Sequence record: MT939492.1 | DNA length: 64,000 bases | Strand: one strand, 5' to 3' | Shown: positions 1-64,000 of the stretch, piece after piece | How the letters are laid out: each line of letters starts with the position of its first letter | Position numbering within the stretch: the stretch's first letter is position 1 | The notes under the pieces: model-generated | The model's input: the letters and a program-made list of their open reading frames with translations, nothing else | Database searches by the model: none | Told to the model about the DNA's origin: nothing | Position numbers and translations under genes: made by a program

Positions 1-1
1 C

Positions 2-820
2 GGCAGGGCGCCGTATACGGTCACGGTGGAGGGTGTGAATCCCGATCAGCAGGAAGACCTCGCTTCACTGATCGCCGCCTTCCTGGCCAACACGTTCCCC
101 AAGAATCGCGTGTTCCTCAAGATGGCAACGCGTCCGAGTTGGTCGGCGTCTGAAGAAGGCGTGCAAGATCTTACCGCTCATCTCGCCGGCGAGGACAATT
201 GCGGCGGACTCGGCGTCGGCAAAAATCGCACCGCACACGACTTCGACAATATCCTGGTGCGTGACGGACCGGCGGACCACCCCGCGTGGACCATGGACCC
301 ACCGAGCTACCAGATCCCGGAAAACAGCGCGATGTATCTGGAAGCCGAACGCAAGGTAACTGGACCTTTCCCGTTCCTGTTCCCGACCGAGGCCTTCAGC
401 TACGTCGGTAAGAAGCTGGCTGTCACGGCAATCGTGCTTCATGTCACTGAATCGGCAGGTGACATGGTAGTTCGTCTGGATAAGCCGGTTATCCTCAGGC
501 CGAAGAATGCGATGATCGAAGCGGAAGAACAGATCCGCAAGGTTATCCGCAATCGCGAGCAGATGGAAGCCGATCACATCCCGATCGCCGGCGGTGTCCG
601 TAGTCCTCCTGCGAAGATGCCGGGCCTTACGCTCTTCGGTTCTTCCGAGGATCAGCGCAGGGAGATCGAAGTCGCAGTCCATTTGTCCCTGGTCATCGAC
701 TGCATCCACCACACGATCGATTATGCCATCACCAACATCCCGCTGCTTCGCGGTAAGCGCAGCAAGGTGGTTCCGTTGGGGTTGGTCATCGACCTCATCG
801 ACGAACCCGACGTGGAGTAA
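2..820 (+). CDS. Hypothetical protein, 5'-truncated by the window edge; resembles the N-terminal part of 2589..4730
   Basis: Frame is open from position 2 with no stop before GTG26; codon usage is phage-like; the next gene starts at 828. Confidence 0.75.
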   Translation, partial: GRAPYTVTVEGVNPDQQEDLASLIAAFLANTFPKNRVFLKMATRPSWSASEEGVQDLTAHLAGEDNCGGLGVGKNRTAHDFDNILVRDGPADHPAWTMDPPSYQIPENSAMYLEAERKVTGPFPFLFPTEAFSYVGKKLAVTAIVLHVTESAGDMVVRLDKPVILRPKNAMIEAEEQIRKVIRNREQMEADHIPIAGGVRSPPAKMPGLTLFGSSEDQRREIEVAVHLSLVIDCIHHTIDYAITNIPLLRGKRSKVVPLGLVIDLIDEPDVE

Positions 821-827
821 CACGAAG

Positions 828-1145
828 ATGTCCAAGGGACAAGACATCCGCGAAACGGCTATGGGCAAACTGAAGCTCATTGAGGAGCAGGTGCTATTCG
901 TCGAAGGAACGCTGGGTATGCTTGACCTGCCCACGCCTGCCGGCACCACGCGCACATCGAAGATCACCAACCTGTTGTCCAGGGGAACTGGTCTGCCTAG
1001 TGAGCATAGCGAGGAGCTGCTCAATCTGGGAGTTGCCATGGCATACGGTCGTGAGAACCACCGTGACCTGGACAGCATCGAGCTGCGCCACAACGGCGAT
1101 GACACCATCGACCTCCACGCACGTTTTGCACCAAAGGGACCGTAA
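828..1145 (+). CDS. Small hypothetical protein, paralog family A (105 aa)
   Basis: ATG828 lies 7 nt after the upstream stop (ORF track start 594 overlaps the previous gene); C-terminus RDLDSIELRH..LHARFAPK is shared with neighbours. Confidence 0.8.
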   Translation: MSKGQDIRETAMGKLKLIEEQVLFVEGTLGMLDLPTPAGTTRTSKITNLLSRGTGLPSEHSEELLNLGVAMAYGRENHRDLDSIELRHNGDDTIDLHARFAPKGP

Positions 1146-1148
1146 CCG

Positions 1149-1433
1149 ATGGAAGAGTCCGAAAACGCTCCAAACCTCGTCGATCTTGTCGATGTGAGTG
1201 ACATCGGCAATCCGACCAAGCTGGCCACAGGTCTGCGCAAGTCCCGTCTGGAATCGATGCTCAGCTCGGGCACGACTCTGGACCAGGGTAGGGCGCAGGA
1301 TCTGCTCAACGGCCACATCAACGCAGCCTTCGGTGAAGACAACTACCGGGGGCTGGACACGATCGAAATCCAGCGCAACTTTAGCGACGTAGTCGTGGTG
1401 CGAGCCACGTTCCGTCCCAAAGACAAGGACTGA
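1149..1433 (+). CDS. Small hypothetical protein, paralog family A
   Basis: Tightly packed ORF; C-terminus RGLDTIEIQR..VRATFRPK. Confidence 0.8.
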   Translation: MEESENAPNLVDLVDVSDIGNPTKLATGLRKSRLESMLSSGTTLDQGRAQDLLNGHINAAFGEDNYRGLDTIEIQRNFSDVVVVRATFRPKDKD

Positions 1434-1434
1434 A

Positions 1435-1770
1435 ATGTCTCTTACGTTCCAACCAGCAAAAGCCCTTCGACCCGTCGTCAATGTGGGCGAGTACCTCGAC
1501 CCCGCCAAGCGACCCGAAGGCGCTGTCATCTACGGTTCACCCAACCCCCGTTTCTGCGGGCCGGTTGATGTGGATGAACTTCGTCGCCTCGCCATGGCAG
1601 TTGGCATCAACGTCGACGAAGAGAAGGCTGTTGTCGAACGGTTCTGCGAACGCCTCAAGTCACGCATGGCCGTGATTCCCCAGGTTCCGGTTCTGCCGGA
1701 TCAACCCGAGGGAGGTGAGCAGCCGTTCATCGTCCTCGATTCCCTTTCGCTTTATCTGGAGCAGAAGTAG
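1435..1770 (+). CDS. Hypothetical protein
   Basis: 111 aa ORF abutting both neighbours. Confidence 0.75.
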   Translation: MSLTFQPAKALRPVVNVGEYLDPAKRPEGAVIYGSPNPRFCGPVDVDELRRLAMAVGINVDEEKAVVERFCERLKSRMAVIPQVPVLPDQPEGGEQPFIVLDSLSLYLEQK

Positions 1771-2150
1771 TGTCCAATTCCAAGAAGCCGGTCTACGTCA
1801 CCGAACAGGACGAACCGATCGAAGAGCGCGTCCTCGCCAATGCGCGCTACGATACCACCCTGGCCCGCATCGCCGATGGTCAGCGTGACGACGGCAAGAT
1901 GCGCCGCGCGCGTATCGAGGGTCTGCTGAGCGACGGTGTCGCCCCCAATACCCGCTACCAGGCCCTGAACGCCGCGCAGTCGGCTGCCGGCGGCTACGGT
2001 TCGGACTGGACCAAGCAGCCGAAGGTTCGTCGTGAAGTCGACTCGGTCGAGATCGAAGAACTGCCGGGCAACCGCGTTCGCGTGACTGCCGAGTACGCGC
2101 CGGTCAAGGACCAGCCGAAGCTGATCTGCCCCGGCGAGCCCTCGGTCTAA
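1770..2150 (+). CDS. Small hypothetical protein, paralog family A
   Basis: GTG start overlaps the upstream stop; C-terminus REVDSVEIEE..VRVTAEYAP. Confidence 0.8.
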   Translation: MSNSKKPVYVTEQDEPIEERVLANARYDTTLARIADGQRDDGKMRRARIEGLLSDGVAPNTRYQALNAAQSAAGGYGSDWTKQPKVRREVDSVEIEELPGNRVRVTAEYAPVKDQPKLICPGEPSV

Positions 2151-2494
2151 TGCGGCCGGACATCGAAGACGACGAGGACGAAGACGACGAAGAGGGTCAT
2201 GTCTCTTTGCCGATGCTGAGGTCGATGCAGCGCGCCTGCACCGGCTTCAAGGAGGTTGGCTCTGACCGGCCGAATCCTGGTTCTCGTCGTACGCACATCG
2301 AAAACATGCTGGCTGATTTCGAAGACCGGCATTTCTCCGATGCGGTATTCGATAGCGCACTCTCGCATGCCAAGTATTTCGGAAGTGATCAGTATTCTTC
2401 GCCCAAGCGTCGGGACGTTGATTCGGTCACCCTGGAACGCATCGGCGAAAGCGACGACGTGCGTCTGACTGCGGTCTTCCGTACCAAGCGTTAG
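2150..2494 (+). CDS. Small hypothetical protein, paralog family A
   Basis: TAATG coupling; C-terminus RDVDSVTLER..VRLTAVFRTK. Confidence 0.8.
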   Translation: MRPDIEDDEDEDDEEGHVSLPMLRSMQRACTGFKEVGSDRPNPGSRRTHIENMLADFEDRHFSDAVFDSALSHAKYFGSDQYSSPKRRDVDSVTLERIGESDDVRLTAVFRTKR

Positions 2495-2502
2495 TAGTAC
2501 CG

Positions 2503-2529
2503 CCTCCCCGACAACGTTGGGGAGGTTTT
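2503..2529 (+). terminator. Hairpin terminator
   Basis: cctccccgac-aac-gttggggagg followed by tttt, just after stop 2494. Confidence 0.6.
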
Positions 2530-2588
2530 AGTAAATCGGCAGCTGAGCAAGGCTGTCCCACAATCGCACCCAAGAGAAAACAATCGCA

Positions 2589-4730
2589 ATGTCCAAGATT
2601 ACCTACACCCGCGAACAGCAGCCCCTGACCGTCGAGATCAGTGGCGGTCCCCAGTCCGGCAAGACCTCGGTGGCACGCCTGATCGCAACGGCCCTGCACA
2701 ACTCCGGTATGGAAGTTCTGCTGGCATCCCGTGATGATTTCCCGGCCTACACCACGGCCGAAGGCAACATGGAAAACGTGCCGGTCTTCGTGACTGACTC
2801 CCTGTACGAAGGGCGTCTGTTCGACGGTGGACACTGGAACTGGGAACACGGCAACGACACCGTCATCAGCGGTTCCCCGCAGAGCGAGCCGATCCAGAAC
2901 CGTGGCGACTTCTGGACCAAGGTCGAAGCGACCATCTCGGCCATTGCCCTGCTGGCCGGCACGGCAACCGACGACACCATCCAGACCCTGGTCAACAACC
3001 AGCTGGCCGAACTGGCCACCGATCGCTTCTCGCAGTACCGCCCTCCGGCGGTGGAGATCGAGCGCAACGGCAAGGCCATGCACAAGGTCACGATCAAGGT
3101 CTACGGCCTGTACAGCAGCGAGCCGTTCGAGCGTGAGTACATCCTGTACAACCCGACCCACATCGTCTGCCGCATGCGCAATCCGCGTGACCAGGAAGCC
3201 TACATGGAAACGCCGGCCGTCGCCGAAGACGACATGGCGCGTCATCAGGCCGATCTGGTTGCTCCGCCGGTGGTCAGCCCGGACGACTACATCAGCGTCA
3301 TCGATGTCGTCCAGCGTTCTCTGAGCAGTGCTGTCAATACCCTGCCGATCAGCAGCAAGGAGAACGACGTTGAACGCCGCCTGGACGCCGATGCCATCAA
3401 GCACTTCATCGACTTCGAACTGTACCTGGCCAATCTGAAGAAGGTGGTCGGGGAGGTCGGTATCAAGGTCGAGGCACTGACGGTGAAGGCCCGCATTACC
3501 TTCGTCAACGGTGAAGAGCAGACCAAGGAAGTCGTTCGCCCCGATTCGCTGGAGCTGGGAACCATCCAGCGCATCAGTGCCCTGATGAAGGTGATCTATC
3601 CGGGTATCGTGGCAGTTCACGAAGCGGCCAAGCGTGGCGAAGGTGCCTTCCCGGCCAAGACGATGTCGCAAGCGCTGGACAACGTCAAGTCGGCAGAAAT
3701 CGGTCTGGTCCTGCGCGATCTGGGTATGTCGGTGTCGTTCAGTGCTGATGTGCCGAACGCCAACGGGTGGCGCGAGAAGATCCTCATGATCTTCGATCCG
3801 ACCAGCCACACGCTGGAGCAGGCCCAGTATCTGCGCGACATGGCAGATCAGCTGAATCTGCAGGAAGGTGAGGATCGTATCTTCGGCGCCCAGAACGTCT
3901 CGATCGAGGTGCTGGATGGGCAGCTCCATCCGCTGGTGAAGAAGCTGGCTGTCAACATCGCCAGCTACGTCTCGGCCATCCACGCGGCAGGTTTGGCCGA
4001 TGAAGAAGCAGCCCTGCCGGTCGTCCTGGCCGCCTGCCAGAATGAACTGCGTGACAAGCTGCACTCCTTCGACATCCCGCAGCCGGTCGTCCTGCTGTTC
4101 GCCGAAGAAGGCCACCTGAAGGCCAACGTCACCATCGGCGCCACCCAGGCTCGCCTGTCCGCCCCGTTGACCTTCATCGACTCCGATAGCCTGGCGGCGT
4201 ACTCGCGTTTCCACAACGAGGTCAAGCCGTCGCTGGATCGTCTGACCAACGCCCTGGAAACGTCCGAGATCAAGAGCGATCGTGAACTGCTGCTGGCCTA
4301 TGAAGTCGCCTCGGGCAGTCAGCCCAAGACCGGCATCAATGTCCAGGCGATCGGCGGCATCCTGAGCCTGTTCCGTGACAATGGTCAGCAGTTGCCGGTG
4401 GCGCGTTTCTTCGCCGGTGAGGTTTCGGAAGACTACCAGAAGAGCGAAGCCAAGGTCGAAGAACCGGTGGTCACCCACGTCGGTGACAACTTCCCGCGTT
4501 CCAAGAAGCTGACCGCCGCTCACCTGCGCAAGGTGTGCCGCATCAAGCGTGGCGTGGGTTCGGTGATCGCCCCGGCCCTGAACCAGTGGCCGAAGGTGAA
4601 GACCTTCGACGTTGGCACCGACGACAACCAGCTGTTCAAGGTGCGTCTGCGCGCTACCAAGGATGGTGAAGTTGCCGCTGAAGTCAAGCCGGCCAAGAAG
4701 GCTGTCAAGAAGACCGCCAAGAAGAAGTAA
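2589..4730 (+). CDS. Multidomain protein with an N-terminal P-loop (Walker A) and a Lys/Ala-rich C-terminal tail
   Basis: TVEISGGPQSGKTSVARLIA is a beta-strand plus GxxxxGKT; ends KPAKKAVKKTAKKK. Confidence 0.7.
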   Translation: MSKITYTREQQPLTVEISGGPQSGKTSVARLIATALHNSGMEVLLASRDDFPAYTTAEGNMENVPVFVTDSLYEGRLFDGGHWNWEHGNDTVISGSPQSEPIQNRGDFWTKVEATISAIALLAGTATDDTIQTLVNNQLAELATDRFSQYRPPAVEIERNGKAMHKVTIKVYGLYSSEPFEREYILYNPTHIVCRMRNPRDQEAYMETPAVAEDDMARHQADLVAPPVVSPDDYISVIDVVQRSLSSAVNTLPISSKENDVERRLDADAIKHFIDFELYLANLKKVVGEVGIKVEALTVKARITFVNGEEQTKEVVRPDSLELGTIQRISALMKVIYPGIVAVHEAAKRGEGAFPAKTMSQALDNVKSAEIGLVLRDLGMSVSFSADVPNANGWREKILMIFDPTSHTLEQAQYLRDMADQLNLQEGEDRIFGAQNVSIEVLDGQLHPLVKKLAVNIASYVSAIHAAGLADEEAALPVVLAACQNELRDKLHSFDIPQPVVLLFAEEGHLKANVTIGATQARLSAPLTFIDSDSLAAYSRFHNEVKPSLDRLTNALETSEIKSDRELLLAYEVASGSQPKTGINVQAIGGILSLFRDNGQQLPVARFFAGEVSEDYQKSEAKVEEPVVTHVGDNFPRSKKLTAAHLRKVCRIKRGVGSVIAPALNQWPKVKTFDVGTDDNQLFKVRLRATKDGEVAAEVKPAKKAVKKTAKKK

Positions 4731-4732
4731 CC

Positions 4733-4761
4733 ACATAGAGGGGAGCCTTCGGGCTCCCCTC
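4733..4761 (+). terminator. CATA-flanked hairpin
   Basis: acata-gaggggagcc-ttcg-ggctcccctc; no U-tract. Confidence 0.6.
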
Positions 4762-4781
4762 GACCACCGTAAAGGAAGATC

Positions 4782-5201
4782 ATGGCTCTTTCCCGTGTTG
4801 CCACCCACCTGCCCGCAGTTCCCAAGCAGGTTACCGAGGCCAAGCCTCTGACCTCTGACCAGATCGAACAGCTCAACGCGCTGATCCTGCGTGGTGCTCC
4901 GTTCGATAAGACCACCTACTCCGCCGTGCTGCCGTGGCTGAAGATGCACTTCAGCGACAAGTACGTGCGCGAAGCAATCGAAAAGCTCATCGGCTACCGT
5001 GTTACCGGTGTGGACATGGGTAAGTCCATCGTCTACAACCTCCCGCACAAGAAGCTGGAGCATTCTGCTATCTACACCAAGGATGGCACGTACGGCCTGC
5101 GTGAACGCGGCACGCGCAAGCGTACCATCGTCTTCGTGCAGATCCATTTCGAGAATGGCCTGCACTACATCACCTCGGTCGTCCCGGCCGACAAGCTGTA
5201 A
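4782..5201 (+). CDS. Hypothetical protein
   Basis: 139 aa ORF with RBS aaggaag. Confidence 0.8.
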   Translation: MALSRVATHLPAVPKQVTEAKPLTSDQIEQLNALILRGAPFDKTTYSAVLPWLKMHFSDKYVREAIEKLIGYRVTGVDMGKSIVYNLPHKKLEHSAIYTKDGTYGLRERGTRKRTIVFVQIHFENGLHYITSVVPADKL

Positions 5202-5227
5202 CCCCAACCTTTTTCTTTGCCGCGAAA

Positions 5228-6349
5228 ATGACCACGAAAACTCCCGAACGTACCCTGGTGGTGGCCATCGTCCACACCCTCACCCAGTTCCAACATCTCC
5301 CGCCGCAGTGGCTCGCCAATGACTGCAGGACGCGTATCGTCGTTACCAACGACATGCGCTACGTGATCGAAAATGACAACACGGTCACCAAGAACTTCGA
5401 CATGGGTATCACGACCGATGATGTCAACTTCATCAGCGGTGGTGGCACGCATTCCAACACCCGTCGCAACAACGCCCATCTGACGGATTACGTCGAGGGC
5501 ATGCATTACCAAGCCCGCGAAACCAAGACGGCGCAGACCCTGCGCATGGCCAGCCTTGCCCGCCTGCTTCAGCTGAAGAACTTCATCAGCCCGCGTATCT
5601 ACAGCACCCAGTTCGCCGACAACCGCAATTCGACGTTCGGTCCGGACATCCGTGGCCGCGTCGTGGTCAAGCCGATCGACGGTGCCCGTGGTATCGGTCA
5701 GATCGTGGCCGACATGGACAAGATCACGCCAGCCGCCCTGATGATCCTGATCAAGGCCGCCAAGGACAAGGACGCCTTCCTGGAAGCGCTTGAAAAGCTC
5801 AAGCCGCATGTCGAGTACCATATCGGTCACGGCGATATCGAGGAAGGTCTGACCTCGCTGGTTGAGCAGGGCTTCTTCGTCCAGCAGCAGGTTCCCAACG
5901 TCACGGCCGAGTTCCGCCTGATCCTGACCCACAAGTCTGAAGTGGCGATGATCTTCAAGCGCAAGCGTGACAACATCCCGCTCTCGGACGATGCCAATGC
6001 CTTCGACTACAAGCAGGCCACCGGCGTCACTGTACTGCTGGAAGAAGCCAAGCCGACCGGCGAGTACGAACTGAATGTCCATCTGGATGAGATCACCACG
6101 TTCCTGAAGGAACTGGACATCCCGCTCAACTCGGTGGACCTGTTCTTCACCGACGACGGCAAGTGGGGTGTGTTCGAATACTGCCCGCAGTTCGGCACCG
6201 AGGGTATCGACCAGAAGATCATGGAACCGTTCCTGCGCGCGCAGATCGAGAACATGCTCGGCATCATCCCCATGCTCAACTACATGACTCCGGAAGATAC
6301 CCACCGCGTGATCCGCGCTCAGGGTGTCGAAACGGCTGAACGCTGCTGA
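5228..6349 (+). CDS. ATP-grasp (RimK-like) ligase
   Basis: Motifs in canonical order: VVVKPIDGARGIGQ, FVQQQV..EFRLI, SVDLF..DGKWGVFEYCPQFG. Confidence 0.75.
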   Translation: MTTKTPERTLVVAIVHTLTQFQHLPPQWLANDCRTRIVVTNDMRYVIENDNTVTKNFDMGITTDDVNFISGGGTHSNTRRNNAHLTDYVEGMHYQARETKTAQTLRMASLARLLQLKNFISPRIYSTQFADNRNSTFGPDIRGRVVVKPIDGARGIGQIVADMDKITPAALMILIKAAKDKDAFLEALEKLKPHVEYHIGHGDIEEGLTSLVEQGFFVQQQVPNVTAEFRLILTHKSEVAMIFKRKRDNIPLSDDANAFDYKQATGVTVLLEEAKPTGEYELNVHLDEITTFLKELDIPLNSVDLFFTDDGKWGVFEYCPQFGTEGIDQKIMEPFLRAQIENMLGIIPMLNYMTPEDTHRVIRAQGVETAERC

Positions 6350-6350
6350 G

Positions 6351-6388
6351 CGGCATAATGGAATGAGGGGGTAAAATCCCTCATTCCA
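6351..6388 (+). terminator. GGCATA-flanked hairpin
   Basis: cggcataa then an 11-bp stem tggaatgaggg/ccctcattcca. Confidence 0.65.
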
Positions 6389-6392
6389 ATCA

Positions 6393-6415
6393 TTTTCAGT
6401 TCTATATAACCTAGG
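6393..6415 (+). promoter_or_regulatory. Putative early promoter, copy 1
   Basis: ttttcagttctatataacctagg; matches the copies at 8962, 19602 and 27054 and resembles the phiKZ early consensus TATATTAC. Confidence 0.6.
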
Positions 6416-6455
6416 TGAAGCTACCCCAATAACCCATCGCAAGGAAGCCATTACC

Positions 6456-6623
6456 ATGAACAAGTTCTTCAAACTTACCAGCGTTGCGCTGGTTGCCCTT
6501 ATGCTGTCTGCTGTCGGTTTCTCGGCCTACGCTGAGATGAAGGCGAATAAGGTCTCTGGTGCTCCGGTTGAATACTCCGGCAGCCAGTTGTCCTTTGCCA
6601 ACGAGATTTCCAAAGCGTTCTAA
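6456..6623 (+). CDS. 55-aa protein with a signal peptide (not in the ORF track)
   Basis: MNKFFKLTSVALVALMLSAVGFSAYA|EMKANK...; RBS aaggaag; AYA resembles a signal peptidase I site. Confidence 0.75.
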   Translation: MNKFFKLTSVALVALMLSAVGFSAYAEMKANKVSGAPVEYSGSQLSFANEISKAF

Positions 6624-6637
6624 ACGGAGAAGTACGA

Positions 6638-6973
6638 ATGCGTCAAGTTGCCTATCGCGGTAAGGTCTACCTCAATTGCCTGACCCTCGCTAACCAGCAC
6701 CGCATTGAAGTGTCTGAAGCGCGTCGCCGCGTGTTGTCCAAAGATCCGCTGTACAGTGACTACCAGTGGGCCGATGAAGATGAGGCCCGCACGTTCACGA
6801 TGGTCCATGTGCCGGGTCGTTACAAAGTGGTCATCGGTCGTCAGCGCTACGAATCGTTCGAGGAGGCCGCCGATGATTACGGCGTCACCAAGAACACCAT
6901 TCGCCGTCGCGTCGAATCGGATTACTTCCCGAACTACTACACCCTGGTTATCGCGCCGCGGTTGCGCGGCTAA
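6638..6973 (+). CDS. Small DNA-binding protein with two NUMOD1/HTH-like repeats
   Basis: Internal repeat V.Y.G..Y...RRRVLS..P.Y versus V.IG..YESFEEAADDYGVTKNTIRRRVES..P.Y. Confidence 0.6.
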   Translation: MRQVAYRGKVYLNCLTLANQHRIEVSEARRRVLSKDPLYSDYQWADEDEARTFTMVHVPGRYKVVIGRQRYESFEEAADDYGVTKNTIRRRVESDYFPNYYTLVIAPRLRG

Positions 6974-6982
6974 CGGAGTATC

Positions 6983-7435
6983 ATGTCCTCGCACGTTGCA
7001 GTACCACCGATGAGCTACGACAAGAAGTTCATCTTCGTTCACAACCACCACGATGTGGCAGCTGCAATGATTGCTGCCGTTCCGCTCATCCCACTGGTTG
7101 AATGCGAACGAGCCCCTGCTAGCTTGGTCAGCCACATCAAACTCGACCTGAACATTGGTCCGTTCATTGACCTCTTCGATGAAAACGTCACGATCTTCCA
7201 GCCGCTGATGGCCTCGCAGCATCTGCGTCGCAAGGGATACGACGATCGTATCTTCACTCTTTTCGGACGCTTCCATCTACCCAGCCGTAGTCACAATGGA
7301 ACTCCGATGAACGTCTTGGCGTATGTGGACTTCAAGCACTTCATCGAACGGCGTCGTTACGAAGGTGCGTGCTGCTTCAACTGTGCGGCGAGAGATATGC
7401 TGATCAATACGTACAACTTCGAAGAAGCACCCTGA
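6983..7435 (+). CDS. Hypothetical protein
   Basis: ORF with RBS ggag; followed by a terminator. Confidence 0.75.
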   Translation: MSSHVAVPPMSYDKKFIFVHNHHDVAAAMIAAVPLIPLVECERAPASLVSHIKLDLNIGPFIDLFDENVTIFQPLMASQHLRRKGYDDRIFTLFGRFHLPSRSHNGTPMNVLAYVDFKHFIERRRYEGACCFNCAARDMLINTYNFEEAP

Positions 7436-7480
7436 CATAGCCCTCCCCGCAAGGGGAGGGTGATCCCCTATCTTTTTCTT
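7435..7480 (+). terminator. CATA-flanked hairpin with U-tract
   Basis: acatag-ccctcccc-gcaa-ggggaggg then tctttttctttt. Confidence 0.7.
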
Positions 7481-7543
7481 TTGTCGGTACGACTATGCTA
7501 TAGCGGGCAAAGGCCTGCTTTGCTCACTCCCAGAGGCACTTTC

Positions 7544-8911
7544 ATGACCAACAGTCTCCACAACCTTTTCGCCTCCATGGAGGCTGATGAGGCAAACGGC
7601 ACAGCTCAGAAAGAGCTGGAGTACGTGTTCTACGGCAAGCTGACCGACTTCACTGAACTGGAGCGGGCGGCAGGCAAGGAAACCCACGAACAGTGGGAAA
7701 TCCGCGTTGAAGCCGGTGACAAGAATCCCTTCCCGGGCTGCGTGCGTGTGCGCCGCTACCAGGGTGAACGCTACGTCCAGTGCATCAAGGTCATCACTCC
7801 CGGCGAAGACGCCAAGGACGAAGTCGAGCTGGAAGTCACCAAGGACATCTTCGAGTTCGTCAAGAAGCTGGCCACCGGTGGTAGCAACAAGGTTCGCTAC
7901 ATCTTCGAGATCCCCGAATCGAAGAACGTCTGGGAAGTCGACGTCTACGTCAAGCCCGACGGCACCTACGAGGAATGGTGCAAGATCGAGATGGAGGTCA
8001 AGGAACCGGTCGACTCGGTGCCGAAGCTTCCGGTCTCTTGTACCGACGTGATCGTCAACCAGTACAAGAACCGTACCGAAGACGAACACGCCAAGGTCAA
8101 GGAACTGATGAGCACGGTGTTCATCCTGGGCAATCAGTACCTGGCCGGCGCCAGCGAGCTGGGCAATGCCACGCAGGCTACCGACTCCGAGCCGGAAGGC
8201 GAAGCTGACAACCAGGACACCGGCGAAGGCGAACAGCAGACCGACACCGGTTCGGATGAATCCAAGACCGACGACCAGAACAAGGACGGTGGTGATGAAG
8301 GTTCCGCTGAAGGTGATGACAAGAAGGACGAAGGCAAGGGAACCGAGGACGCCACCGCTTCCACCGAGTCCCACGACCACTCCCACCAACCCATCGCCTC
8401 TGCCGACGTCGAAGGCGAAATCAGCGAAGCCCAGCGGGCGCTCCTGAGCGAGCTGTTCACCGGCGACATGATCGTCAACGATGGCCAGGAACAGATCTGC
8501 AAGGAACTGTTCAACCTGCGTGATCGTGGTCTGGTGGAATGCGGCGAGCAGGAAGGCGTGTGGCGCATCTCCGAAGCCGGCCGCGTGTACTACACCGAGA
8601 ACTACCGCATGGAAGACCTGGTGGCTGTGGAAAGCTATCTGGTGGACATGCAGGAACTGGCCGAGCGCGCCGAAGCGCTGGGTTCGGAAATCGGTGTGCT
8701 CACCCCCGTCGAAATGATGGACGACGAGCGTACCGCACCGCTGGTGGAAGAAGCGCGTGAACTGGCCAACCAGACCGCGCTGTCCAAGACCTACCCGACC
8801 GAAGACCCGAACACCATGATTTCCCTGGAGTTCGTCAAGAAGCTGTCCAGCCGCATCGACGCGGGCATGGAAGCTGCGCACAGCCGCATCGCACTGCTGC
8901 GCGGCCGCTAA
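7544..8911 (+). CDS. CYTH (triphosphate tunnel) domain protein with an acidic linker and C-terminal wHTH-like and helical domains
   Basis: KELEYVFY, EQWE, RVR, KVRY.F, WEVDVY and KIEMEV are CYTH motifs; ATG7544 has RBS gagg. Confidence 0.7.
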   Translation: MTNSLHNLFASMEADEANGTAQKELEYVFYGKLTDFTELERAAGKETHEQWEIRVEAGDKNPFPGCVRVRRYQGERYVQCIKVITPGEDAKDEVELEVTKDIFEFVKKLATGGSNKVRYIFEIPESKNVWEVDVYVKPDGTYEEWCKIEMEVKEPVDSVPKLPVSCTDVIVNQYKNRTEDEHAKVKELMSTVFILGNQYLAGASELGNATQATDSEPEGEADNQDTGEGEQQTDTGSDESKTDDQNKDGGDEGSAEGDDKKDEGKGTEDATASTESHDHSHQPIASADVEGEISEAQRALLSELFTGDMIVNDGQEQICKELFNLRDRGLVECGEQEGVWRISEAGRVYYTENYRMEDLVAVESYLVDMQELAERAEALGSEIGVLTPVEMMDDERTAPLVEEARELANQTALSKTYPTEDPNTMISLEFVKKLSSRIDAGMEAAHSRIALLRGR

Positions 8912-8913
8912 CA

Positions 8914-8952
8914 ACATACGAGGAGGGGCATCGCGCCCCTCCTCTATGCCGC
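8914..8952 (+). terminator. CATA...TATGCC-flanked hairpin
   Basis: acatac-gaggaggggc-atcgc-gcccctcctc-tatgccgc. Confidence 0.65.
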
Positions 8953-8961
8953 ATTAAAGGC

Positions 8962-8984
8962 TTTTCAAACCTACATTACCTAGG
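8962..8984 (+). promoter_or_regulatory. Putative early promoter, copy 2
   Basis: ttttcaaacctacattacctagg. Confidence 0.6.
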
Positions 8985-9046
8985 AGAGTCATGGCCTACG
9001 TTAATCCTGATAGCCCACGACCATTCTTTAAGAGAGGAGAACTACC

Positions 9047-9499
9047 TTGAAAATCCAGCGTACCATTACCGTCTTCACCCTGGACGGCGTCATCGATCAT
9101 TTCAACCACCAGGACGTCAACGCGGCTCTGAAGCCGTTCTATGCCCCCGGTCCGGAAGAGACCCTCAGGGTCGAACTGAACAAGACACAGAACCCCTCTC
9201 CGGTGGGTGGTCTGCCGACTCATCGCGGGTTCGTCGAACTGGACCTGTCCCTGCTCAAGGGTAACCGCCTGAACTGGCCGGCTGTCCTGTTGTACTACGC
9301 TCCGATGGACATGGAGCAGAGCAAGCGACAGGAGATCGACAAGCACATCCGCGAAACCCAGTTCATGCTCAAGGACTTCGTTCTGTTGTCAGGTCAGCTG
9401 ACGAGCGATTACTTTGCGCTGTTCATCAAGGACGACGGCGCCGAAGAGCAGCAGGCTTCGCTGAACATGGGCAATCTCGGTAACTACAGCGAACACTAA
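9047..9499 (+). CDS. Hypothetical protein
   Basis: TTG start with RBS gaggag. Confidence 0.75.
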   Translation: MKIQRTITVFTLDGVIDHFNHQDVNAALKPFYAPGPEETLRVELNKTQNPSPVGGLPTHRGFVELDLSLLKGNRLNWPAVLLYYAPMDMEQSKRQEIDKHIRETQFMLKDFVLLSGQLTSDYFALFIKDDGAEEQQASLNMGNLGNYSEH

Positions 9500-9501
9500 C
9501 G

Positions 9502-9933
9502 ATGCAGCTCTCCATCCCGATGGATCTGATTGCCACAGTAGGTCGTGAAACAATCAGGCGCATTGGGGAACACTCCATTGAGCCTGATTGGTTCATCCAT
9601 AGCTACTTCTACAACTGGCGTGAGTTGCGTTATGCAAACGAGCATGACGCAGAGCACGAACTGTACAATGAAGTAGCTGACTGGCTGGAGGAGTATTTCT
9701 TCGACCGCTACGATACCGACTTGGTCAACTCATCAGAGCAGTTGCGCGATGAGCTTACCGAGATGATGTGCAAAGGCCTGCTTCGTGTCTATGACGAACT
9801 GGAGCCTACGCTTGGACCACTGATGCGCGATACGTTTGCGCAGGACGAGTACCGTGACCCTGTTCACGTTGACCCGTTTGTAGAAGACGATAGGGTGATT
9901 ATCAATGTCAGAGAGTTTGATGACGTCGACTAA
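9502..9933 (+). CDS. Acidic hypothetical protein, paralog pair B
   Basis: 143 aa; packed operon. Confidence 0.75.
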   Translation: MQLSIPMDLIATVGRETIRRIGEHSIEPDWFIHSYFYNWRELRYANEHDAEHELYNEVADWLEEYFFDRYDTDLVNSSEQLRDELTEMMCKGLLRVYDELEPTLGPLMRDTFAQDEYRDPVHVDPFVEDDRVIINVREFDDVD

Positions 9934-10336
9934 ACTCTACATAGAGCCTGCGGGCACTCGTGTAGTGGGGCGTCGGTTGGTCAGACTACTGGCCGATGCT
10001 CACTTGGATTGGGAGATCATTTACCACATCATCCTGAAGTATTGGCTGGTGTACATTGACTTCCAGTCCAATTACGAATCCATCGAGATGATGACGATGG
10101 GTGAGTTGCTGTCCTACATCTACTCAGACGAGGACCGTACCGAGGACTCAGTTGCGCTCGAATCTGAAGTGATCATCGAGCGCAACTATAGTCAGATCCT
10201 TGAAGCGTTCGAACGCATCATTGAGAGCCTCTATCCGTACCTCAGTCCATTTGACGCGCGGATATGCTCCTTCGAGTTTGAGACGTTCACCGAGAATGGC
10301 GTCTTCATCTCGGTTCATTACGATCCACAATTCTAA
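9905..10336 (+). CDS. Acidic hypothetical protein, paralog pair B
   Basis: 143 aa; similar layout to 9502..9933; start uncertain. Confidence 0.7.
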   Translation: MSESLMTSTKLYIEPAGTRVVGRRLVRLLADAHLDWEIIYHIILKYWLVYIDFQSNYESIEMMTMGELLSYIYSDEDRTEDSVALESEVIIERNYSQILEAFERIIESLYPYLSPFDARICSFEFETFTENGVFISVHYDPQF

Positions 10337-10345
10337 GGGAGTCTC

Positions 10346-10747
10346 ATGGAAACCATGACTGGTCAGATCTCTCGTGATCGCTCGTACAGGATCAACGATG
10401 CTGGCCTCATCCTGATGGACACCTCGGTGCGGTCAGCCCCGCCGATCTACAACATCTTCGCCCCCACGTGGGACATGGTGCGTGGAGTGAAGGACGGCTA
10501 CCTGCCGTACACCGACATTGCCTACACTGAAGCCGACTACACTCGCGATTATCGGAAGATGATGATCAACAGTTGGCGGAGCCGTCAGCGGCAGTGGAGG
10601 GAAATCATGGAGCGCAAAGGCGTGTACGTGATCTCCTGCTACTGTCCGGAAGGATGCTTCTGCCATCGTTATCTGCTCGAAGGCTTCTTCAAAGAAATCT
10701 CTGAGAAGTACAACCTGCCCTACGACTACTACGGGGAGTTTAAGTAA
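10346..10747 (+). CDS. DUF488-like protein
   Basis: FAPTWDMV...YT..Y..MM..S...CYCP...CHR motif pattern. Confidence 0.65.
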   Translation: METMTGQISRDRSYRINDAGLILMDTSVRSAPPIYNIFAPTWDMVRGVKDGYLPYTDIAYTEADYTRDYRKMMINSWRSRQRQWREIMERKGVYVISCYCPEGCFCHRYLLEGFFKEISEKYNLPYDYYGEFK

Positions 10748-10764
10748 TCCCCAAAGGAACTACC

Positions 10765-11325
10765 GTGCCAACACACCTGCTGAAGATTTCCCCCCATGTG
10801 CTGGAAGACATCAGACGCGATGCGCAGTACAACCAAGATGCGCTTGCAACCTCTGATGAACTAAAGCAGAGTTTTAAGCAGGGTTATCAAACCGCCCGCG
10901 AGGAGATCATGGAACGTCTCTTTGCAGAGATCGAGGACGAGAAGCGCCGATCCGAGTTCAGAGGGTTCTTCTACCTCACCGGAATCGGCGATAACTTCGA
11001 TCGTTCGAACTTCCCTGTTGACGGCACCATGCCTGAACTGCCATGCGGCTCGTATGTCGCCACCGCACAACTGCCAGACGGTACGACGTTTGACATGATG
11101 CTGGAATGGAAACATCGTGAAGGTATCGACACCGATGACTACAGCCCACGCGACATCGCAGAGTTGCTGCGGGAACAAGCCCACAATCAGCATCCGGAGT
11201 TCGGCCCCCTGACGTCCTTCGTGCTGTCCACCTTCAAGAAAGATGAAGCCGGTATCAATCAGTGCTTCATCCTCAACACCCCCTTGAAATACAAGCCCCT
11301 TATCATCAACGGAGAAACACCTTGA
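10765..11325 (+). CDS. Hypothetical protein
   Basis: GTG start with RBS aagga. Confidence 0.75.
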   Translation: MPTHLLKISPHVLEDIRRDAQYNQDALATSDELKQSFKQGYQTAREEIMERLFAEIEDEKRRSEFRGFFYLTGIGDNFDRSNFPVDGTMPELPCGSYVATAQLPDGTTFDMMLEWKHREGIDTDDYSPRDIAELLREQAHNQHPEFGPLTSFVLSTFKKDEAGINQCFILNTPLKYKPLIINGETP

Positions 11326-12443
11326 AGAGTTTCATCACGCGTGCCAACGAGGCAGTGCAGGCCCAGCGGGTTCCCTACACCGACGTTCCCCACGCCCAGC
11401 GGCGCGTGTATGCGGAACTGGTGAAGGAAATCGTCGAGGAAGTTCTGGCCGACTGCGTCAAGACGCACTCCATCCAGACGACGTGGAGCTTCCCGACCGA
11501 ATACGAGTACATGAACTTGATGCCTTACGTACAGCTCAAGGTCAATGTCGATGCACTCGACTCGGTTGAGCGGGCACTGCACGAGTGCCGCAAGACTCTC
11601 AACACGCGCGGCATCCACATGCGCCTGGGTCGCAACAACGACAACACCGCCATCATGGTGAGACTGGTGGACTTGTTCGCCATCGTGGACCGCACGGTGG
11701 TTCATGGGAAGTGCTTCAATGGCCCGGGTGGTGTACGCGATAACCTCACCGAAGCCGGCTGGATCGACAAGACCTTCCCGTATTGGTTGGTCAAGCTCGA
11801 TGGTCTGTACCACGAAGTCCAGCGCAGTGAGGAAGGCCCGAAAGGCTTGATCGGCATCAGCGCATGGAAGTTCATGATCGACTACGCGGCCTCGCGTTAC
11901 AAGATCAAGTTCCTCACCCACTGGAACGATCACAAGCGCAAGGAAACCATCGCCGCTTACGTGCCGAGTTACATGAAGGACGACACGGCAGTGTTCGACG
12001 ACGACATCCGCTACCTGTTGGCCTGCAACCGCAAGGACTTCACCTACCTCGACACCTCAGCGCCCGAGACCATTCGTGACCAGGTCCGTCCGGTGATCCA
12101 AGGCCTGCGCTTTGCCAAGACGATTGGCGACTTCATCCAGCACTGCCAGTGCTCCGGTATCGGTACTGACTTCATCCCTAGTCAGATGCTGCTGGACTCT
12201 GCAAAGAGCCAGAACATCACCAAGGATCTGGAGGCCTCCATCCTCTGGACGGCCATGACCCTGCCGGTGACCACGACCTTGTACCAGCGTCAGCTGGAGG
12301 TGAAGAACCTGACCATCGACCTCGGTACTGGCAACTGGACGGACTCCAAGTTCAGTCCCATGCTGCAGACCCTGGTCGAACCGCTGGCTTCCATGATCCG
12401 CAATTACGAGCGCGTTTCCAAGCTCAAGTTCTTCAAGGAGTAA
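11322..12443 (+). CDS. Hypothetical protein
   Basis: TTG11322 has RBS ggag and overlaps the upstream stop; preferred to ORF-track start 11262. Confidence 0.75.
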   Translation: MKSFITRANEAVQAQRVPYTDVPHAQRRVYAELVKEIVEEVLADCVKTHSIQTTWSFPTEYEYMNLMPYVQLKVNVDALDSVERALHECRKTLNTRGIHMRLGRNNDNTAIMVRLVDLFAIVDRTVVHGKCFNGPGGVRDNLTEAGWIDKTFPYWLVKLDGLYHEVQRSEEGPKGLIGISAWKFMIDYAASRYKIKFLTHWNDHKRKETIAAYVPSYMKDDTAVFDDDIRYLLACNRKDFTYLDTSAPETIRDQVRPVIQGLRFAKTIGDFIQHCQCSGIGTDFIPSQMLLDSAKSQNITKDLEASILWTAMTLPVTTTLYQRQLEVKNLTIDLGTGNWTDSKFSPMLQTLVEPLASMIRNYERVSKLKFFKE

Positions 12444-12445
12444 TC

Positions 12446-13000
12446 GTGTCGCACGTCACCCGCATGCAGTTGGCGTTCGCGCCGACCGATATCGTTCAGG
12501 GTCAGGTGATGTCCAGCCTGATCACCGCCGAGAAGGCTGTCAAGGCCGCCGAGGAAACCATGAACTCCATGTTCATGGCAGCCTACCTCAACGCACTGGA
12601 GAAACTGACTGACCGCGCCAACTACATCCGGGAGTACATGGATGACTACCTGGAAAGCGCGCGGAAGGACAACGGAGCCAACGTTGTCCTTGGACGCATC
12701 GAAGGTCAGAAGTTCGTACTCCGTGCAGCTCACGCGGACTGGTACGAGGAGTACACCAACTCCGACTACATGGCCTGCATCAAGGAGATGCTCGGCGGTC
12801 CCAATCGTCCGATGACGGCGATGGACATCAAGCACGCGGGCTGCGAACTGATCCTTGGCTACGACTACGAGAAGGAGCAGTGGCGCATGCTCAGTCCCCT
12901 GCTCGCCGGTCGTCTCAGGTTCCCAGCCTGCCGCGCGAGCGTGATTATGTCGGTGGAGGTCGCCGGCGACTCCTTCACTGTATCGCGCACCTTCACTTAA
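12446..13000 (+). CDS. Hypothetical protein
   Basis: GTG start coupled to the upstream stop, RBS aaggag. Confidence 0.75.
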   Translation: MSHVTRMQLAFAPTDIVQGQVMSSLITAEKAVKAAEETMNSMFMAAYLNALEKLTDRANYIREYMDDYLESARKDNGANVVLGRIEGQKFVLRAAHADWYEEYTNSDYMACIKEMLGGPNRPMTAMDIKHAGCELILGYDYEKEQWRMLSPLLAGRLRFPACRASVIMSVEVAGDSFTVSRTFT

Positions 13001-13031
13001 TCCTTCCTTCCCAAAGAGTAACAAGATCAAC

Positions 13032-13670
13032 ATGGATCGAATCACTGCTGTCAATCTGCTCAACACCGATGCCGGTCGTCGTGAACACGGTGGTCAGGCC
13101 AATGGCTGGAGCGCAGGCGTCACGCTGCTTGCCAACCAACAGGACCACGAAACCAGTTACATGAAGATGGTGACGTTGGGCGACATCACCATGCGTCCGT
13201 CCACTGCGGTGTTCCTCTACGAGAACGCTCAGGGCGTACACACCGTCGGCGTCCCCTACGAAACCATCTTCCATCCTGAAGACCAGGGCGCCTTCGAGCG
13301 CAGCGGCGCGGCTCTGCTGTACCAGATGACCGTGGCTCTGGCCAAGTTCGCCATGGACACTGGCTTCCCGGCTCCCGATGGTGAGATCGCTCTGATGCTG
13401 CTCTCCAGCGAACGTGGCGGTCTGATCGGTGAAGGTGAAGAAGACGGCGTCAAGGTCAGCTTCTTCCCGCATGCCGTGGAGAAGGTGCTGGTCATGTACG
13501 AAAAGCGCGTGGGCAAGCTGCCGCCGTTGGGTCAGGCGTACCGTAACAAGGGGCTGAGCGGCACCGCCGGTGCGTTCGGCCTGCAGGCTCAGTTGCAGGT
13601 TGCCCGTGCCAAGGGTCGTAACCGCGCCAGCAAATCCAACAAGCGCAAATCCAAGAAGAAGGTGCACTGA
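13032..13670 (+). CDS. Hypothetical protein with a basic C-terminal tail
   Basis: Ends KGRNRASKSNKRKSKKKVH. Confidence 0.75.
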   Translation: MDRITAVNLLNTDAGRREHGGQANGWSAGVTLLANQQDHETSYMKMVTLGDITMRPSTAVFLYENAQGVHTVGVPYETIFHPEDQGAFERSGAALLYQMTVALAKFAMDTGFPAPDGEIALMLLSSERGGLIGEGEEDGVKVSFFPHAVEKVLVMYEKRVGKLPPLGQAYRNKGLSGTAGAFGLQAQLQVARAKGRNRASKSNKRKSKKKVH

Positions 13671-14341
13671 TGGACAAGGCCACTTTGGAAATGCTGTCCC
13701 ATGTCGGCACGTCCTTGAGTTACAGCCTGGATGATGTCGGTTCCCGAGTAATGGACCAGATCAACGATGCGCGGGAGAAAGCTGTCGGTGAGCTTCGCGC
13801 GAACCGCCCCAAGGCCAACAGCCTGGCACGCCTGCGTATCCACACTTTCCAGGAGCGCTTCTCCCCGCATCAGTACATCCGGGAAGGCTTCGACGCCATT
13901 GAGGTGGATTTCCGGCAGGACGGCATGATCACCCTGCACTACCTCAACGTTGGATTCAACGCAGCGACGGTACAGGATCTGAGTACCGTTACCAAGATGT
14001 TCGCAGATGAGATCCACCCGAAGCTGCCGGGGGACATCTCGACCAATCCCAGCGCGGTGATGGGATACCTGCGTGACCTTTCCTCTAGGTTCTGGCTTGT
14101 ATCGACGCCATCGGAAGGGGGTATCTGGTGCTGGTATGTCAACCCGAGTCGTGCGATGGTCATGGAGCTTGCGCATAGCGACATGTACGGTGGGGACGAG
14201 TGGGCCTCCATGCGCGATCTGGCACGTAAGCGCATCCTCGTCAAGAACGCCGGCCCGAAGTTGCGAGGGCATCTGTTCGCCGGTCCCAGTGAGCTACTAC
14301 CTTTCGGGAGAGTAGCACCATCCGAGGAAGCGCAGGCATGA
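13670..14341 (+). CDS. Hypothetical protein
   Basis: TGATG coupling. Confidence 0.75.
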   Translation: MDKATLEMLSHVGTSLSYSLDDVGSRVMDQINDAREKAVGELRANRPKANSLARLRIHTFQERFSPHQYIREGFDAIEVDFRQDGMITLHYLNVGFNAATVQDLSTVTKMFADEIHPKLPGDISTNPSAVMGYLRDLSSRFWLVSTPSEGGIWCWYVNPSRAMVMELAHSDMYGGDEWASMRDLARKRILVKNAGPKLRGHLFAGPSELLPFGRVAPSEEAQA

Positions 14342-15027
14342 GCATCGTAGTCGTCGACTCGGATCTCACTCTGGTCGGTGACTCGCGGCGCAGTACAATT
14401 CGGGCTGGAGTGGCTGTTCGTACCAATGACAGTCACCCCAAGCTGGTCTCGTTGGCTGACAAGGACGTTGTCTTTGAAAGCGCCAAGGTTATCGCAGCTG
14501 CACGCTGTGCTAACGTGAAGACCTCCGAGTTCATGCTCTCCCACCTCATCCAGGGCAAGCTGCGTAAGCTCACCGTCCAGCCTTCCAAGTTCAAGGCGTT
14601 CAACGCCAAGCCCGGCAAGCTGCTGATCCTCACCGTCAATGGTCTCTACTTGGCCTCCTACAAGGGAACCAAGATGACCATCCAGTCGGTGGAAGCTCCG
14701 TTCGCAATGGGGTCTGGTGCCTCCTTTGCAATGAAGCTGCTCAAGCGTACGTCGATGAAAGCGCCGGAAGTGACAGCATTGGTATGCAAGATGTACCCCA
14801 ATGCTGGCGGGCCTCTGATCGGCGTCACCATGAGCCCGGAAGGGAAGAATGGTCCGCTGGTTACGGCCTTCAGTATCCTCAATTCCGACGCTGCAATCAC
14901 CCAAGCCCTGCACAATGCCTGCATTAGCTTCACAGGAGCTGCTGACGGCAAAGACAGGGTCTTGATGGGTGGTAGGCGCAGGAACGACAACACGCAGCTC
15001 TACGAGCGTCTGGGAGTTTCTCCGTGA
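14338..15027 (+). CDS. HslV/proteasome-beta-like Ntn-hydrolase (putative peptidase)
   Basis: N-terminal Ser after Met removal, LVGDSR, Lys at position 34 and FAMGSGASFA match the T1/DSR/K33/GSG pattern. Confidence 0.65.
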   Translation: MSIVVVDSDLTLVGDSRRSTIRAGVAVRTNDSHPKLVSLADKDVVFESAKVIAAARCANVKTSEFMLSHLIQGKLRKLTVQPSKFKAFNAKPGKLLILTVNGLYLASYKGTKMTIQSVEAPFAMGSGASFAMKLLKRTSMKAPEVTALVCKMYPNAGGPLIGVTMSPEGKNGPLVTAFSILNSDAAITQALHNACISFTGAADGKDRVLMGGRRRNDNTQLYERLGVSP

Positions 15028-15689
15028 GTTTGATTTACATCAAGACCGATGGTGGGGCTGCGAAGATCGTGGCCCCGATTCAGTCCATCAACATCAGCGC
15101 ACTGTACCATCGTCGTGAGGACGATGACTACAAGTTCCATGGCGAGGCAATCGTGGCGGCCGGGTATGCGGTGGGTTCGCTGCACATCCCGGAGACGGCG
15201 CTGTTCCATGGTGCCCACGATTTCGCTGAGGCGTTGAGTGAAGGCCTGCTCGACTCAGCTCCTCTGGCAGAGCTGCCCGTGTTCGATAAGGGCAAGCTGC
15301 GCTACAACGCCATCGACTTCTTCATCCTCACCCCTACCAAGTTGTACCGGATTCGTGGTGACTGGGATGGCGAGGGCGAAGTCCAGCACATCGGCACCTA
15401 TGTCAGGCTCGGCGGTATTCACGAGCTGTACATCGGTATGCAGGGCCAGTTCCTGACGATGTTCCCGGCAGACCTGCTGACCGACCCGATGCAGGCTATC
15501 TATCAGACGGCTACGATCATATCGCTCAAGGGTATGGATTGGACTCCGGTCTCCTCCAGTCAGCTGACCGAGCTGAACACCGCTGGTCTGATCTCCGGCA
15601 AGATCGAATGGGAGCACAAGCTGCATCAACGCCACCCGCGTCGCCCCGAGGTGTGGGATATCCTCACCCTGAAGCAGAACAAGGCATAA
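15024..15689 (+). CDS. Hypothetical protein, possibly a degenerate Ntn-fold paralog
   Basis: GTGA coupling; N-terminus SLIYIKTDGGAAKIVA; YIGMQGQF in place of the GSG loop. Confidence 0.6.
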   Translation: MSLIYIKTDGGAAKIVAPIQSINISALYHRREDDDYKFHGEAIVAAGYAVGSLHIPETALFHGAHDFAEALSEGLLDSAPLAELPVFDKGKLRYNAIDFFILTPTKLYRIRGDWDGEGEVQHIGTYVRLGGIHELYIGMQGQFLTMFPADLLTDPMQAIYQTATIISLKGMDWTPVSSSQLTELNTAGLISGKIEWEHKLHQRHPRRPEVWDILTLKQNKA

Positions 15690-15735
15690 ACGGCTGGGAG
15701 GGTGACCTCCCAGCTATGCCGCATCTTTTTTTTTT
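15683..15735 (+). terminator. GGCATA...TATGCC-flanked hairpin with U-tract
   Basis: ggcataaacg-gctgggagg-gtga-cctcccagc-tatgccgcatctttttttttt. Confidence 0.75.
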
Positions 15736-15804
15736 GTCCCCGGAAATGCCGAAACTTATCCTATGTTGACCGGAAGGTCTAACGTCTCCTAACCACCAAA
15801 GGAA

Positions 15805-16926
15805 ATGCACATGGCCATCTTCTTCATGACTGGCTTCGACTTGTTCGGCAGCGCTGATAATTCCTCCAAGAATGGCCCTCTCCTCGGCGCAGGCCTGATC
15901 AATCATCCCAGCAAGCCAACCATCGGTAACACCGCACTCAAGGACCACAGCATCGGTGTGTCCACCCTCGATAGATACATGATGGGTAAGGGTGCCAACC
16001 GGCGTAAGGCCGTAACTTGGTGGGCTGGCGAGCAGCAGATGAATGGCACGGTGGCAGCTACCTTCCCCCTGCCCGTCGGTGTCGCTGGAACCAATGGACA
16101 GCGTACGACATTTGGCTTCCGGCTCAAGAAGCAGAAGATCAATCCGGCCGGAGCGGCACTGCCGAACGTTTGGTACTCCATGTTGAGTATCAATGGTTCC
16201 GTTTATTTGGCTTTCTCGCCCGGAGCCAATACGCTCTATTTCGGAGTCAGTTCCAACGCGTTCCCCTACGTCTTCGTTGACGGTCAGGAGTACTACATCG
16301 AGCTTTCGCTGGTACGCACCGGCACATCCACGCATTCGTTCGAGCTTTACATCGACGGCGTCAAGGTAGGCGCAACCTTCAGCACAAGCCTGACTGGTCC
16401 GTTCACCACCTTCGCGCTCGGCAGCGGCGGCTCCAACTATATCTGGAACATGGCGGTCTCCTATAGCGACGTCTACGTATCCGATACCAAACTCGGCCCG
16501 CAGATGGTGATCAGTCGTCAGCCCACGCTGCAGTTGGTGAAGAATTGGACTCCGTCGGAGGGCGAAGACAACCTCGCCTTGATCACTGGCGCGAACACCA
16601 TGGATGACGGTAAGATCATCAGCTCGCCCGACCTGGGTAACCTGAGTGATCGCTATCGCCTGGAGTTCAATCTGCCGTCGCATCAGAAGGCCTACGCGGC
16701 TTCCCTGTTCGTGCGAGGCAAGCGCGATCAGGCATCCACTCGACGCGTGCTCGCCACCGTATTCGGTCCGGCAGGAACCACGTTGGATCCGGACAAGCGC
16801 GTCAATACGCTGTTCGACACTGCTGCGTTCCGCACGGATCTGCTGTGGTCCACCGAGGATCAGTCTGTGCTGACTCCGGCCAATCTCGCAGGACTGGAGA
16901 TGACGCTGGTCTCCCCGCTGAGCTAA
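15805..16926 (+). CDS. Putative virion structural protein, beta-rich (lectin/ConA-like)
   Basis: MAIFFMTGFD N-terminus; rich in G/S/T and aromatic residues; next to tail-family genes. Confidence 0.5.
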   Translation: MHMAIFFMTGFDLFGSADNSSKNGPLLGAGLINHPSKPTIGNTALKDHSIGVSTLDRYMMGKGANRRKAVTWWAGEQQMNGTVAATFPLPVGVAGTNGQRTTFGFRLKKQKINPAGAALPNVWYSMLSINGSVYLAFSPGANTLYFGVSSNAFPYVFVDGQEYYIELSLVRTGTSTHSFELYIDGVKVGATFSTSLTGPFTTFALGSGGSNYIWNMAVSYSDVYVSDTKLGPQMVISRQPTLQLVKNWTPSEGEDNLALITGANTMDDGKIISSPDLGNLSDRYRLEFNLPSHQKAYAASLFVRGKRDQASTRRVLATVFGPAGTTLDPDKRVNTLFDTAAFRTDLLWSTEDQSVLTPANLAGLEMTLVSPLS

Positions 16927-16936
16927 GGAGAAGACC

Positions 16937-17146
16937 ATGACCGCCAGAGTCTCCTCGATCGGCGCCATGTTCCTTCAGGACGACCAGGGCTCTGCCTTGG
17001 TCAGTTCCTTGGGGGCGATGGTCATGATCAACGATGTCTCACCTGCCCTGGTCAGTAACATTGGTATCCAGATTCTCATGGACGCCCAAGCTGACACAAA
17101 CATTCCGCCCGAGTCCGGAGCGATGCTCCAGATTCAGAAAGTGTAA
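16937..17146 (+). CDS. Small protein with V.S.G...M repeats, probably structural
   Basis: RBS aaggag; repeats ARVSSIGAM / ALVSSLGAM / ALVSNIGIQ. Confidence 0.65.
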   Translation: MTARVSSIGAMFLQDDQGSALVSSLGAMVMINDVSPALVSNIGIQILMDAQADTNIPPESGAMLQIQKV

Positions 17147-17155
17147 GGTGGATTC

Positions 17156-17722
17156 ATGACCGACCTGTCAATTGAAGCGAGGGATATCGTTCTGGGTTTG
17201 ATCAACCAGGACAATGACCTCACTCTCACTCACGAACAGGTGACGCTGGAGCCGCCGGGTGCTGTTACGCCCGGTGAGCCCACCACGGCCATGCGGGTTC
17301 GTTCCAAGCCGACCTTCGACTACAGCGGTAGCGTCAGTCTCTCCTACGAGCGATTGAATCTGCAGCAGGTGATCGACAAGGCTGGCGGGATGAGCATCCT
17401 CACGCCGAAGGACGTCACCTTCGAGCAGTTCATCGGCAGTATCGCTGAGCTGTACGACATCAACTTCACCACGTCTGAAATCGAACCGGTTGGCGTGTTC
17501 GATCTGTCCCAGGGTTACGACCAGCTGAATGTGCAGGTCAAGGCCAAGGGCGGCTCGTACGCCTACTACGGCGAAGGCGTGATCGTGGCTCACTTCGATT
17601 ACATCCCGGTGCCTGTGGATGAGCTGGTGACCGCTGCTGGCAAGGTATCCGCCGCCATTCGCACAGGCCTGTACAACATCTTCTACAACGCCCCTGGTGG
17701 CGGTATTCCCGTCCCCGGCTGA
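17156..17722 (+). CDS. Tail-tip family protein, anchor module only
   Basis: IVLGLINQDN...YERLNL...YDINF...AYYGEG matches the N-terminal module of the 39-48 kb paralogs. Confidence 0.7.
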   Translation: MTDLSIEARDIVLGLINQDNDLTLTHEQVTLEPPGAVTPGEPTTAMRVRSKPTFDYSGSVSLSYERLNLQQVIDKAGGMSILTPKDVTFEQFIGSIAELYDINFTTSEIEPVGVFDLSQGYDQLNVQVKAKGGSYAYYGEGVIVAHFDYIPVPVDELVTAAGKVSAAIRTGLYNIFYNAPGGGIPVPG

Positions 17723-17739
17723 ACAACCAAGGAACCAAG

Positions 17740-18279
17740 ATGAGCACCAATCCCGAAGAAGTCATCGAGCGTCTCAACGCAGCCGCCGAAGATACCGAGG
17801 CCAGCAATCTGCTGCTGCGTCAGTTCATCCAGGGCGGGCAGGACGAAGTGGTGGAGCTGGACGATGGCAACATCCCCACGCTGCGCAACCTGCTGGAAGA
17901 AGTGCGTAACCGCGCTGGTTCGCGTCGCTTCAACATCAACTTCTCCGTCAACGACCTGCTGCGTTACGAGATGAAGGCCGAGCCGCTGTTCGGCGCCATC
18001 ATCGGTGAAGACGTTGTTGTCGATCGTGCGCTCAGCTCGTGCATCTTCCGACTCAACACTGCACCGACGGCTGACATCGCTCTGCAGATCACTCTGGGCG
18101 AGAATCGCTTCGACGTGGTCTTCGCAGCCGGCAGTAAGGATGGCGTGGTTCAGAATGGCAGCGCTGAGCTGATCAACGTACCACGCAGCTCGGCACTGGA
18201 AGTGTCGCTGAACAGCTACGCTCGCGGCGCTGCTCAGATCCGCATCATGATGGAACTGATGATCGTCGAGATCTACTAA
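17740..18279 (+). CDS. Putative tail fibre adaptor/structural protein
   Basis: N-terminus FIQGGQDEVV.LDDG.IPTL resembles fibre head-binding segments. Confidence 0.5.
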   Translation: MSTNPEEVIERLNAAAEDTEASNLLLRQFIQGGQDEVVELDDGNIPTLRNLLEEVRNRAGSRRFNINFSVNDLLRYEMKAEPLFGAIIGEDVVVDRALSSCIFRLNTAPTADIALQITLGENRFDVVFAAGSKDGVVQNGSAELINVPRSSALEVSLNSYARGAAQIRIMMELMIVEIY

Positions 18280-18280
18280 G

Positions 18281-18321
18281 CGGCATAAATAGAGGAGGGG
18301 CCGAAGCCCCTCCTCTATGCC
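18281..18321. terminator. Bidirectional GGCATA...TATGCC hairpin
   Basis: cggcataaat-agaggaggggc-cgaa-gcccctcctct-atgcc between convergent genes; no U-tract. Confidence 0.7.
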
Positions 18322-18337
18322 CCCATGCTGTTCGCGA

Positions 18338-19492
18338 TTAGCTCGCGGCAGCTTCGGTGACGTGGACTTCGGCAGCCGCCAGCACGCGCGGAGCGATCGA
18401 GTCCAGGCGACGGGCCTGCACGGCGATGTAGAAGTCGCCCAGCAGTGCGCCGGTTTCGCTGGTGGCAACGCCCGGGAAGGCGTCGGTGTAGAACGAAGCG
18501 CGCTGGATTTCCTGGATCAGGTCACCGGTGGCCGAGAAGTAGGCGTCGGTGATGTCCACACCGGCAGCTTCGTCCTTCAGCGACAGCGAGCCGTCCTGGT
18601 TCTTCACGGCGACCAGGTGCAGGCCGGCGGTGCGGTCGGCGGTCTGGATGAACACTTCGACGGCGTACAGGTCGAGCACGGCAGCGCCGTGGGTCTTGTC
18701 CAGCAGGCCGATCGAGAACGGGATGTTCCAGTCGCCGGCAGCCGGCACGGTCACGTTGTACTTCGGCAGGGCGCCATCGACCGGTGCGAAGGTGTTGATG
18801 TCCTTCCAGATACGAGCGCCGACGGCCACTTCCAGCTCGCCGTTGCTGTTGACGACCAGGTGGTCCGACGGGTTGCCGGTGCCGGTGAACAGCTTGCCAT
18901 CTTCGGTCTGGAAGGCTTCGTTGACTTCCACGTCCTGCACGACCTTCGGCTTGATCAGGCCCGAGACGATGCCGGCCGGGTACTTCAGGCCGTTCAGCAC
19001 GGTCTTGACGATCACCGAGGACAGCGGCGGCTTGCCGTCGGTCAGGATGATCTTCAGCTCGCCGATCCAGGCGAACGAAGTCGCCTTGGTCTTCAGGGTG
19101 TAGTCCAGCGGGTACTCGCCGGTCGGCAGGGCTTCGAAGACGACGTCGTCCTCGTCCAGACCCAGGCCGAAGGTGTCGTTGATCTCGGTGACCAGTTCGC
19201 TGGAGTTGGTCAGGCCAACCGAGCGCAGTTCGAGTTCCGGCAGGCCGGCGTCGGTGAACAGCTTCTGCAGGTCCAGACGCTGGTAGGCGGCGGTGACTTC
19301 GCCACCGAAGCGGCTTTCGGCCTTGGCGGTGATCAGGACGGTCGAGTTGACCTCTTCGCCCTGGCTGGCATCAGCCACCGGGTTGGCGAAGTCGACGTCG
19401 TCGAAGGTCAGCGGACCATAGATCATTTCCGCCGCGTTCTCTTCGTTCACGAGCGCGAGCAGGCGATCCTTGCTCTTGTCATTGAGCGACAT
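18338..19492 (-). CDS. Tail-tip/fibre family protein (anchor plus variable C-domain)
   Basis: LLALVNEEN..YQRLDL..LNGLKYP..NGELEV; RBS gagg upstream. Confidence 0.75.
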   Translation of the reverse strand: MSLNDKSKDRLLALVNEENAAEMIYGPLTFDDVDFANPVADASQGEEVNSTVLITAKAESRFGGEVTAAYQRLDLQKLFTDAGLPELELRSVGLTNSSELVTEINDTFGLGLDEDDVVFEALPTGEYPLDYTLKTKATSFAWIGELKIILTDGKPPLSSVIVKTVLNGLKYPAGIVSGLIKPKVVQDVEVNEAFQTEDGKLFTGTGNPSDHLVVNSNGELEVAVGARIWKDINTFAPVDGALPKYNVTVPAAGDWNIPFSIGLLDKTHGAAVLDLYAVEVFIQTADRTAGLHLVAVKNQDGSLSLKDEAAGVDITDAYFSATGDLIQEIQRASFYTDAFPGVATSETGALLGDFYIAVQARRLDSIAPRVLAAAEVHVTEAAAS

Positions 19493-19601
19493 TTTCAATA
19501 CCTCTAGCTAGTAAGGTGGGTGCGCATTGGTAGGCAAGGTCCGGTGAAGTGGAGCTGCCCACATAAGATAGATTCGGTTCCAAAGAACCCGATTCCAAAA
19601 A

Positions 19602-19624
19602 CTTTCACCTATACATCACCTAGT
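19602..19624 (+). promoter_or_regulatory. Putative early promoter, copy 3
   Basis: ctttcacctatacatcacctagt preceded by an A-tract. Confidence 0.6.
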
Positions 19625-19722
19625 TGAAGTAGTACAACCAATCCGCCAAGATTATCCATCTATCGACCATTCCCTCCAAAGGAAAGGTTGATAGATGGGT
19701 AGTTTTAGGTGTCTTCTTTTTT
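19625..19722 (+). ncRNA. Candidate small RNA or structured leader
   Basis: 16-bp stem 19653-68/19686-701 with two G-U pairs, then a U-rich run; directly after the promoter motif. Confidence 0.35.
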
Positions 19723-19748
19723 CGTTGTAACAGTAAGGGAGAAACATA

Positions 19749-21212
19749 GTGACGTATCGTCCACGTAAACATCGTGATCCGATCAAGCCTGCTCCGAAGA
19801 AGGCTGCTGCAAAGAAGACCGCTCCGCCGAAAGCTGCACCTCGCAAGAGCCAGGTACAGAAGGAAGCAGAGCGGTTGTTGATCGAGACGGACGCTGCCAA
19901 GAACACGCGCTACACCAATCAGGTCATCCATGAACTTTTCGCCAAGTTCACTCCCCGGGTTCGTGACCTGACCTTCGTCCACCAGCACGCACCTTTCGAA
20001 TCCAACGTCTACAACGGCTTGGGCGTGGGTGAGAGCTTCGTGCACAGCCTGATCCAACTGGCATGGTCCATCTACCCCGAGACGCTGCGCAGCAGCTATC
20101 AGGGGAAGAACGTCGAGATGCGAGCTCCTCAGGGCTGGCTACCGATGGAGTTCCTGCCGCTGGCCGAGTCCACCAAGTACACCGGTGGTATCGTCATGCT
20201 GACCATGGATCGTCGCGACAGCCGTCCTGACATCTTTGACGAACTGCTGACCCTGCCGATGATCATGGGAGTCAGAGCAGTTAGCTACACCAATCTGCTG
20301 CTGGCGCTGAATCTCCACGAGCTGAGCCAGGACACTGACCGCAGCGTGGAAGAGCAGGATCTGCTGGAACGCTTCTGCGGTTACTACATGGGTCGCATCG
20401 CAGCCTTCGGGTTGATCTTCAGGTGCGGCTTCATCAGCATGTCCGACGAACAGAACCTGGACGCTGAAGAGGCCATGTTCAAGCACGTCGACGAACGCTT
20501 CCAGACGATGCTGAACATCGCAGACGCCAAGGACGCAAGGAACAACCCCGACCTGGAAAGGTTCGAGGAAGCACTGATCCAGACGACCGGCTATGGTCAG
20601 ATCGGCTCCTATGTTCGCATGGGGTTCATCGACACCATGGCCTTCTTCGACGACCTGACCACCAAGCACCCCGAGCTGCTCACCGAGCCGCTCGATTCAC
20701 TGACCCACCCCGGCTCCAAAATCAACCTCACGACCGAAGATGACGGATTGGTCGTACGAGTGAACTACAAGGCCACTCCCGGCCAACGCAAGACTGTGAC
20801 CGAATTCGTTCGACCCGTCGACGATGCTGTCGAACTCGATTTTGTCCCAGAGAAAGTCACCCTCACCAAGCCCAAGACCACCAAGGAAAAGACCATGTCC
20901 CAGAGCACCGCTACCGCCCGCACCGTCACCCGTCCGGCCCGTTCGATCCCGCTGAGCCAGGGCGCTGGCCGTCCCGCCAAGGACTACCAGAAGGCCACCT
21001 TCGCTGAAGACGCCAAGGACTTCGGCGCCCGCTCCCTGGCCCGCTCCGAAACCCAGCTGCGCCGTGGTGTCCGCACCGTGAAAAACGTCGCGCTGGAAAC
21101 CGTCCACAACAAGAAGCGCCTGGCCATCATCGGCGGCGTGGCTGTGGCAGTTGTCGGCGGCGTGATGCTGTACAACTACCTGTCCGGGGACAACAACCTC
21201 GGCGATGCGTAA
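19749..21212 (+). CDS. Hypothetical protein with a Lys/Ala/Pro-rich N-terminus and a C-terminal TM helix
   Basis: GTG with RBS aaggga; KPAPKKAAAKK; LAIIGGVAVAVVGGVMLY. Confidence 0.75.
   Translation: MTYRPRKHRDPIKPAPKKAAAKKTAPPKAAPRKSQVQKEAERLLIETDAAKNTRYTNQVIHELFAKFTPRVRDLTFVHQHAPFESNVYNGLGVGESFVHSLIQLAWSIYPETLRSSYQGKNVEMRAPQGWLPMEFLPLAESTKYTGGIVMLTMDRRDSRPDIFDELLTLPMIMGVRAVSYTNLLLALNLHELSQDTDRSVEEQDLLERFCGYYMGRIAAFGLIFRCGFISMSDEQNLDAEEAMFKHVDERFQTMLNIADAKDARNNPDLERFEEALIQTTGYGQIGSYVRMGFIDTMAFFDDLTTKHPELLTEPLDSLTHPGSKINLTTEDDGLVVRVNYKATPGQRKTVTEFVRPVDDAVELDFVPEKVTLTKPKTTKEKTMSQSTATARTVTRPARSIPLSQGAGRPAKDYQKATFAEDAKDFGARSLARSETQLRRGVRTVKNVALETVHNKKRLAIIGGVAVAVVGGVMLYNYLSGDNNLGDA
20895..21212 (+). 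CDS. In-frame nested 105-aa membrane-anchored protein
   Basis: Strong RBS aaggaaaagacc-ATG inside 19749..21212. Confidence 0.55.
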   Translation: MSQSTATARTVTRPARSIPLSQGAGRPAKDYQKATFAEDAKDFGARSLARSETQLRRGVRTVKNVALETVHNKKRLAIIGGVAVAVVGGVMLYNYLSGDNNLGDA

Positions 21213-21229
21213 GCAGCCGGCCTGAAGCT

Positions 21230-21257
21230 AGTGGGGAGTAGTTCTCTACTCCCCACT
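21230..21257 (+). terminator. Hairpin
   Basis: agtggggagtag-ttct-ctactccccact, 12-bp stem after stop 21212. Confidence 0.6.
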
Positions 21258-21282
21258 CCTATTGGACGGAGGAAAGAGACGA

Positions 21283-21723
21283 ATGTCCGTCGTGATAAAA
21301 CAACCCGCCATGCGCGATTTCTTCACCCGCTTTTTTGAGAGCATCGATCAGTTGGCCAAGAACATCGGCTTCCTGTTCATGCATTTCGTCCTTCGTGGCA
21401 AGGTCGGCATGTTCGACTACGACTTCGAAGAAAACGAAGAAGACGGCCTGATCCACATTCGTGGTAACGGCATTGAACCCAACCGCTACATCAAGTTCCG
21501 CATCGAGAACCGCTGGATGGCTGGCAAGAGCAAGTTGCCCCCATCGGCAGTTCGTGACATCTTCTCCCGCATCATCGGCTCCGGCCTGAACACCACCGGT
21601 TTCCTCTTCAAGGGTTACTGGTACACACCCTACGGCGCACCCACGCGTCAACTAGGCGGTGACCACGCATTCAAAGACTACCGTCTCTGGAACAAGGACA
21701 CTGCCGCCCAACTATCCCAGTAA
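21283..21723 (+). CDS. Hypothetical protein
   Basis: ATG21283 with RBS ggagg. Confidence 0.75.
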   Translation: MSVVIKQPAMRDFFTRFFESIDQLAKNIGFLFMHFVLRGKVGMFDYDFEENEEDGLIHIRGNGIEPNRYIKFRIENRWMAGKSKLPPSAVRDIFSRIIGSGLNTTGFLFKGYWYTPYGAPTRQLGGDHAFKDYRLWNKDTAAQLSQ

Positions 21724-21732
21724 AGGAGCATC

Positions 21733-22233
21733 ATGAACGCAGTCGCAGTCACCCGCACCGAGCCGTCCATCGGTGAAATGTCCCTGGCCATCGCCAAGGT
21801 GTTCCACAGCGCCTTCTGCCCCTCGACTGAATGTGAAGCAGGCTGGCGCAAGATCGCCAAGATGTTCAAGGACGTGGATAGCCGCACTTCCTACTTCCAC
21901 ATCACCATCGGCAACAACAAGCTGGTCATGACCAACTACGATGATCGTGGTCGGCAGCTGGTGAGTGCAACGCGTTCCTTCGATCGCCCCAAGGGCAAGC
22001 ATCCGGCCAGGACGCTCACCGCCAACCAGATCCTCGATCTGGAACGCGCCATGTTCCACCTGACCGAGCACGAGCATCTGCGCAAGATCGAGATGCACAC
22101 CCTGCTGGAAGTCCACCTGCCCAACGTGGTGGATGAGATGAACCTCTCCATCGCCATCAGCGACTGCGGTCGTCGGCGCTTCCGTGTGGAACGCAACCCG
22201 AAGTTCGATCCTGCCATCTTCCGCAAGATCTAA
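21733..22233 (+). CDS. Hypothetical protein
   Basis: RBS aaggag. Confidence 0.8.
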   Translation: MNAVAVTRTEPSIGEMSLAIAKVFHSAFCPSTECEAGWRKIAKMFKDVDSRTSYFHITIGNNKLVMTNYDDRGRQLVSATRSFDRPKGKHPARTLTANQILDLERAMFHLTEHEHLRKIEMHTLLEVHLPNVVDEMNLSIAISDCGRRRFRVERNPKFDPAIFRKI

Positions 22234-22234
22234 A

Positions 22235-22294
22235 CGGCATAGGCTCCAGCTACCCGCGAGGGTAGCTGGAGCTATGACCTAACTCTTTTTTTTT
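22235..22294. terminator. Bidirectional GGCATA...TATG hairpin with U-tract
   Basis: cggcatag-gctccagctaccc-gcga-gggtagctggagc-tatgac...ttttttttt. Confidence 0.75.
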
Positions 22295-22297
22295 GCC

Positions 22298-23869
22298 TTA
22301 CGCGGCGATCGAGCTCATCTCGAAGCTATCAAACCAGGGCATTTCTTCACTCGTTCCGATCGCACCACCACCAGGCTTGCGCAGCGTGGTGTCCTTACCG
22401 TTGAAGTCCCACAGCAGCGTGCCCACCTTCTGGAACGGTAGCGCGAAGTACATGTCTCGATCATCGGTCTGATCGATAAGTCCTCGATGCTTACCGCGCT
22501 GGAATGTGAGGTACGCTCTGCCATCCACCTTGACGATGTGGATGTAGTACTCCAGATCGACTTCCTGATCGATACCCTTACAGCCGTCCCAATAACCCAG
22601 GTTCGCCACTTCCTTGACGAAGTCCGATTCAGAGATGCCGTCGCGCAGCTTCTGCTTAGCATCGGAGGACAGCTGATGCGGGGTCATGATGTGGATACCC
22701 TTGGCCGAGCCCAGGTTACGCACACGACGGATCAGATCCTTGATCTCCGCACCGGTTGCACCATGAGTACAACCAGCCTTGTTGAACATGGCCAGGTAGT
22801 CGATGACCAACAGGTGGATCTCGTAACCCATCGCCTCGAAGCGATTGATACGATCCTGCAGACTGGCGTAGGAGAACTCCGACGGGTTGACGCGGACCAT
22901 GTTGATTTCATAGCCCATCTGCGTGAGCTTACCGATGGTGTACTCGGCAATCTCTTCGGAGGTGTACTGAGTGGAGTCGACCTTGACCCCTTCCAGATTC
23001 TCCTTGATGAACTTGAACATCCACAGCAGCTTATCACTCACCTTGTCCTCGGTGGAGATAAGCATCATCATCGGCTTCTTGGTCTTGTCCTTCAAGTAAG
23101 GCGTGTTGAACATGCACGCTGTGGCGAACACAGCGTTACACCAGCCCGACTTGAACTTGTGCTGCAGCGCACCCACCAGAGACATGTCGCCACGACGCAG
23201 GCCCTTGTGGTGGCCCAGCATGCGCATGAAGCCCTGATAGCCGACAACCATCACGCCGTCTGTCTGGTTCTCTTCCTTCGCGCGTTCAACGGCGCCTGCA
23301 ATCTTGGTAATGTCATCGAAGGTCAGATCGTTGTCATCTTGCTCAATGACAGCGGTGGCATCACTTCGGTACGGCTCCAGCTTGTCCATCAGATCCTGGA
23401 CGTAGGTGCGCCAGTCAATGCTGCCTGCATTGAACATCAGCGTACTGGAAGCCGAACGAACCAGGTTGGTCACCGCATTGTTGCGATGATAGTGAATCAG
23501 GTCACGACGATGGGACAGGGCTTCGTCGCGGATCTTTTCCTGGTCGTCGATATCGCGGATGCCCTGTTCGATGGCGTCAAACAGCCACGTCTCGTCACCC
23601 ACGTTCACACGTATTCTTTGAAGCAATGCTTCCTTGTCTACCGACCGCTCTGCCTTGCGGTCGATGAGCCAGAGCACCGTTGCCCGCAGGCCCGTCATCA
23701 CCTCGCGTCCATGGTCGGTTTCGATCACGGACTCAGGAAGCTTGATGGAGTTCAACGTCTCACGGATGAGATCGTCAGAGCCAGAACCGTAGTCGGCAAT
23801 CTGGCTTTCGCGGAACAGCAGGGTTACCGCTTTTACGAGGAGTAGTTTTGCATCCATTTGTATGAACAC
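22298..23869 (-). CDS. dnaB: DnaB-like replicative helicase (phiKZ gp118-like)
   Basis: LLVIDYLAM (Walker B), ISTED, TPHQLS, QEVDLE and FQRGKHRG; divergent from the capsid region as in phiKZ-like phages; start could be 23857. Confidence 0.85.
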   Translation of the reverse strand: MFIQMDAKLLLVKAVTLLFRESQIADYGSGSDDLIRETLNSIKLPESVIETDHGREVMTGLRATVLWLIDRKAERSVDKEALLQRIRVNVGDETWLFDAIEQGIRDIDDQEKIRDEALSHRRDLIHYHRNNAVTNLVRSASSTLMFNAGSIDWRTYVQDLMDKLEPYRSDATAVIEQDDNDLTFDDITKIAGAVERAKEENQTDGVMVVGYQGFMRMLGHHKGLRRGDMSLVGALQHKFKSGWCNAVFATACMFNTPYLKDKTKKPMMMLISTEDKVSDKLLWMFKFIKENLEGVKVDSTQYTSEEIAEYTIGKLTQMGYEINMVRVNPSEFSYASLQDRINRFEAMGYEIHLLVIDYLAMFNKAGCTHGATGAEIKDLIRRVRNLGSAKGIHIMTPHQLSSDAKQKLRDGISESDFVKEVANLGYWDGCKGIDQEVDLEYYIHIVKVDGRAYLTFQRGKHRGLIDQTDDRDMYFALPFQKVGTLLWDFNGKDTTLRKPGGGAIGTSEEMPWFDSFEMSSIAA

Positions 23870-23891
23870 TTATTCTTGAAGAGGAATTGCG

Positions 23892-24407
23892 ATGAAGATG
23901 CTGTTCGCACCGCTCTGGATGATGCGCGCCATCGAGGCAGCGTCTCTCCCCAGAAGTGCTCTGGTCAACATCCCCAAACTTTTGGGCATAGTATCACCTG
24001 AGGATGTAAGACTTTATGTTGGCATCAATGGCCGACTGAACGACGTCCTCCCCGCACCCATCGTTGACTCGTTCCATTCCAGCGTCGACTGCCTCTACCA
24101 GACCGCCAACGAATGCGAAGAAACTCGCAAGCGTTTGGAGCTGGGCGAGGACTTCAACGCTGTCGTGAGCGACAAACGTATGAAGGATTCCGCTGCAGAG
24201 CTGGGCAAGTATGTACTTTCTTGCTACCCATTCTCTGAAGACACGGTGCTGATTTACCAGACCTCTGTGGAGGGAAGCACCGACATGGCTTCGCTGTACA
24301 CCGATGTCATGAAGATCCTCAATACCAAAATGCCGTTCGAAGAGCTCATGACCGAGCCCTGCGCGCGTGCATGGCTGCGTCACACCCTCGATCAGCAAGC
24401 GGCCTAA
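23892..24407 (+). CDS. Conserved hypothetical protein between DnaB and the capsid gene
   Basis: RBS gagga; position matches phiKZ-like synteny. Confidence 0.7.
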   Translation: MKMLFAPLWMMRAIEAASLPRSALVNIPKLLGIVSPEDVRLYVGINGRLNDVLPAPIVDSFHSSVDCLYQTANECEETRKRLELGEDFNAVVSDKRMKDSAAELGKYVLSCYPFSEDTVLIYQTSVEGSTDMASLYTDVMKILNTKMPFEELMTEPCARAWLRHTLDQQAA

Positions 24408-24614
24408 TAAGGCCTGACAAGAGCATTAGGCTTTTCCGCCTATTCTCCACTTTGCGCTTGATTTCCTGTATGGTATGGACAGGTTATCCCCGCAGGTGGA
24501 GGCAGTCCTAGGACAGGGTCGGGCATGTTGCAGCTCCCTATGAAGATATTCTATGGGAAAAGTGGCCGCCCCTCGCCCGATCCTATTCACACCAAACCGT
24601 CAAGGAACCCAGAA

Positions 24615-26900
24615 ATGCAGCGCCTCAACATTGCCTCGCGTCCGCACAACCCCTACAAGCAGGGCATCGACAACCTGAAGTCGCTGGTCCAGAACCAGTC
24701 TGCCAACTTCGGCGGCAAGGAAGCGACCAGCGCGATCCTGTCGATGGAAAGCCTGAGCGATTCGGCCTTCGCCACCCTGGAGCAGACCGCCCACGGCGTG
24801 TCGGCCAGCCTGGAAAGCCACTACAAGGGCCTGGACAACTCGGTCAAGATCGACCTGACCGAAGCCCAGAAGACCGCCGGTGCCATGGTTGCCATGGCCT
24901 TCGCCGATCCGGCCGCCTACCACAAGGCCGCCCTGAACAAGAAGGCCGTGTCGCAGGAAGGCATCCGCATGTCCTACGCCAGCAACTTCGGCGCTGCCGG
25001 CCTGCTGGACTACACCGACACCGTCGAACCGGCCCTGGAAGCCTTCGACGACCGCGAACTGCAGAACTCGATGGCCTACTCCATCCAGTTCAACGTCGAA
25101 GCTGCCCGCCAGGACGACGCTGCTGAACTGGCCTACCCGACCATCGTGGTCGGCCCGGACCAGGCTGCCATCGACGTCACCGTCGGTCGCTACCAGGTCC
25201 ACAAGGAAATCCGTCGCAAGTCCGACGGCACCGAGACCAACTGGCACCTGCGCAACCTGATCGACGCGCACCGTGACCACACCATCCTGGCCGACGAAGA
25301 AACCCGCGTCTACCCGGTCGTGGCCGAAGACGACAGCAACGCTGCCTCGTTCGTCGACGCCGCCATCGTGGGCGAGCGCGTGGTGCAGGTGTCGGGCTTC
25401 GACATCACCACCGCCCCGCTGGTGGTCCGCAAGAAGCACGAAATCATCGGCCTGTCCGCTCACCCGGAACTGATGGCCAACCAGATCCTGGACAACAGCG
25501 ACGCGCTGGATGCCCGCCTGGCCCTGGAAACCCTGTACGTCCAGCTGGCCGACGGTGAAACCGCCGTGCCGTTCGACGTCAGCCGCCTGCCGCTGAACAG
25601 CTTCCTGAAGACCATCGAAGGCCAGAGCAAGGATCTGTCGCTGCGTTTCACCAGCGTCGGCGCCCAGCTGAACTCGGCCACCACCACCGTCGACCAGGCC
25701 GTGCCGGCCATCGTCGCCGACCTGACCACCGCCAAGTACACCGTCAAGCTGCGCCTGCAGGCCTTCGGTGATGCCAACGTGCAGTACGGCACCGTCCGCG
25801 TGGACGCGCCGGAAGTCGAAGTCTTCGCCATCCTGGACGAGAACTCCGACCTGGTCGACCTGAAGTCCGGCGCCGGCCTGGCGATCGTGGACAAGCTGAA
25901 GGACGCCCGCATCGTCGGTTACGACCTGAAGGCCTACCGCACCAACAGCAACCGCCGTACCCGCGGCATGCAGCTGGACGTCCAGTGGGAAACCGAGCGT
26001 TACGTGATCCCGCTGGGTTCGCCGATCAGCGCCCCGAGCCCGATCACCGCCTCGCGCGATGCCTCGGACCTGAAGGCCCTGACCAACGCCGTGCGCATCC
26101 GCAACAGCAACAACGCGATCACCACGATGTTCAACTACGCAGCCGCGCTGCGTGACTACGTGGCCGGCCCGCAGATCAAGGGCTCGATCGCTCCGCTGGA
26201 AGGCATGGGTCGCTTCCTGGTCAAGCCGTTCTACGAAGAGCTGGAACTGGACCTGGAGAAGGAAATCAACTCCATCCGTTCGTGGGACAAGGCGTTCGAC
26301 GTCTCGGCCTGCCTGGTCAACGCGGTGCGTGACATCACCTACCGCATGTACCAGCAGTCCGGCTACCAGCAGGCGCTGGACGCGCACGCCGGTTCGGGCA
26401 ACAAGCCGATCCTGGGCCTGATCACCGACCAGGTCATCACCCGTCACCTGATGGTGCAGGGCGATACCCGTACCTGGGCGACCGTGTTCGACGAAGCCAA
26501 GCAGGCCGTTTCGGTCGACGACCGTGTCGATGGTCACATCGTCATGTTCTTCGTCCGTCCGTCCGCGCAGGGCGCCGATCCGCTGGCGTTCGGCAACTTC
26601 GCCTGGATCCCGGAACTGACCAGCTCGGTGATGGTGAACCGCAACGGCGCCACCATCAAGGAAGCGATGGTCCAGCCGCGTGCGCGTCACTTCAACAACT
26701 GCCCGATCATGGCGATCATCAAGGTGAAGGGCCTGGACAAGGTGCTGACCCTGAAGTCGACCCTGGCCGTGGACAGCACCGACGTGACCCCGGACGCCGG
26801 CAACGGCGGCAACGGCGGCTCGACCCCGGGCACCGGTGGCAACGGCACCGATCCGGGTGCTGGCGGCAACGGCGGCACCGGTGGCGGCACCGGCGGCTAA
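24615..26900 (+). CDS. Major capsid protein precursor (phiKZ gp120-like)
   Basis: Strongest codon bias in the window; about 760 aa; PALE|AFD processing-like site; RNLIDA, TNSNRRTRG and PELT motifs; RBS aagga before ATG24615. Confidence 0.88.
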   Translation: MQRLNIASRPHNPYKQGIDNLKSLVQNQSANFGGKEATSAILSMESLSDSAFATLEQTAHGVSASLESHYKGLDNSVKIDLTEAQKTAGAMVAMAFADPAAYHKAALNKKAVSQEGIRMSYASNFGAAGLLDYTDTVEPALEAFDDRELQNSMAYSIQFNVEAARQDDAAELAYPTIVVGPDQAAIDVTVGRYQVHKEIRRKSDGTETNWHLRNLIDAHRDHTILADEETRVYPVVAEDDSNAASFVDAAIVGERVVQVSGFDITTAPLVVRKKHEIIGLSAHPELMANQILDNSDALDARLALETLYVQLADGETAVPFDVSRLPLNSFLKTIEGQSKDLSLRFTSVGAQLNSATTTVDQAVPAIVADLTTAKYTVKLRLQAFGDANVQYGTVRVDAPEVEVFAILDENSDLVDLKSGAGLAIVDKLKDARIVGYDLKAYRTNSNRRTRGMQLDVQWETERYVIPLGSPISAPSPITASRDASDLKALTNAVRIRNSNNAITTMFNYAAALRDYVAGPQIKGSIAPLEGMGRFLVKPFYEELELDLEKEINSIRSWDKAFDVSACLVNAVRDITYRMYQQSGYQQALDAHAGSGNKPILGLITDQVITRHLMVQGDTRTWATVFDEAKQAVSVDDRVDGHIVMFFVRPSAQGADPLAFGNFAWIPELTSSVMVNRNGATIKEAMVQPRARHFNNCPIMAIIKVKGLDKVLTLKSTLAVDSTDVTPDAGNGGNGGSTPGTGGNGTDPGAGGNGGTGGGTGG

Positions 26901-26996
26901 CTGTTTTGGGGACGCTGGGTGGTTGGCAAATCCGCCACCCAGCAACTCAGACCAGTAACACCTAGTTCTACCTGCATTTCTGGCAGTACGGTGGAT

Positions 26997-27041
26997 CAGA
27001 GGGGTGGCTTCGGCCACCCCTCTGGTTTTTCCTTTATGCCG
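26997..27041 (+). terminator. Capsid gene terminator with TATGCC tail
   Basis: cagaggggtggc-ttcg-gccacccctctg-gttttt...tatgccg. Confidence 0.8.
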
Positions 27042-27053
27042 TCAAGCAAAAAA

Positions 27054-27076
27054 ACTTGAACCATACATCATTGAGG
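27054..27076 (+). promoter_or_regulatory. Putative early promoter, degenerate copy 4
   Basis: A-tract then acttgaaccatacatcattgagg; the TACATCA core aligns with the other copies. Confidence 0.45.
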
Positions 27077-27137
27077 TGTAACAGGATAGTTACGACCAAA
27101 TCGATTTGGAAGTTGCAAAGAAACTTTAGGGGATATC

Positions 27138-28226
27138 ATGGGTAGAGTATTCCGTGCAGTGGTGACGCGCGAATGCGCCACACTGCGCGTGGATTCAAAC
27201 AAGCGAATGGCCGCGGATAACGTGTCTGGCCACGGTAAGGATATCTCGTTCTACAACGGACTCGGGCATGCCGTTGATGTGACAGATGTCTTGGGGGTCA
27301 GGACCACTATTCCTTCCAACACTCGTAGGAAGGCCGATGGGATATTTGAGGTCGTCGTCGTTTACAGGTGGAACCACAATGTAAATGTAGACATCTCTTC
27401 AGTATCTTCTGGAGTAGCCGAAAATCAGAGCAAGGTACGCAGGGCACTAATTGACGCACTGGACAATTCACGAGACATGATGGACAAGTTCCGTCGTACT
27501 CGAAGTCTACACATCTCCTTCACTCGTGAGGATCTCCGAGATAACGGTGGTGCGTTCTATATCCGAGAAATCGACATGGTCGTATCGGATGCGGACTTGG
27601 AAAGTGTGATCATTCACCCTCGATCGGAAGAGAGTAACATCGAACGACTGTTTGCCAGAGACAAGGATGAGGCCCGTGAAGGGTTCTTCGGATTTAACAT
27701 CAAACTTGTCGACAACCATGGACGACATGGCACGCAGTACCTGAATCTGAATGGAGTCGTCCACGACGTCCACCCTGTGAGCGCACCGGGGGTAGAAGAC
27801 GGCGTTTATGTCCTTACGCGACCACCAGCTACGGCTGGGGCAAACTTCCCGTCCACCCCAGTAATGGAGTGGTGTTCTCTTGAAGAGGCACGGAAGAAGT
27901 ATCGACTCTATGGAAGCTATCGTGAAGCCGACTCGCTCGGCGACTGGAAGGCGGAACAAGAGCGTAAGCGTGAAGAGGCAACGCAACAATTCAAGACAAA
28001 GGACATGGAGAACGTCCAAGTCATGACTGAGATCAAGCGAGAGTCTGATCTCATTAGCCATCACCGGAACATGGAAATGCTGCTGAGGAAGGAACGATCT
28101 GAAGAGGTCTCACTATCCCGGCGCGAGCATACCGAGTTCTGGAAGTCGATGCCAGCTGTCCTGACAGCGATTGGCGCAATACTGGCAGGTCTAAAGGCAT
28201 TCTCCATGTTTGGCAACAAGAACTAG
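27138..28226 (+). CDS. Conserved hypothetical protein with a hydrophobic C-terminal helix
   Basis: ORF with RBS gggga; AT-richer codons; ends VLTAIGAILAGLKAF. Confidence 0.75.
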   Translation: MGRVFRAVVTRECATLRVDSNKRMAADNVSGHGKDISFYNGLGHAVDVTDVLGVRTTIPSNTRRKADGIFEVVVVYRWNHNVNVDISSVSSGVAENQSKVRRALIDALDNSRDMMDKFRRTRSLHISFTREDLRDNGGAFYIREIDMVVSDADLESVIIHPRSEESNIERLFARDKDEAREGFFGFNIKLVDNHGRHGTQYLNLNGVVHDVHPVSAPGVEDGVYVLTRPPATAGANFPSTPVMEWCSLEEARKKYRLYGSYREADSLGDWKAEQERKREEATQQFKTKDMENVQVMTEIKRESDLISHHRNMEMLLRKERSEEVSLSRREHTEFWKSMPAVLTAIGAILAGLKAFSMFGNKN

Positions 28227-28254
28227 CAACAACCATCCTTAGCCCGAGGAAACG

Positions 28255-29877
28255 ATGGCGGACAAACATTACTCCAGGCTGCTCAGGGAAGTCACTCCAC
28301 GACTCAACCCTGACATCGCAGACGGTCTGGCAACCAAGCACGTGCCCTATGTTGACAAGATGGTGGACGATATCTTCCGCACCGCAGCTGCCGGTTTTCC
28401 GGACGGGCTGAAGTACGACGGATTCGCCCGCTGTACGCCGAGGGAGACCTTCAGGGAGATCACCAAGCGGGTCAACAGCCAAAGGACTTGGGAAACAGCA
28501 AAGACCAGTGCACATCTGAACAAGTACATGTTCAGCTACATGGGTCAGCCACTCGATCCGAGGTACATCTATCTGCCCAACGTCATGGACGGTGGTCTGA
28601 TGTATCTGCGTGGGTCGTTGTTCGCAGTGGCGCCGGTTTTGGCGGACCGGGTATTCAGCATCAACGCAACATCAATCTTTATCCCATTGCAAGGCGCCAA
28701 GCTCACTTTCGAGCGAATGTATTACACCTTCATGCGTGACGGCATTCAGGTTGACGCGCACTTGATCCATGCCTCGTTGTACAATCACACGGCGGAGGGC
28801 AAAGCAGAACTGGCCCGCCAGCCGATCCGTGGTGACTCGACGATGGCACATTACCTGTTCTGTCGCTATGGCGTGGAAGAGACCTTCAAGAACTACGGCG
28901 GCACCAACATCGTCGTGGGGAACTCGGCTTGGATCAACGAAGAAGCCTACCCGGCCAAAGACTGGGTGATCTTCTCCTCAGCGCAGGTCAAGCCACAAGG
29001 TGTTCGTCTGAAGATCGGTCACCCGGTCTCGGATATCCGCATGGCCATCCCTCGGGAGAACTATTCGGACGCAGTGCACATCCTGGTTGGCAGTTTCTTC
29101 TATGCCATTGACCATTTCCCCGAACGGTTCCCGCTGGAGTTCGCGCTCGACATCACCCGATGGCAGCTCGCACTCGGCATCTTCCTGTTCGGCGAAGGAC
29201 AGAGCGAGGGTAAGATCCTGGAGCGCCTCGACGACCACCTTGCGTCGCTCGATACCTACATGGATCGCAACTCCCGCAAGAAGCTCCTGGAAGATGGAGT
29301 GATCGTGGAGACGGTCTATGACCTGTTCTTCCACATGATCGACACCTTCCACAGCCGACTGACCGGTAATGCCAAGGACATTGCCAGCATGTACGGCAAG
29401 CAGTTCGTGATCCTGAGGTACATCGTCTTCGATATCAACAAGGCGATCTACAACTTCAGCTTCAACCTGCGTAACTCCAAGAAGCCGATCTTGAATCCCA
29501 AGGAGATCAACGCCGAGCTTCGGCGTACTCTGCGGACTGACTTGATCTTCCAGCTCAATCAGCCCACGCACAACGAAGTTACTTCGGTAACGTGCCCTGG
29601 TGACAACAAGGTCTTCAAGATCACCTCGCGTCTGGTGGCCCAGACCAGTACGACAGGTGGTCGCGGTGGTAACAAGGGTAGCATGAGCGACCCTGCACGA
29701 CAGCTGCACTCCTCCATGGCCGAGGTGGGTAGTTTCCGTAACATGTCTAAGAGTGATCCCACTGGTCGGGACCGCGCAAATGTGTACGTGCGCCTGTCCC
29801 ACGATGGACTGGTGGAAAGGTCACCCGCACTTCGTCCGATCCTGGATGATGTGCAACAGAGAATCCAACGGCGTTAA
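28255..29877 (+). CDS. Non-virion RNA polymerase beta subunit (phiKZ gp123-like)
   Basis: 540 aa; YLPNV..GG...LRGS and HSSMAEVGS...KSDPTGR motifs; position downstream of the capsid gene as in phiKZ. Confidence 0.72.
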   Translation: MADKHYSRLLREVTPRLNPDIADGLATKHVPYVDKMVDDIFRTAAAGFPDGLKYDGFARCTPRETFREITKRVNSQRTWETAKTSAHLNKYMFSYMGQPLDPRYIYLPNVMDGGLMYLRGSLFAVAPVLADRVFSINATSIFIPLQGAKLTFERMYYTFMRDGIQVDAHLIHASLYNHTAEGKAELARQPIRGDSTMAHYLFCRYGVEETFKNYGGTNIVVGNSAWINEEAYPAKDWVIFSSAQVKPQGVRLKIGHPVSDIRMAIPRENYSDAVHILVGSFFYAIDHFPERFPLEFALDITRWQLALGIFLFGEGQSEGKILERLDDHLASLDTYMDRNSRKKLLEDGVIVETVYDLFFHMIDTFHSRLTGNAKDIASMYGKQFVILRYIVFDINKAIYNFSFNLRNSKKPILNPKEINAELRRTLRTDLIFQLNQPTHNEVTSVTCPGDNKVFKITSRLVAQTSTTGGRGGNKGSMSDPARQLHSSMAEVGSFRNMSKSDPTGRDRANVYVRLSHDGLVERSPALRPILDDVQQRIQRR

Positions 29878-29902
29878 GCCAAGAACAGCGGAGTAAGCCA
29901 AG

Positions 29903-32119
29903 ATGTCACGTTCCCGTTCCCGCCTGCCTGTCGACCCGGAGTTTGTCGACAAGGGGTATTTCGTCCGTGGTTTGCCCGAGCGCATCCCGGACCGCTACAT
30001 TCCCAACATCCAGATCCCCGGTGCCATCGAGCGCGACCTGCCGTTGATCGCAGGTGTTGTGATGCAGGAACTGCAGGCCGAATACGGCCGGCATGAACTG
30101 CGCAATTTCCTGTACAACATGATGGCCGACAACGAGTTCGACAACAAGGACTACGATGCTCTCATCGGGTCGGTTGCCGAAGCGTTCTTCTTCTTCTACG
30201 AAGGCGAGCGCATGGATGCCGAAGAGGCCCTGCGCAAGGCCACCAAGATCGTGGTGAAGTTCACCATGGCGCTCTTCGTGGAAAAGTACCCGGAACTCGA
30301 TGAATACATCGACAACCGCATGGACCGCGAGCTGCGCGATGCCATGGATGATGGTCGCGACCTGATCGCCGATATCGAAGACTTCAGCCGTGGTGGTGGT
30401 CGTCGTGGTGGCCGTGGTCGTGATCGCGATGACCGTGATGATCGTCGTGACGACCGTCGTGGTGGTGGTCGTCGTGGTAGCCGTGAAGATGGCGGCTACC
30501 ATGGCAACGGCACTCGCGGCTACCGTGATGGTGGTCGTCGTCGTGACGAGGCCGATGAAGAAGCAACGGCTACGCGTCGTGGCGGCATGGCTGGTGCAGT
30601 ACGTGCGTCGAGCAAGGGCGACCGTACCGAGCGCACCGATCGTGATGATCGTCGCAACCGCCGTGACTCCTCGCGCAATGATCGTGATCGCGAGTTCAGC
30701 AACGGCGATATCGAAGAGCGCTCTGGCAACGACCTGCACGCGGTGGAAGAAGAGCTGCATGCTTCTCCGCAGGGCAGCAACTACCAGAACCACGAAGCAC
30801 AGCGCAAGGCCGACGCCAAGGGTGGTGCAATGCCGAAGCTGTTTGACCGCAGCGCCGGGCGTGTCGTGTCCTCCGGTGAAGTTGCCAAGGACAAGGTGCT
30901 GATCGACAACATCCGTGCCGGTCGTCCCTATGACCGCGTGGACCTGGAAGACGGTTCGTTCGTCGTCCCGGAAGTGCTGAGCACCCACAAGAAGACCTTC
31001 AGCCCGGAGCAGCCGTTCGCTCTGGTCTACGACCCCGCCCTCTTCGTGAAGTTCCACCGGGTTTACCCGGATGGTCGTGTCGAAGAAATCGTGAAAGAGC
31101 GCAACGAAGATATGGACTACCTGGACCTGGAAACCAACGACAACCTCAAGACCAAGGCGCAACATCAGCGTCGCCAGGGTCGTGTGGATCCCCGCTACGA
31201 TCTGGTGGCCAACATGCACAAGAAGGGCGAAAAGATGGTCGGCGTCGAGCCGGCAGCGCCGAAGGACGTCGAAGAAGGCGCCGACGCTACCTTCGACAAC
31301 CTGGTCTTCGGCCAGGATCTGGAAGTGGGCGACGTGGCAACCACCGTTCCGGCCATGTCGGTGGCTCAGGCCATCGCGATGACCGAAGTGGTGTCGGCCG
31401 AGAATGAAGGTGAGGACACCCCCAAGGAGTTCTACATCGACATCCTCACCCCGCACCTGGTGGAAACCAACCTGATCGGCGCGTTCCTGGCCATCGGCAA
31501 GGAAAAGACCGTGCAGGCTGCGCTGGCCAAGTTCTCCCAGCTCCAGGGTCAGGAAGACGTGCCGGTTCGTCTGTGGCATCAGCTCAACGATGCGCTGACC
31601 GCTCGCGTCAACTACCTGCTGAAGAACTCGATGGGGCTGAGCTGGACCATCGATACCGCTGCCGATGACTTCGGTGATCTGCTGAAGGCGATGCAGGCCA
31701 AGCCGGCTGTCGGCGTGGCTGCTGCCAACCTGCTGAACTCCAAGGTCGACGAGGTGTTCAACTCGGTGATGCGTGTGCTCAAGGACGAGGAGCTGGCTCG
31801 CTACTCCGAAGAGTACGGCAAGCCGGGTGCCGGTCTGCACTGGCTGGTATTCGCTCGTCGCCAGTCGGTGACGCTGCTGAGCTGGTCCAGCGCTGACATG
31901 GGCCCGTCGCTGGTCAACGGTGGCGCTGTCTCCGAGCAGCTCTACCCGAGCCTGCACCAGTCGCTGGAGCGTCTGCTGCAGCGTACCTCGATCGTCGGTG
32001 GCGAGTTCTGCCATCGTTACCTGGTGACCGAGGACAACGTGGTGTACGACCTGCAGGTGGGCTTCTTCAACAACAGCCACTACGTACTGACGCCGTCCAA
32101 CGTCAGCATCATGGGCTAA
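29903..32119 (+). CDS. Conserved protein with a central Arg/Gly/Asp-rich disordered region
   Basis: RGGGRRGGRGRDRDDRDDRRDDRRGGGRR low-complexity tract at about 30380-30720. Confidence 0.8.
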   Translation: MSRSRSRLPVDPEFVDKGYFVRGLPERIPDRYIPNIQIPGAIERDLPLIAGVVMQELQAEYGRHELRNFLYNMMADNEFDNKDYDALIGSVAEAFFFFYEGERMDAEEALRKATKIVVKFTMALFVEKYPELDEYIDNRMDRELRDAMDDGRDLIADIEDFSRGGGRRGGRGRDRDDRDDRRDDRRGGGRRGSREDGGYHGNGTRGYRDGGRRRDEADEEATATRRGGMAGAVRASSKGDRTERTDRDDRRNRRDSSRNDRDREFSNGDIEERSGNDLHAVEEELHASPQGSNYQNHEAQRKADAKGGAMPKLFDRSAGRVVSSGEVAKDKVLIDNIRAGRPYDRVDLEDGSFVVPEVLSTHKKTFSPEQPFALVYDPALFVKFHRVYPDGRVEEIVKERNEDMDYLDLETNDNLKTKAQHQRRQGRVDPRYDLVANMHKKGEKMVGVEPAAPKDVEEGADATFDNLVFGQDLEVGDVATTVPAMSVAQAIAMTEVVSAENEGEDTPKEFYIDILTPHLVETNLIGAFLAIGKEKTVQAALAKFSQLQGQEDVPVRLWHQLNDALTARVNYLLKNSMGLSWTIDTAADDFGDLLKAMQAKPAVGVAAANLLNSKVDEVFNSVMRVLKDEELARYSEEYGKPGAGLHWLVFARRQSVTLLSWSSADMGPSLVNGGAVSEQLYPSLHQSLERLLQRTSIVGGEFCHRYLVTEDNVVYDLQVGFFNNSHYVLTPSNVSIMG

Positions 32120-32126
32120 GGCCTGA

Positions 32127-32146
32127 TGGGGAGGGAAACCTCCCCA
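32127..32146 (+). terminator. Hairpin (GAAA loop)
   Basis: tggggagg-gaaa-cctcccca after stop 32119. Confidence 0.6.
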
Positions 32147-32324
32147 CTGTAAAAAGAAACAGCTGTAGACAATAATGTGGAGCTAGAGTTCCTACCTAGT
32201 GCTCGAAACTCCTAACGTGATAGCAGCTTAGCTGCATTGGCTAACGACGGTTGGTCAATAGGAAAGCACGCGCCGCTCCACCTTCCACCGGTGCGCCGCT
32301 GCTGCCCCATCCGCGTTACCACCT

Positions 32325-32375
32325 GCATACCCCCCGCCCCGTTCTGCGACGGTGGCGGGGGATTGCTTTTATGCC
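32325..32375 (+). promoter_or_regulatory. GCATA...TATGCC-flanked hairpin upstream of 32397
   Basis: gcatac-cccccgcc-ccgt-tctgcg-acgg-t-ggcggggg-attgctt-ttatgcc. Confidence 0.5.
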
Positions 32376-32396
32376 TTCTACCTAATGGAGCTGTCT

Positions 32397-33383
32397 GTGA
32401 ATACCCCGATGTTTTCCCTCGAAGACGATACCAACACCGTCTACGATCGTACCCCCCTGATGACCACCATTGGTGCGCGCATCACTGATTTCAACAACCG
32501 GATGGAATATCGCAACCTCGAAACCCGGATGGTTGTCTCTCCCGATGAAGATCAGGAGAAGCTGCCGGGCGACTTCGTTGCCATCGAGTTCGAGCAGTTC
32601 CCCACGGAGAACGAATCGTTCGCCATTCGTCAGGAACTGATCATGTCCGGCCTGTACATGCGTGCACACCTCGATGAGGGGCAGGCATCGCTGGAACAGG
32701 TCAAGGCGATCGTTGGCATGCTCGAAGTCCACTGGGGGCCGATGTATGATGCCGCCATTGCGGTCATCGACCTCATCCAGTCCGGCAAGGTGAATCCGAT
32801 CACCGTGCGCAAGTCCGACGAACTCGGTGACCATGAGCAGACCGTGTTCATGTCTTCCTACGGTGTCCCGCGTACCATGCAGGACATGGTGATCGATGAG
32901 ATCGGCCTGCCTCTGCGCACCAAGCTCAACGAAGCTCTGCGTAGCGATGGCCTGCCGTTTGTCATGGTCTATTCCCGCACCGTGGGTGAGGCGGTCTACG
33001 TCTTCTATCAGGAAGACAACCCCGACGCCATCAGCCTGCTGGACGTGGATGACTACATCGATCTCATCGCCCGTTCTGAAGTCGATCCGGCGATGCTGGC
33101 CGAAGCTGACAAGTTGACCATGCGCACCCGCCTGCTCAACGACATCATCGCCAAGTACGTCAGCAACCTCAACGACATCGCCACCAACACCAAGGGTGAT
33201 CTGAATTCGCCGCTGGTGCGGATGTTGCACGACGAGCTGACTTCCAACGAGTTCACGGCCGCTGCCGAGAAGCTGTTGGCGATCTCCGGCACTGAGCAGC
33301 TCATCCGCAATGCCTCGGCACATCACCTGTTCGTCCAGCTCACCCTGGCCGATCTGACCAACGACAAGAGCGTCATCGCTTAA
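32397..33383 (+). CDS. Hypothetical protein, probably virion-associated
   Basis: GTG32397 has GGAG 6 nt upstream; in frame with ORF 32352. Confidence 0.7.
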   Translation: MNTPMFSLEDDTNTVYDRTPLMTTIGARITDFNNRMEYRNLETRMVVSPDEDQEKLPGDFVAIEFEQFPTENESFAIRQELIMSGLYMRAHLDEGQASLEQVKAIVGMLEVHWGPMYDAAIAVIDLIQSGKVNPITVRKSDELGDHEQTVFMSSYGVPRTMQDMVIDEIGLPLRTKLNEALRSDGLPFVMVYSRTVGEAVYVFYQEDNPDAISLLDVDDYIDLIARSEVDPAMLAEADKLTMRTRLLNDIIAKYVSNLNDIATNTKGDLNSPLVRMLHDELTSNEFTAAAEKLLAISGTEQLIRNASAHHLFVQLTLADLTNDKSVIA

Positions 33384-33416
33384 TACCTTCATATCGCCTG
33401 GTGACATAGGCGCTTT

Positions 33417-33506
33417 AGCCCACTCCTATCCGGGGGGTGGGCTCTTTTTTACCGTCTTCTTTTTTTTTGTCTTCAGGGCATAGAGGGAGGCCCCGAAGGG
33501 CCTCCC
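33417..33506. terminator. Two hairpins between convergent genes
   Basis: agcccactcc/ggggtgggct plus U-tract for the + gene; gggcatagagggaggccc-cgaa-gggcctccc for the - gene. Confidence 0.7.
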
Positions 33507-33512
33507 ATTTCC

Positions 33513-36500
33513 TCAGTTCTGCTTAGCCTGTTCCATCGAGACGATCTTGACGGGCAGTCGGAATGCGCCATCGGCGTTGGCACGTGCCAGACGCTTCATG
33601 CCATCCAGAATGACCACACGACCATCTTCCTCGCGCACGCCTACCAGCGGGTAGCTGTAGTCGGCACGGGATACCAGACGCGGGGAAAGCGAGCCGGCCT
33701 GCTGCAGGTTGAACCGCAGATCCTTCACTTCCACCGACTCCGGTTCAATGGAGTGGGCTGCACGCAGCAGCGGGTTGATCGGACGACTCACGGCCTCGTA
33801 GAAGTAGGTACGATCATCGGCTTCCTGGTAGAGGTCGGCAATGGACTCGGTGGATGCCTCCTCACCGGTTTCCTCCTCAGCGCCAGTTTCGGCCGCTGCC
33901 TCTTCCTCGCCGGTTTCGGTCTGCTCCTCTTCTTCCTGCTCCTCTTCCTCTTCACCCGTGTCGGTCTGCTCTTCCTCACCGGTGTCCTGCGTTTCGTCAG
34001 GATTCTCGGTGTCAGTGCCGAACTCGTCCGCACCAGTGCCCATTCCGTCATCAGCGCCCGGACCAGCGCCACCGTCATCCGGCGGAGTTTCGTCCTGCGG
34101 CTCACGTGCCTCGACCAACTTCTTGATCTTGTCCATGTACTTGCCGAAGACCTTGTACAGCGTCTTCATGTGGTCATGGGTGGAATCGAAGATGTTGACC
34201 TTGCTCACGCCCTTCTCATCCAGCTCCATCAGCTCGAACAGCTCGGGCATGATGTTGTTGGTGCGCAGGTACTGACGCAGGTAGTGCGCCTTGGTCAGAG
34301 CGACCAGGCCTTCCACGGCACTGGAGATATCGGTGTTCTGATCGCCACCGCCATCGAACATTTCCTTGCTGATGTAGGCAGGCAGGACTTCATCCAGGGC
34401 TTCGCGGTACTCCTTGTACGCGTCGATCTGAACCTTGACCTTGGTCGTGTCCGGCGAAGGCAGTTCGCAGATGATCGAGTCGATGAACAGCTTGACGACG
34501 TTGTCGACGTTCAGTTCCTGACCATGGGTCTGGATGTACTGACGGACTTCATCGCCCAGCTTGCCCTTGTTCTCGACGATGATCTTGCGCAGACGATCCA
34601 GCAGCGTGCCGGAGTTGTAGGTGTACTTCTGCACGAAGTCAGTGACATGCGGGCAGAACTGTTCCTGCGTCTTCATCACGCGCTTGGTCAGCAGCAGGTT
34701 GTTGGTCACCGCCGTGGTCGCAAACTCCGGACCCTGGGCGTTGTCCACCATCTCCACCGGGATACCCAGCGACAGCGAGTGGTTCTTGCGCAGCAGGTTG
34801 TCCAGATCCAGATCCGGCTTGTTGACCGATGCTGCGAAGTCCTCGGCGTTGACTTCCGTGTTGGGGTAGCCATCGTTACCACTGACCACTACTTCCACAC
34901 CTGCGTTCTGCAGGAAGGAGATGATGTCCAACGGGTTGGAGGCACCCAGCGGGTAAGCCTGCTGACGGTTCTTGGAGAACTCGCCGATGATGAACTCGAC
35001 GGTATCCACCGGATCGTCGTCACGCTCATCGAGCTTGATGTTCAGCTTCGTACGACCCACCGAGTTACGCAGCGAACCCATCGTGTTGGCGAACATCAGG
35101 ATCGCCCGCATGCCGCCGAGGATCTTGGTGTCTTCCAGCAACGAACGACCGATGCCGAACTTGTTGTAGTCGATGGCGAAGTAGGTCACCATTTCAGCCG
35201 GGACGTACAGCAGACGCGTGTCCTGGTTGGCCAGGGTACGGGCCAGCATGATCCGGTAGACTTCTTCCGGACGAGCGATGGTGACGTTGGCACCTGCAGC
35301 ACCTGCACGCAGACGTGCCAGAACGTTCTGCTCGACCATGTCCGTGTAGGCGCGCTGGAGCGACTCACCGTCGATCTCGTTGTTGCCCTTCATGCCGTAC
35401 GTGCCGCGATGGGTCGACTGGATCAGCTGACTGATCATGTCGTTGTTCGCGTTCACGTTCTGGTTGAGCTGACCGTAGTAGTCGTCCTGGGTCGCCTTGT
35501 TGACCAGATGACCCTGCTCGTCGCAGACCAGGAAATAGCCGATGTGATCGGACGGATCGGACGGTACGAATACCGGGATCACTGCTTCCGACGGCGCCTC
35601 GATGACCAGCGGATGGCCCTTGGTCTTGGACTTGAGCTGATCACGGGTGTACAGGGTCTGCACCGGCATCGATGCGTAACGGCGCTGGGTGTACAGTGCC
35701 GACTGCACTTCCATCAGGGTCGGCTTGCCGTCAGTGCCAAGCGACTCCGTAGCCACCGTCACCTTGGGCAGGTTCAGCAGACCCTTGCGGTTGTTGCGAC
35801 GCTTGAGGATGGCGTCACTGCGATGATGAATGGCAGCCTGCGCCAGCGCAGGCATCTTCAGCATCTCGGGGTTGTCGGTGATGACCAGTCGACCGGCCTT
35901 GGCGGCATTGCTATCGCCGAAGGGACGGAAGACGGGGTTGTAGCTCTGGTTGGCATGCTGACCACTGCCACTGAACGACTCCAGAGCGAAGCCCACGCCA
36001 GCGGCCGTAGAAGTGCCCTTGGCGGCATCGCCAGCCGCTTCCTTAGGCTGACCCAGCCAGCCCAGGCAATTGCCGTCCACGCCTTCCACGGCAGCCTTGA
36101 CGGACTCCATGGAGGTGCGGGTCGGGTTGTTGATGACGTCGTCGATCGTGGACTCGGACAGGATGATCATCGGGCGGGAGCCGCGGTGATACAGGATGTC
36201 CTCCAACAATGTCGGAAGTCGGCTGTCCATCTTATAGACTTGCGAGAAGTGGGTAGAAACCACGTCCAGCAACAGGCCGGAGAGCTCGCTGTCGAAGATG
36301 CCATCCTGGACGCGATAGTTCAGCTTCGCGTTGATCATGTCCTTCGGGGACAGGATCGAGCTGACCATGATCTGCATGTTCAAACGCAGATCCGGCAGCA
36401 GCTGCATCAGGTTGGCCGAGTCGGTGACGTTGGTGGCCGTGTTGTCACTGAGCTTGGTGAAGAACTGATCACCCGGCAGGTTCACTTCACGACGGCGGAA

Positions 36501-36647
36501 CATCCCACCAGTCTGGACTTCCCGGTTGGCGTAGACCAACTTGGAAACCAGCGAACCGAGCTGCGGGCTGTTCTTCAGGGCCCCGATCTTCGGCATTGCC
36601 TTTCGGCGATCGCTGTCCTTCGAAAAGACGGGCGGCAGGTTGCTCAT
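33513..36647 (-). CDS. Portal protein (phiKZ gp129-like) with a C-terminal ParB/Srx-like domain
   Basis: DLRLNMQIMVSSILSPKD, PSEAVIPV.VP..P..HIGYF and KFGIGRSLLE are typical of the family; divergent from the baseplate gene as in phiKZ-like phages. Confidence 0.75.
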   Translation of the reverse strand: MSNLPPVFSKDSDRRKAMPKIGALKNSPQLGSLVSKLVYANREVQTGGMFRRREVNLPGDQFFTKLSDNTATNVTDSANLMQLLPDLRLNMQIMVSSILSPKDMINAKLNYRVQDGIFDSELSGLLLDVVSTHFSQVYKMDSRLPTLLEDILYHRGSRPMIILSESTIDDVINNPTRTSMESVKAAVEGVDGNCLGWLGQPKEAAGDAAKGTSTAAGVGFALESFSGSGQHANQSYNPVFRPFGDSNAAKAGRLVITDNPEMLKMPALAQAAIHHRSDAILKRRNNRKGLLNLPKVTVATESLGTDGKPTLMEVQSALYTQRRYASMPVQTLYTRDQLKSKTKGHPLVIEAPSEAVIPVFVPSDPSDHIGYFLVCDEQGHLVNKATQDDYYGQLNQNVNANNDMISQLIQSTHRGTYGMKGNNEIDGESLQRAYTDMVEQNVLARLRAGAAGANVTIARPEEVYRIMLARTLANQDTRLLYVPAEMVTYFAIDYNKFGIGRSLLEDTKILGGMRAILMFANTMGSLRNSVGRTKLNIKLDERDDDPVDTVEFIIGEFSKNRQQAYPLGASNPLDIISFLQNAGVEVVVSGNDGYPNTEVNAEDFAASVNKPDLDLDNLLRKNHSLSLGIPVEMVDNAQGPEFATTAVTNNLLLTKRVMKTQEQFCPHVTDFVQKYTYNSGTLLDRLRKIIVENKGKLGDEVRQYIQTHGQELNVDNVVKLFIDSIICELPSPDTTKVKVQIDAYKEYREALDEVLPAYISKEMFDGGGDQNTDISSAVEGLVALTKAHYLRQYLRTNNIMPELFELMELDEKGVSKVNIFDSTHDHMKTLYKVFGKYMDKIKKLVEAREPQDETPPDDGGAGPGADDGMGTGADEFGTDTENPDETQDTGEEEQTDTGEEEEEQEEEEQTETGEEEAAAETGAEEETGEEASTESIADLYQEADDRTYFYEAVSRPINPLLRAAHSIEPESVEVKDLRFNLQQAGSLSPRLVSRADYSYPLVGVREEDGRVVILDGMKRLARANADGAFRLPVKIVSMEQAKQN

Positions 36648-36691
36648 TATCCACTCCAGTACACAAACAATTTAGAAGGGAGGACGCAGCG

Positions 36692-39391
36692 GTGTCCACT
36701 GCGTATTACAAACTTTACGTCGCCGACGTTCTTGCATTGTCGCGCTCGCTGGTCATCAAGTCCGCCGATGCTGCCGAGGCGAGCAATCGGTATCTTCGTG
36801 AGCTCGGCTACGAAGTGCGTGACGAAGATCCCAGTAGCTGGCGTTATTACAGGAACATGGCCGGCGAGTATCATCCAGCGGACAAACTGATGTATGTCAC
36901 CTCGCTGGACACGCTTCAAAGAATAGAGTTCACCAAGGAAAGTTTGGCTGAGCATCGCGTCACCAAGCGCGAATACTCCACCCACGGGGACTACTACAAG
37001 CAGCTTCGGGAGAAATACCCGGCGCAGGTCGGACTGATCAACGGTATCCTCAACCCGATCGATCTGACCGCTGGGTTCACTCCCAACGACGTGGACGCTG
37101 CCGACTTCTCCACGATCTACAACTGCGCCGACGGCACGATCTTGTACTACGATCAGACGTTGGTGGAGAGCAACGAGCGCAACCTGATCCCGCAGCTGGA
37201 GGCATGGCTGCGCCGTGTCCTGATCCGCTGGATCGTTCCGGGGTTCCAGCTCACCGACGACATGTACTTCGGTGCGATGTTTGCAGCCATCGGCTCGAAC
37301 ATCCCCGGCAAGATCATGGGTATCCGTGACAGCAATGCGCACACTCGCTACGCGCACAGCTTCCACATCCGCGAGTTCCTGGCCAGCCATGGCAAGCTGG
37401 ACACGTTCATCGACACGCTGACCAAGAAGCAGATGCTGTGGCTGTATCGCAACATCCGCTACATCGAGCGCAATCCGGGTAAGCAGGAGACCTTCGATGA
37501 TCTGCTGCAGAACCTGCTGACCGAACGCGGCATCCCGCTGGCCAAGTGGGACATTCGCCACGACCTGGAAGAGCAGCCGGACAACATCTCCCCCACTCCG
37601 CGCTTGTTCCGTACTGCGTTGAACTTCGGGTTCAATCAGACCGGTGACGATGTGCGTAGCGTGGCGCGCATGTTGGATGCGGAGCAGCCTGCGGCAAAGG
37701 ATAACGCTTCCATCCAGGGTTACGAGGAGCCTCTGATCACCGAGGCCATCCAGACCGCTGCAATGGATGCGTTCCCGACGAAGGTACTTGAATCGGCCAT
37801 GCTGGATCTGACCGACTCGATGCCCTTCACGCTGTCGGACACCCTGCTCAACCACTGGATCTTCTGGAGCAACAACGATCGCTACACGCCGGTTATCACC
37901 GTGCCCGATCCTCGTTCGGGTGAAGGTGTACGGATGACGGTACGCAACGCGTTCATCGTCTACCTGTGGGCTTACAACAAGTCTCGCGGTGTCGACCTGG
38001 TACGCTTGCCGAAGCTGGAGGCTCGCCATATCCTCCGTGATCCTGCTCCGCGTCCGTCTGAGCTGTGGACCATCGTCGATCGCAAGTACGTCAAGGACAA
38101 CATCGTAGAGGCTCTCTACGCTGGTCACCCGGACATGATCCCCAGCAAGATCATCTCCACGGTCACCTTCTACGAAGCCTGTCAGGAGATCTTCAACTAC
38201 ACCATGCACCAGCGCGACGTTTACGCCGCCCAGGAGCATGAGATGACTCGTGGCATGACCGAGGCGCTTGCGCACCGGTTCTTCTATAACGTCCCGGTGG
38301 ACTTCGGCATGAGTCTGTACTACGAGGACTGGCTGACCGAGAACAACTACCTGATCCACGACTACAGCGTCTTGGAGCTGGATCTGTTCGCCTCGAACAT
38401 CCTGAAGGTTGCAACCGGGATGGACAGCACCAACACCAAGTCGGCTAAGGAGCTGCAGCAGGCGATGATCTCGCTGATGGAGCAGCTGTCCAGCTATTCC
38501 ATCCAGTTCATCTCCTCCATCAACTCCGATGCGTTGAAGATGGCTGACTTCGCTGTCATCCGTCTGGGCGATGACTACACCACCGCTGGCGATACCACGG
38601 ACCTGTCCAAGCTGGCCGTGCGTGTGCTCAGTGCTGACACGTTGGCTCGACATGAAGTTGAGTACGACATGATCGGTGATCTGGTGGAGTTCGATGTGAC
38701 GTCCACCAAGCTCCACGAGCTGGACGTAGACTTCTCGGTTGGCTTTGAAGGCGGTCTCTCTCGCGAGGTCACTGAGAACGTGGACATGCTCAATGTGCGA
38801 TTCTCCATCGTGCAGGAGCCGTCCAAGACGCTGGCCAGTCAGATCACCAAGACCACGCTGCCCGTGTTCGATGCTACTGCTCGCTTCACGGCGGGTAAGT
38901 ATCTGGCCACAGACAGCAACCCGCTGTTGGCAATGCCCAATGGCTGGTCGGTGATTCGACGCATGAACGATGACAACAACGCGGCAGTGTATCCCCATAA
39001 CGCTACGATCGCTCGTACCGGTATGGTGGGTGCAAATGCCAAGGTGCTGGTGACCGCTGTTCCTCCGCGCAATACGGCAGAGGTTGAGCGTTACACCGGC
39101 GTCATCGAACTGCAGGCGCCGCTGCTGGATCTGGCCACGTACTTCACTGGTGCTAACCTGCGCTGGGACGGAGACGTGCGTCCGATGGACGTCTACGAGA
39201 TCGTGGACTGGCTCAATCGCAAGTACGGCATGGAGCTGGCTCGCGATGAATTCGTCTACGCTGCAATCGCCGCCAATGCAACCTCGGTGACGATGAGTGC
39301 CTCGACCAAGAGCATGCGACTGAAGGGAAGCTTCACTGTCCAGATTCCGGCCAGTAGCTTCATGGGTAAGCTGGCAGAGATGTTCGGCTAA
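36692..39391 (+). CDS. Conserved virion (baseplate-associated) protein
   Basis: GTG with RBS ggagg; SWRYY.NMAGEYHP and SLDT..I.F motifs typical of the phiKZ-like gene next to the portal; C-terminal anchor-like module. Confidence 0.7.
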   Translation: MSTAYYKLYVADVLALSRSLVIKSADAAEASNRYLRELGYEVRDEDPSSWRYYRNMAGEYHPADKLMYVTSLDTLQRIEFTKESLAEHRVTKREYSTHGDYYKQLREKYPAQVGLINGILNPIDLTAGFTPNDVDAADFSTIYNCADGTILYYDQTLVESNERNLIPQLEAWLRRVLIRWIVPGFQLTDDMYFGAMFAAIGSNIPGKIMGIRDSNAHTRYAHSFHIREFLASHGKLDTFIDTLTKKQMLWLYRNIRYIERNPGKQETFDDLLQNLLTERGIPLAKWDIRHDLEEQPDNISPTPRLFRTALNFGFNQTGDDVRSVARMLDAEQPAAKDNASIQGYEEPLITEAIQTAAMDAFPTKVLESAMLDLTDSMPFTLSDTLLNHWIFWSNNDRYTPVITVPDPRSGEGVRMTVRNAFIVYLWAYNKSRGVDLVRLPKLEARHILRDPAPRPSELWTIVDRKYVKDNIVEALYAGHPDMIPSKIISTVTFYEACQEIFNYTMHQRDVYAAQEHEMTRGMTEALAHRFFYNVPVDFGMSLYYEDWLTENNYLIHDYSVLELDLFASNILKVATGMDSTNTKSAKELQQAMISLMEQLSSYSIQFISSINSDALKMADFAVIRLGDDYTTAGDTTDLSKLAVRVLSADTLARHEVEYDMIGDLVEFDVTSTKLHELDVDFSVGFEGGLSREVTENVDMLNVRFSIVQEPSKTLASQITKTTLPVFDATARFTAGKYLATDSNPLLAMPNGWSVIRRMNDDNNAAVYPHNATIARTGMVGANAKVLVTAVPPRNTAEVERYTGVIELQAPLLDLATYFTGANLRWDGDVRPMDVYEIVDWLNRKYGMELARDEFVYAAIAANATSVTMSASTKSMRLKGSFTVQIPASSFMGKLAEMFG

Positions 39392-39431
39392 CGGCATAAG
39401 GGGAGGGGCTTTCGCCCCTCCCTCTATGTCC
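39392..39431. terminator. Bidirectional GGCATA...TATG hairpin
   Basis: cggcataag-gggaggggc-tttc-gcccctccc-tctatgtcc; no U-tract on either strand. Confidence 0.7.
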
Positions 39432-39449
39432 TTCTGCTTTCAGCGCCGC

Positions 39450-40499
39450 TTAGGTCTGCGGAGCCGACAGCGTGAAGTGACCCAGCACGCGCGGACCGAA
39501 GCCGACCTTGCGGATGGCCACGGCAGTCGCCGAACGGATGGTGCCAGCGATGGCGACCAGGTCGACCAGCGCCTGCAGCTTCAGGCCCGACTCGCTCACG
39601 GTGAGGACGATGTCAGCCAGTTCCGGCACGGCGTCTTCGGCCACGTTCTCACGCAGCACGTAGCCTTCGCCTTCGGCCACGACCTTGTACTCGATCTCGC
39701 GGCTGCCATCGATGCGCAGGCGGAAGTCGTACAGGCTGTCCAGCTTGGCGCCGTCAGCCAGCGAGGCCGGGTTGGCCAGTTCGAACAGGACCATGTACTT
39801 GGCGTCCGGATCGACTTCGTGGCCACCGTTGGACCACTTGACCTTGCCGTCCATGTTGGCGCCCACGCCGACGATGGCTTCCTGGTTGGTGCCGACTTCG
39901 TAGAACACGTGGTCCACGATCGACGGATCCATGCCCGGCAGGGTCAGCGATTCGGTGTAGGCGTTGAGCACCTTGCCCACATGACCCGGCAGCGCTTCGG
40001 GGTACTGGAAGCCCTTCAGCGTGGTGTGGGTGATGTAGTTCGGCAGCATGATCTTTTCAGCGATCAGCTGAACGACCATTTCGCCCAGGTACACGTACGA
40101 ACCCGGCTTGGCCTTGACGGTCAGCTCGGCGGAGCCGAACTCGCCCGGGTAGGCGCCGACGATCTCGACGTCGGTCGGTTCCAGCTGCAGGCCGTACTCG
40201 GCGTTCATCGCGTCCAGCAGGGTGGCGTCGGAGACCACGTCCTTGGCCGAGAACTCCACTTCCTGGTCGATGAACATGCGGTCCAGGAACAGACGCTCGA
40301 AGCGCGTGGTGACCGGGCCGTACCAGTAGCTGGTCGGCGAAGCGGTGACCGTACAGGCGGTGTTGCGCTCGTCCTGGTTCTGGCTCAGTTCCACCGGCGG
40401 CCCGAAGATCAGGTCGTCGAAGGTGAAGGTGGCGTCGTTGTCGTCGTTGATCAGGTCCAGGAGGAGTTCCTTACCCGGCTTGTTCAAGTAGTCGATCAT
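39450..40499 (-). CDS. Tail-tip/fibre paralog 1
   Basis: KPGKELLLDLINDDN..FERLFL..LKGFQYP anchor module. Confidence 0.8.
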   Translation of the reverse strand: MIDYLNKPGKELLLDLINDDNDATFTFDDLIFGPPVELSQNQDERNTACTVTASPTSYWYGPVTTRFERLFLDRMFIDQEVEFSAKDVVSDATLLDAMNAEYGLQLEPTDVEIVGAYPGEFGSAELTVKAKPGSYVYLGEMVVQLIAEKIMLPNYITHTTLKGFQYPEALPGHVGKVLNAYTESLTLPGMDPSIVDHVFYEVGTNQEAIVGVGANMDGKVKWSNGGHEVDPDAKYMVLFELANPASLADGAKLDSLYDFRLRIDGSREIEYKVVAEGEGYVLRENVAEDAVPELADIVLTVSESGLKLQALVDLVAIAGTIRSATAVAIRKVGFGPRVLGHFTLSAPQT

Positions 40500-40569
40500 T
40501 TCGTAATACCCTTGTGGTGTGTTGCAGTGAGGTGGAGACGCTCAAATGATTCGCAAGATGCTTGGCGAA

Positions 40570-41685
40570 TCAGCGGCGCATGGTCCGGGTGAGGACGATT
40601 TCCTTGGAGCGCTTGGTCTTGTGCTTGCCGCGCAGAGTCACGATCAGAACGCCGGTCGTACCCGCACTACCGCCGCCGCCACTGCCACGGGACATGCCCA
40701 GGGTGATCAGACGCGGCTGGATATGCTGCTGGTAAGAGACTGCGTAATCCCACTCGAAGCTGAACGCTGCGTACGAACGGTACGCGGGGACATTGTCGCC
40801 GCTGACGTTCATACCGTCGGTGACGCCGTCGCCTTGCCAGATCACACGGCCGTTGCCCTGGAGAACCGGCTTCAGGGTAACCTTGCCGTTGATCGAACCC
40901 ATTTCCAGGGTGAAGTCGTATTCGTCCATCAGCTGGACGAGGTTACGGGCACTTGCCGCCTTGATGCCGACGATCATCTGCGGGAAGCGATAGCTACCGC
41001 TGCCGATCGGGCCACCGACCTGCACGATAGCACCCTTCGGATCGCCATTGATCGTGGTCGGGTAGGTGACCGGATAACCACGCATCTGGATATCCAGCAC
41101 CACGTCGCCGTTGTTGGCACCGTAGGTCTGCAAGCCATCGACGATCGGACCGTCGGTGTAGATGACGTTGTTCCACGAGGGGACGTCGGCGTTCGGGTAA
41201 TGGAAACCCTCCAGCTCGGTCTTCAGGATGCGGGCGGAGAGCGGCATGCGCTCCAGGTCCACGAACAGCGGGAACTCGCCGGTGTAGGCGAGATTGTTGC
41301 CCTTGGCGCGCAGCTTGTACGGTTCGGGGATTGCGCCATCGTCCTGCGGCAGCAGCTCGAACTCGTCGATCTTGAAGGACAGATCGTAGGTGAAGTTCAG
41401 GTGACAGATGATGTCTGCCGCCGTGGCTTCCTTGGGAACGGAAACCGAGACGTCCTGTCCGGCGAACAGCGTTGCCAGATCCAGTCGATCGTACTTGACG
41501 TCGACGAACTTGTTCCACGGCGAGTCCTCGGCCGCAGCAACATTCAGCTCGGTGTTGCCATCTTCCGTGGAGGCGGTCGGCTCACCGAAGACGAGCTGTT
41601 CTTCGGTGATGGTGGTGCCGTTCTCGGAGTTGATCAGATCCAGGATCAATTCGGAGCCGGATTTTGCGAGAGGACAGACGTCCAT
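40570..41685 (-). CDS. Tail-tip/fibre paralog 2
   Basis: MDVCPLAKSG..YDRLDL..RMPLSAR..GFHYPNAD. Confidence 0.82.
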   Translation of the reverse strand: MDVCPLAKSGSELILDLINSENGTTITEEQLVFGEPTASTEDGNTELNVAAAEDSPWNKFVDVKYDRLDLATLFAGQDVSVSVPKEATAADIICHLNFTYDLSFKIDEFELLPQDDGAIPEPYKLRAKGNNLAYTGEFPLFVDLERMPLSARILKTELEGFHYPNADVPSWNNVIYTDGPIVDGLQTYGANNGDVVLDIQMRGYPVTYPTTINGDPKGAIVQVGGPIGSGSYRFPQMIVGIKAASARNLVQLMDEYDFTLEMGSINGKVTLKPVLQGNGRVIWQGDGVTDGMNVSGDNVPAYRSYAAFSFEWDYAVSYQQHIQPRLITLGMSRGSGGGGSAGTTGVLIVTLRGKHKTKRSKEIVLTRTMRR

Positions 41686-41720
41686 CTATAGTACCTGCTG
41701 CGGTGGGTGAAACGGTTGGA

Positions 41721-42935
41721 TTACTTTTCAGGATCGGTTCGGACGTCCAGACGCACGACCAGAGACTTACCCTTGCCATCCTTGCGCTTGGCCGTGATGA
41801 TGACGTAGCCTTCGCCGTGCATGCGAGATGCGCCACTGCCGCTCCAACCACGGAAGCGCGGCAGCAACGACACGCCCGGCTGGAGGGAGGAGCGGAACCA
41901 GTTGCCAGTGGTCGAATTGTTCACGACGGACCAGGGCAGGGTGCTGTTGTCGTCCAGCAGCCACTGAATGGCCTGGGCGTTCGACGGATGGATTCGGGCC
42001 ACGGCAGTGACCTTCTTACCGATGGCGTACGCGTCATTCGTCTGGGTATTGCGACTGAACGCTTCGGCGCTGATGTCGTACAGCGACATCAGTTCCTGGG
42101 CAGTCCAGTTTGCAGCGTCCACACGACGGAACCCGCACGAGATGAAGAACGCGTTCTGCGTGACATCACCGCCGATTTTCATCTGCGGGAGAATCATCAC
42201 CCCGTCAACGACAGGCCAGTTGAACTTACTGTACCCGGCGCGCGAATTGGTGCGATGATTGGTGGAAACATCACCGCCAACGTAGAGCAACAGTTCGCCA
42301 TTGTTGGCCGACTTCATGCCCGTGCGCCATTCGTCACGAACATCCGCCGGGGGTTCGGAGTATGCGCCGAGCTGAGTTATTCCCGCCAGGCCAGTTTCGT
42401 TGGCGTGATAGATCACGTTATTGAGACTGGGCTCATCCGCATTGGGATAGCGGAAGCCGGCTAGATCGGTGGTCAGGATACGGGCGCTCAGGGGCATCCG
42501 CTCCAGATCGACGAACACATCGAACGTACCGGAGTACGCCAGATTGTTGGCCAGTGCTTCAACCTTGTAAAGCTCGGGGAGTTCGCCGTCTTCAACCGGC
42601 GTCACCGTGAACTCATTGACATCGAACTTGGTCCCGTAGGTATAGTTCAGATGACAGATGATGTCGGCAGGTGTTGCGGCTTTCGGAACGGAGACTTCCG
42701 CACGTTCACCATGGAACAAGGTGCTCAGGTCCAGGCGATCGTAGTTCACATCCACGAAGCTGTTCCAGGGCGCATCCGCTGCGGCAGCCAGGTTCAGCTT
42801 GGTGTTCTGTTCGGCATCGGTTGCTTCGGGGTTACCGAAGACAAGCTGGTCCTCAGTGATCGCCGAGGAGTTCTCGGCGTTCACCAATTCGAGGATCAGC
42901 TCCTTGCCAGATTTGGCCAAGGGGCAGACTTCCAT
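41721..42935 (-). CDS. Tail-tip/fibre paralog 3
   Basis: MEVCPLAKSG..YDRLDL..RMPLSAR..GFRYPNAD. Confidence 0.82.
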   Translation of the reverse strand: MEVCPLAKSGKELILELVNAENSSAITEDQLVFGNPEATDAEQNTKLNLAAAADAPWNSFVDVNYDRLDLSTLFHGERAEVSVPKAATPADIICHLNYTYGTKFDVNEFTVTPVEDGELPELYKVEALANNLAYSGTFDVFVDLERMPLSARILTTDLAGFRYPNADEPSLNNVIYHANETGLAGITQLGAYSEPPADVRDEWRTGMKSANNGELLLYVGGDVSTNHRTNSRAGYSKFNWPVVDGVMILPQMKIGGDVTQNAFFISCGFRRVDAANWTAQELMSLYDISAEAFSRNTQTNDAYAIGKKVTAVARIHPSNAQAIQWLLDDNSTLPWSVVNNSTTGNWFRSSLQPGVSLLPRFRGWSGSGASRMHGEGYVIITAKRKDGKGKSLVVRLDVRTDPEK

Positions 42936-42945
42936 CGGTTACTCC

Positions 42946-44142
42946 TTAGTTCGGGGCGGTGGGGAAGGGAGGATTGGCAACGGCCGGGAGCTTGATAACG
43001 TCAGCCTTGACCAGCAGATTCATCAGCTTGCCCTTACCGTCCTTGCGTACTGCGTAGAAGCGATACTCTGCCTCGCCGGAGAACACGAAGTTGGAGTACA
43101 GCAGACCCGGCCATACGTTTGCATTGGTGGGGACGAGCTGGGTAATCGTCGCGTTGGCAGGCAGGTTTTCACCAGCCACGCTACCGAAGTCCGTACCGGC
43201 AATGGGATCACCCACCACGCGGAACAGATGCGTGGTCCCGGCAGCGGAAGCCTTCTGCCACTTCCAGGTACGAGTCACCCACTCCGCATCGGCAGTCGCG
43301 CGCGACTTGGTCTCGAAGAAGATATCGTAGTCTTCCATGAGCTGACGCGGAGTTTTACCCTCGTAGCGCAGACCGACCCACACTTCCCAGCCAGTGGAAC
43401 TGGTGACATTGGAGGGACTGGTATAACGCCAGCCATAGAGCGACCTGCGTCCAGTTACCGGATCCGCCGGGTGACCCGGGTAGCTACCAGTGCTGTCAGC
43501 AGGCTTTCGAGACAGGCCCCGGAATCCCAGGAACAGCTCGCCATTGGTCGCCTCGTCGTAACCCCAGGTATTGCCATTCTGGCGTGGCGCCCAGGTCGAA
43601 CGCACGTTCGGGCGAACCACCGGGTTGTTCAGAGACGGCTCATCCGCATTGGGATAGCGGAAGCCATTGAGGTCGGTCTTCAGCAGACGCGCCGACAACG
43701 GCATGCGATCGAGGTCAACGAAGATGTCCATCTCGCCGGTGTAGGCGAGGTTGCCTTCCTTGGCCTTGAGCTTGAACAGCTCCGGCAGTTCGCCATCCTC
43801 GACAGCCGTGAGATCGAACTCACTGGCAGTGAACTTCAAATCGTACGTGAAGTTCAGATGGCAAACGATATCTTCCTTGGTCGCACCCTTCGGCGCGGAA
43901 AGTTCAGCGCGTTGTCCGTGGAACAGAGTGTTGAGGTCCAGTCGGTCGTAGACAATGTCCACGTCCTTGTTCCACGGGGAGTCCGGTGCCGCCACCAGAT
44001 TGAGGCCGGTGTTACCGTCCTCGTTCCCAGCCTGCGGCGTACCGAACATGAGCTGCTCGACGGTGATCTCGCTGTTGTTTTCAGCATTGACCAGATCGAG
44101 GACCAGCTCCTGGCCAGTTTTGGCCAATGGGCAAACATCCAT
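42946..44142 (-). CDS. Tail-tip/fibre paralog 4
   Basis: MDVCPLAKTG..YDRLDL..RMPLSAR..GFRYPNAD. Confidence 0.82.
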   Translation of the reverse strand: MDVCPLAKTGQELVLDLVNAENNSEITVEQLMFGTPQAGNEDGNTGLNLVAAPDSPWNKDVDIVYDRLDLNTLFHGQRAELSAPKGATKEDIVCHLNFTYDLKFTASEFDLTAVEDGELPELFKLKAKEGNLAYTGEMDIFVDLDRMPLSARLLKTDLNGFRYPNADEPSLNNPVVRPNVRSTWAPRQNGNTWGYDEATNGELFLGFRGLSRKPADSTGSYPGHPADPVTGRRSLYGWRYTSPSNVTSSTGWEVWVGLRYEGKTPRQLMEDYDIFFETKSRATADAEWVTRTWKWQKASAAGTTHLFRVVGDPIAGTDFGSVAGENLPANATITQLVPTNANVWPGLLYSNFVFSGEAEYRFYAVRKDGKGKLMNLLVKADVIKLPAVANPPFPTAPN

Positions 44143-44154
44143 CTATTATCTCCT

Positions 44155-45345
44155 TTAACCGGTTCGGCCGGCGAGGTTGACCTTGAAAGTCAGTTCGATC
44201 GGCTTGGCAATGCCTGAGGTGCGCTGGGCGACAACATTGTAGGTTACATAACCCACGCAGATCGCGACCCGCTGGTTGGTCGGAGAGTTCGAGGTTACTA
44301 CATCAGCCTGCTGCAAAGCGGCGAATTGATTACCCGGGGAATAGGGGATGTAGGAGTCGACCTGGTACGCCGGGACGCCGTTCTGCATGACGACGGAGAG
44401 ACGATCTTTCAGACCGTCCTCATAGACGATTTCCAGATACGACTGACCAGCTACCCGGACTACCTTACCCTTACGGGAGACAGCCTTGGTCTGATCGTTG
44501 GGACTGACGATCATCTCAACATCGATGATGTAACCATCGAGCAGATGTTCGAACTTGTCCTGCCCCGGCAACATGCCCATGAACAGAAGCAGTCTCGGCG
44601 CATTGCGGTAGATCGTGTTGTTGTACTGGTTGGCCGTACTGTAGGCACCATACACGGCAGGTTCCCCGCCGAAGTAATCGGCCGGCTGGAAGACAGCCGT
44701 ACTACCCTGCGTCCTGTACCACACCGCTCGGGCACCCACAAACATCTCGCCATTGCGAGCGTAGGAGTAGCGGGTGAGACCACTGGCGCCTTCACCGAGG
44801 ATGAACCCATCAGGCATCGTCTTGTTGTGTTCGACGATGATATCGCCGCCGGCGGAGTAGCCGAAGCCATTGAGGTCAGTGACCGTGAGGCGGGCCGACA
44901 ACGGCATGCGGTCCAGATCAGCGAAGACCTGGAGCGTACCCGTGTAAGCCAGGTTCTCCGCCTTGGCTTTCATCTCGTACAGTTCAGGCAGGTCACCGTC
45001 TTCCAACGGCTTGATCTCGAACTCATCCACCTTGAAGGCAGTGCCGTAGGTGTAGTTGAGGTGACACACCAGGTCGGACGGGGTAGCGCCCTTGGGCAGA
45101 GAGATCTCGGCTCGTTCGTTGTGGAAGATGGTCGCCATGTCCAGTCGATCGTAAGACACGTCGACGAACTTGTTCCATGGAGCATCTTCAGCGGCTGCAA
45201 CGTTGAGGGCGGTGTTGCCGCCCTCGCTGTTGGCCGCAGGCGTACCGAGCACCAGCTGCTCGGCCGCGATCTCCGTATTGTTCTCGGAGTTGATCAGGTT
45301 GAGGATAAGCTCCTCACCTGACTTTGCCAGCGGGCAGATTTCCAT
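44155..45345 (-). CDS. Tail-tip/fibre paralog 5
   Basis: MEICPLAKSG..YDRLDM..RMPLSAR..GFGYS. Confidence 0.82.
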   Translation of the reverse strand: MEICPLAKSGEELILNLINSENNTEIAAEQLVLGTPAANSEGGNTALNVAAAEDAPWNKFVDVSYDRLDMATIFHNERAEISLPKGATPSDLVCHLNYTYGTAFKVDEFEIKPLEDGDLPELYEMKAKAENLAYTGTLQVFADLDRMPLSARLTVTDLNGFGYSAGGDIIVEHNKTMPDGFILGEGASGLTRYSYARNGEMFVGARAVWYRTQGSTAVFQPADYFGGEPAVYGAYSTANQYNNTIYRNAPRLLLFMGMLPGQDKFEHLLDGYIIDVEMIVSPNDQTKAVSRKGKVVRVAGQSYLEIVYEDGLKDRLSVVMQNGVPAYQVDSYIPYSPGNQFAALQQADVVTSNSPTNQRVAICVGYVTYNVVAQRTSGIAKPIELTFKVNLAGRTG

Positions 45346-45358
45346 CTAGGGATTCCTG

Positions 45359-47278
45359 TTAAGCGGTGAAGGTGAACATGGTCGCCATTTCGATCGGCTT
45401 GCCAGTACCATCCTTGCGCTTGAGTTTCCAACGCAGTTCGGTCTGGCCGACGTAGGCGTACCTGGCAGTGCTCAACTGCGTGACATTGAGACCCTTACAG
45501 AACGGCGGAGCATCGGCGAGCGCCGCCGCACTGCTGCCCTGAATCCCGTTGGGCCGGATGTTGACGACGTAGTAGTTCTTGCCGTCGATTTCCGTACGGC
45601 CGGCGTTGTAGTTGCTCGACCCACCCTGCAGTTTCAGACCGTATTGGAGCTTACCATTGGCGTCGGTCCAGGGCAGCATGTCACGCGTCTCGGTCGTCCA
45701 TGATGCCGACGAACTTGTACGACTACGGCAGATCAGCTGGATGTCATATTCCTTCATGACACGGTCATCGCCCAACTCATCGATGTCGTAGTTCAAACCG
45801 AACGCAAGGCGCCAGGGCTCCATGGTGGTGCCGATCATGATCGTCTTCGGCGAGCGGGTGGGGTTGTCCTGGGCAACGCCGCTCACAGTGCGCGTTTGAA
45901 TGGATCGGGTATAGAGCAGAACCTCACCATTGTCGACGTAGTCTACCAAGCCACCAGTGTCGCCTCGGGTTCCAACCACGCCCAGTCCGTTCGGCAGAGG
46001 AGCCGGCTGGGATACTACGTACGACGGAGTGGTCAGCGAACCAGGCTGATTCAACTGTGGGTCGGATGCGAACTTCATGCGCAGCACGATCGGATCCGCT
46101 ACCCCTTCCCTGCGCTGGAATACAACCTCGACTTCACCTTCACCGAACACACGCTGGATGCCTCGTCCGTCGATCACCTGGCTCCATTCCGTCAGCCCAG
46201 GCAGGGCGCGGTTTATGGTGCCCATGGAAATGTTCGCACGCATCCCCACACTTCCCAGCGTACCCTGATTACCGATAGAGCCGGCCTTGGCGCTGGCATC
46301 GTCTGGCTGGAAGTAGAAGCTATCGATACGTCCGAGGTCATCTTCGGCCTTGTAGTTACGCTCGGCCCGAACGCCGTTGCCATTACTCGACAAGGCCTTC
46401 AGGGTGATATCATAACGTTCAAGGATATCTTTAGTGGTGAGCGGCGTGCCGTCAACGTTCATGATGCCGACCAGCAGTGTCGGGGCAGCATTTGGCTGCG
46501 CCGCCGCCGCGCGTACCTGCGGGAACACCACCGTGCCGTTGATGGCATCGCGGGGACCATAGAACCTGCCTACTCCGCTCTGATTCGCCGGGAGCGACGG
46601 GTCGTAGGTGGGGACTTCCAGTGCCATGTAGCCGATGACCTCACCGTTATTGCCAGTGGTGACGCCACGACGATAGACAGCCTTCAAGGCAGGATCTGAA
46701 GGTGCGCTGTAGTAACCGAAGTTACCGTACATGCTGAAGTCGGTATCCGGGGTGTACACCACGTTGTCGAGCGCCGGACCTCGGTACGGGTACTTGAACC
46801 CGTTCAGATCGGTCACGGTCAAACGAGCCGTCAGTGGCATGCGATCAAGATCGGCAAACACATCCACCGATCCAACGTAGGCCATGTTGCCAGCCTTCGC
46901 CGTAACCTTGTAGAGTTCCGGCAAGTCACCATCTTCCAACGGGACGACGTCGAATTCAGCAACGTCGAACTTCAGGTCGTAGGTGTAATTCAGGTGGCAG
47001 ATCAGATCAGCCGCCGTTGCCCCCTTGGGCAGAGACACCTCGGCACGTTCGTTGTTGAACAACACTCCAAGATCGAGACGATCGAAGGAGGTATCCACGA
47101 AGCTGTTCCACGGTGCGTCGGGAGCTGCAGTCAGGCGGAGGGCGGTGTTCCCGCCCTCCTCATTCGATTCCACTTCGCCGAAGACCAACTGCTCCTCGGC
47201 GATCTCGCTCCCATTCTCCTGGTTGACCAGGTCGAGGATGAGCAGCTTACTGGGTTTCGCCAATGGGCAAACGTCCAT
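45359..47278 (-). CDS. Tail-tip/fibre paralog 6 (two variable domains)
   Basis: MDVCPLAKPS..FDRLDL..RMPLTAR..GFKYP; two NGE..YDI..R(K)xG units. Confidence 0.82.
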   Translation of the reverse strand: MDVCPLAKPSKLLILDLVNQENGSEIAEEQLVFGEVESNEEGGNTALRLTAAPDAPWNSFVDTSFDRLDLGVLFNNERAEVSLPKGATAADLICHLNYTYDLKFDVAEFDVVPLEDGDLPELYKVTAKAGNMAYVGSVDVFADLDRMPLTARLTVTDLNGFKYPYRGPALDNVVYTPDTDFSMYGNFGYYSAPSDPALKAVYRRGVTTGNNGEVIGYMALEVPTYDPSLPANQSGVGRFYGPRDAINGTVVFPQVRAAAAQPNAAPTLLVGIMNVDGTPLTTKDILERYDITLKALSSNGNGVRAERNYKAEDDLGRIDSFYFQPDDASAKAGSIGNQGTLGSVGMRANISMGTINRALPGLTEWSQVIDGRGIQRVFGEGEVEVVFQRREGVADPIVLRMKFASDPQLNQPGSLTTPSYVVSQPAPLPNGLGVVGTRGDTGGLVDYVDNGEVLLYTRSIQTRTVSGVAQDNPTRSPKTIMIGTTMEPWRLAFGLNYDIDELGDDRVMKEYDIQLICRSRTSSSASWTTETRDMLPWTDANGKLQYGLKLQGGSSNYNAGRTEIDGKNYYVVNIRPNGIQGSSAAALADAPPFCKGLNVTQLSTARYAYVGQTELRWKLKRKDGTGKPIEMATMFTFTA

Positions 47279-47288
47279 GGGTTACTCC

Positions 47289-48491
47289 TTATACGGCCTG
47301 AGCCTCGGTGGTGATGACGATCGGCTTGGCCTTGCCCAGCTTGCGGGTCAGGGTCAGCGTCACCTTGATGAGCCCGCGATAGGTGGTGATGCTGGTTCCG
47401 TTCACGCTGCCAGTGGTGGCAGCCAGGCCCGGGAACATCACGCTGCTACCGTTGAGGGTGAGCGTCTTGGTGGTGGTCTTACCCGAACCGGTGTTGGCAA
47501 GCGTACCGATGCGCGCACCGCCGGCAGCGTTATTGATGACCAGACGGTTGGGCTGATCCGGGAAGTATGCAATCAGACCCTTGACAACCTTCTGGTTGGA
47601 GCCGTTCGGGTTGGCGGTGGTGACCCCAACCTCGATATCGTAACCTTCCAGGATATCCTGGAACTTGGTCTGCTCTGCCGTCAGGTTGAAGCCGAGCGCC
47701 ATCTGCCAGGGCCGCACGTACCCGAAGTTGCTGTGCGAGCCGGTACGGGTGGTGATCTCGTACTTGCCATCCGGACGCGGGTCGACGCCGACGCCGCCAG
47801 TGGTGTCCCAGTTACCGGTGGTGTTGAACAGACGCACGAAGCTGACAACCTCGCCGTTCTCGGCGGTGTTGAAGCCCTTGCGGTTGTCCTGAATGCCGGA
47901 GCTGATGAGACCACCACCCCACGCGGTATCGACGGTGCGATTGCGCGTTGCGATGATGTTGTTCAGCGACGGGGTGTTGGCGTTGGGGTAGTTGAAACCC
48001 TCCAGGTCCGACTTGGTCAGACGGTCGCTCAGCGGGGAGCGTACCAGGTCCAGCAGCAGGGGAACCTGACCGAGGTAACCCAGCGAGGTAGCCACGGCCT
48101 TCAGGCTGAACTCACCCGGGATGTTCTCGGCGGTGATCGCTGGGGAGATCTCCATCTCCAGGTGCGCCAGCTTCGTACCGTACTCGGCGTTGATGCGGGC
48201 GATGATGTCTTCCTTGGTAGCGCCCTTGGGAACGGACACTTCGATACCACCGTTGAAGTAACGCGCCAGTTCGCGCCGGTGGTAGTCCACCTTCACGCTC
48301 TTGTTCCACGGTGCGTCCGGGACAGCGATGACCTCGGTGCGCGTGTTGGCGTCGCTGCCTTCGATCGGCTCAGCCAGCGTGTTGGGCAGACCGAAGTCGA
48401 TCTGCTCGCGCTCGATGGTGCTTTCGTTGTCCGTGTTGATCAGATTCAGCAACAGAACGTCACTGGTCTGAGGCTGTTCGATTTCGCTCAT
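47289..48491 (-). CDS. Tail-tip/fibre paralog 7
   Basis: ATG48491 with RBS ggag; LLLNLINTDN..YHRREL..RSPLSDR..GFNYPNAN. Confidence 0.8.
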   Translation of the reverse strand: MSEIEQPQTSDVLLLNLINTDNESTIEREQIDFGLPNTLAEPIEGSDANTRTEVIAVPDAPWNKSVKVDYHRRELARYFNGGIEVSVPKGATKEDIIARINAEYGTKLAHLEMEISPAITAENIPGEFSLKAVATSLGYLGQVPLLLDLVRSPLSDRLTKSDLEGFNYPNANTPSLNNIIATRNRTVDTAWGGGLISSGIQDNRKGFNTAENGEVVSFVRLFNTTGNWDTTGGVGVDPRPDGKYEITTRTGSHSNFGYVRPWQMALGFNLTAEQTKFQDILEGYDIEVGVTTANPNGSNQKVVKGLIAYFPDQPNRLVINNAAGGARIGTLANTGSGKTTTKTLTLNGSSVMFPGLAATTGSVNGTSITTYRGLIKVTLTLTRKLGKAKPIVITTEAQAV

Positions 48492-48539
48492 TTGAACGTC
48501 TCCATTGAAAGGTTGGCGGATGTCTAGTATCCCTCCTAG

Positions 48540-48585
48540 GACATAGGATTGGTCTTTATAAAACGACGCCACCCAATCTTATGGC
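48540..48585. promoter_or_regulatory. Divergent promoter region, possibly late
   Basis: AT-rich gap between divergent structural operons, with TATG on each strand (48542-45 minus, 48580-83 plus); a 4-mer is weak evidence. Confidence 0.3.
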
Positions 48586-48642
48586 TACCCCGAAAACATC
48601 AGCGCATCTGGTGCTTTCATTTCCCTTTAACGGAGTCTTTGC

Positions 48643-49725
48643 ATGCACAGCCAGCCTCCCTTCCCGCGCGGTGGACATCCGTCCCCCGGGAACTTCTCGG
48701 ATCAAGACAGTTGGAGTCCGGCCCCGCCGATTCATGGACGTCGGCCGCCTGCACCTGGTCCCCACGATCACCACGACCACGGTCATTCGCACCCGCGTCC
48801 TGATCCCCGGCATTACGAGCATTTCCCGCACCAGCATCGCCAGCCTGAAGCATGGCAGTGCGCTGAGCCGATCTACCCGTACAACAAGCCGGGTAAGCAC
48901 GTACTGGTCGATCTGATCAACCGTGCCAACGAGACCGACTTCGCGCCCGATCAGCTGGAGATCAGCGCGCCTGCTGCATTGGGCAATACGCTGACGCAGG
49001 TGCACATCACCCCGACCCACAAGACCGGGTGGTGCAGCAGCGAGACCTTCACTTATCATCGCATGATAATGGAGGCGTATCTGGGCAAGACCCACATCCA
49101 CTTGCATGTGGACGCCCGGATGACCAAGGAGAGTGTCGCCCAAGCCATGCGTGATCGCTACCGCATCTGGCTGGACATGGAAGACTTCGACGTGGACTTC
49201 TCCAACTGCCCGCCGAGCTGGCTGCAGCGTGGGCATTTCCTGGCTCGCCTTCGCTTCCGTCCGAACTGCCTGATCTGGATCGGCGCGATGGAAGTGATCC
49301 TGATCCCGGACAATCGCCTCAGTGCGATGATCTGCGTGACTGATCTCTCCGGCTTCATCTATCCAGACCATCTGGGTGGTCAGGGTCGCAAGCAGCTGGC
49401 CGAATCGTACTACCAGGATCTGGAAGGCACCATCATTTACCAGAACCTGCTGAAGTACCGTGTCGGCGAACCGGTGCGTACTCACGACGGCAAATGGCGT
49501 GACGGTACTCGCCTGACTGGCGACTTCTGGATCTCCTCTCCGCAGGAAGTCGAGTTCAACGTATCCGGTGCTCGCATCGTCTACAACGGTCGCAACGAAG
49601 GCCCGTGGCACTGCGGCTGCAACGACTACAGTCATGTGCTGGTGATCGAGCTGAGCCACCTGTGCAAGAACCTGCGCGGCAAGCTGGTCATCCCCTACGA
49701 CGTGCGGCGCGAACAGCCCTACTGA
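48643..49725 (+). CDS. Virion structural protein with an anchor module and a His/Pro-rich N-terminus
   Basis: KPGKHVLVDLINRAN..YHR..LSGFIYP; N-terminus PHDHHDHGHSHP. Confidence 0.75.
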   Translation: MHSQPPFPRGGHPSPGNFSDQDSWSPAPPIHGRRPPAPGPHDHHDHGHSHPRPDPRHYEHFPHQHRQPEAWQCAEPIYPYNKPGKHVLVDLINRANETDFAPDQLEISAPAALGNTLTQVHITPTHKTGWCSSETFTYHRMIMEAYLGKTHIHLHVDARMTKESVAQAMRDRYRIWLDMEDFDVDFSNCPPSWLQRGHFLARLRFRPNCLIWIGAMEVILIPDNRLSAMICVTDLSGFIYPDHLGGQGRKQLAESYYQDLEGTIIYQNLLKYRVGEPVRTHDGKWRDGTRLTGDFWISSPQEVEFNVSGARIVYNGRNEGPWHCGCNDYSHVLVIELSHLCKNLRGKLVIPYDVRREQPY

Positions 49726-49801
49726 TCGACGTGTAGAGAATTACCTCCAGCACGCTATCGTATAGCGCGTCTTACGTCAAAACGAACAAAGGTATTCCCA
49801 C

Positions 49802-50662
49802 GTGAAAATCATTACCCGTACTGGCTACGGCTGCCTGCGTCAGACCGAGCTGCTGATCGGCAAGCCCTACAAGGCACTGCCCAACAGCACGCTCAACGAG
49901 AAGTTCGAAGTCCAGGCCAACGTCCTGCCCGAAGCTGGCAAGATCCCGTACCTGGGCTTCTACTGCATCGGCCAGGGTGGTCACCGCAACGAGACCGGTG
50001 CCGACGGCTTCCCGCTGACCAGCCCGATCGACCATCGTCCCACCGACGGCGGCCTGTTCCGCTACCTGCCGTTCGTGCTGCGTGAGCTGACCAACGACCT
50101 GGACAGCGCCGCTCGTTCGCGCTATGCCATGCGCAAGATCATCCAGGTGGATGGCCGCAACTATGTGGCCTACTACCTGAAGAAGATCCCGATGGACTCG
50201 GTGTCCCCGGACATCTACTACAACCGCGTGGTGGATGGTCAGGTCACCACGACGCCGTTCCGTCCGGACAACAGCAACCTCAATCCGACCCCGCCGGAAA
50301 TCCCGAACACCGGTACTGTCACCACCTCCGGTGACTACCTGTCCGTTTCGGCGATCCTGCCGCTGGACTTCACCGCCAATGACGTGGCCGAGCTGGTCAA
50401 CGCCATCCGCATCCTGTTCAAGGACGAGCGCTACGCGGTGATCTCCGAGATCGGCATGGTGACTGCTGCCATCAAGCTGGTCACCGGCCCGGGCCCGGGC
50501 AACACCACGATCCAGTACGAAGAAGCTGTGGCTGCACAGATCGCCGCCCACATGACCGGTCACTACCCGGTCGGTTTCACCAACATGGGCTTCAACCTGA
50601 AGGTGAACCTGGGCGCGACCGAGCCGATGTTCAAGCCGTCGGCCGTTACCACCGGCAACTGA
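49802..50662 (+). CDS. Conserved virion (baseplate wedge-like) protein
   Basis: GTG start; NSTLNEKF, IG.GGH, YLPFVLR, VAYYLKK and ISEIGMV are typical of this phiKZ-like structural family. Confidence 0.6.
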   Translation: MKIITRTGYGCLRQTELLIGKPYKALPNSTLNEKFEVQANVLPEAGKIPYLGFYCIGQGGHRNETGADGFPLTSPIDHRPTDGGLFRYLPFVLRELTNDLDSAARSRYAMRKIIQVDGRNYVAYYLKKIPMDSVSPDIYYNRVVDGQVTTTPFRPDNSNLNPTPPEIPNTGTVTTSGDYLSVSAILPLDFTANDVAELVNAIRILFKDERYAVISEIGMVTAAIKLVTGPGPGNTTIQYEEAVAAQIAAHMTGHYPVGFTNMGFNLKVNLGATEPMFKPSAVTTGN

Positions 50663-50678
50663 TCCAGCGAGGTACGTT

Positions 50679-51299
50679 ATGCTGGTGATGCCGGATCGAG
50701 GGAGAGAATACCGGGTGCTCGGAGTCGACCCCGGTGGTTTCTGTCTGGGTACAGCAGTCTTGGAGATCAACTTTGAGACCTCTTCCGTTGAGGTCATCCA
50801 TGCTGATACTGTCCATGCCAGCAATGCCGATGTCCGATACCCCGTGTTGCAGGAAGTGCACGGGGGTCGGGTTCCTCGACATCGAATGCTGGAGGACGAG
50901 ATTGCTTGCCTCCTGCGCACATTCGAACCCAACTCGGTGATTTCCGAATCGCCATTTATGCGCAAGTTTGCCAAGGTCTTCCATGCGCTGATCGAATGTG
51001 TTTACCTTCTCCGTTTCGCACTGCGGCAGTTCGATGAAAACATCAAGCTGTTGGCAGTGGATCCTCCATCGGTGAAGATGGCTGTGGGCGGAACTGGTAA
51101 GAGCGATAAGGACGCAATGAAGCGTCTGGTTTGCAAAGTACCTAATCTTACCTTTGCCGAAAGCGTCGATTACGATTCTCTGGACGAACACTCCGTGGAC
51201 GCAATCGCCATCGCCTACTGTCATTGCGCATACCTGCTTGGTTGCGCTAGAGAGGTTAAACCCAATGAAAATGCGCGACGCCGTAAAGGTCGTCGGTGA
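50679..51299 (+). CDS. ruvC: RuvC-like Holliday junction resolvase
   Basis: VLGVDPG, ISESPF, VKMAVGGTGKSDK and DEHSVDAIAIAY (all four acidic catalytic motifs). Confidence 0.9.
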   Translation: MLVMPDRGREYRVLGVDPGGFCLGTAVLEINFETSSVEVIHADTVHASNADVRYPVLQEVHGGRVPRHRMLEDEIACLLRTFEPNSVISESPFMRKFAKVFHALIECVYLLRFALRQFDENIKLLAVDPPSVKMAVGGTGKSDKDAMKRLVCKVPNLTFAESVDYDSLDEHSVDAIAIAYCHCAYLLGCAREVKPNENARRRKGRR

Positions 51300-51741
51300 A
51301 CTGACCCTGGCGGACTTCCCCTGGGGCCAGCGCATTGTCGACTACACCAACGATTTCCTGGAGGAGGCCGAGGTTTCCTTGGCCACCACGGGCGTTGAGC
51401 TGTTGGCTGAGATCAGCAAGCTGCCTGTGGAAAAGCAGGAAACGCTGCTGGCTCTGTCGTTGAAGATTCGCAAGCCGGAAGCCAAGCCGGTCAAGAAGGC
51501 GAAGAAGAAACACGCCGGACTGATCGAGTCGCTGGTGAAGAATCCGCGCTTGCTGATGTTGATGCTGGTCCTCACCGCATCTGTCGTCATCGCTTTCCTG
51601 GTCATCTTGGCCGTCAACGCCGCTGCCGTGAAGAATGGTGGCGCCCCTGATCAAGGACTGATCGACGCGGTGTTTAAGTTCCTGATTGAACTTGTCAAGG
51701 CATTCACGGGCGCCGGAGCAAATCCCACCCCCGCGATGTAG
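51265..51741 (+). CDS. Membrane protein (one TM helix plus an amphipathic helix)
   Basis: ATG51265 with RBS gagg; LLMLMLVLTASVVIAFLVILAV. Confidence 0.7.
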   Translation: MKMRDAVKVVGELTLADFPWGQRIVDYTNDFLEEAEVSLATTGVELLAEISKLPVEKQETLLALSLKIRKPEAKPVKKAKKKHAGLIESLVKNPRLLMLMLVLTASVVIAFLVILAVNAAAVKNGGAPDQGLIDAVFKFLIELVKAFTGAGANPTPAM

Positions 51742-51774
51742 CGCACCTTAGTCTAGCTGCGCGATAAAGATTCA

Positions 51775-51814
51775 GGTCATATCGCCCCTCCCCGAAGGGA
51801 GGGGCTTTATGCCG
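51775..51814. terminator. Bidirectional CATA...TATGCC hairpin
   Basis: ggtcatatc-gcccctccc-cgaa-gggaggggc-tttatgccg. Confidence 0.7.
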
Positions 51815-51819
51815 TTCTG

Positions 51820-52500
51820 TTAACGCTTGAGGTTGAACTCGATCTTCAGCCGACCCTCGGCCAGGTAAGGCATGAAGTCCTTCAGGGTAGACAGGGACAA
51901 CAGGCCGAACTTAGCTGGGTAACCTGCGGCAGTTGCAGGAGCTTCTCTGATCGCATTCGCTTCCAAATCAAAGCTAGCTACCTGAGCTGCGCCGTTACTG
52001 GGGTAGAAGGTAATGGTGAGATCGCTAACGCCCCAATTGATCGTGGTGCTGCCATCGGCATTGACAGTGCGGTCGTTCAGGAACAACACGAAGCTGTCGT
52101 AGGTGTTTTCCGGGCCGCTACCCGTGGAAGTCGCGATGCGCCCGATGGTTGCCGACATGACCTTGCTGACGCTGGTCGTGATCAGGTAGCCCAGCGGACC
52201 ATCGTTTCTCACGTTCCCTGCGTAGCGGCGGGCAGCGTGATAGCCTACTCGCGGAGTGCCACCCTGGCCGATGCTGTCGCTGGCAACGTAAGCCTCGAAT
52301 GTCAGCTTGGTGTACGGAGGACCACTCGGATCATTGTCGAACACCTCGACCATGGCGCCGTTGATCTTCTGCCAGCCCTTCACGATGGGCTTTGTGCGAC
52401 CTACCCACTGACCGTCCTCGTAGGTCTGGGTGATGATGGACGGAGCTACCGTTTTCATCTCCCCACCCACGTTCACAAGGAAGTCACGCTTCCTCGCCAT
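51820..52500 (-). CDS. Hypothetical tail-associated protein
   Basis: ATG52500 with RBS ggagg; beta-rich. Confidence 0.65.
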   Translation of the reverse strand: MARKRDFLVNVGGEMKTVAPSIITQTYEDGQWVGRTKPIVKGWQKINGAMVEVFDNDPSGPPYTKLTFEAYVASDSIGQGGTPRVGYHAARRYAGNVRNDGPLGYLITTSVSKVMSATIGRIATSTGSGPENTYDSFVLFLNDRTVNADGSTTINWGVSDLTITFYPSNGAAQVASFDLEANAIREAPATAAGYPAKFGLLSLSTLKDFMPYLAEGRLKIEFNLKR

Positions 52501-53182
52501 GGTCGACCTCCTTACCTTCGCACTGCGCAATGAAGCCGTTGGTGCGGAAGTGGTCAGAGGCGGCCGTCATCAGGTCACCGCCCACGGCGTAGGAATGATC
52601 GAACTCCAGCACGCCGTTCTTGTCGGTGTCCCATTCGCCGGTGATCGAATAGCCATCCGGGCAGTAGGCAATGCCCTCGTAGCTGACCTTGTCGTAGACC
52701 AGCTCCAGGTTCTTGTTACCCGGAGCCTCCCAGATCGCCTTGTGGGTGACCGCACGCACACCAACCTTCACGTCGTCCTTGACGGAGGTGACGATACGTG
52801 CCTTGTGACCATTGACCCGACGAACCATTTCAGCAGCCGATACCATCGAGCGCTTCCCCGGAACGACCACGTTCAGGAAATCGGCGATGGCGATCTTCTC
52901 CAGCTGCTCGATGGTGTAGTCGCCGTCCTTGATGAGCACGCCGAACTTCTGGCCGTTCAGGTAAGGAGTGGCGTTGGCGTATTCGTGGTCCTTCTCCGGC
53001 TGGTTCTTCCAGAGCACCAGTGTGTAGACCAGCGCACGGAAGTTGACAGGCTGGGGAGCGCTGTGCAGTTCCAGCTTGTTGATGCGCATGATCGCCCGGT
53101 AGATCGTGGATCCACCCACCGGGAGATTGTTGACCACGAACATGCCGCGATTGGTGTCGATGATGCCTTCTTCTTCGGCCAT
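52484..53182 (-). CDS. Hypothetical protein
   Basis: RBS ggag; in the tail operon. Confidence 0.7.
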   Translation of the reverse strand: MAEEEGIIDTNRGMFVVNNLPVGGSTIYRAIMRINKLELHSAPQPVNFRALVYTLVLWKNQPEKDHEYANATPYLNGQKFGVLIKDGDYTIEQLEKIAIADFLNVVVPGKRSMVSAAEMVRRVNGHKARIVTSVKDDVKVGVRAVTHKAIWEAPGNKNLELVYDKVSYEGIAYCPDGYSITGEWDTDKNGVLEFDHSYAVGGDLMTAASDHFRTNGFIAQCEGKEVDHGEEA

Positions 53183-53185
53183 GAC

Positions 53186-53602
53186 TTACGCTCCCGTCTG
53201 GAACCAGACCGCGCCATCGGGGAGATTGTTGATCTCCGCCTGCGTCGGGGCATGGTCGGCTACTACGAACATGGAGATCTGCTCGGAGGTCGGCCGGGAA
53301 CCGATACCCTGCTGGATGGCCACATTCATCGCCTGCGTGGTCGGACGTGCAGCCAGCCCTTCGCTCAGCGCCTGCTTGGTCGCCAGATCCTTGGTCGCAT
53401 CCGTCACCGACTGCTTGGTCGCCAGATCCTTCGTGGCATTCGTCAGGGCCGTGTTCATGGCCTGGGTAGTCGGGCGGGCATTGATGCCTTCGTTGTAGAC
53501 CTGGGTGGTGACAAAGCCTTTCAGCTTGTCCGTCACCTTGACCACGAAGTCCTCGATCGACTTCTTCAGTGCCGCGATGAGGGCGGGGGTGGAATCGCTC
53601 AT
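53186..53602 (-). CDS. Short fibre-like protein with internal repeats
   Basis: ATKDLATKQ twice and RPTTQAMN twice; C-terminus LPDGAVWFQ. Confidence 0.7.
   Translation of the reverse strand: MSDSTPALIAALKKSIEDFVVKVTDKLKGFVTTQVYNEGINARPTTQAMNTALTNATKDLATKQSVTDATKDLATKQALSEGLAARPTTQAMNVAIQQGIGSRPTSEQISMFVVADHAPTQAEINNLPDGAVWFQTGA
53372..53431. repeat. 21-bp direct repeat at 39-bp spacing
   Basis: ctgcttggtcgccagatcctt at 53372 and 53411. Confidence 0.85.
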
Positions 53603-53611
53603 GGTTACCTC

Positions 53612-56527
53612 TTATTTCCAGATCAGGGAGCCGGGCCTGCTGGGCAGACCGCCGCTAACGGGGATGGATTGACCGGCAGGCACCGTGGACAGGCGCCCAC
53701 CGCCAATACCGACTACCTTACCAATCGACATGCGTTCCACCGCCGAAGCGTTGGTCACAATCGAGCCCAGATACATGCGCTGCATGCTGTCGGGGTATTT
53801 GGTTTCGGTAACCTGGTAGGACGGACTGGGGACAGTCACGGCGTAGACGTAGAACGTGGTGTTGGCTGGGTTGGCTTTGATGTCAGCCAGATTGATGGTT
53901 GCAGGCTGGAGTTCATAATAACGTCCGCCCAGCACCAACGGCTCTGCCTGATTGAACGCCACCGTCCATGCCGATGCCATCTGAGCGCTCGCCAGAACGC
54001 GCCAGTTGGCACGGTCAGTGTCGAAGCTCCAGTTCTTCATGTGCTCAGCCGTGGTCGCCGCAGGAGCAATCAGGGCCTTGGTCACGAAGTCGGCATCGGT
54101 GTTGGTATCGATCATCTCACACAGGCCCATGCCAGCGATGGCCACTACGCCGCGCAGGTTGGGTGCCGAATTGGACCGACGAATCACGGTGTAGGTTCCA
54201 TCCACTACCTTGCCCGTGGAACGACTCATCGCAAATCGCGAGTCAAACATAGCCGCTGCACCTGAGGTGTCGTGGCTATTTACCATACGCAAACCGATCA
54301 GGTACGCATCTGCTGTCTGATAGGCCTGGAAGTACGCTGAGCGCGTGGAGATGGACTGGGGTCCGATGGTGTACGTACTGGGGCCGCCGGACATGCGCAC
54401 ACTGCCGATCGGATCTTTCAGCGTCGGAGTGATCGCACCAGAACGCCCAGAGTTCAACGTCCATGCCCATGTCCACGTCGAACCATCGTCGAATACCACA
54501 GGAACATTGAGGATGGGCGGCAGGTCGGCCATTTCGGTGGTGATGATCTCCAGCGCCATCGATCGCACGACATTGGGCGCCATTGCCGCCACCACCGCCG
54601 CTCTCAGGTTCTCCAGAGCTGCGGTGGTGATGCTGATGGGTACAGAGGCCGTCCCATTGGCCGCCAGACGCATCATACCGCTCATCCGGATGCCATCGCC
54701 TAGTACGCCAAGGCTCGTGGTCACAGTGCCGTCAGTGGCCACTACGGAGGCAGGATAGGTGGTGTCCTGATAATGCCCTGGGGTGTCGGACACGAACTGA
54801 CGCCGCGTACTCGGTGACCAGCCGGTGTAACTGCCGTTGTAGAGCGACTTGTAGGTGAACCCAGGCGTACCGATGGAGAACAGAGCGTGTGCTGCAGTGC
54901 TCTGGCCATCGTTGCGTCGACCGAAGCTGTGGACCAGCCAACCGGAAGGGATCGGGACCGGCGAACTGTTGAACTGACCCAGTGCCGAAGGCGCAGGCGG
55001 GTAGGAGTTGTCCGTAGTCACCCACGGGGATCGCAGGCAGGTCATCGGCAGGTAACCATTGACCTTCGGACTGTTCGGCCCAGCTGACGCCTTACCCCGG
55101 TTGAAGCGATTGGGGCTGAACTGGTAGTAACCGTCCGTGAAGACGTAAACCGTACCATCTTCTCCCACAGTGACCGAAGCCTGCTGATCACTATCGCCGA
55201 AACCGTAGTACTCACTACCGGTCAGCGTGTAGGAAGGTCCAGCAACAGTGGCCGTGTTCGCGGAGTCGCTCACGATCAGACGCACCGGAGGATTGTCCGG
55301 CAGTGAGCCTGCACCAGTCTTCACTTCGAAGTAGGACGACGTCGGGGTCAACGTGATCTCGTACTCGAAGTTGAACCGATGGGTCAGGTAGCCGGAGAAC
55401 CCGCTGATGCTGGTCCGTCGACCGCCACGGAAGCTACCCTTCACCTTACCCGAAGCCGGGTCGTAGATGGAGAAGATACCGGGGCGATGATTGACCGACA
55501 CGAACGGACGCTGCGTGTCACGCGAACCGGGTGCATGGATGAACGGCTTGTCCGTCATCAGACGCGACACCACGCACTCGGCCAGACGATGGATGTTGGC
55601 CGGGGTTCCGGCACGGGGCGTTTCCCCGTACAGATCCTTGGTCGTGCAGTTGGTGATCCGGATGGGTTCGACCAGTGCTTGGTTGGCAGCCGAGAACGCC
55701 GAGATAGGGAAGAAGTGCACAGCCATGTCGAACTTCTGTGTGGAGGTGTCACGCATGTCAGACATGGTCAGCACGTAGACGCCATCCGGAGTCAGGATAC
55801 ACTCACCGCGATGCAGGTAGTCGGCGAACCATTCGGAACTGATCAGGATGCCGCGATGATTGGAGCCGAAGATGGAGCCGTCCATCAGCGAGATGAAGGT
55901 TTCACCGAACTCACCGGTGTCCAGGTTCTGCACCTTGCCGGCGATCACACCAGCGCCGCCTTGGAACACGTACGCACTGGTCTTGCCAGCGGGGAAGTAC
56001 GGAGCCTTGTAGCGATTGTTGGTGTAGATCATCGTCGGCTTAGCCGCAACAGCCGCATCCTCGGAATAGCACAGGAAGGCGCCAGTGCGGCCGCCGTCTG
56101 TACCATTGCGAATCAGCGCCACAGAACCGTCCGGCTCCACGTTCATGACCGACCACCGCATCTCCTGATAACGGAACGCTGCCTCGAACGCGCCGGAGGT
56201 ATCTACCGGGTATTCGTTCTGACGACCGAAGGAGATCACCGGACAGGCGTCTGCCGGCAACGTGGTTTCCAGTGCAGAGATGGCGGTGGGCTTGTCGTAG
56301 GTATTGAGCTGCGCAGCGGTGACGCCGTGCGGATTGTCCCTACGACTTGCGTGGGCGGTGAGACGACCGATGATCTCCCAGAACCAGTCGGAGTACACCT
56401 TACCTCCGAGCAGGGTCGTGTTGTCCGAGGTCGTTGCCGACCCCGGTTTCTCCTTGGAGCGTGCGATAGCCTTGGCGAGGAAGGCGTCCAACTTTGCCTT
56501 CATCGCGGGCAAGCCCTTAATGCTCAT
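53612..56527 (-). CDS. Large tail fibre/baseplate protein (paralog of 56543..59479)
   Basis: HASRRDNPHGVTAAQ, RNGTDGG and C-terminal PANTTFYVY..IPVSGGLP. Confidence 0.75.
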   Translation of the reverse strand: MSIKGLPAMKAKLDAFLAKAIARSKEKPGSATTSDNTTLLGGKVYSDWFWEIIGRLTAHASRRDNPHGVTAAQLNTYDKPTAISALETTLPADACPVISFGRQNEYPVDTSGAFEAAFRYQEMRWSVMNVEPDGSVALIRNGTDGGRTGAFLCYSEDAAVAAKPTMIYTNNRYKAPYFPAGKTSAYVFQGGAGVIAGKVQNLDTGEFGETFISLMDGSIFGSNHRGILISSEWFADYLHRGECILTPDGVYVLTMSDMRDTSTQKFDMAVHFFPISAFSAANQALVEPIRITNCTTKDLYGETPRAGTPANIHRLAECVVSRLMTDKPFIHAPGSRDTQRPFVSVNHRPGIFSIYDPASGKVKGSFRGGRRTSISGFSGYLTHRFNFEYEITLTPTSSYFEVKTGAGSLPDNPPVRLIVSDSANTATVAGPSYTLTGSEYYGFGDSDQQASVTVGEDGTVYVFTDGYYQFSPNRFNRGKASAGPNSPKVNGYLPMTCLRSPWVTTDNSYPPAPSALGQFNSSPVPIPSGWLVHSFGRRNDGQSTAAHALFSIGTPGFTYKSLYNGSYTGWSPSTRRQFVSDTPGHYQDTTYPASVVATDGTVTTSLGVLGDGIRMSGMMRLAANGTASVPISITTAALENLRAAVVAAMAPNVVRSMALEIITTEMADLPPILNVPVVFDDGSTWTWAWTLNSGRSGAITPTLKDPIGSVRMSGGPSTYTIGPQSISTRSAYFQAYQTADAYLIGLRMVNSHDTSGAAAMFDSRFAMSRSTGKVVDGTYTVIRRSNSAPNLRGVVAIAGMGLCEMIDTNTDADFVTKALIAPAATTAEHMKNWSFDTDRANWRVLASAQMASAWTVAFNQAEPLVLGGRYYELQPATINLADIKANPANTTFYVYAVTVPSPSYQVTETKYPDSMQRMYLGSIVTNASAVERMSIGKVVGIGGGRLSTVPAGQSIPVSGGLPSRPGSLIWK

Positions 56528-56542
56528 CTTTCACCCTTTCTG

Positions 56543-59479
56543 TTAGTTCCAGTTCAGCGGAACGATGTCCTGAGGAGCACCACCGCTGACCGAGATGCCC
56601 GAACCGATCGCCGTCGCCGAAGGACGATAGTTGCCGATGCGGGTAACCTTGTTGATGTTCAACGAAGTGATCGACGATGCGCCAGTGACAATCGTGCCGA
56701 TGAACATGTTGATTGCCGACTCTGGCACTTCTGCCAGCTGAATGACGTACTGCAACTGACCTGCCACCAGACGCACGTAGACGTAGAACGTCTTATTGGC
56801 CGGTGCGGGATCGATCTCGTTGAGGAAGATCGTAACCGGCTCCAGGACATACTTGCGCCCAGACAGGATAACGTCAGTCGGTTCGGTGAAGGACACGTTC
56901 CACTGCGCCGGTTTGAGCATGGATAGCAGCACGAGGTTCGTCGGATTCTTCGTGGTGAGGTTGTACAGCTCTGCCTCGGTATCGCCCTCGATCGTGTAGG
57001 TGACCTTGGAGAACGAATCGTAGCCGGAGTTGCAGCGCGTGATGCACATCCCCTTACCCGGAATGAACACACGCTTGGACACACCGTTGCTCACGTCGCT
57101 GACGGAGACGCCCACCTTCTCGAACTTACGCGTGGCCTTGTTCAGTGCCCATCGCCACGTCGGATAGCCAGAGCTACCGTTACGTTGCACATGACGCCCA
57201 CCGTGACCGCTGAGGAACCAGTAGTTGTCCGATTCGATCATGGCCATCGCGCCAGCGCGGCGCTGAGTGGACAGGTTCATGCTAATGCCCGTCACGTTGG
57301 AATCGGTGGCCACGTTGATCAGCGAAGCGTCATCCCACGTGATACCGGTGATCGTTCCGTTCTTCGTATTCGGCTCAGCCAGGATCATGGCTGTACTTAC
57401 CCGCGCATTGTCCTGCAGATACGTCGCAGCGACCATCGCAGGTCCGGTACGGGGAATCATCCATTCCACGGTGAAGTCGGCCTCGTTGGCCGTCAGAGGC
57501 GGATTGAAGGCCGCAATGACCTTTGCCTTCATCTGAGCGCGGACGCTATCGAAGAAGGCCTCAGTGATTGCCAGCGTGTGCGTGTAGGTCAGGTCGGAGT
57601 TGATGCCGCGATAGATCAGGTTTCGCTGACCATGAACCAGTGACACCTGATCCACGGTGAACTGATTGAGGTTGCTCAACTTGGTCTCTGTCATCATCAT
57701 GTACGTGAGTTCAGACAGGCCAACTCGCAATTCGCCCAACTCCAGTCGATAAGCCCGGGGGATCGAGCCCTGCAGCGTACCGAAGTCCAGTGAGGGGTAT
57801 GTGAAGCTGGTCTCGTAGCCGACGTCCCCGTAGGCCATGTGCTCCTGCCAGCGCCCGGTCAGGGAGTTGCCTTCGCAGTGCACCATCACCTTGTTGTTGC
57901 CAAGGAAGATGGGAGCGCCGAAGCGTCGACCGAACGCGCCACCGAACTGAGGAGAGAAGCTGACCGAAAGCGAGGACGACTGCGGAGTGTCCTGCGTCGG
58001 ATCAAGCAGCGCGGATATCTTGGCCGTACCTGCGAACTTGCGACGAACCAGCTGATGGCTGTAGCTACCCCACCAGTTCATCTGCGAAAGCATGTAGCAG
58101 GGAACCACGGTGCCGTTGGCCTGACGCTCGTAGGTGAACAGGTAGTCCGTACCGCGATCGCTTACAGAGCCGCGCACACGGGCATTCAGAGGACCACTGA
58201 AGACAATATTGGCTCCGTTGGTGGTAACCTTCATCGGTGCTACCGGAGGACTGGTCTGACCGAGTACTTCGATCGGCGAAACCTTCTTGTTGATGAAGTC
58301 GATCTTGAACGTCCACACCCAAACGTTCCAGGTGGAACGCGAGGCCTGACCCGGAGGATTCCAGTTGAACTGGAACTGGTTCTCGTAGTTGGCATGGTAG
58401 ACGCCATCTTCCATTGCACCGTGGATACCCGCACGATTGGCAGGCGAGCGGATCATGGTGATGCTGATCGTGGAGCTGTCCGGGGTCTCCCACTGAATGA
58501 GCGGCAGCTTGCTCGCATCGGCACTGGTGCCTACCTGAGTCATCCGGATGGTCGGCTGATTCGTACGCCGGGTGCCGTAGAGATCGGTCACGTCCCAATC
58601 CGTCTCGGTACGCACTTCGGTGATATTGCCAGCGCGCACCTGGCTTTCGGCAATCGAGTAGACAGAGATCGATGCACCATCCGCGTTGCTACCGCGAGGG
58701 TTCAGGAAATAGATCCTGCCCGCCAGATAGGTGACGTCAACTCGACTGCAGTTGTAACCGCTATCGACGTCGAACCATTCTGCCGGCAGCATGTTGGTGG
58801 GAATGTGTGCTCCGATGTGCGCGGAGTCGTCGAACGTACCGCCCGCCATCGCAAGAAACACAGCCACATCACCGGAAGCATTGTTGGAGCGACCGAAGAT
58901 GACGTCGCGATTGGAGCGGAAGAGCATGTCCGCATAGCGGCCGGCGCCTGCCAGGAACGCTGGAGCGTAGCGACGGGAGGTGACACGAATGGCCATCTGC
59001 ACAGCCTGGTTCAACGGATCGAGCACGTAGGAGTAGTAGATACCCTTCGTACCGCCATCCGTACCGGCGCGCAACATGACCAGCGTTCCATCGTCTTCGA
59101 TGTTCATCGCAACGTGGAGATTGTCGGTCGGAGCGATTGCACCCTCGTAACTACCGGAGACACCCACTGGCAGGAAGTTCAGTGCGCCATAGCGACTGAT
59201 GGGCAGAACACCCACTGGCACGCGGCCGGTGAGCATGGTGTCAAGCTCAGCCTTGGAATAAGCGTTGACCTGTGCCGGGGTGACTTGATGCACGTTGGCG
59301 CGGTTGGAGATGTGGTCGGTGCTACCGGCTTTCACATTGGCGATGACCGCCGCCTTGTTCTGACTCATCCACTTCAAGGCATTGTCAGCCTTGAGGACAA
59401 GGGTTGCTTTGGCGCGGAACAGCACACCCAGACGGGTGAAGAACCGGTCGATGGCCTGCTTTGCGGGCGAGATATCCAT
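56543..59479 (-). CDS. Large tail fibre/baseplate protein
   Basis: NVHQVTPAQV, RAGTDGG and C-terminal PANKTFYVY..ISVSGGAP. Confidence 0.75.
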   Translation of the reverse strand: MDISPAKQAIDRFFTRLGVLFRAKATLVLKADNALKWMSQNKAAVIANVKAGSTDHISNRANVHQVTPAQVNAYSKAELDTMLTGRVPVGVLPISRYGALNFLPVGVSGSYEGAIAPTDNLHVAMNIEDDGTLVMLRAGTDGGTKGIYYSYVLDPLNQAVQMAIRVTSRRYAPAFLAGAGRYADMLFRSNRDVIFGRSNNASGDVAVFLAMAGGTFDDSAHIGAHIPTNMLPAEWFDVDSGYNCSRVDVTYLAGRIYFLNPRGSNADGASISVYSIAESQVRAGNITEVRTETDWDVTDLYGTRRTNQPTIRMTQVGTSADASKLPLIQWETPDSSTISITMIRSPANRAGIHGAMEDGVYHANYENQFQFNWNPPGQASRSTWNVWVWTFKIDFINKKVSPIEVLGQTSPPVAPMKVTTNGANIVFSGPLNARVRGSVSDRGTDYLFTYERQANGTVVPCYMLSQMNWWGSYSHQLVRRKFAGTAKISALLDPTQDTPQSSSLSVSFSPQFGGAFGRRFGAPIFLGNNKVMVHCEGNSLTGRWQEHMAYGDVGYETSFTYPSLDFGTLQGSIPRAYRLELGELRVGLSELTYMMMTETKLSNLNQFTVDQVSLVHGQRNLIYRGINSDLTYTHTLAITEAFFDSVRAQMKAKVIAAFNPPLTANEADFTVEWMIPRTGPAMVAATYLQDNARVSTAMILAEPNTKNGTITGITWDDASLINVATDSNVTGISMNLSTQRRAGAMAMIESDNYWFLSGHGGRHVQRNGSSGYPTWRWALNKATRKFEKVGVSVSDVSNGVSKRVFIPGKGMCITRCNSGYDSFSKVTYTIEGDTEAELYNLTTKNPTNLVLLSMLKPAQWNVSFTEPTDVILSGRKYVLEPVTIFLNEIDPAPANKTFYVYVRLVAGQLQYVIQLAEVPESAINMFIGTIVTGASSITSLNINKVTRIGNYRPSATAIGSGISVSGGAPQDIVPLNWN

Positions 59480-59557
59480 GCGAGTACCTTGTAGCTGAAA
59501 TAAAGGAAATAAGGGCTCCCTGCCCGATGCATAGCATCAGGCAGAGAGTAGACCTTA

Positions 59558-60283
59558 TCAGCGTATCCACGCGGCATTGAGTTGCTCTGGATTCATCGGC
59601 ATGCCTTCCGTACGGGGAATGCTGCCACCCGTCGGCAATTGGGAGATCGTGAACGTATCCAAACGCTGGCGCGATGACCCGAAGGACACCGTGATATTGC
59701 CGCTGGCATCGGTACGCACTGTCGCCATGTACATGCGATTGAGGGTTTCACTCAAACGCTCAGCGCTGACCACGTAGACAGGAGAACCTTCACTCATGGA
59801 GACGTAGACGTGAATGTCCTTGCTTGCGTAATCAGCCAGAGCACTGAAGATCGTACCCAGGTTCAGAGTCGTCGCCCCAAGTGCAAAGAAACGACCCAAC
59901 ATCAGAACAGACTGCGCCCGGATGGTGAACTGCTTGCCGGAGTAAGGCCAGATCAACAGCGTGTTGGTCGTACCCAGTCCCGTTGCCGAGATGGGTAGGA
60001 TACCGGAGGGGATCAGCCCTGCGAGCAGAGCATCAATCTCCGGGATGGTGTACACGCCCACGTTGGCAGCGGTGTCAACATGCGGATTGCTCCGACTGTT
60101 GATGTGCGCTACTTGCGTAGCTTCCGCTTCGGTGGTGAGCGCCGCCAGTGCTGTGTTCTCCAGCCTGTCCGCATTGTCCGAGGCATAGGCGGCGGCCCTC
60201 TTGGCCGCCGCCAACTCATTGATAGCCGCGGGGATACGATCAATGGCTTCCTGCAGGTCTTGCAAGTCCTGTTCTCTACTCAT
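59558..60283 (-). CDS. Short paralog of the two preceding fibre proteins
   Basis: NPHVDTAA..PSGILPIS joined directly to the C-terminal module. Confidence 0.7.
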   Translation of the reverse strand: MSREQDLQDLQEAIDRIPAAINELAAAKRAAAYASDNADRLENTALAALTTEAEATQVAHINSRSNPHVDTAANVGVYTIPEIDALLAGLIPSGILPISATGLGTTNTLLIWPYSGKQFTIRAQSVLMLGRFFALGATTLNLGTIFSALADYASKDIHVYVSMSEGSPVYVVSAERLSETLNRMYMATVRTDASGNITVSFGSSRQRLDTFTISQLPTGGSIPRTEGMPMNPEQLNAAWIR

Positions 60284-60300
60284 TGTCGTATCCCTTTCAG

Positions 60301-63300
60301 TCAGCCCAGATCGGTTGCTGCGTCGTTGAACGATTCGGTCAAGCTTGCGATCAGCAGGTCCATGTCGGCACTTGCAGAACCGAAGATCTTGACTTCCTCG
60401 AACGAACCGTCGCCCAGGCCAGCAAACAGGCGCCCGGTGATCTGGTTGTTGTACATGCGACCCGGCAGGATCAGTTCATCGGCCGACAGATCCGAAGGTG
60501 CCCAGCCCGAACCCGACCACTGCTGCACGGCGCCGGTACGGCCATCGATGATGGTCGGACGCGAACCCGGGAGCGAGTCGTACAGGAAACGAGAGGGGTT
60601 GTTCAGACCCATGTAGCCGATGCTGACCGGACCATCGAACACGGACAGTTCCGGCAGATCGTCCACGGAGAACGAGAGCTGCGCAGCTGCCACGTAGTTC
60701 TTCAAGCGCGCATCGCCCGGCTGGATGGTAGCGGAGCCGGTGGAGTCGAGGATGAAGTCGGTGGTGCGGACAGTGAAGACCTTGCCGACACGGGTGACAC
60801 GGATACGGCAGCCGCCCAGCTGGTAGGCCCAGCCAGTGTTGCCGGTGATCTCGCTGCCGTTGAGGCGACGGGTGTCGCTCTGGACGCCATCGCCCCACTT
60901 CAGCTTGTTGGTCGACTTGATCAACTTGCTGTCGCGCTGACCCAGATCGTACTGGATACCCATCAGCGCCATCGGAGCGGTGGTGTTGCCGGCAGGAACG
61001 TGCTGCGTGGTCAGACCAGCAGCGAAGCCCAGCGAACCACCCGGGGTACGCGTCACGGTGATGGTGCGGATGATGCCGCCATCGTCCACGGCGCCGATCA
61101 CCAGACCGACCAAGCCCTTGGTTGCCGAACGGCTGTCAACCAGCACTTCGAAATCGAAATCATCGAAGGTCTCATTGGACAGCAGACCGACCACACGCGG
61201 ACTGGTGCGGCTGTTCTCGGTACGAGTGGTCGTGGTGTTGTACGTCCACGCTGCGTTGTCGGCAGCGTCACCATTGGGCTCACCTTCGGCGTTGATGGAC
61301 ACACGACGGTAGGTGTTGACCAGCTCGGTCGGGTCGTCCGCATCGCCCTGCATCGAGGCCAGCTCGGAATCGTTCAACACGATGCCCAGACGGCTCACGA
61401 CACGGCTCAGCGAAGCACCCGGGTCACCGTTATCTTCATCCGTGAACAACACCTGACCACGCTTGCCGGAGTACAGCGAAGTGTCCAGCTTGCGGGCCAA
61501 GCGAGAGTCGACCTCGCCCGTGGTGTAAGCGCCGACCTGAGCGGCCGTCACTTCATGCGGGTTGTCCTTGCGGTTGGCGTGACCATCCACACCGCCAGAG
61601 ATCAGCGGCATGACGAACTGCTTGACGCGCAGCGGGGTCATGTAACGGGTATTCAGTTCACCGGCGATCGCTTCCTGTTCGGATGCGACTGCGTAGTTCA
61701 GAACCGAGCCCAGACCAACCTGAGCCTTCGTCACCTGATGGGGGTTATCCAGGTTGCCGATGTGCGGGCCGACCACGTCGTTGTCGTACGTGGCCATCGC
61801 CGTGCGAACACCCAGCGGCGTCACGTACTTGTTGTTGACCGCCGTGGCTTCCAGACGACCTGCCGCCTGCATTTCTGCGGTGGTAGCAACGCCGTAGTCC
61901 TGCACGGAACCCAGACCGACTTGCGCCTTGGAAACCTTGTGCGGGTTGTCGGTACGTGCAGCGAACGGATCGAAGACCGTGGCCTTGAAATCGCCGACGA
62001 CGGCCTTGACCAGCGAAGGCGTCATGTACCGCGTGTTCAGCGAACCTTCCAGCGCTTCCTGCGTATTGGCAATCGCGTAGTTCTGGACAGAGCCCAGTCC
62101 CACTTGTGCCTTGGTCACTTCGTGCGGGTTGTCCTTGCGGCTGGAGTGCTGACCGACGACGTCCGTCATTTGTGCAGCAATGGCCTGCTTGGTACGCGCC
62201 GGGGTCATGTAGGCCGTGTTGATGTCACCGGACTCAGCCTGCTGCTGCGTTGCGATCGGGTAATCCTGGACCGACCCCAGACCCACCTGCGCCTTGGAGA
62301 CACGGTGCGGGTTGTCGTAGTTGGTCACGTGACCACCGGTCAGCTCGCCACTGATCTGATTGACCATGTAGCGAACCAGCAGCGGCGTCATGTAGCGATC
62401 GTCACGCTCACCAGCCAGAGCTTCCTGCTCGGTTGCGATCGGGTAGTTCTGCACGAAGTTCAGGCCAACCTGCGCCTTGGTCACCTTGTGCGGATTACCG
62501 AAATCGTTGGCATGGGACGTGAACAGATCACCCACCTGCTTCTTGACGGCCTGCGCGGTACGCTGGGGCGTCATGTAGCGAGTGGAGGACGTACCGTCTT
62601 CGGCTTCACCCTGCGTGGCGATGGCATAGTTCAGCACGCTACCCAGACCGACTTGCGCCTTGGTGACTGCATGCGGATTCTGCTTGTCCTGGAGGTGCGC
62701 TTCCAGGCGCTGGTCCAGAATCGCATTGACACGCAGCGACACGCCCGCAGGGGTCATGTAGCGCTGGTTGCTGCCGCCGTTGGTCGCTTCGACGTCCGAG
62801 GCGATGGGGTAGTCGGACACGTTGCCGAGACCGACCTGACCCTTGGTGACCTTGTGCGGGTTGTCTTCATCGTTGGCGTGCTCGTCGAACAGACCACGCA
62901 TGGTCGCGATGCGACCGTCCAGCTGCGAGATCTTGTTGTTGACGTGCGCCATGATGGCGTCTTCCACGGCACCGGAACCGGTCAGGATCGCAGTGACCAT
63001 GTTCTCCAGAACGGGGATCAGGTACTCGAAGCCGTAGAGGTCGCCGATATCGTGCAAGTGGTCCGACGGAGCGAACGTCTCGGGCAGGCCGATGATGTCG
63101 CCCCAGTACACCGGACGGTTGTCGATGTTGAGGTTGTCGATGGCATCCTGCAGCGCGCCGGCCGAAACACTGAACTCACCGCCCACGACCTGGTAGAAGA
63201 TCTCCAGATCCGAGGGGACGAGGGTGTCGGTGATGACGATGGCGCAGCAGACTTCCAGACCCGTGACGACCGAGGCATCCTGATAGAACTCGGTGCACAC

Positions 63301-63507
63301 GTACTGCGTCTTGGGTTCCAGAACCTTGCCGGTGGATTTGACGCGGACCCGCAGGCCTTCGGTGTAGAAGGCGCCGTACTTGGGGACGATGACACGATTC
63401 TTCCGGCTCGCCGACGTCGCACCGATGTTGTGCGGCTCCGCCTGAACCAGATTGTTCGTGCTCCGCCCGGTCAGGTCCAGGGGATAACGAATGATGAGCG
63501 AGGGCAT
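60301..63507 (-). CDS. Tail fibre protein with NPHxVTKAQVGL repeats
   Basis: 7 full and 1 partial repeats of about 60 aa; N-terminus YPLDLTG...KYGAFY; beta-rich C-domain. Confidence 0.82.
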   Translation of the reverse strand: MPSLIIRYPLDLTGRSTNNLVQAEPHNIGATSASRKNRVIVPKYGAFYTEGLRVRVKSTGKVLEPKTQYVCTEFYQDASVVTGLEVCCAIVITDTLVPSDLEIFYQVVGGEFSVSAGALQDAIDNLNIDNRPVYWGDIIGLPETFAPSDHLHDIGDLYGFEYLIPVLENMVTAILTGSGAVEDAIMAHVNNKISQLDGRIATMRGLFDEHANDEDNPHKVTKGQVGLGNVSDYPIASDVEATNGGSNQRYMTPAGVSLRVNAILDQRLEAHLQDKQNPHAVTKAQVGLGSVLNYAIATQGEAEDGTSSTRYMTPQRTAQAVKKQVGDLFTSHANDFGNPHKVTKAQVGLNFVQNYPIATEQEALAGERDDRYMTPLLVRYMVNQISGELTGGHVTNYDNPHRVSKAQVGLGSVQDYPIATQQQAESGDINTAYMTPARTKQAIAAQMTDVVGQHSSRKDNPHEVTKAQVGLGSVQNYAIANTQEALEGSLNTRYMTPSLVKAVVGDFKATVFDPFAARTDNPHKVSKAQVGLGSVQDYGVATTAEMQAAGRLEATAVNNKYVTPLGVRTAMATYDNDVVGPHIGNLDNPHQVTKAQVGLGSVLNYAVASEQEAIAGELNTRYMTPLRVKQFVMPLISGGVDGHANRKDNPHEVTAAQVGAYTTGEVDSRLARKLDTSLYSGKRGQVLFTDEDNGDPGASLSRVVSRLGIVLNDSELASMQGDADDPTELVNTYRRVSINAEGEPNGDAADNAAWTYNTTTTRTENSRTSPRVVGLLSNETFDDFDFEVLVDSRSATKGLVGLVIGAVDDGGIIRTITVTRTPGGSLGFAAGLTTQHVPAGNTTAPMALMGIQYDLGQRDSKLIKSTNKLKWGDGVQSDTRRLNGSEITGNTGWAYQLGGCRIRVTRVGKVFTVRTTDFILDSTGSATIQPGDARLKNYVAAAQLSFSVDDLPELSVFDGPVSIGYMGLNNPSRFLYDSLPGSRPTIIDGRTGAVQQWSGSGWAPSDLSADELILPGRMYNNQITGRLFAGLGDGSFEEVKIFGSASADMDLLIASLTESFNDAATDLG

Positions 63508-63563
63508 GTTGACTCCGTGAAAGCTTGGCGGGAGGATTACTCCCGCCTAACCGGATGGATGAC

Positions 63564-64000
63564 TTAGGCGGCCAGACCGAATGCGACGTAGCTCCAACCC
63601 TGCACACCGATACCGTCCCAGCGGAAGCGGAAACCGGTAGCGCCAACGCCGTCGACGGACTGCATCGAGCGGGAAGGCGAGCCGTTGGTGATGTCGTGAG
63701 ACAGCGCCACGGTGGCGGGGCGGTTGGCGAACTGACGCATGAACGGGGTGAAGATGTTGTTCTGCGTGCTGGAGATCCAGCCGAAGCAGACCAAGATCGG
63801 CCCGATGCGAGCGTAGCCACGCTGACCGTTGCCGTAGTTCTCCACGTTGCCCGAACCATCGCCGATACCCAGCGATACCAGGTACTGACGCAGCGCATCT
63901 GCCGGAACGTAGCGACCGCCCGTACCGTTGCCGATATCCCATGCGGACGCGGCAGGCCAGTCGTTCAGGCTACCCAGGCCGACTTGACCCTTGTCGGTCC
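63564..64000 (-). CDS. Tail fibre protein, C-terminal part (truncated by the window edge)
   Basis: Frame is open to the edge: KGQVGLGSLNDW...GYARIGPILVCFG...ATGFRF..WSYVAFG (fibre C-terminal lectin-like domain). Confidence 0.75.
   Translation of the reverse strand, partial: TDKGQVGLGSLNDWPAASAWDIGNGTGGRYVPADALRQYLVSLGIGDGSGNVENYGNGQRGYARIGPILVCFGWISSTQNNIFTPFMRQFANRPATVALSHDITNGSPSRSMQSVDGVGATGFRFRWDGIGVQGWSYVAFGLAA

Follow-up and report, generated by a model that had tools for sequence, protein, structure and literature searches.

A family of GC-rich intergenic hairpins with CATA and TATG flanks very probably consists of transcription terminators of a phiKZ-like jumbo phage that carries its own RNA polymerase (RNAP). 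The window analysed is a stretch of 64,000 nucleotides, bases 62001-126000 of record MT939492.1, from Xanthomonas phage Xoo-sp14. The terminator reading is preferred because of the position of the elements, the constraint acting on them at the RNA level, the invariance of TATG, and their similarity to mapped terminators of phiKZ and 201phi2-1; position, RNA-level selection and the tail match likewise support the phage-RNAP-specific stop signal put forward in the original prediction. To judge from the sequence, the kind is already known from phiKZ, a distant relative, and the elements are its Xoo-sp14 version. The proposed unit would be strand-specific, with a GC-rich RNA hairpin whose tetraloop is UUCG or GNRA and a yTATGCCGT tail 0-2 nt further on, and the phage RNA polymerase would halt at or just past TATG.

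Xoo-sp14, a phiKZ-like (nucleus-forming) jumbo phage, encodes multisubunit RNA polymerases of its own. Its annotation lists Xoosp14_174, 211 and 237 as RNAP beta-like genes, and the plus-strand gene at 28255-29877 encodes a homolog of gp123, the beta-like subunit of the non-virion RNAP (PDB 7ogp_E, E 7.6e-93); together they identify split multisubunit RNAPs of the phiKZ type. In a hand mapping of the named phiKZ pocket residues, the Xoo-sp14 homolog is identical at 8 of 14 positions and conservatively substituted at 2, while 4 of the 14 differ. Infection by phiKZ is resistant to rifampicin (PMC4666361), and phages of this type are thus independent of the host RNAP. The two phages differ in host genus and in GC content (58% in Xoo-sp14 vs 37% in phiKZ), and their capsid proteins are distant: phiKZ is absent among the capsid matches listed, the weakest of which shares ~29%. 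A search of the window against Rfam RNA families gave 0 matches at the gathering score.

The genome-wide motif search that the original prediction had proposed, carried out on the whole 232-kb genome, recovered approximately 50-55 such elements. Perfect-stem hairpins number 64 in intergenic DNA. TATG follows 29 of them at a distance of no more than 9 nt (P 4e-23 against a background of 4.2%), and CATA precedes 36 (P 3e-41 against 2.4%); among 44 comparable intragenic hairpins, TATG is found in 1 and CATA in 3. The hexamers TATGCC/GGCATA occur 86 times in the genome, 54 of them in the intergenic 10%. The signal is the association of the flanks with hairpins rather than the bare CATA-N14-40-TATG pattern, which was found 11 times vs 5.5 expected, only about twice chance. 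The stems, of 6-14 bp, begin at a median of ~9 nt past the stop codon, and elements occupy 18 of the 20 annotated convergent gene junctions. GC-rich, short-loop hairpins 3' of genes or between convergent genes are the arrangement typical of phiKZ-type terminators.

The same distribution bears on the suggestion, also part of the original prediction, that the element is a terminate-and-reinitiate unit, in which the hairpin-adjacent TATG ends one transcript and, as a late promoter, starts the next. The premise is factually right, since the core of the phiKZ late promoter is TATG, with G as +1 (PMC4666361); moreover, conserved TATG without a hairpin precedes the capsid, sheath and other late genes of Xoo-sp14, a tandem TATGCC-GC-TATGCC is present at genome positions 14693-14706, and in phiKZ one start, P049, lies at a second TATG located 5 nt past a terminator tail. 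The suggestion itself finds no support in placement and is, in our opinion, very unlikely. Neither hexamer occurs in any of the 19 divergent spacers, where promoters must be, and at the occupied convergent junctions a start would yield antisense RNA only. Within the span of phiKZ starts P008-P066, none falls at a hairpin-adjacent TATG, nearby starts lying 5-25 nt further on, and the base after promoter-like TATG is a purine, in contrast to the CC of the tail. The hexamer-free divergent spacers and the offset of the starts in that P008-P066 span would likewise place the elements outside the class of phiKZ-type late promoters.

Comparison with two relatives, each 85% identical, shows constraint at the RNA level. 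As the comparison involves three related genomes, its counts do not represent independent events; with that qualification, the sense-side TATG is unchanged in 43/43 elements, whereas the upstream CATA in co-directional contexts is altered in 6/17 (P 2.5e-4). Variable columns number 0/104 within TATG against a background of 25% (P 4e-13), and 10% for the CC that comes after it. Variability amounts to 6.8% of columns in stems, 42% in loops and 25% in other intergenic sequence, and the stems contain 16 compensatory pair changes across the two relatives. In co-directional contexts, 23 loops read as UUCG or GNRA on the sense strand, compared with 1 on the opposite strand. Because loops vary freely, stems compensate and the tetraloops follow the sense strand, the structure acts in RNA. 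A different view would treat the elements as palindromes functioning in DNA (REP/MITE-like mobile repeats, cruciforms or sites for dimeric proteins), with any effect on transcription being secondary. In its favour, the elements form perfect palindromes in which the outer half-sites GGCATA and TATGCC are conserved, and between relatives loops are inverted into their reverse complement (TTTC to GAAA, GCGA to TCGC), an event typical of palindromic DNA. This view is nevertheless highly improbable, given that tetraloop type tracks the transcribed strand, that the elements are tied to gene 3' ends, that constraint on the two half-sites is unequal where genes are co-directional, and that half-site spacing varies from 24 to 40 nt. 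Stem sequences, moreover, differ from copy to copy, so the elements do not derive from the copying of a single mobile sequence. The differing stems, strand-biased tetraloops and unequal flank constraint also set them apart from REP/MITE-like dispersed repeats as a class.

Twelve sites had been named in the original prediction, and a GC-rich hairpin is present at all 12, at the coordinates given. The accompanying claim of CATA and/or TATG flanks is confirmed: both flanks are found at seven sites (8914, 15683, 18281, 22235, 32325, 39392 and 51775) and a single flank at the others, with CATA only at 4733, 6351 and 7435. At 4733 and 7435 that CATA is probably a chance occurrence, since it is not conserved in the relatives. 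The former site is a plain plus-strand hairpin with a UUCG loop, 3' of the Xoosp14_92 stop (4734-4761; CATA 4734-4737, hairpin 4738-4761); it has no TATG tail, and its CATA is missing from both relatives. The latter, also on the plus strand and without a TATG tail, has a GCAA loop (7436-7461; CATA 7436-7439, hairpin 7440-7461) and a T-rich stretch that starts 12 nt downstream. The plus-strand element at 6352-6388 (GGCATA 6352-6357, hairpin 6359-6388) also lacks the tail; its CATA is retained in the relatives. Two plus-strand elements are complete. The first, at 8915-8951 (CATA 8915-8918, hairpin 8920-8944, TATGCCG 8945-8951), is identical in both relatives except for one loop base. In the second, at 15683-15735 (GGCATA 15683-15688, hairpin 15693-15714, TATGCC 15715-15720, T10 15726-15735), the GNRA loop changes from GTGA to GCGA to GAAA across the relatives and the flanks are unchanged. 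A long imperfect plus-strand hairpin at 32326-32375 has both flanks, with TATG at a distance of 8 nt (CATA 32326-32329, hairpin 32331-32362, TATGCC 32370-32375). Downstream of the major capsid gene, the plus-strand hairpin with a UUCG loop at 26997-27024 is followed by GTTTTTCCT and then by TATGCCGT at 27035-27042, so that the element (26997-27042) has only the downstream flank, 10 nt beyond the stem; its stem carries compensatory changes in both relatives. At 33477-33506, 3' of gene 126, the element belongs to the minus strand, on which its loop reads UUCG (hairpin 33485-33506), and the GGCATA seen on the plus strand at 33477-33482 is the TATGCC tail of the minus-strand gene.

The remaining four elements are two-way and lie between convergent genes. 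Three of them had been described as having both flanks and no U-run, and this is confirmed: 18282-18321 between genes 113/114 (GGCATA 18282-18287, hairpin 18289-18318, TATGCC 18316-18321, the final stem pairs being formed by the first three bases of TATGCC), 39393-39430 between genes 128/129 (GGCATA 39393-39398, hairpin 39401-39422, TATG 39425-39428 within TATGTC), and 51778-51815 between genes 140/141 (CATA 51778-51781, hairpin 51784-51805, TATGCCGT 51808-51815). The element between genes 113/114 is invariant in the relatives, and the neighbouring spacer varies. The fourth, 22236-22294 between genes 117/118, comprises GGCATA 22236-22241, hairpin 22243-22272, TATG 22273-22276 within TATGAC, and T9 22286-22294; read on the minus strand it gives TATGCCGT, and its loop changes from GCGA to TCGC to GCAG across the relatives.

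The tail has the sense-strand consensus yTATGCCGT. Among 51 sense-oriented units, the four positions after TATG are C in 38, C in 41, G in 30 and T in 34; the spacing from stem to tail is 0-2 nt in 37, and the tail after the stem conforms to YTTATKYYGT, as in terminators of the phiKZ type. A U-tract was scored as absent when the first 9 nt contained at most 5 T and no run of T7 or longer occurred within 40 nt. By this definition, 38 of the 43 sense-oriented TATG tails lack the U-tract directly 3' of the stem that is characteristic of canonical Rho-independent terminators. The possibility that these are ordinary bacterial-type intrinsic terminators, whose flanks simply reflect base composition or are left over from an A-tract and U-tract, can draw on a minority of about 10 elements with a T9-11 run 5-13 nt past the stem, and on the AT-rich tails of phiKZ, which look U-rich and were labelled intrinsic terminators by ARNold (PMC10914365). 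We regard it as extremely improbable in view of the many tails without a U-tract, the absolute conservation of TATG while neighbouring positions drift, and the fourth-position G and subsequent CC, which are not expected of a U-tract remnant. In Xoo-sp14 the conserved tail is clearly the specific word TATG rather than a stretch of U, which is a new point with respect to the known phiKZ signals. High-GC Xoo-sp14 thereby separates a "U-rich tail" from a "specific TATGCC tail" in termination by phiKZ-type RNAPs. Standard terminator finders miss the elements because there is no U-tract, and predictors of the ARNold type would do so because the tail is not U-rich; with the motif, approximately 50-55 transcription unit ends could be placed by sequence alone in Xoo-sp14 and in uncultured relatives.

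The closest published counterpart is the phiKZ terminator motif 5'-BCCYCCCC-HWWD-GGGRRGG-BYTTATKYYGT-3', detected at 61/133 TTS by ONT-cappable-seq (Putzeys et al. 2024, PMC10914365). Both are GC-rich polypurine/polypyrimidine hairpins with a 4-5 nt loop, followed 0-2 nt past the stem by a (T)TATG-Y-Y-G-T tail; both are placed after genes, with a two-way form between convergent genes, and the upstream (G)CATA mirror is present in phiKZ as well. The differences are that the Xoo-sp14 tail, TATGCC, is not U-rich, and that the 5' arm is mostly purine-rich in Xoo-sp14 and pyrimidine-rich in phiKZ. The 30-nt phiKZ consensus matches window positions 51786-51815 with 2 mismatches (0.00 expected by chance). 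In terms of sequence, yTATGCCGT represents a GC-rich form of the phiKZ motif. The CATA-hairpin-TATG arrangement occurs in phiKZ, LucasX, RSL2 and FLC9 too, and the motif is common to phages of Pseudomonas, Xanthomonas, Ralstonia and Burkholderia. Terminator motif A of 201phi2-1 is said to resemble the phiKZ motif, and cloned 201phi2-1 elements reduce downstream reporter expression in a terminator-like manner, in a test that involves host RNAP in uninfected cells (PMC11512511).

In the first 50 kb of phiKZ, the mapped 3' ends of 8 out of 9 hairpin+TATG terminators fall between -1 and +2 nt relative to the TATG G; in ONT 3' ends of this kind, termination looks the same as trimming or processing that stops at a hairpin. 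An RNA processing site was a further option in the original prediction: such ends could also arise if transcription read through and the RNA were then cut by an endonuclease in single-stranded UAUGCC or trimmed by an exonuclease to the hairpin, which, left at the 3' end, would stabilise the upstream mRNA. At -17 to -35 kcal/mol the hairpins are highly stable, they bear stabilising tetraloops, and the conserved single-stranded tail could serve as a cleavage site. We consider processing or 3'-end protection unlikely, since CCGT is conserved even though the phiKZ 3' ends map at or before it, which better fits recognition during transcription than in mature RNA; the retention of the motif across phages of four host genera and the effect of the 201phi2-1 clones on the downstream reporter also argue against it.

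A pause at these elements could have either of two sources: the beta-lobe pocket by which TATG late promoters are read, or a generic pause with a pyrimidine at -1 and G at +1. In phiKZ, the gp123 beta-lobe pocket binds non-template TATG at -3 to +1 (PMC4666361, PMC12809450). The elements contain the same non-template tetranucleotide, and the phiKZ 3' ends put the active site in the initiation register, with T at -1 and G at +1; the difference lies in context, that of a stop signal here, whereas the known late promoters have no preceding hairpin. It is conceivable, if rather doubtful, that TATG has a dual role, the late start word bound by gp123 also halting elongation 0-2 nt after a nascent hairpin, with the context (an upstream hairpin, and CC rather than a purine downstream) deciding between start and stop. 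Such a role would become visible in Xoo-sp14 because its GC-rich tails lost their U-richness yet kept TATG throughout. If true, one code would serve initiation and termination in nucleus-forming jumbo phages. The phiKZ motif also follows early genes, which are transcribed by the virion RNAP, so a mechanism confined to the gp123 pocket of the non-virion RNAP would leave those unexplained. The generic alternative would be the consensus elemental pause of multisubunit RNAPs (G-10, Y-1, G+1), reportedly described by Larson et al. and Vvedenskaya et al. in 2014. Like it, UAU|G provides a pyrimidine RNA 3' end and an incoming G, with a G-rich stem upstream; the conserved TA and CC are not explained by the pause consensus. 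The findings suggest the idea of a TATG-specified pause in promoter register, for which purified phiKZ non-virion RNAP and structures are already available.

At convergent pairs, a single hairpin would be common to two units, which would account for the mirror-image GGCATA on the other side. Analogously, in bacterial bidirectional intrinsic terminators one palindromic hairpin serves converging transcripts, and complementary flanks can extend the stem; in Xoo-sp14, however, the flanks are GGCATA/TATGCC words and not an A-tract and a U-tract. Compact two-way terminators free of U-tracts could act as insulators in GC-rich hosts. In co-directional rows the upstream CATA would be optional, pairing with UAUG to give a longer stem. 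This optional CATA/TATG lower stem parallels 201phi2-1, in which terminators that also contain a second motif have a longer hairpin and terminate more strongly in a reporter trap (PMC11512511); we infer that motif B of 201phi2-1 may correspond to the upstream CATA flank. RNAfold draws GGCATA and TATGCC as a lower stem because they are reverse complements of each other, a relationship on which the original prediction was silent.

All 12 hairpins listed in the original prediction exist in the window, and the hairpin-flank family that it proposed is confirmed, with about 50–55 elements genome-wide. Seven elements (named here by window position: 8914, 15683, 18281, 22235, 32325, 39392, and 51775) carry both flanks, i.e., CATA upstream and TATG downstream of a GC-rich intergenic hairpin; three (4733, 6351, and 7435) carry the upstream CATA only, and one (26997) the downstream TATGCCGT only. 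The unit at 33477 lies on the minus strand, so that its TATGCC tail reads as GGCATA on the plus strand. It should be noted that GGCATA and TATGCC are mutually reverse-complementary, which is why RNAfold draws a lower stem. Across the whole genome, rebuilt for such counts from six annotated stretches, TATG follows within 9 nt downstream in 29 of 64 intergenic perfect-stem hairpins (background 4.2%, P = 4e-23), and CATA stands upstream in 36 of the 64 (background 2.4%, P = 3e-41); among 44 similar hairpins within genes, TATG was found at one and CATA at three. TATGCC/GGCATA occurs 86 times genome-wide, 54 of them in the intergenic 10% of the genome. The flank words matter only beside hairpins, since the bare pattern CATA-N14-40-TATG, with no hairpin required, is found at only about twice the chance frequency, and TATGCCGT on its own 4 times versus 1.2 expected. 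A U-tract is absent from 38 of 43 sense-oriented TATG tails, so that an ordinary U-tract terminator has next to no probability as an explanation of the family.

Strong intergenic hairpins lacking either flank also occur (window 2502–2526, 21230–21257, 32127–32146, 33417–33443, and 63527–63547). Those at 2502 and 33417 are directly followed by T4–6 and resemble ordinary intrinsic terminators; thus, Xoo-sp14 has at least two terminator styles. Separately, runs of T9–11, usually followed by G(T/C)C, lie 5–13 nt downstream of hairpins, 12 on the plus strand and one on the minus strand, including window 15726–15735, 22286–22294, and 33460–33468, and are conserved in relatives. At this distance from the hairpin they do not qualify as a canonical U-tract; they could represent a second stop signal or one addressed to the other polymerase.

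The window is identical (100%, megablast) to bases 62001–126000 of Xanthomonas phage Xoo-sp14 (MT939492.1), the genome of which comprises 232,104 bp at 58% GC. Judging from its gene content, Xoo-sp14 is a distant phiKZ-like jumbo phage, because several "RNA polymerase beta subunit" genes are annotated in the record and window ORF 28255–29877 is clearly homologous to phiKZ gp123, which is a beta-like subunit in the non-virion RNAP (PDB 7ogp_E, E = 7.6e-93); no other deposited phage has a capsid protein more than 47% identical to that of Xoo-sp14. T10 opens the genome record, and T10 also closes it, just after a GGCATA hairpin (L002:1–10 and L006:23095–23104, in the first and last annotated stretches); the linear record was probably opened at this homopolymer rather than at a physical end. 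Two near-complete uncultured relatives of 230 and 234 kb (IMG/VR UViG_3300028187_000371 and UViG_3300011217_000001) share about 85% identity with Xoo-sp14 and likewise with one another. Direct terminal repeats are assigned to one IMG/VR relative, and a fragment 95% identical to Xoo-sp14 also exists. Xoo-sp14-like DNA occurs in marine, wastewater, and soil metagenome runs; the 20 sequencing runs found to contain it were all available as contigs, none being recorded as RNA, and contigs over window 15500–21400 were only pieces of related strains.

The hairpin functions at the RNA level, within the sense transcript. Rfam returned no match in the window at the gathering score, and RNAalifold recovered only three pairs from 39 paralogous units aligned with MAFFT, an alignment that is not structure-aware; the evidence on structure therefore comes from the direct hairpin and flank statistics and from orthologous three-genome alignments, used in place of a covariance model. 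In the latter, which cover 41 elements of Xoo-sp14 and the two relatives, the variable columns amount to 42% in loops, 25% in other intergenic sequence, 26% in coding sequence, and 6.8% in stems, and 16 compensatory pair changes are present. For example, the stem of 26997 changes from GGGGTGGC/GCCACCCC to GGGGAGGC/GCCTCCCC and GGAGGAGC/GCTCCTCC. The loops keep to stable RNA tetraloop classes (GTGA, GCGA, and GAAA at 15683), and in co-directional gene rows 23 loops are of the UUCG/GNRA type when read on the sense strand, versus a single one on the antisense strand. At convergent junctions the strand split of these loops is 5 to 7, and there the loops have often been flipped to the reverse complement between relatives on unchanged stems (TTTC to GAAA, GCGA to TCGC; genome 4873, 84243, 143059, 146930, 180843, and 194697). 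These flips are small palindrome-mediated inversions. A site of RNA processing or 3'-end protection is in our opinion an unlikely reading.

The tail is a specific word, TATG, tied to one strand. None of its 104 columns is variable, versus 25% of other intergenic columns (P = 4e-13) and 6.8% of stem columns (P = 0.002), and for the CC that follows the figure is 10%. Counted by element, 43 of 43 have kept the sense-side TATG, a count that includes CATA at convergent junctions, where it is the TATG of the opposing gene, whereas 6 of 17 elements in co-directional rows show a changed upstream CATA (P = 2.5e-4). The role of TATG therefore goes beyond pairing with CATA. The asymmetry between the two flanks, together with the strand preference of the loops, argues against a palindromic repeat acting at the DNA level, which we consider extremely improbable. 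Read along the transcript, each unit is a hairpin with TATG behind it, and a palindromic element is made up of two such units in opposite orientations. A matrix of 51 sense-oriented units reads y-TATG-C-C-G-T, with a spacing of 0–2 nt in 37 of the 51.

The placement of the elements follows the distribution of stop signals, not of start signals, as they lie after stop codons and at convergent junctions and their flank hexamers are missing from divergent spacers. The median distance from stop codon to stem start is about 9 nt, and in four cases the stop codon lies within GGCATAA or GGCATAG. Junctions were counted from the annotation tables, since de novo gene calling (233 genes versus 251 annotated) was wrong at a few of them, e.g., 30299 and 209475. 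On this basis, 18 of 20 convergent junctions contain an element, and the remaining two involve doubtful ORFs of 114–144 nt. The 19 divergent spacers, in which promoters have to be located, are all free of TATGCC/GGCATA. One divergent spacer of 500 nt, devoid of annotated genes, contains a UUCG-loop hairpin followed by ATATGCG (L005:35940–35975, genome ~195,940–195,975); this hairpin may mark an unannotated small gene, a non-coding RNA, or a small transcription unit.

Elements of this kind have already been described in the literature, in phiKZ and 201phi2-1. Using ONT-cappable-seq, Putzeys et al. 2024 (PMC10914365) located 133 phiKZ termination sites, and they reported the motif 5'-BCCYCCCC-HWWD-GGGRRGG-BYTTATKYYGT-3' as common to 61 regions, which make up the majority of the predicted intrinsic terminators. 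In Xoo-sp14, the tail TATGCCGT conforms to TTATKYYGT in a GC-rich version, and the 30-nt phiKZ consensus matches window 51786–51815 with two mismatches (0.00 expected). The layout (G)CATA-hairpin-(T)TATG also appears in the first 50 kb of phiKZ and in 42-kb stretches of LucasX, RSL2, and FLC9. The 42 kb around the capsid gene of Goslar contain two strong hairpins only and no motif; some members of the family may therefore lack it. In 201phi2-1, a phiKZ-like motif A is accompanied by a hairpin-lengthening motif B, terminators with both being stronger in a reporter trap (PMC11512511), a finding in keeping with the optional CATA/TATG lower stem of Xoo-sp14. When published TTS coordinates (bioRxiv supplement Table S4) were placed on the phiKZ genome, the 3' end fell within −1 to +2 nt of the G in TATG for 8 of 9 hairpin-plus-TATG terminators in the first 50 kb.

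Within entries P008–P066 of the published phiKZ TSS table, no start coincides with a hairpin-adjacent TATG, and nearby starts lie 5–25 nt further on; thus, the proposal that the element terminates and reinitiates is not supported. With the divergent spacers lacking the flank hexamers, these entries leave a promoter or re-initiation site very improbable. One of them, P049, starts at a second TATG 5 nt past a terminator tail and is reminiscent of a tandem tail in Xoo-sp14, TATGCC-GC-TATGCC behind one hairpin (L002:14693–14706, counted from genome base 1), which may be a rare true terminator-promoter pair. Among the functions originally proposed, that of a phage-RNAP stop signal is very probably the right one: the elements mark gene 3' ends, are constrained as sense-strand RNA hairpins, keep TATG unchanged in the tail, and correspond to terminators that have been mapped in relatives. 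Xoo-sp14 adds that, at 58% GC, the tail is plainly TATGCC(GT), not a U-tract, and that TATG invariance is limited to the sense side.

The tail may act as a pause signal, a tentative model that we hold to be possible but doubtful. With a pyrimidine at −1 and G at +1, the tail fits the general pause consensus of multisubunit RNAPs. TATG with G at +1 is also the phiKZ late promoter core (PMC4666361), and in a 2026 structure non-template TATG at −3 to +1 occupies a pocket under the beta-lobe of core subunit gp123 (PMC12809450). Judged by the phiKZ 3' ends, the enzyme stands in this register during elongation too, and the tail would have its word as well as its register in common with the late promoter core, a further point added by Xoo-sp14. 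By manual mapping of the alignment onto the 14 pocket residues named in PMC12809450, eight are kept in the Xoo-sp14 homolog (Ser144, Phe151, Lys158, Asn186, His331, Ser334, Asn398, and Gln466) and two are conservatively replaced (His185 to Tyr and Tyr406 to Phe). Against the pocket version of the model, the motif also stands behind early genes, which are transcribed by the virion RNAP.

Hairpin-less TATG followed by a purine, not CC, is found upstream of capsid, sheath, and other late genes in all three genomes (window 24466–24480 and about 24545–24552; L005:13132–13140; L002:1805–1812); these sites are likely candidates for phiKZ-type late promoters. Another motif, TTTCA(a/g)(a/c)C-CTAyAyyAyC, is present upstream of genes in about 11 clear copies genome-wide (e.g., window 6384–6411 and 8953–8980) and resembles the phiKZ early promoter TTCAAAC...TATATTAC. 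Its copies, likely early promoters of the Xoo-sp14 virion RNAP, often lie 20–40 nt past a terminator tail.

Follow-up and report, generated by a model that had tools for sequence, protein, structure and literature searches.

Two proteins with appended C-terminal domains

The window, a stretch of 64,000 nucleotides corresponding to bases 62001-126000 of MT939492.1, comes from Xanthomonas phage Xoo-sp14, a phiKZ-like jumbo phage. Two genes on opposite strands encode unrelated proteins, the CYTH-like Xoosp14_98 and the portal Xoosp14_126, in each of which a distal domain follows an acidic disordered segment ending in ASTES. Other products encoded in the genome include a ClpXP specificity-factor-like protein and a dual-specificity phosphatase. 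The features discussed below are numbered in the window unless stated otherwise, and arrows mark candidate cuts:

7544..8911, + strand: Xoosp14_98, 455 aa, intact open reading frame, from its annotation and a match to phrog_14791 (E 5.7e-40)
7568..7582, + strand: N-terminal FASME (residues 9-13), then acidic residues; candidate protease or targeting motif
8156..8371, + strand: acidic Gly/Thr/Gln-rich disordered linker (residues 205-276), with QDTGEGEQQTDTG from 8213
8357..8371, + strand: ASTES island (residues 272-276); candidate cut after E275, yielding S276-R455 (180 aa)
8426..8908, + strand: C-terminal domain (residues 295-455), a winged-helix-like fold, then long helices
24615..26900, + strand: major capsid protein, its N-terminal propeptide region carrying SME-45↓S and ASLE-67↓S
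33513..36647, - strand: Xoosp14_126, portal with appended C-terminal domain, 1044 aa, intact open reading frame
35745..36647, - strand: portal N-terminal region (residues 1-301), with SME-181↓S, ALE-223↓S and ATE-301↓S; candidate propeptide
33843..34112, - strand: acidic disordered portal tail (residues 846-935), recognized by composition, with QDTGEEEQTDTG from 33989
33843..33857, - strand: ASTES island (residues 931-935); candidate cut after E934, yielding S935-N1044 (110 aa)
33516..33842, - strand: ParB/sulfiredoxin-fold domain, phrog_17560, paralogue of the free-standing Xoosp14_29
164923-165690 of the record, outside the window: Xoosp14_178, matching phrog_3014

Xoosp14_98 consists of an N-terminal CYTH-like domain, the acidic disordered linker and a C-terminal domain of winged-helix and long-helix type. 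The first of these matches the Pfam CYTH family (PF01928) below its cut-off (E 0.002; 18.4 bits against 23.2), is modelled by AF2 as eight strands at a pLDDT of only 45-73, and finds the NE1496 triphosphatase as a weak Foldseek match (E 0.31, probability 0.66). Residues 188-288 have a pLDDT <50, and the linker is hypervariable among relatives, with indels. The C-terminal domain reaches block-mean pLDDT values mostly of 79-91 (61-64 at residues 411-430) and matches phrog_2440, 'transcriptional regulator' (E 7.9e-6); a search for free-standing homologues of this domain found none. Homologues of Xoosp14_98 are surrounded by genes of replication and nucleotide metabolism, adjoin helicase, RNA polymerase or DHFR genes, and are not annotated as structural.

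Residues 16-927 of Xoosp14_126 match the phrog_3004 portal family (E 5.5e-221), and tblastn yields matches to portal or virion structural proteins in 290 jumbo-phage records; homology therefore places the protein in the prohead or virion. No Pfam family and no MuF domain were found in it. Its candidate N-terminal propeptide resembles that of SPN3US gp81, which has sites at ATE-161 and AQE-254 (PMC10052503 Table 2).

The portal passenger begins 4-5 residues past the candidate cut, co-linear with its free-standing paralogue Xoosp14_29 (BLASTP E 6e-10), and its AF2 model has a pLDDT of 90.1, the first four residues after the cut being disordered. The 50 top Foldseek matches comprise ParB, Noc, Srx, SbnI and serine kinase proteins, with probabilities up to 1.0 but E-values of only 0.007-0.09, and the family profile matches the SbnI N-domain (E 1e-6). 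Together with a DGxHR-type loop, these fold matches identify a ParB/Srx fold. D84, G85 and R88 never vary; at the near-invariant H87 of DGxHR, the portal clade has Lys instead. The fold and the DG-x-[H]-R loop region are common to ParB, Noc, KorB, sulfiredoxin, SbnI and serine kinase. The passenger differs from them in being minimal (~110 residues, without HTH or dimerisation domain), in an N-terminal Y-x-E...STF motif peculiar to its family, and in scoring below Pfam cut-offs.

Likeness of the two acidic linkers

A first-pass annotation had interpreted the two linkers as a single reusable linker-plus-cleavage cassette that hitches cargo domains to virion proteins. The strings it quoted are in place, with first bases at 8213 and 33989 and last bases at 8371 and 33843: QDTG, TDTG and ASTES lie at residues 224, 233 and 272 of Xoosp14_98 and at 887, 895 and 931 of the portal. 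According to sequence matches and AF2 models, the folded domain that follows ASTES differs between the two proteins. Translated in all six frames, the whole 232-kb genome contains ASTES in Xoosp14_98 and the portal alone, and among real genes QDTG and TDTG are likewise confined to these two.

Common descent of linker and cleavage site as one cargo-hitching module, copied by recombination or gene conversion, would account for several resemblances. Three 5-mers are shared where 0.14 are expected (6/3000 shuffles), and they are co-linear, with QDTG-to-ASTES spacings of 48 residues in Xoosp14_98 and 44 in the portal. Six DNA 11-mers are shared, against 0.6 expected under codon shuffling, and identical codons at identical residues slightly exceed the expectation from codon usage (11/15 against 7.3, p = 0.04). 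The local alignment of the linkers scores 96, against 67.9 +/- 8.4 in composition shuffles, of which 23/5000 reach 96. However, the corresponding z-score of 3.8 is equalled when natural acidic linkers with no relation to each other, taken from other phages and metagenomes, are paired (range -0.4 to 4.2), so patchy acidic composition explains the linker-wide likeness; only the ASTES island, by virtue of its conservation, exceeds what chance would give. The similarity also claimed at the DNA level comes down to exact matches of only 11, 13 and 12 nt, near the codon-bias expectation, and the longest of these is reached in 29/500 codon shuffles.

Comparison with relatives weighs further against a module. 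QDTGE and QTDTG are not conserved, QDTG and TDTG being altered or deleted in relatives 79-98% identical, and the two linkers of the next relative, with ~72% identity in the portal tail region, have no 5-mer in common, ASTES included. Acidic tails already occur in homologues lacking the appended domains: the RTH11 and LucasX portals end in acidic or Gly-rich tails, homologous in position, with no domain after them, and the RSF1 CYTH-like protein ORF094 ends in a 95-residue acidic tail, likewise domainless. By this comparison, the tails are ancestral in both protein families. Since the linkers are no more alike than unrelated ones, QDTGE and QTDTG are unconserved, codon bias accounts for most of the DNA likeness and the tails are ancestral, there is no transferable cassette; common descent is largely refuted by the comparative data and is retained here as very improbable.

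Several of the same observations suit a plainer explanation, namely that the linkers are flexible tethers that are never cut, joining the domains of ordinary two-domain proteins, and that the shared strings are a compositional coincidence. The ParB/Srx domain would then stay on the portal ring, the CYTH-like and winged-helix domains would cooperate, and ASTES would be conserved as, for example, a domain cap. Linker-wide similarity within the range of unrelated acidic linkers, unconserved QDTGE/QTDTG and DNA identity near codon bias all agree with uncut tethers. The chance of [SA][TN]ES arising in a shuffled linker is 2-4% for each, small but not negligible. Such tethers are somewhat improbable.

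The ASTES island and the head maturation protease

In the CYTH-like family, each protein contains exactly one [SA][TN]ES, at an equivalent position and down to 33% identity, amid flanks that are unalignable and indel-rich on both sides. The island lies ~18-38 residues ahead of the folded domain across the family and, in the AF2 model of Xoosp14_98, inside the disordered segment ~18 residues ahead of it, which argues against a domain cap and thus against uncut tethers. In the portal, whose tail is variable and indel-containing among close relatives, EEASTESI is invariant in 4/4 relatives, and a relative with a 72% identical tail region retains ASTES despite 4 synonymous changes in 5 codons. This conservation is the weaker evidence, since the portal island abuts a conserved domain and none of the four relatives is distant (tail-region identity 65-97%).

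Xoosp14_178 is a head maturation protease of the phiKZ gp175/SPN3US gp245 family (profile match to phrog_3014, 'head maturation protease', E 1e-71), and its C-terminus contains SLE-202↓S; SPN3US gp245 cleaves itself at AQE-203 (PMC10052503 Table 2). The SPN3US protease cuts after A-X-E, preferring Ser at P1' and Val or Ala at P4, and the phiKZ protease after S-X-E, for example at SLE-13 of gp93 (PMC10052503, PMC5694885). ASTE↓S in both Xoo-sp14 proteins fits [S/A/G]-x-E↓, has the favoured Ala (P4) and Ser (P1'), and judged by sequence is a credible candidate prohead-protease site at the junction to the appended domain.

Related motifs are concentrated in head proteins, in which [SA]xES clusters in the N-terminal regions; ALE-142↓A of the capsid protein aligns with the SPN3US-type maturation site ATE-130. 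A-S-x-E-S, a pattern observed post hoc, occurs six times proteome-wide against 1.4 expected (2/300 shuffles reach 6), at E11 and E107 of Xoosp14_10, E67 of the capsid protein, E934 of the portal, E275 of the CYTH-like protein and in one giant protein. Three of these six sites lie in head-protein propeptides, a further point against uncut tethers. Counting against the protease reading, [SA]xES as a class is not enriched proteome-wide (33 observed, 39.9 expected), and [SAG]-x-E, being a short motif, is frequent in acidic tails, with nine triplets in that of the portal and five in that of Xoosp14_98.

ASTES may instead be a short linear motif of another kind, such as a modification or phosphorylation site, a site for a host protease or another phage protease, or a sorting signal for import into the phage nucleus. 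An island conserved within a disordered region would be compatible with this, as would the ClpXP specificity-factor-like protein and the phosphatase encoded in the genome, and the neighbours of the CYTH-like genes suggest an intracellular nucleic-acid role. However, nothing specific ties S-x-E-S to such systems, and it is in the propeptides of head proteins and at the C-terminus of the protease itself that motifs of this class concentrate, making this alternative improbable.

Release by the prohead protease, as the first-pass annotation proposed for both proteins, is borne out in part. A credible site, a protease gene and conservation within disordered sequence speak for it, as does, for the portal, the attachment of its passenger behind a similar motif to another capsid-packaged carrier in other jumbo phages; the CYTH-like protein is at most a putative virion protein. 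The sole hint in that direction is the N-terminal FASME, which just two proteins of the proteome contain, Xoosp14_98 and, at its residues 7-11, the internal head protein Xoosp14_10, again a post hoc observation; A10, S11, E13 and A14 are invariant in the Xoosp14_98 family, and the motif is similar to the S-[LM]-E N-termini of RTH11 internal head proteins. A literature search found no virion proteomics of Xoo-sp14. Release of the appended domain is plausible for the portal, whereas both release and virion residence are unproven for the CYTH-like protein.

The orientation of the cut favours uncut tethers. Known SPN3US substrates all shed N-terminal propeptides, C-terminal trimming being confined to the protease itself, so a portal that gave up a passenger from its C-terminal end would be unusual; beyond the protease, that orientation is known only for T4 Alt, which also undergoes C-terminal processing (PMC9026906). 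The predicted cut in Xoosp14_98 formally fits N-terminal removal, with 275 N-terminal residues lost. A portal copy without the near-invariant His could also suit a purely structural or binding role, as tethers would have it.

Proposed release and delivery of the passenger

The explanation proposed here, to which we assign about an even chance, is that two independent domain additions share a protease-type release site, ASTES, the tails themselves being no common module. Two unrelated proteins of the Xoo-sp14 lineage, whose acidic disordered C-terminal tails were already in place, would each have gained a distal domain, the portal a 110-residue ParB/sulfiredoxin-fold domain and the CYTH-like protein a winged-helix/coiled-coil domain. 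We infer that, with the C-terminal tail of the portal pointing into the prohead interior, Xoosp14_178 would cut after E934, freeing twelve ParB/Srx-like copies in the capsid beside the DNA, from where they could exit with it at infection. In the CYTH-like protein, whose residence in the capsid we likewise infer, a cut after E275 would part the two domains, provided that the protein enters the prohead.

The passenger domain is fused in parallel to other proteins in other phages. RP12 ORF042, orthologous to Xoosp14_173 (42% identity across 545 aa, a DFDGD motif, the size of the SPN3US virion RNA polymerase (vRNAP) beta'N gp240), carries it after ...AIE↓SFSLVNALE↓G.... That the passenger of RP12-type phages follows A-x-E↓S on a virion RNA polymerase subunit, and so on another carrier packaged in the capsid, is a further argument against uncut tethers. 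In PA5oct gp343, a protein detected in virions and annotated 'structural protein, ESI-MS/MS', the domain follows ...ISE↓S. More tentatively, phrog_17560 might be a capsid-delivered jumbo-phage passenger that switches carriers, riding on the portal tail in the Xoo-sp14 clade, on vRNAP beta'N in RP12-type phages and, in PA5oct, behind an N-terminal leader of its own. In every case a Glu-type prohead-protease site precedes it, at which it would be freed in the head to reach the cell together with the DNA. A second cargo of this 'hitch and cut' type would then be the CYTH-like/winged-helix protein, and the portal would act as a natural cargo carrier, a role not described to our knowledge.

Known systems offer partial counterparts. 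Prohead-protease substrates of phiKZ and SPN3US (internal head or ejection proteins, capsid protein, portal) are processed by the same protease family, after Glu in [S/A/G]-x-E with Ala or Val at P4 and Ser at P1'. As with them, the candidate sites of Xoo-sp14 fall in acidic, disordered sequence, and the released piece would stay in the capsid. However, they lose N-terminal propeptides, whereas the Xoo-sp14 portal would release a C-terminal folded domain, and the CYTH-like protein, unlike them, is no known head protein. The T4 proteins IPI-III and Alt, processed by gp21, are likewise passengers loaded in the head, freed by the maturation protease and delivered with the DNA; their targeting relies on an N-terminal capsid-targeting sequence (CTS) of ~10 residues that binds the scaffolding core, whereas in Xoo-sp14 the portal itself and its acidic tail of ~90 residues would serve. 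Head proteins of the MuF/SPP1 gp7 type carry polymorphic toxin domains at their C-termini (Zhang et al. 2012, PMC3482391). These are similarly variable C-terminal passengers on a portal-associated head protein, predicted to travel in the capsid, but the carrier is MuF rather than the portal, the passengers are toxins, and the releasing peptidases, where present, are papain-like. A MuF-type capsid-delivered toxin was rejected for the Xoo-sp14 protein, its carrier being a phrog_3004 portal without a MuF/SPP1 gp7 domain.

If there is no cleavage, the finding shrinks to two ordinary acidic linkers. Should the portal tail indeed deliver and release a folded passenger, nature would have a parallel to the portal and CTS fusions engineered in T4, and phiKZ-like phages a new route for loading early-acting proteins into their capsids. 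It would also give a widespread, uncharacterised family of ParB/Srx-like phage proteins its first functional context, as capsid-borne factors acting on incoming DNA, and A-S-x-E↓S closing a disordered tail would serve as a simple sequence rule to predict, in jumbo phages yet to be studied, which head proteins are processed.

The two genes and their shared strings

Window 7544-8911, + strand: Xoosp14_98, the "CYTH gene", 455 aa, intact reading frame
Window 33513-36647, - strand: Xoosp14_126, the portal gene, 1044 aa, phrog_3004 (E 5.5e-221), intact reading frame

By tblastn, the portal gene is 100% identical to Xanthomonas phage Xoo-sp14 (MT939492.1), a phiKZ-like jumbo phage of 232,104 bp of which the window represents record bases 62001-126000, and the CYTH-like gene, in a longer reading from a GTG start, is 99.8% identical to the same record. 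This 28-codon upstream extension (window 7460-7543) is possible; the ATG at 7544 is the start in GenBank and in all relatives. An antisense shadow ORF of 1045 aa (window 33753-36890, + strand) spans the entire portal gene, exceeds the true gene in length and was preferred to it by a length-based gene picker, and both the CYTH-like gene and Xoosp14_124 are likewise overlain by long shadow ORFs. Xoosp14_124 (window 29972-32119), located between the capsid and portal genes, contains a long Arg/Gly/Asp mixed-charge low-complexity region with RGG/RD repeats, and a similar RD/RE-rich region is present in Xoosp14_225. In window 39450-48491 (- strand; Xoosp14_129-135), about seven paralogues lie in tandem, and several of them carry a virion structural annotation. 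Near-identical N-termini (M-[DE]-[VI]-C-P-L-A-K...L-[IV]-L-[DEN]-L-[IV]-N) are common to six; that of Xoosp14_129, which comes first in the array, is more diverged.

The first-pass annotation proposed that the CYTH-like and portal genes share a reusable linker-plus-cleavage cassette. The strings on which this was based are real: in Xoosp14_98, QDTG, TDTG and ASTES begin at residues 224, 233 and 272, and in the portal at 887, 895 and 931. In a six-frame translation of the whole genome, ASTES is confined to these two proteins, and QDTG and TDTG occur among real genes only there, the remaining matches being antisense shadow frames. Among the purely acidic low-complexity stretches that scanning and direct profiling found in the phage, these two linkers are the longest by a wide margin; the scan's greedy gene picker missed the portal, and its tail was profiled separately.

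Local alignment of one linker with the other scores 96, against 67.9 +/- 8.4 in plain shuffles (reached by 23/5000), and three 5-mers are common to both where 0.14 are expected (reached by 6/3000 shuffles). A natural-linker control pairing six CYTH-family linkers with four portal tails places the Xoo-by-Xoo pair at z 3.8, which is matched by linker pairs with no special relation (P0010 x P0014, z 4.2; P0011 x P0013, z 3.8); shuffle scores are inflated because natural acidic linkers are patchy. The next relative phage (P0006 and P0014), with a portal tail region approximately 72% identical, has zero 5-mers common to both linkers. The DNA likeness consists of exact matches at three places (11, 13 and 12 nt), of which the longest is reached in 29 of 500 in-frame codon shuffles, and identical codons are used at 11 of 15 identical residues, compared with 7.3 expected from phage codon usage (p = 0.04). 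Given that the plain-shuffle significance is matched by unrelated linkers, and given these DNA and codon figures, acidic composition accounts for the likeness of the linkers as a whole, the outcome that the first-pass annotation had named as refuting on the shuffle side, and linker-wide similarity was rejected as a signal.

The CYTH-like proteins of Xanthomonas phages RTH11 and LucasX (204-208 aa) end where the Xoo-sp14 linker starts, their portals (953 and 967 aa) terminate in a disordered tail, acidic or Gly-rich, that carries no further domain, and Ralstonia phage RSF1 ORF094, also CYTH-like, ends in an acidic tail of 95 residues. Acidic tails therefore pre-exist in both families, and the novelty of the Xoo-sp14 clade is that each tail ends in an additional domain. 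For both proteins, fused forms also have metagenomic relatives. In the CYTH-like fusions, QDTGE...QTDTG is altered at 97-98% identity, can no longer be recognised at 83% and is deleted at 79%, whereas an [A/V/P]-[S/A]-[T/N]-E-S island persists to 33-40% identity (ASTES, PATES, VSNES, ASNES, ASTES), occurring exactly once per protein between indel-rich, unalignable flanks. EEASTESI is invariant in the four portal relatives despite an indel-bearing variable tail, and the relative with the 72% identical tail region differs synonymously in 4/5 ASTES codons. The proposed cassette therefore splits into two parts: QDTG/TDTG, which is non-conserved and probably coincidental, and ASTES, which by these alignments is a conserved five-residue island. 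Codon statistics, relatives and ancestral tails together led to rejection of a cassette shared by common descent, which is considered highly improbable; the tails are ancestral, fast-evolving and alike in composition only.

ASTE|S as a candidate prohead-protease site

Xoosp14_178 (phrog_3014, E 1e-71) is a head maturation protease of phiKZ gp175 type, and its gene adjoins virion-RNA-polymerase-type genes, as in SPN3US. The SPN3US protease gp245 cleaves after A-X-E, favouring Ser at P1' and Val/Ala at P4, and S-X-E is also used in phiKZ, for example at gp93 SLE-13 (PMC10052503, PMC5694885). A-S-T-E|S (the bar marking the candidate cut) agrees with this published specificity. Candidate sites elsewhere in Xoo-sp14 fall at comparable positions: Xoosp14_178 has SLE-202|S at the position of the gp245 autocleavage site AQE-203; in Xoosp14_10 (phrog_2497), an internal head protein, SME-11|S corresponds to the cuts of gp53 and gp93 at residue 12 or 13, and ALE-61|S and SLE-107|S are further candidates; SME-181|S, ALE-223|S and ATE-301|S lie near the portal N-terminus, the SPN3US counterpart having ATE-161 and AQE-254; and capsid protein ALE-142|A aligns to the SPN3US-type ATE-130. 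These positional analogies support a putative local [S/A]-x-E rule.

The motif match by itself is weak, since [SA]xES and [SAG]xE show no proteome-wide enrichment (z -1.2 and -1.9) and [SAG]xE triplets are plentiful in acidic tails. An [SAG]xE within the first 30 residues was also uninformative as a head-protein marker, being present in 49/154 proteins. What stands out is the narrower A-S-x-E-S class and its placement, and nothing broader: six occur in the proteome against 1.4 expected (reached by 2/300 shuffles), namely two in the internal head protein propeptide, one in the capsid protein propeptide, the two ASTES and one in a giant protein. The case for a protease site rests on conservation and placement, and ASTES is best read as a putative site of prohead-protease type, located where an independently acquired domain joins on. 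Among other proteins, the unannotated Xoosp14_67 (L003:490-2196; 568 aa), which matches no PHROG, bears four [SA]xE|S motifs close to its N-terminus in a span of about 85 residues (55-138, in ORF numbering from 17 residues upstream of the annotated start), a cluster that looks like a multi-site head-protein propeptide.

The appended domains and their carriers

As the first-pass annotation had it, a different domain follows ASTES in each protein: one of winged-helix type in Xoosp14_98 and a ParB/Srx-like (ParB/sulfiredoxin-fold) domain in the portal. In an AlphaFold2 model of Xoosp14_98 built from a nine-sequence alignment, residues 188-288, including ASTES (272-276), have pLDDT < 50, and the C-terminal domain (295-455) forms a winged helix plus long helices with block-mean pLDDT mostly 79-91, dipping to 61-64 across residues 411-430. 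Assignment of the N-terminal domain to CYTH is no more than tentative (Pfam E 0.002, under the cut-off), and a fold search with the whole fusion model returned nothing at E <= 0.001. Pfam gave zero matches for both C-terminal domains and for Xoosp14_29, and free-standing homologues of the winged-helix domain were absent from phage records and a 5.8-billion-protein set.

The final 110 residues of the portal belong to phrog_17560 and are paralogous to Xoosp14_29, a free-standing protein (E 6e-10). Phmmer found no match for this domain among PDB sequences; a 33-sequence phrog_17560 profile matches the ParB/Srx-like N-domain of SbnI (E 1e-6). The AlphaFold2 model of the passenger (pLDDT 90.1, disorder limited to the first four residues) has Noc, ParB, sulfiredoxin, SbnI and a serine kinase as top structural matches (probability up to 1.0, E 0.007-0.09). 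In the DG-x-H-R motif, the near-invariant family His is replaced by Lys in portal copies. Xoosp14_29 (L002:26202-26552) adjoins nucleotide-metabolism genes (dTMP kinase, thymidylate synthase), and the phage therefore has one intracellular-type and one portal-borne copy.

The same passenger occurs on other carriers. By tblastn, it is free-standing in phage EL, forms part of gp343 in PA5oct, and in RP12, RP31 and FLC phages is fused to the C-terminus of a beta'N subunit of virion-type RNA polymerase.

L015:1330-3324: RP12 ORF042, RNA polymerase subunit plus ParB/Srx-like domain (further hits H126, H127, H141, H142)
L016:2605-3354: PA5oct gp343, 137-residue leader, ...ISE|S, then ParB/Srx-like domain; annotated 'structural protein, ESI-MS/MS'

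RP12 ORF042 and Xoosp14_173 are orthologues, with 42% identity over 545 residues, a DFDGD motif and the size of SPN3US vRNAP beta'N gp240, a head ejection protein; Xoosp14_173 lacks the ParB/Srx-like domain. Beyond the orthologous part, ORF042 continues ...AIE|SFSLVNALE|G... into the ParB/Srx-like domain, and a metagenomic relative reads ...PALE|SWS... at the equivalent junction. The ...ISE|S of PA5oct gp343 may be set beside I/L-x-E, the T4 gp21-type rule, and the protein suggests that the domain is capsid-borne beyond the phiKZ group. Across the portal, RP12 ORF042 and PA5oct gp343 junctions, the passenger is therefore preceded by a Glu-type site on each of three carriers, of which one is virion-associated by homology and another by annotation; this recurrence is the strongest argument that the portal ASTE|S may be a release site.

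Predicted processing of the two proteins

Portal C-termini point towards the inside of the capsid, and T4 portals engineered to carry C-terminal fusions assemble into particles (PMC9026906). Release of the portal passenger by cleavage in the head is judged about as likely as not. Similar processing of the CYTH-like protein is a more doubtful prospect. Speaking against a virion role, its homologues adjoin DHFR in RTH11 and LucasX and a helicase and RNA polymerase subunit in Goslar, and they are annotated as hypothetical, in RP12 even beside neighbours with a structural label; the surroundings of a distant fusion (L018) consist of small unannotated genes only and are uninformative. Two features noticed post hoc are hints in the opposite direction, in favour of Xoosp14_98 as a possible virion protein. 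It has two A-S-x-E-[SA] motifs, both kept in the family, and the 5-mer FASME has only two occurrences in the proteome, one at the very N-terminus of Xoosp14_98 (...LFASME|ADE...) and the other at that of Xoosp14_10 (...FFASME|SED...), followed in both by acidic residues and resembling the S-[LM]-E with which internal head proteins of RTH11 begin.

Window 7568-7582: FASME of Xoosp14_98
L002:11956-11970: FASME of Xoosp14_10

The proposed ASTE|S cut would work similarly to phiKZ/SPN3US propeptide processing and the proposed portal-tail route similarly to T4 CTS cargo loading, and the architecture of the Xoo-sp14 fusions is akin to that of MuF-toxin fusions. Compared with these systems, the use of a portal as the carrier and of a folded domain at the C-terminus as the passenger would be new variants.

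Follow-up and report, generated by a model that had tools for sequence, protein, structure and literature searches.

A ParB/sulfiredoxin-fold domain at the C-terminus of the jumbo phage Xoo-sp14 portal protein as candidate capsid-interior cargo

Why would a portal protein end in a domain of the ParB/sulfiredoxin (ParB/Srx) type? The question is raised by Xanthomonas phage Xoo-sp14, a jumbo phage (sequence record MT939492.1), of which we analyzed a stretch of 64,000 nucleotides, referred to here as the window. The portal gene, Xoosp14_126, lies on the minus strand at 33513..36647 and encodes 1044 amino acids (aa) plus a stop codon, according to both the open reading frame (ORF) list and the GenBank annotation. 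The portal body (residues 1–850; 34098..36647, minus strand) is homologous to phiKZ gp129 and other chimallivirus portals: residues 1 to ~850 match PDB 9xpe_M (PHIKZ129; 12 chains per entry) with an E-value of 8.8e-127, and the body is also matched to two further solved jumbo-phage portals, while the Xoo-sp14 portal hits phrog_3004 with an E-value of 5e-221. phiKZ gp129 is a dodecameric, T4-like portal (PMC13250141). The body is followed by an acidic low-complexity tail or linker, delineated by composition (residues 851–934; 33846..34097, minus strand), and by the domain in question (residues 935–1044; 33516..33845, minus strand). The original prediction had described this sequence exactly: window 33516-33860(-) translates as ...EEASTE|SIADLYQEADD...RADYSYPLVGVREEDGRVVILDGMKRLARANADGAFRLPVKIV...stop, the C-terminal end of an uninterrupted 1044-aa ORF. 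The Xoo-sp14 portal is a phiKZ gp129-type portal with an ancestral acidic C-terminal tail, extended by a 110-aa ParB/Srx-fold domain of the phrog_17560 family.

The family and fold of the tail domain were approached with sequence profiles and a structural model. The domain matches phrog_17560 with an E-value of 4.1e-10, residues 10–112 aligning to profile positions 5–109 of 119 (105/119 covered), and 56 homologs, mostly solo genes, are found at E ≤ 1e-3 among 1.84 billion representative proteins. A 37-member family profile (alignment A1) matches the ParB/Srx-fold kinase SbnI with an E-value of 1e-6. The AlphaFold (AF2) model of the domain (pLDDT 89.2, pTM 0.78) matches 55 chains with Z of at least 5, the best at Z 7.8 over 76 residues at 2.9 Å. 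All interpretable top Foldseek/VIA rows are ParB/Srx proteins (i.e., Srx, Noc, ParB, SerK, SbnI, and KorB) with Z between 6 and 7.8; a Z below 8 is middling by itself, and the sequence profile backs the fold assignment. Viral structure matches include proteins already named ParB/Sulfiredoxin-domain proteins. Based on profile and modeled structure, the tail domain is assigned to the ParB/Srx (sulfiredoxin-like) fold superfamily, and the match anticipated in the original prediction is borne out by profile, fold, and viral structures alike. Pfam gave no match to the domain alone, and single family members reached ParBc_2 or ParB_N only below threshold. Similarly, phmmer with the single domain against the PDB returned only a chance match to CheY, and a word-indexed protein search found no relative within the domain's own length band.

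The same ~110-aa domain is found end to end in solo proteins of PHROG 17560, such as Pseudomonas phage EL ORF075 (gp75), labeled by UniProt as a ParB/Sulfiredoxin-domain protein, and gp29 of Xoo-sp14 itself. Shared features include the Y-x-E start, a β-hairpin, an AD-S-P-[IL]-[IL]-V strand, and the D-G-x-x-R-L-x-K-A motif. The N-terminal family signature is the YQE motif of the portal copy (Y940 and E942; 33822..33830, minus strand, coordinates checked), whose Y and E do not vary across the 37 aligned sequences. The second signature, DGMKR (residues 1015–1019; 33591..33605, minus strand), is predicted from alignment A1 to be the ParB/Srx phosphate-binding strand-helix motif, and it aligns to DGVHR of SbnI. 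Its D, G, and R are invariant in the 37 members, whereas H is present in 36 of them and K in the Xoo-sp14 portal copy only, which upholds the alteration of DGxHR to DGMKR that had been read from this sequence. The K is kept as DG[M/L]KR in all members of the Xoo-sp14 clade. Unlike the solo proteins, which are free-standing, 110–130 aa long, and carry the canonical DGxHR, a W, and FTHxG, the portal copy is fused and has DGMKR, F, and YFYEAV in their place, the FTHxG hairpin being lost. It retains Y-x-E, R62, P71, and D-G-x-x-R; its branch in the tree is long (1.72 substitutions per site), and those within the clade are short. By homology, the portal copy appears to be a PHROG 17560 member that is atypical at its presumed active site; with a near-invariant H, W, and FTHxG lost and a long branch, it may no longer be an enzyme.

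Among solved structures, the closest relatives by profile are SbnI and the archaeal free serine kinase SerK (PDB 5uje, 5ujd, 6nr6, and 5x0b; E-values of 1e-6 to 1.6e-5). The alignment runs through P-[IV]-L-V ... V-I-D-G-V-H-R ... P-V, and the folds superimpose with Z of 6.1–7.3. In SbnI and SerK (~240–250 aa in total), a second, C-terminal domain completes the substrate site. Only their N-domain aligns (profile 57–110 to chain 31–86), and the second domain is absent from the phage module, which amounts to a bare N-domain with its own Y-x-E hairpin. The same α/β fold recurs in the N-terminal CTPase domain of ParB, Noc, and KorB and in sulfiredoxin (Z of 6.5–7.8 over 67–84 aligned residues), and a conserved Arg at the nucleotide-phosphate-binding strand-helix junction is common to all of them and the phage module. 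Unlike ParB, Noc, and KorB, the module has no helix-turn-helix (HTH), C-terminal dimerization domain, GERRxR, Box I, Box III, or ParA/parS context. Nor does it look like a bona fide clamp of this class: the protein ends 25 residues past the motif, Pfam ParB_N is undetected, and the genomic context is a portal gene. Likewise, the catalytic Cys of sulfiredoxin (GGCHR) is absent, the corresponding motif being DGMKR here and DGxHR in the family.

Is the fusion genuine? It could in principle be an artefact of MT939492, the loss of a stop codon or an erroneous frameshift having merged two neighboring genes, and a sequencing error of this kind had been named from the outset as what would undo the prediction. 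Such an error is excluded by the same continuous, uninterrupted ORF in four independent, metagenome-derived IMG/VR viral contigs that represent three distinct relatives with 98, 76, and 71% identity. Contig G001 has a 1044-aa ORF with 98% identity, and the 76% and 71% identical contigs include the domain. In addition, no solo ParB/Srx gene adjoins the portal gene in related phages, and the next gene is convergent to it, leaving an artefact with practically no chance of being the explanation. The fusion is genuine and confined to the Xoo-sp14 lineage, where it is under purifying selection, with dN/dS values compared to relatives of 0.14–0.17 for the domain and 0.17–0.23 for the portal body.

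These values also bear on whether the fused copy is a decaying, functionless passenger, acquired by chance recombination of a solo ParB/Srx gene onto the end of the portal gene. The departures from the family signatures (K for H, F for W, and no FTHxG) and the long stem branch are what decay would produce, and the canonical solo copy could supply the real function. Against this, dN/dS remains at 0.14–0.17 across relatives of 71–76% identity, the domain has no frameshift or stop in any of the four genomes, and the Y-x-E, R62, P71, and D-G-x-x-R residues persist; a long stem followed by short within-clade branches is the pattern of a new function, not of decay. We consider a passenger very improbable.

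How widespread is such a portal? The statement in the original prediction that portals do not normally carry this domain is right for phiKZ-type portals: the domain is absent from all 289 other phage records, including the nearest isolates RTH11 and LucasX, in every one of which the tblastn portal match stops at or before ~residue 850. Literature searches found nothing relevant on a portal–ParB fusion in jumbo phages. The module is nonetheless found on other proteins. The virion RNA polymerase (vRNAP) β′ subunit of RP12-like phages bears it; in RP12, this subunit, the homolog of phiKZ gp180, has the module at its C-terminus behind A-x-E motifs. A further fusion is gp140 of phage PA5oct, annotated as a structural protein found by ESI-MS/MS; the text of the PA5oct paper says nothing on gp140. 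Metagenomic relatives of the Xoo-sp14 module occur in polyvalent-type portal and MuF proteins. For instance, P0019, encoded near a terminase gene, joins a portal (phrog_146, E-value of 3e-94; Phage_portal_3) to InPase, GNAT, and phrog_17560 (E-value of 1e-18) domains; P0008 combines MuF, phrog_17560 (E-value of 6e-17), and a T7-like RNAP; P0009 combines the module with MuF; and P0026 combines it with a cell-wall hydrolase. Two giants with RTX and Ig repeats (P0037 and P0042) were set aside as spurious short matches. The module is anchored to different head-assembly or virion proteins, namely a phiKZ-type portal in Xoo-sp14, a Phage_portal_3 portal in P0019, MuF in P0008 and P0009, and vRNAP β′ in RP12. 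Since it sits on packaged or ejected proteins of unrelated phages, it behaves as a portable capsid-cargo module.

A similar logic is known from polyvalent phage proteins, in which an effector-type domain is packaged via a head-assembly protein (portal or MuF) and ParB/Srx is a recurring effector. The available excerpts of Iyer et al. (2017, PMC5512222) describe portal- and MuF-fused effectors and head-packaged ParB domains, including the DdrB-like ParB of phage P1, with proteolytic processing being common; neither the present module family nor a phiKZ-type portal is described in those excerpts. Unlike polyvalent proteins, Xoo-sp14 has a single small domain on the phiKZ-type portal of a nucleus-forming jumbo phage. 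A relation to the N-terminal domain of P1 DdrB was not found: hhalign of A1 to DdrB, a comparison of a profile with a single sequence, gave a probability of 0.5% and an E-value of 0.11 over an unrelated stretch, although such a comparison could miss a very distant relation.

If the domain is cargo, how could it be detached from the portal? The 84-aa linker (residues 851–934) contains 27 E and 10 D and no K, R, or H, resulting in a net charge of −37, and it includes nine [SAG]-x-E motif matches. An acidic or Gly-rich tail also ends the portals of phiKZ, RTH11, LucasX, FLC9, and FLC1-1B. Within the Xoo-sp14 clade, the linker is 68–74% identical and varies by indels; despite this variability, the EEASTESI sequence at its end is invariant across all clade members. 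With its S-x-E followed directly by S, the ASTE|S junction itself (residues 931–935; 33843..33857, minus strand, coordinates checked) is a candidate site for the prohead protease. The genome's six-frame ORFs contain just one further ASTES, which closes the acidic linker of a CYTH protein and is kept there as [A/S]-T-E-S in relatives. A resembling ESTES at the end of the phiKZ gp129 tail was discounted: the alignment is between low-complexity acidic tails, and RTH11, LucasX, FLC9, and FLC1-1B do not have it. The [SAG]-x-E motif is not enriched in the proteome (922 observed versus 925 in shuffles; the greedy ORF set of this test took a 1045-aa antisense ORF instead of the portal, and its STES and ASTES counts are underestimated). 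Since it is not enriched and the portal alone has 23 such motifs, a lone match says little.

The enzyme that would make the cut is present. Xoo-sp14 encodes a homolog of phiKZ gp175 (MEROPS S80 prohead protease type; E-value of 2.3e-35) at 164974-165651 of the sequence record, found with phiKZ gp175 as the query; Pfam Peptidase_S77 (T4 gp21) did not detect a prohead protease. To our knowledge, no portal of the phiKZ/SPN3US phage group is documented to release a C-terminal part. Proteases of the gp175 type recognize A-x-E or S-x-E and cut behind the Glu, and DNA and vRNAP are ejected together (PMC5694885, PMC10052503). The known propeptides of SPN3US are N-terminal with a single exception, and its portal is cleaved close to the N-terminus (PMC5694885 / PMC10052503). 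Judged from sequence, ASTE|S is a candidate gp175-type site: it lies at the end of a disordered acidic linker, does not vary within the clade, and recurs in the CYTH protein.

We favor, at somewhat better than even confidence, an explanation in which the domain travels as cargo inside the capsid, is probably cut loose by the gp175-type prohead protease, and can leave with the DNA. By homology to T4 gp20 and phiKZ gp129, the portal C-termini are expected to face the capsid interior, and the fusion would therefore equip each prohead with 12 internal copies of the domain. The gp175-type protease, cutting after S/A/G-x-E, would probably detach the domain at ASTE|S or at another of the many motifs in the linker, and the detached domain would be a free internal head protein able to leave with the DNA. 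This recalls the internal proteins of T4, where cargo enters the prohead on an assembly component, is freed by the prohead protease after Glu, and is delivered to the host; engineered C-terminal fusions to T4 gp20 are tolerated, and capsid-targeted cargo is processed and delivered into cells (PMC9026906). The T4 cargo differs in being targeted by a short N-terminal peptide that binds to the scaffold core and in being present in 20–200 copies, compared to a portal carrier, a C-terminal cargo, and a fixed 12 copies proposed for Xoo-sp14. Of the two functions suggested in the original prediction, release inside the head appears to fit the evidence best, given the recurrent packaged carriers, the gp175-type protease, and the conserved and reused [A/S]-T-E|S. 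Sensing at the phage nucleus is topologically unlikely: the C-terminus points into the capsid by homology, and the domain is near-neutral (pI 5.8), with no HTH or other DNA-binding part found in it.

The domain may alternatively stay covalently attached. In that case, twelve ParB/Srx domains on long acidic linkers would stand above the portal crown and work in cis at the packaging or the ejection stage. They could form a switch that depends on nucleotides, plug or retain the DNA end that was packaged last, or make contact with proteins of the inner body or of ejection. The N-domains of the ParB family are self-associating NTP-dependent switches, and the structural matches include ParB, Noc, and KorB in their CTP-bound form. 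The domain is also as tightly conserved as the portal body, and the acidic tail is ancestral in phiKZ-type portals and therefore presumably has a role of its own. We nevertheless hold permanent attachment to be unlikely. The near-neutral charge and lack of a DNA-binding part argue against it, as do the nine protease-motif matches in the linker and the reuse of the junction motif in the CYTH protein; furthermore, the occurrence of the module on the capsid-leaving vRNAP β′ and on MuF-type proteins points to a function independent of the portal.

Cleavage could also have another purpose, with the domain working only before or during assembly (e.g., by helping the portal to fold, starting the ring, or bringing the portal or nucleotides to the assembly site) and then being cut off, degraded, and expelled from the head like most propeptides. 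Propeptides of the phiKZ group are cleared from heads once cleaved, extra sites aiding the clearance of fragments (PMC5694885), and three S-x-E matches (SIE, SVE, and SME) are located inside the domain. Yet 289 related portals assemble without it, and a folded, enzyme-like module that occurs independently (56 homologs, mostly solo) would be an odd choice of propeptide. That the module also turns up on vRNAP and MuF proteins speaks for a role once packaging is over. Taken as a whole, an assembly aid seems distinctly improbable.

What would the freed domain do? By analogy to other ParB/Srx proteins, it most likely depends on nucleotides for its activity, be it NTP binding, NTP hydrolysis, or phosphotransfer, and the portal copy may have an altered specificity or be binding-only. 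A bolder version of the cargo explanation, which we regard as doubtful, makes the portal a delivery vehicle for an early-acting enzyme: twelve retooled ParB/Srx copies (K for H) would be freed by the protease, injected with the genome, and target nucleic acid or nucleotides of the host or the phage, e.g., in counter-defense or to prime the first transcription by the vRNAP ejected with them. If true, PHROG 17560 would be a new class of ejected phage effectors common to portals, MuF proteins, and virion RNA polymerases of two kinds.

The heads of jumbo phages contain dozens of internal and ejected proteins, and a natural, conserved, enzyme-like fusion at the portal C-terminus would be a simple route of head loading with fixed stoichiometry. 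The chimallivirus portal C-terminus seems to tolerate cargo, which suggests a use in phage engineering and capsid labeling. PHROG 17560, in turn, gains a consistent setting; riding on portals, MuF proteins, and virion RNA polymerases, the module is a good candidate for an early-infection factor. The family is not exclusively virion cargo, since the canonical standalone paralog of Xoo-sp14, gp29 (DGLHR), annotated as "putative chromosome partitioning protein parB", has nucleotide-metabolism genes and not head genes as neighbors. An origin of the fused copy by intragenomic duplication of gp29 is unsupported, the fused clade grouping apart from gp29 in a tree of 109 columns with many forks unresolved. 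Solo and fused copies are both retained in two relatives whose genomes are 99–100% complete, and the pair in one genome, with H versus K at the phosphate site, offers a natural experiment in which the two can be compared directly.

The window derives from the Xanthomonas oryzae jumbo phage Xoo-sp14 (MT939492.1, 100% identity), placed among nucleus-forming chimalliviruses in a published genome tree (bioRxiv 10.1101/2024.03.21.585822). Its gene Xoosp14_126 (33513..36647, minus strand) encodes a protein of 1044 aa, annotated merely as a 'putative virion structural protein'. Residues ~1-850 make up a phiKZ gp129-type portal body, which matched PDB entry 9xpe chain M (PHIKZ129, 12 chains per entry; E 8.8e-127), two further solved jumbo-phage portals in the PDB, and phrog_3004 (E 5e-221). 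In phiKZ, gp129 is a dodecameric portal with a T4-like fold (PMC13250141). The body is followed by an acidic low-complexity tail (residues 851-934; 27 E, 10 D, zero basic residues, net charge -37) and by a C-terminal ParB/Srx domain (residues 935-1044), whose translation contains RADYSYPLVGV and ILDGMKRLARA, and which the original prediction had quoted exactly to the base. An antisense ORF of 1045 aa (33753-36890, plus strand) overlaps the portal gene fully and takes its place in naive longest-ORF gene calling; at the genome's 58% GC, such a frame is almost certainly just a non-coding shadow. Two genes away from the portal gene, Xoosp14_124 (29903-32119, plus strand, 738 aa) contains a long Arg/Gly/Asp-rich low-complexity region (RGGGRRGGRGRDRDDRDDRRDD...) around residues 160-260.

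The portal domain by itself matched no Pfam family. It aligned nearly end to end with PHROG 17560 (E 4e-10), a family of ~119-aa proteins with no assigned function, and HMMER, run exhaustively over 1.84 billion representative proteins, returned 56 relatives at E<=1e-3, the majority of them solo proteins of 110-130 aa. An alignment of 37 family members, the portal copy included, defined an initial Y-x-E, an FTHxG..Y.LN hairpin, a conserved W, R..AD.S.P[IL][IL]V, and D-G-x-H-R-L-x-K-A as family signatures. Searched against the PDB, the profile of this alignment found the ParB/Srx-fold kinase SbnI (E 1e-6), aligned via P-I-L-V ... V-I-D-G-V-H-R ... P-V, and, weakly, ParB/Spo0J. With the same alignment as input, AlphaFold2 gave a confident model of the portal domain (pLDDT 89.2, pTM 0.78), for which all interpretable Foldseek rows against the PDB were ParB/Srx proteins (Noc, ParB, SbnI, sulfiredoxin, free serine kinase, KorB, PadC, Osa). 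In VIA-align, 55 chains reached Z>=5, with a top Z of 7.8. The best matches in a viral structure library were the C-terminus of the RP31 'RNA polymerase beta prime' (E 1e-10, TM 0.85) and EL Q2Z106, named in UniProt a ParB/Sulfiredoxin domain-containing protein. The structural Z is middling alone, but joined with the sequence-profile match it makes membership in the ParB/Srx superfamily secure, as originally predicted. Within the superfamily, the domain lacks the HTH, GERR boxes, and dimerisation domain of a partition ParB, the catalytic Cys of a sulfiredoxin, and the second domain of a full SbnI/SerK, and so is none of these.

The fusion is genuine and conserved. A sequencing error joining two genes is excluded by IMG/VR viral contigs carrying the same ORF: one of 33.7 kb has an ORF of identical length (1044 aa, 98% identity), and a pattern scan found three more with domain-bearing portals (76% and 71% identity across the final 300 aa), uninterrupted in all cases. 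Codon analysis against these relatives gave dN/dS of 0.14-0.17 for the domain and 0.17-0.23 for the portal body, with an indel-rich linker between them that changes faster than both. The eight-residue junction EEASTESI is invariant across the clade, and every member has DG[M/L]KR. Portals of the phiKZ type normally lack this domain, as had been proposed for portals: homologous portals in 289 other phage records match only up to residue ~850 and do not have it. In RTH11 and LucasX, the isolates nearest to Xoo-sp14, and in FLC9 and FLC1-1B, the portal ends in an acidic or Gly-rich tail with no domain, and an acidic tail also terminates phiKZ gp129. The acidic tail is therefore ancestral, and the ParB/Srx domain was appended to its end solely in the Xoo-sp14 lineage.

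Xoo-sp14 also encodes a canonical solo paralog, gp29 (MT939492.1 26202-26552, plus strand, outside the window; 1501-1851 of locus L011), of 116 aa. It keeps DGLHR, the W, and a TFT.NG hairpin, and is the better match to the family profile (E 2e-36, versus 2e-33 for the portal copy). A gene annotated as dTMP kinase lies on one side of it and a thymidylate synthase-annotated gene (407 aa, directly downstream) on the other, with a DHFR-annotated gene nearby; this nucleotide-metabolism neighbourhood hints at a nucleotide-related family activity. Both copies are retained in two 99-100% complete relatives. In a maximum-likelihood tree of 109 columns, poorly resolved, the portal copies cluster tightly, with a very long stem (1.72 substitutions per site; median tip 0.69), apart from gp29 and weakly nearest to copies fused to RP12-type virion RNA polymerase (vRNAP). 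The predicted change of DGxHR to DGMKR holds, with K replacing H in the portal copy alone among the 37 aligned members; its W and hairpin signatures are altered as well. The fused copy could be read as a decaying passenger, but strong constraint after a long stem points to a change of function, not decay.

The same module recurs on other packaged proteins. In RP12 ORF042 (3330-5324 of locus L003), as in RP31, FLC1-1B, and FLC4-3B, it ends a 664-aa protein whose N-terminal ~540 residues share homology with phiKZ gp180 and with genes that carry a virion-associated RNAP beta' annotation; other chimallivirus gp180 homologs end at about residue 540, without the module. In phiKZ, gp180 is one of the virion RNA polymerase subunits. 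The vRNAP is ejected together with DNA (PMC5694885). Similarly, PA5oct gp140, annotated as a 'structural protein' detected by ESI-MS/MS, ends in the module. Among metagenomic proteins, P0019 (6001-10878 of locus L025) combines a portal of a family other than the phiKZ type (phrog_146, E 3e-94) with inorganic pyrophosphatase, GNAT, and phrog_17560 (E 1e-18) domains, and is encoded two genes from a large terminase. P0008 has phrog_17560 with MuF (head morphogenesis) on one side and a T7-like RNA polymerase on the other, and P0009 has it N-terminal to MuF. P0019 and P0008 are both large head proteins of the polyvalent kind, and P0008 resembles an N4-type virion RNAP. Other fusions are to cell-wall hydrolase, GNAT, P-loop kinase-like (AAA_33), and LigD 3'-phosphoesterase domains. 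This architecture logic is shared with the 'polyvalent' phage proteins, described by Iyer et al. (PMC5512222) as carrying effector domains on MuF or portal domains; there, the effectors include another ParB/Srx family, with the head-packaged P1 DdrB as prototype, to which our family profile showed no relation. Phage ParB/Srx domains and portal- and MuF-anchored effectors are known themes; the literature searched held no phiKZ-type portal with such a domain, no mention of PHROG 17560 recurring as capsid cargo, and none of its double association with virion RNA polymerases.

T4 gp20 tolerates C-terminal fusions (PMC9026906). Since the C-terminal crown faces the capsid interior in the established portal topology, twelve domain copies would enter each prohead. 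Sensing at the phage nucleus, as first suggested, is unlikely because this end of the portal is on the wrong side for it. The Xoo-sp14 genome has a homolog of gp175, the phiKZ head protease (E 2e-35), a type that cleaves after Glu at A-x-E or S-x-E (PMC5694885, PMC10052503). The portal linker contains nine such motif matches, the final one, ASTE|S, at its end. Cleavage in the linker would free a ~12-kDa ParB/Srx module within the head, which may exit with the DNA; alternatively, the domain could stay tethered as a switch at the portal crown or be a propeptide serving assembly only. The superfamily predicts a nucleotide-dependent activity for the domain, and the K-for-H change and near-neutral surface (pI 5.8) make an altered-specificity enzyme or binder more likely than a DNA clamp.

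The junction motifs are pointers to domain release, not proof, and any N- or C-terminal processing in Xoo-sp14 is putative. The [SAG]-x-E class was not enriched in the Xoo-sp14 proteome, counted on an ORF set in which the antisense ORF replaced the portal. Among all six-frame ORFs of the genome, ASTES occurs twice only, in the portal and in a 455-aa CYTH-like protein (window 7544-8911; record 69544-70911; plus strand) that matches CYTH weakly (Pfam E 0.0018) and phrog_14791 (E 5e-39). The two are alike in layout and junction pentapeptide: in the latter, a globular CYTH-like domain is joined by an acidic linker of variable sequence to ASTE|S and then a conserved C-terminal region that weakly matches a transcriptional regulator, and two relatives keep [A/S]-T-E-S while the linker varies. 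In the vRNAP fusions, A/S-x-E stands one or two residues ahead of the Y-x-E start, where solo members are mostly hydrophobic, and the RP12-type module is preceded by AIE|S and ALE|G. Two further proteins, both outside the window, matched no family label. One of 585 aa (MT939492.1 49439-51196, plus strand) has N-terminal AME|S, AVE|S, and STE|S motifs, then an acidic stretch, and one of 292 aa (phrog_4682; 137964-138842, minus strand) has ISTE|S at residue 36; from their sequences, both resemble head or ejection proteins that carry propeptides.
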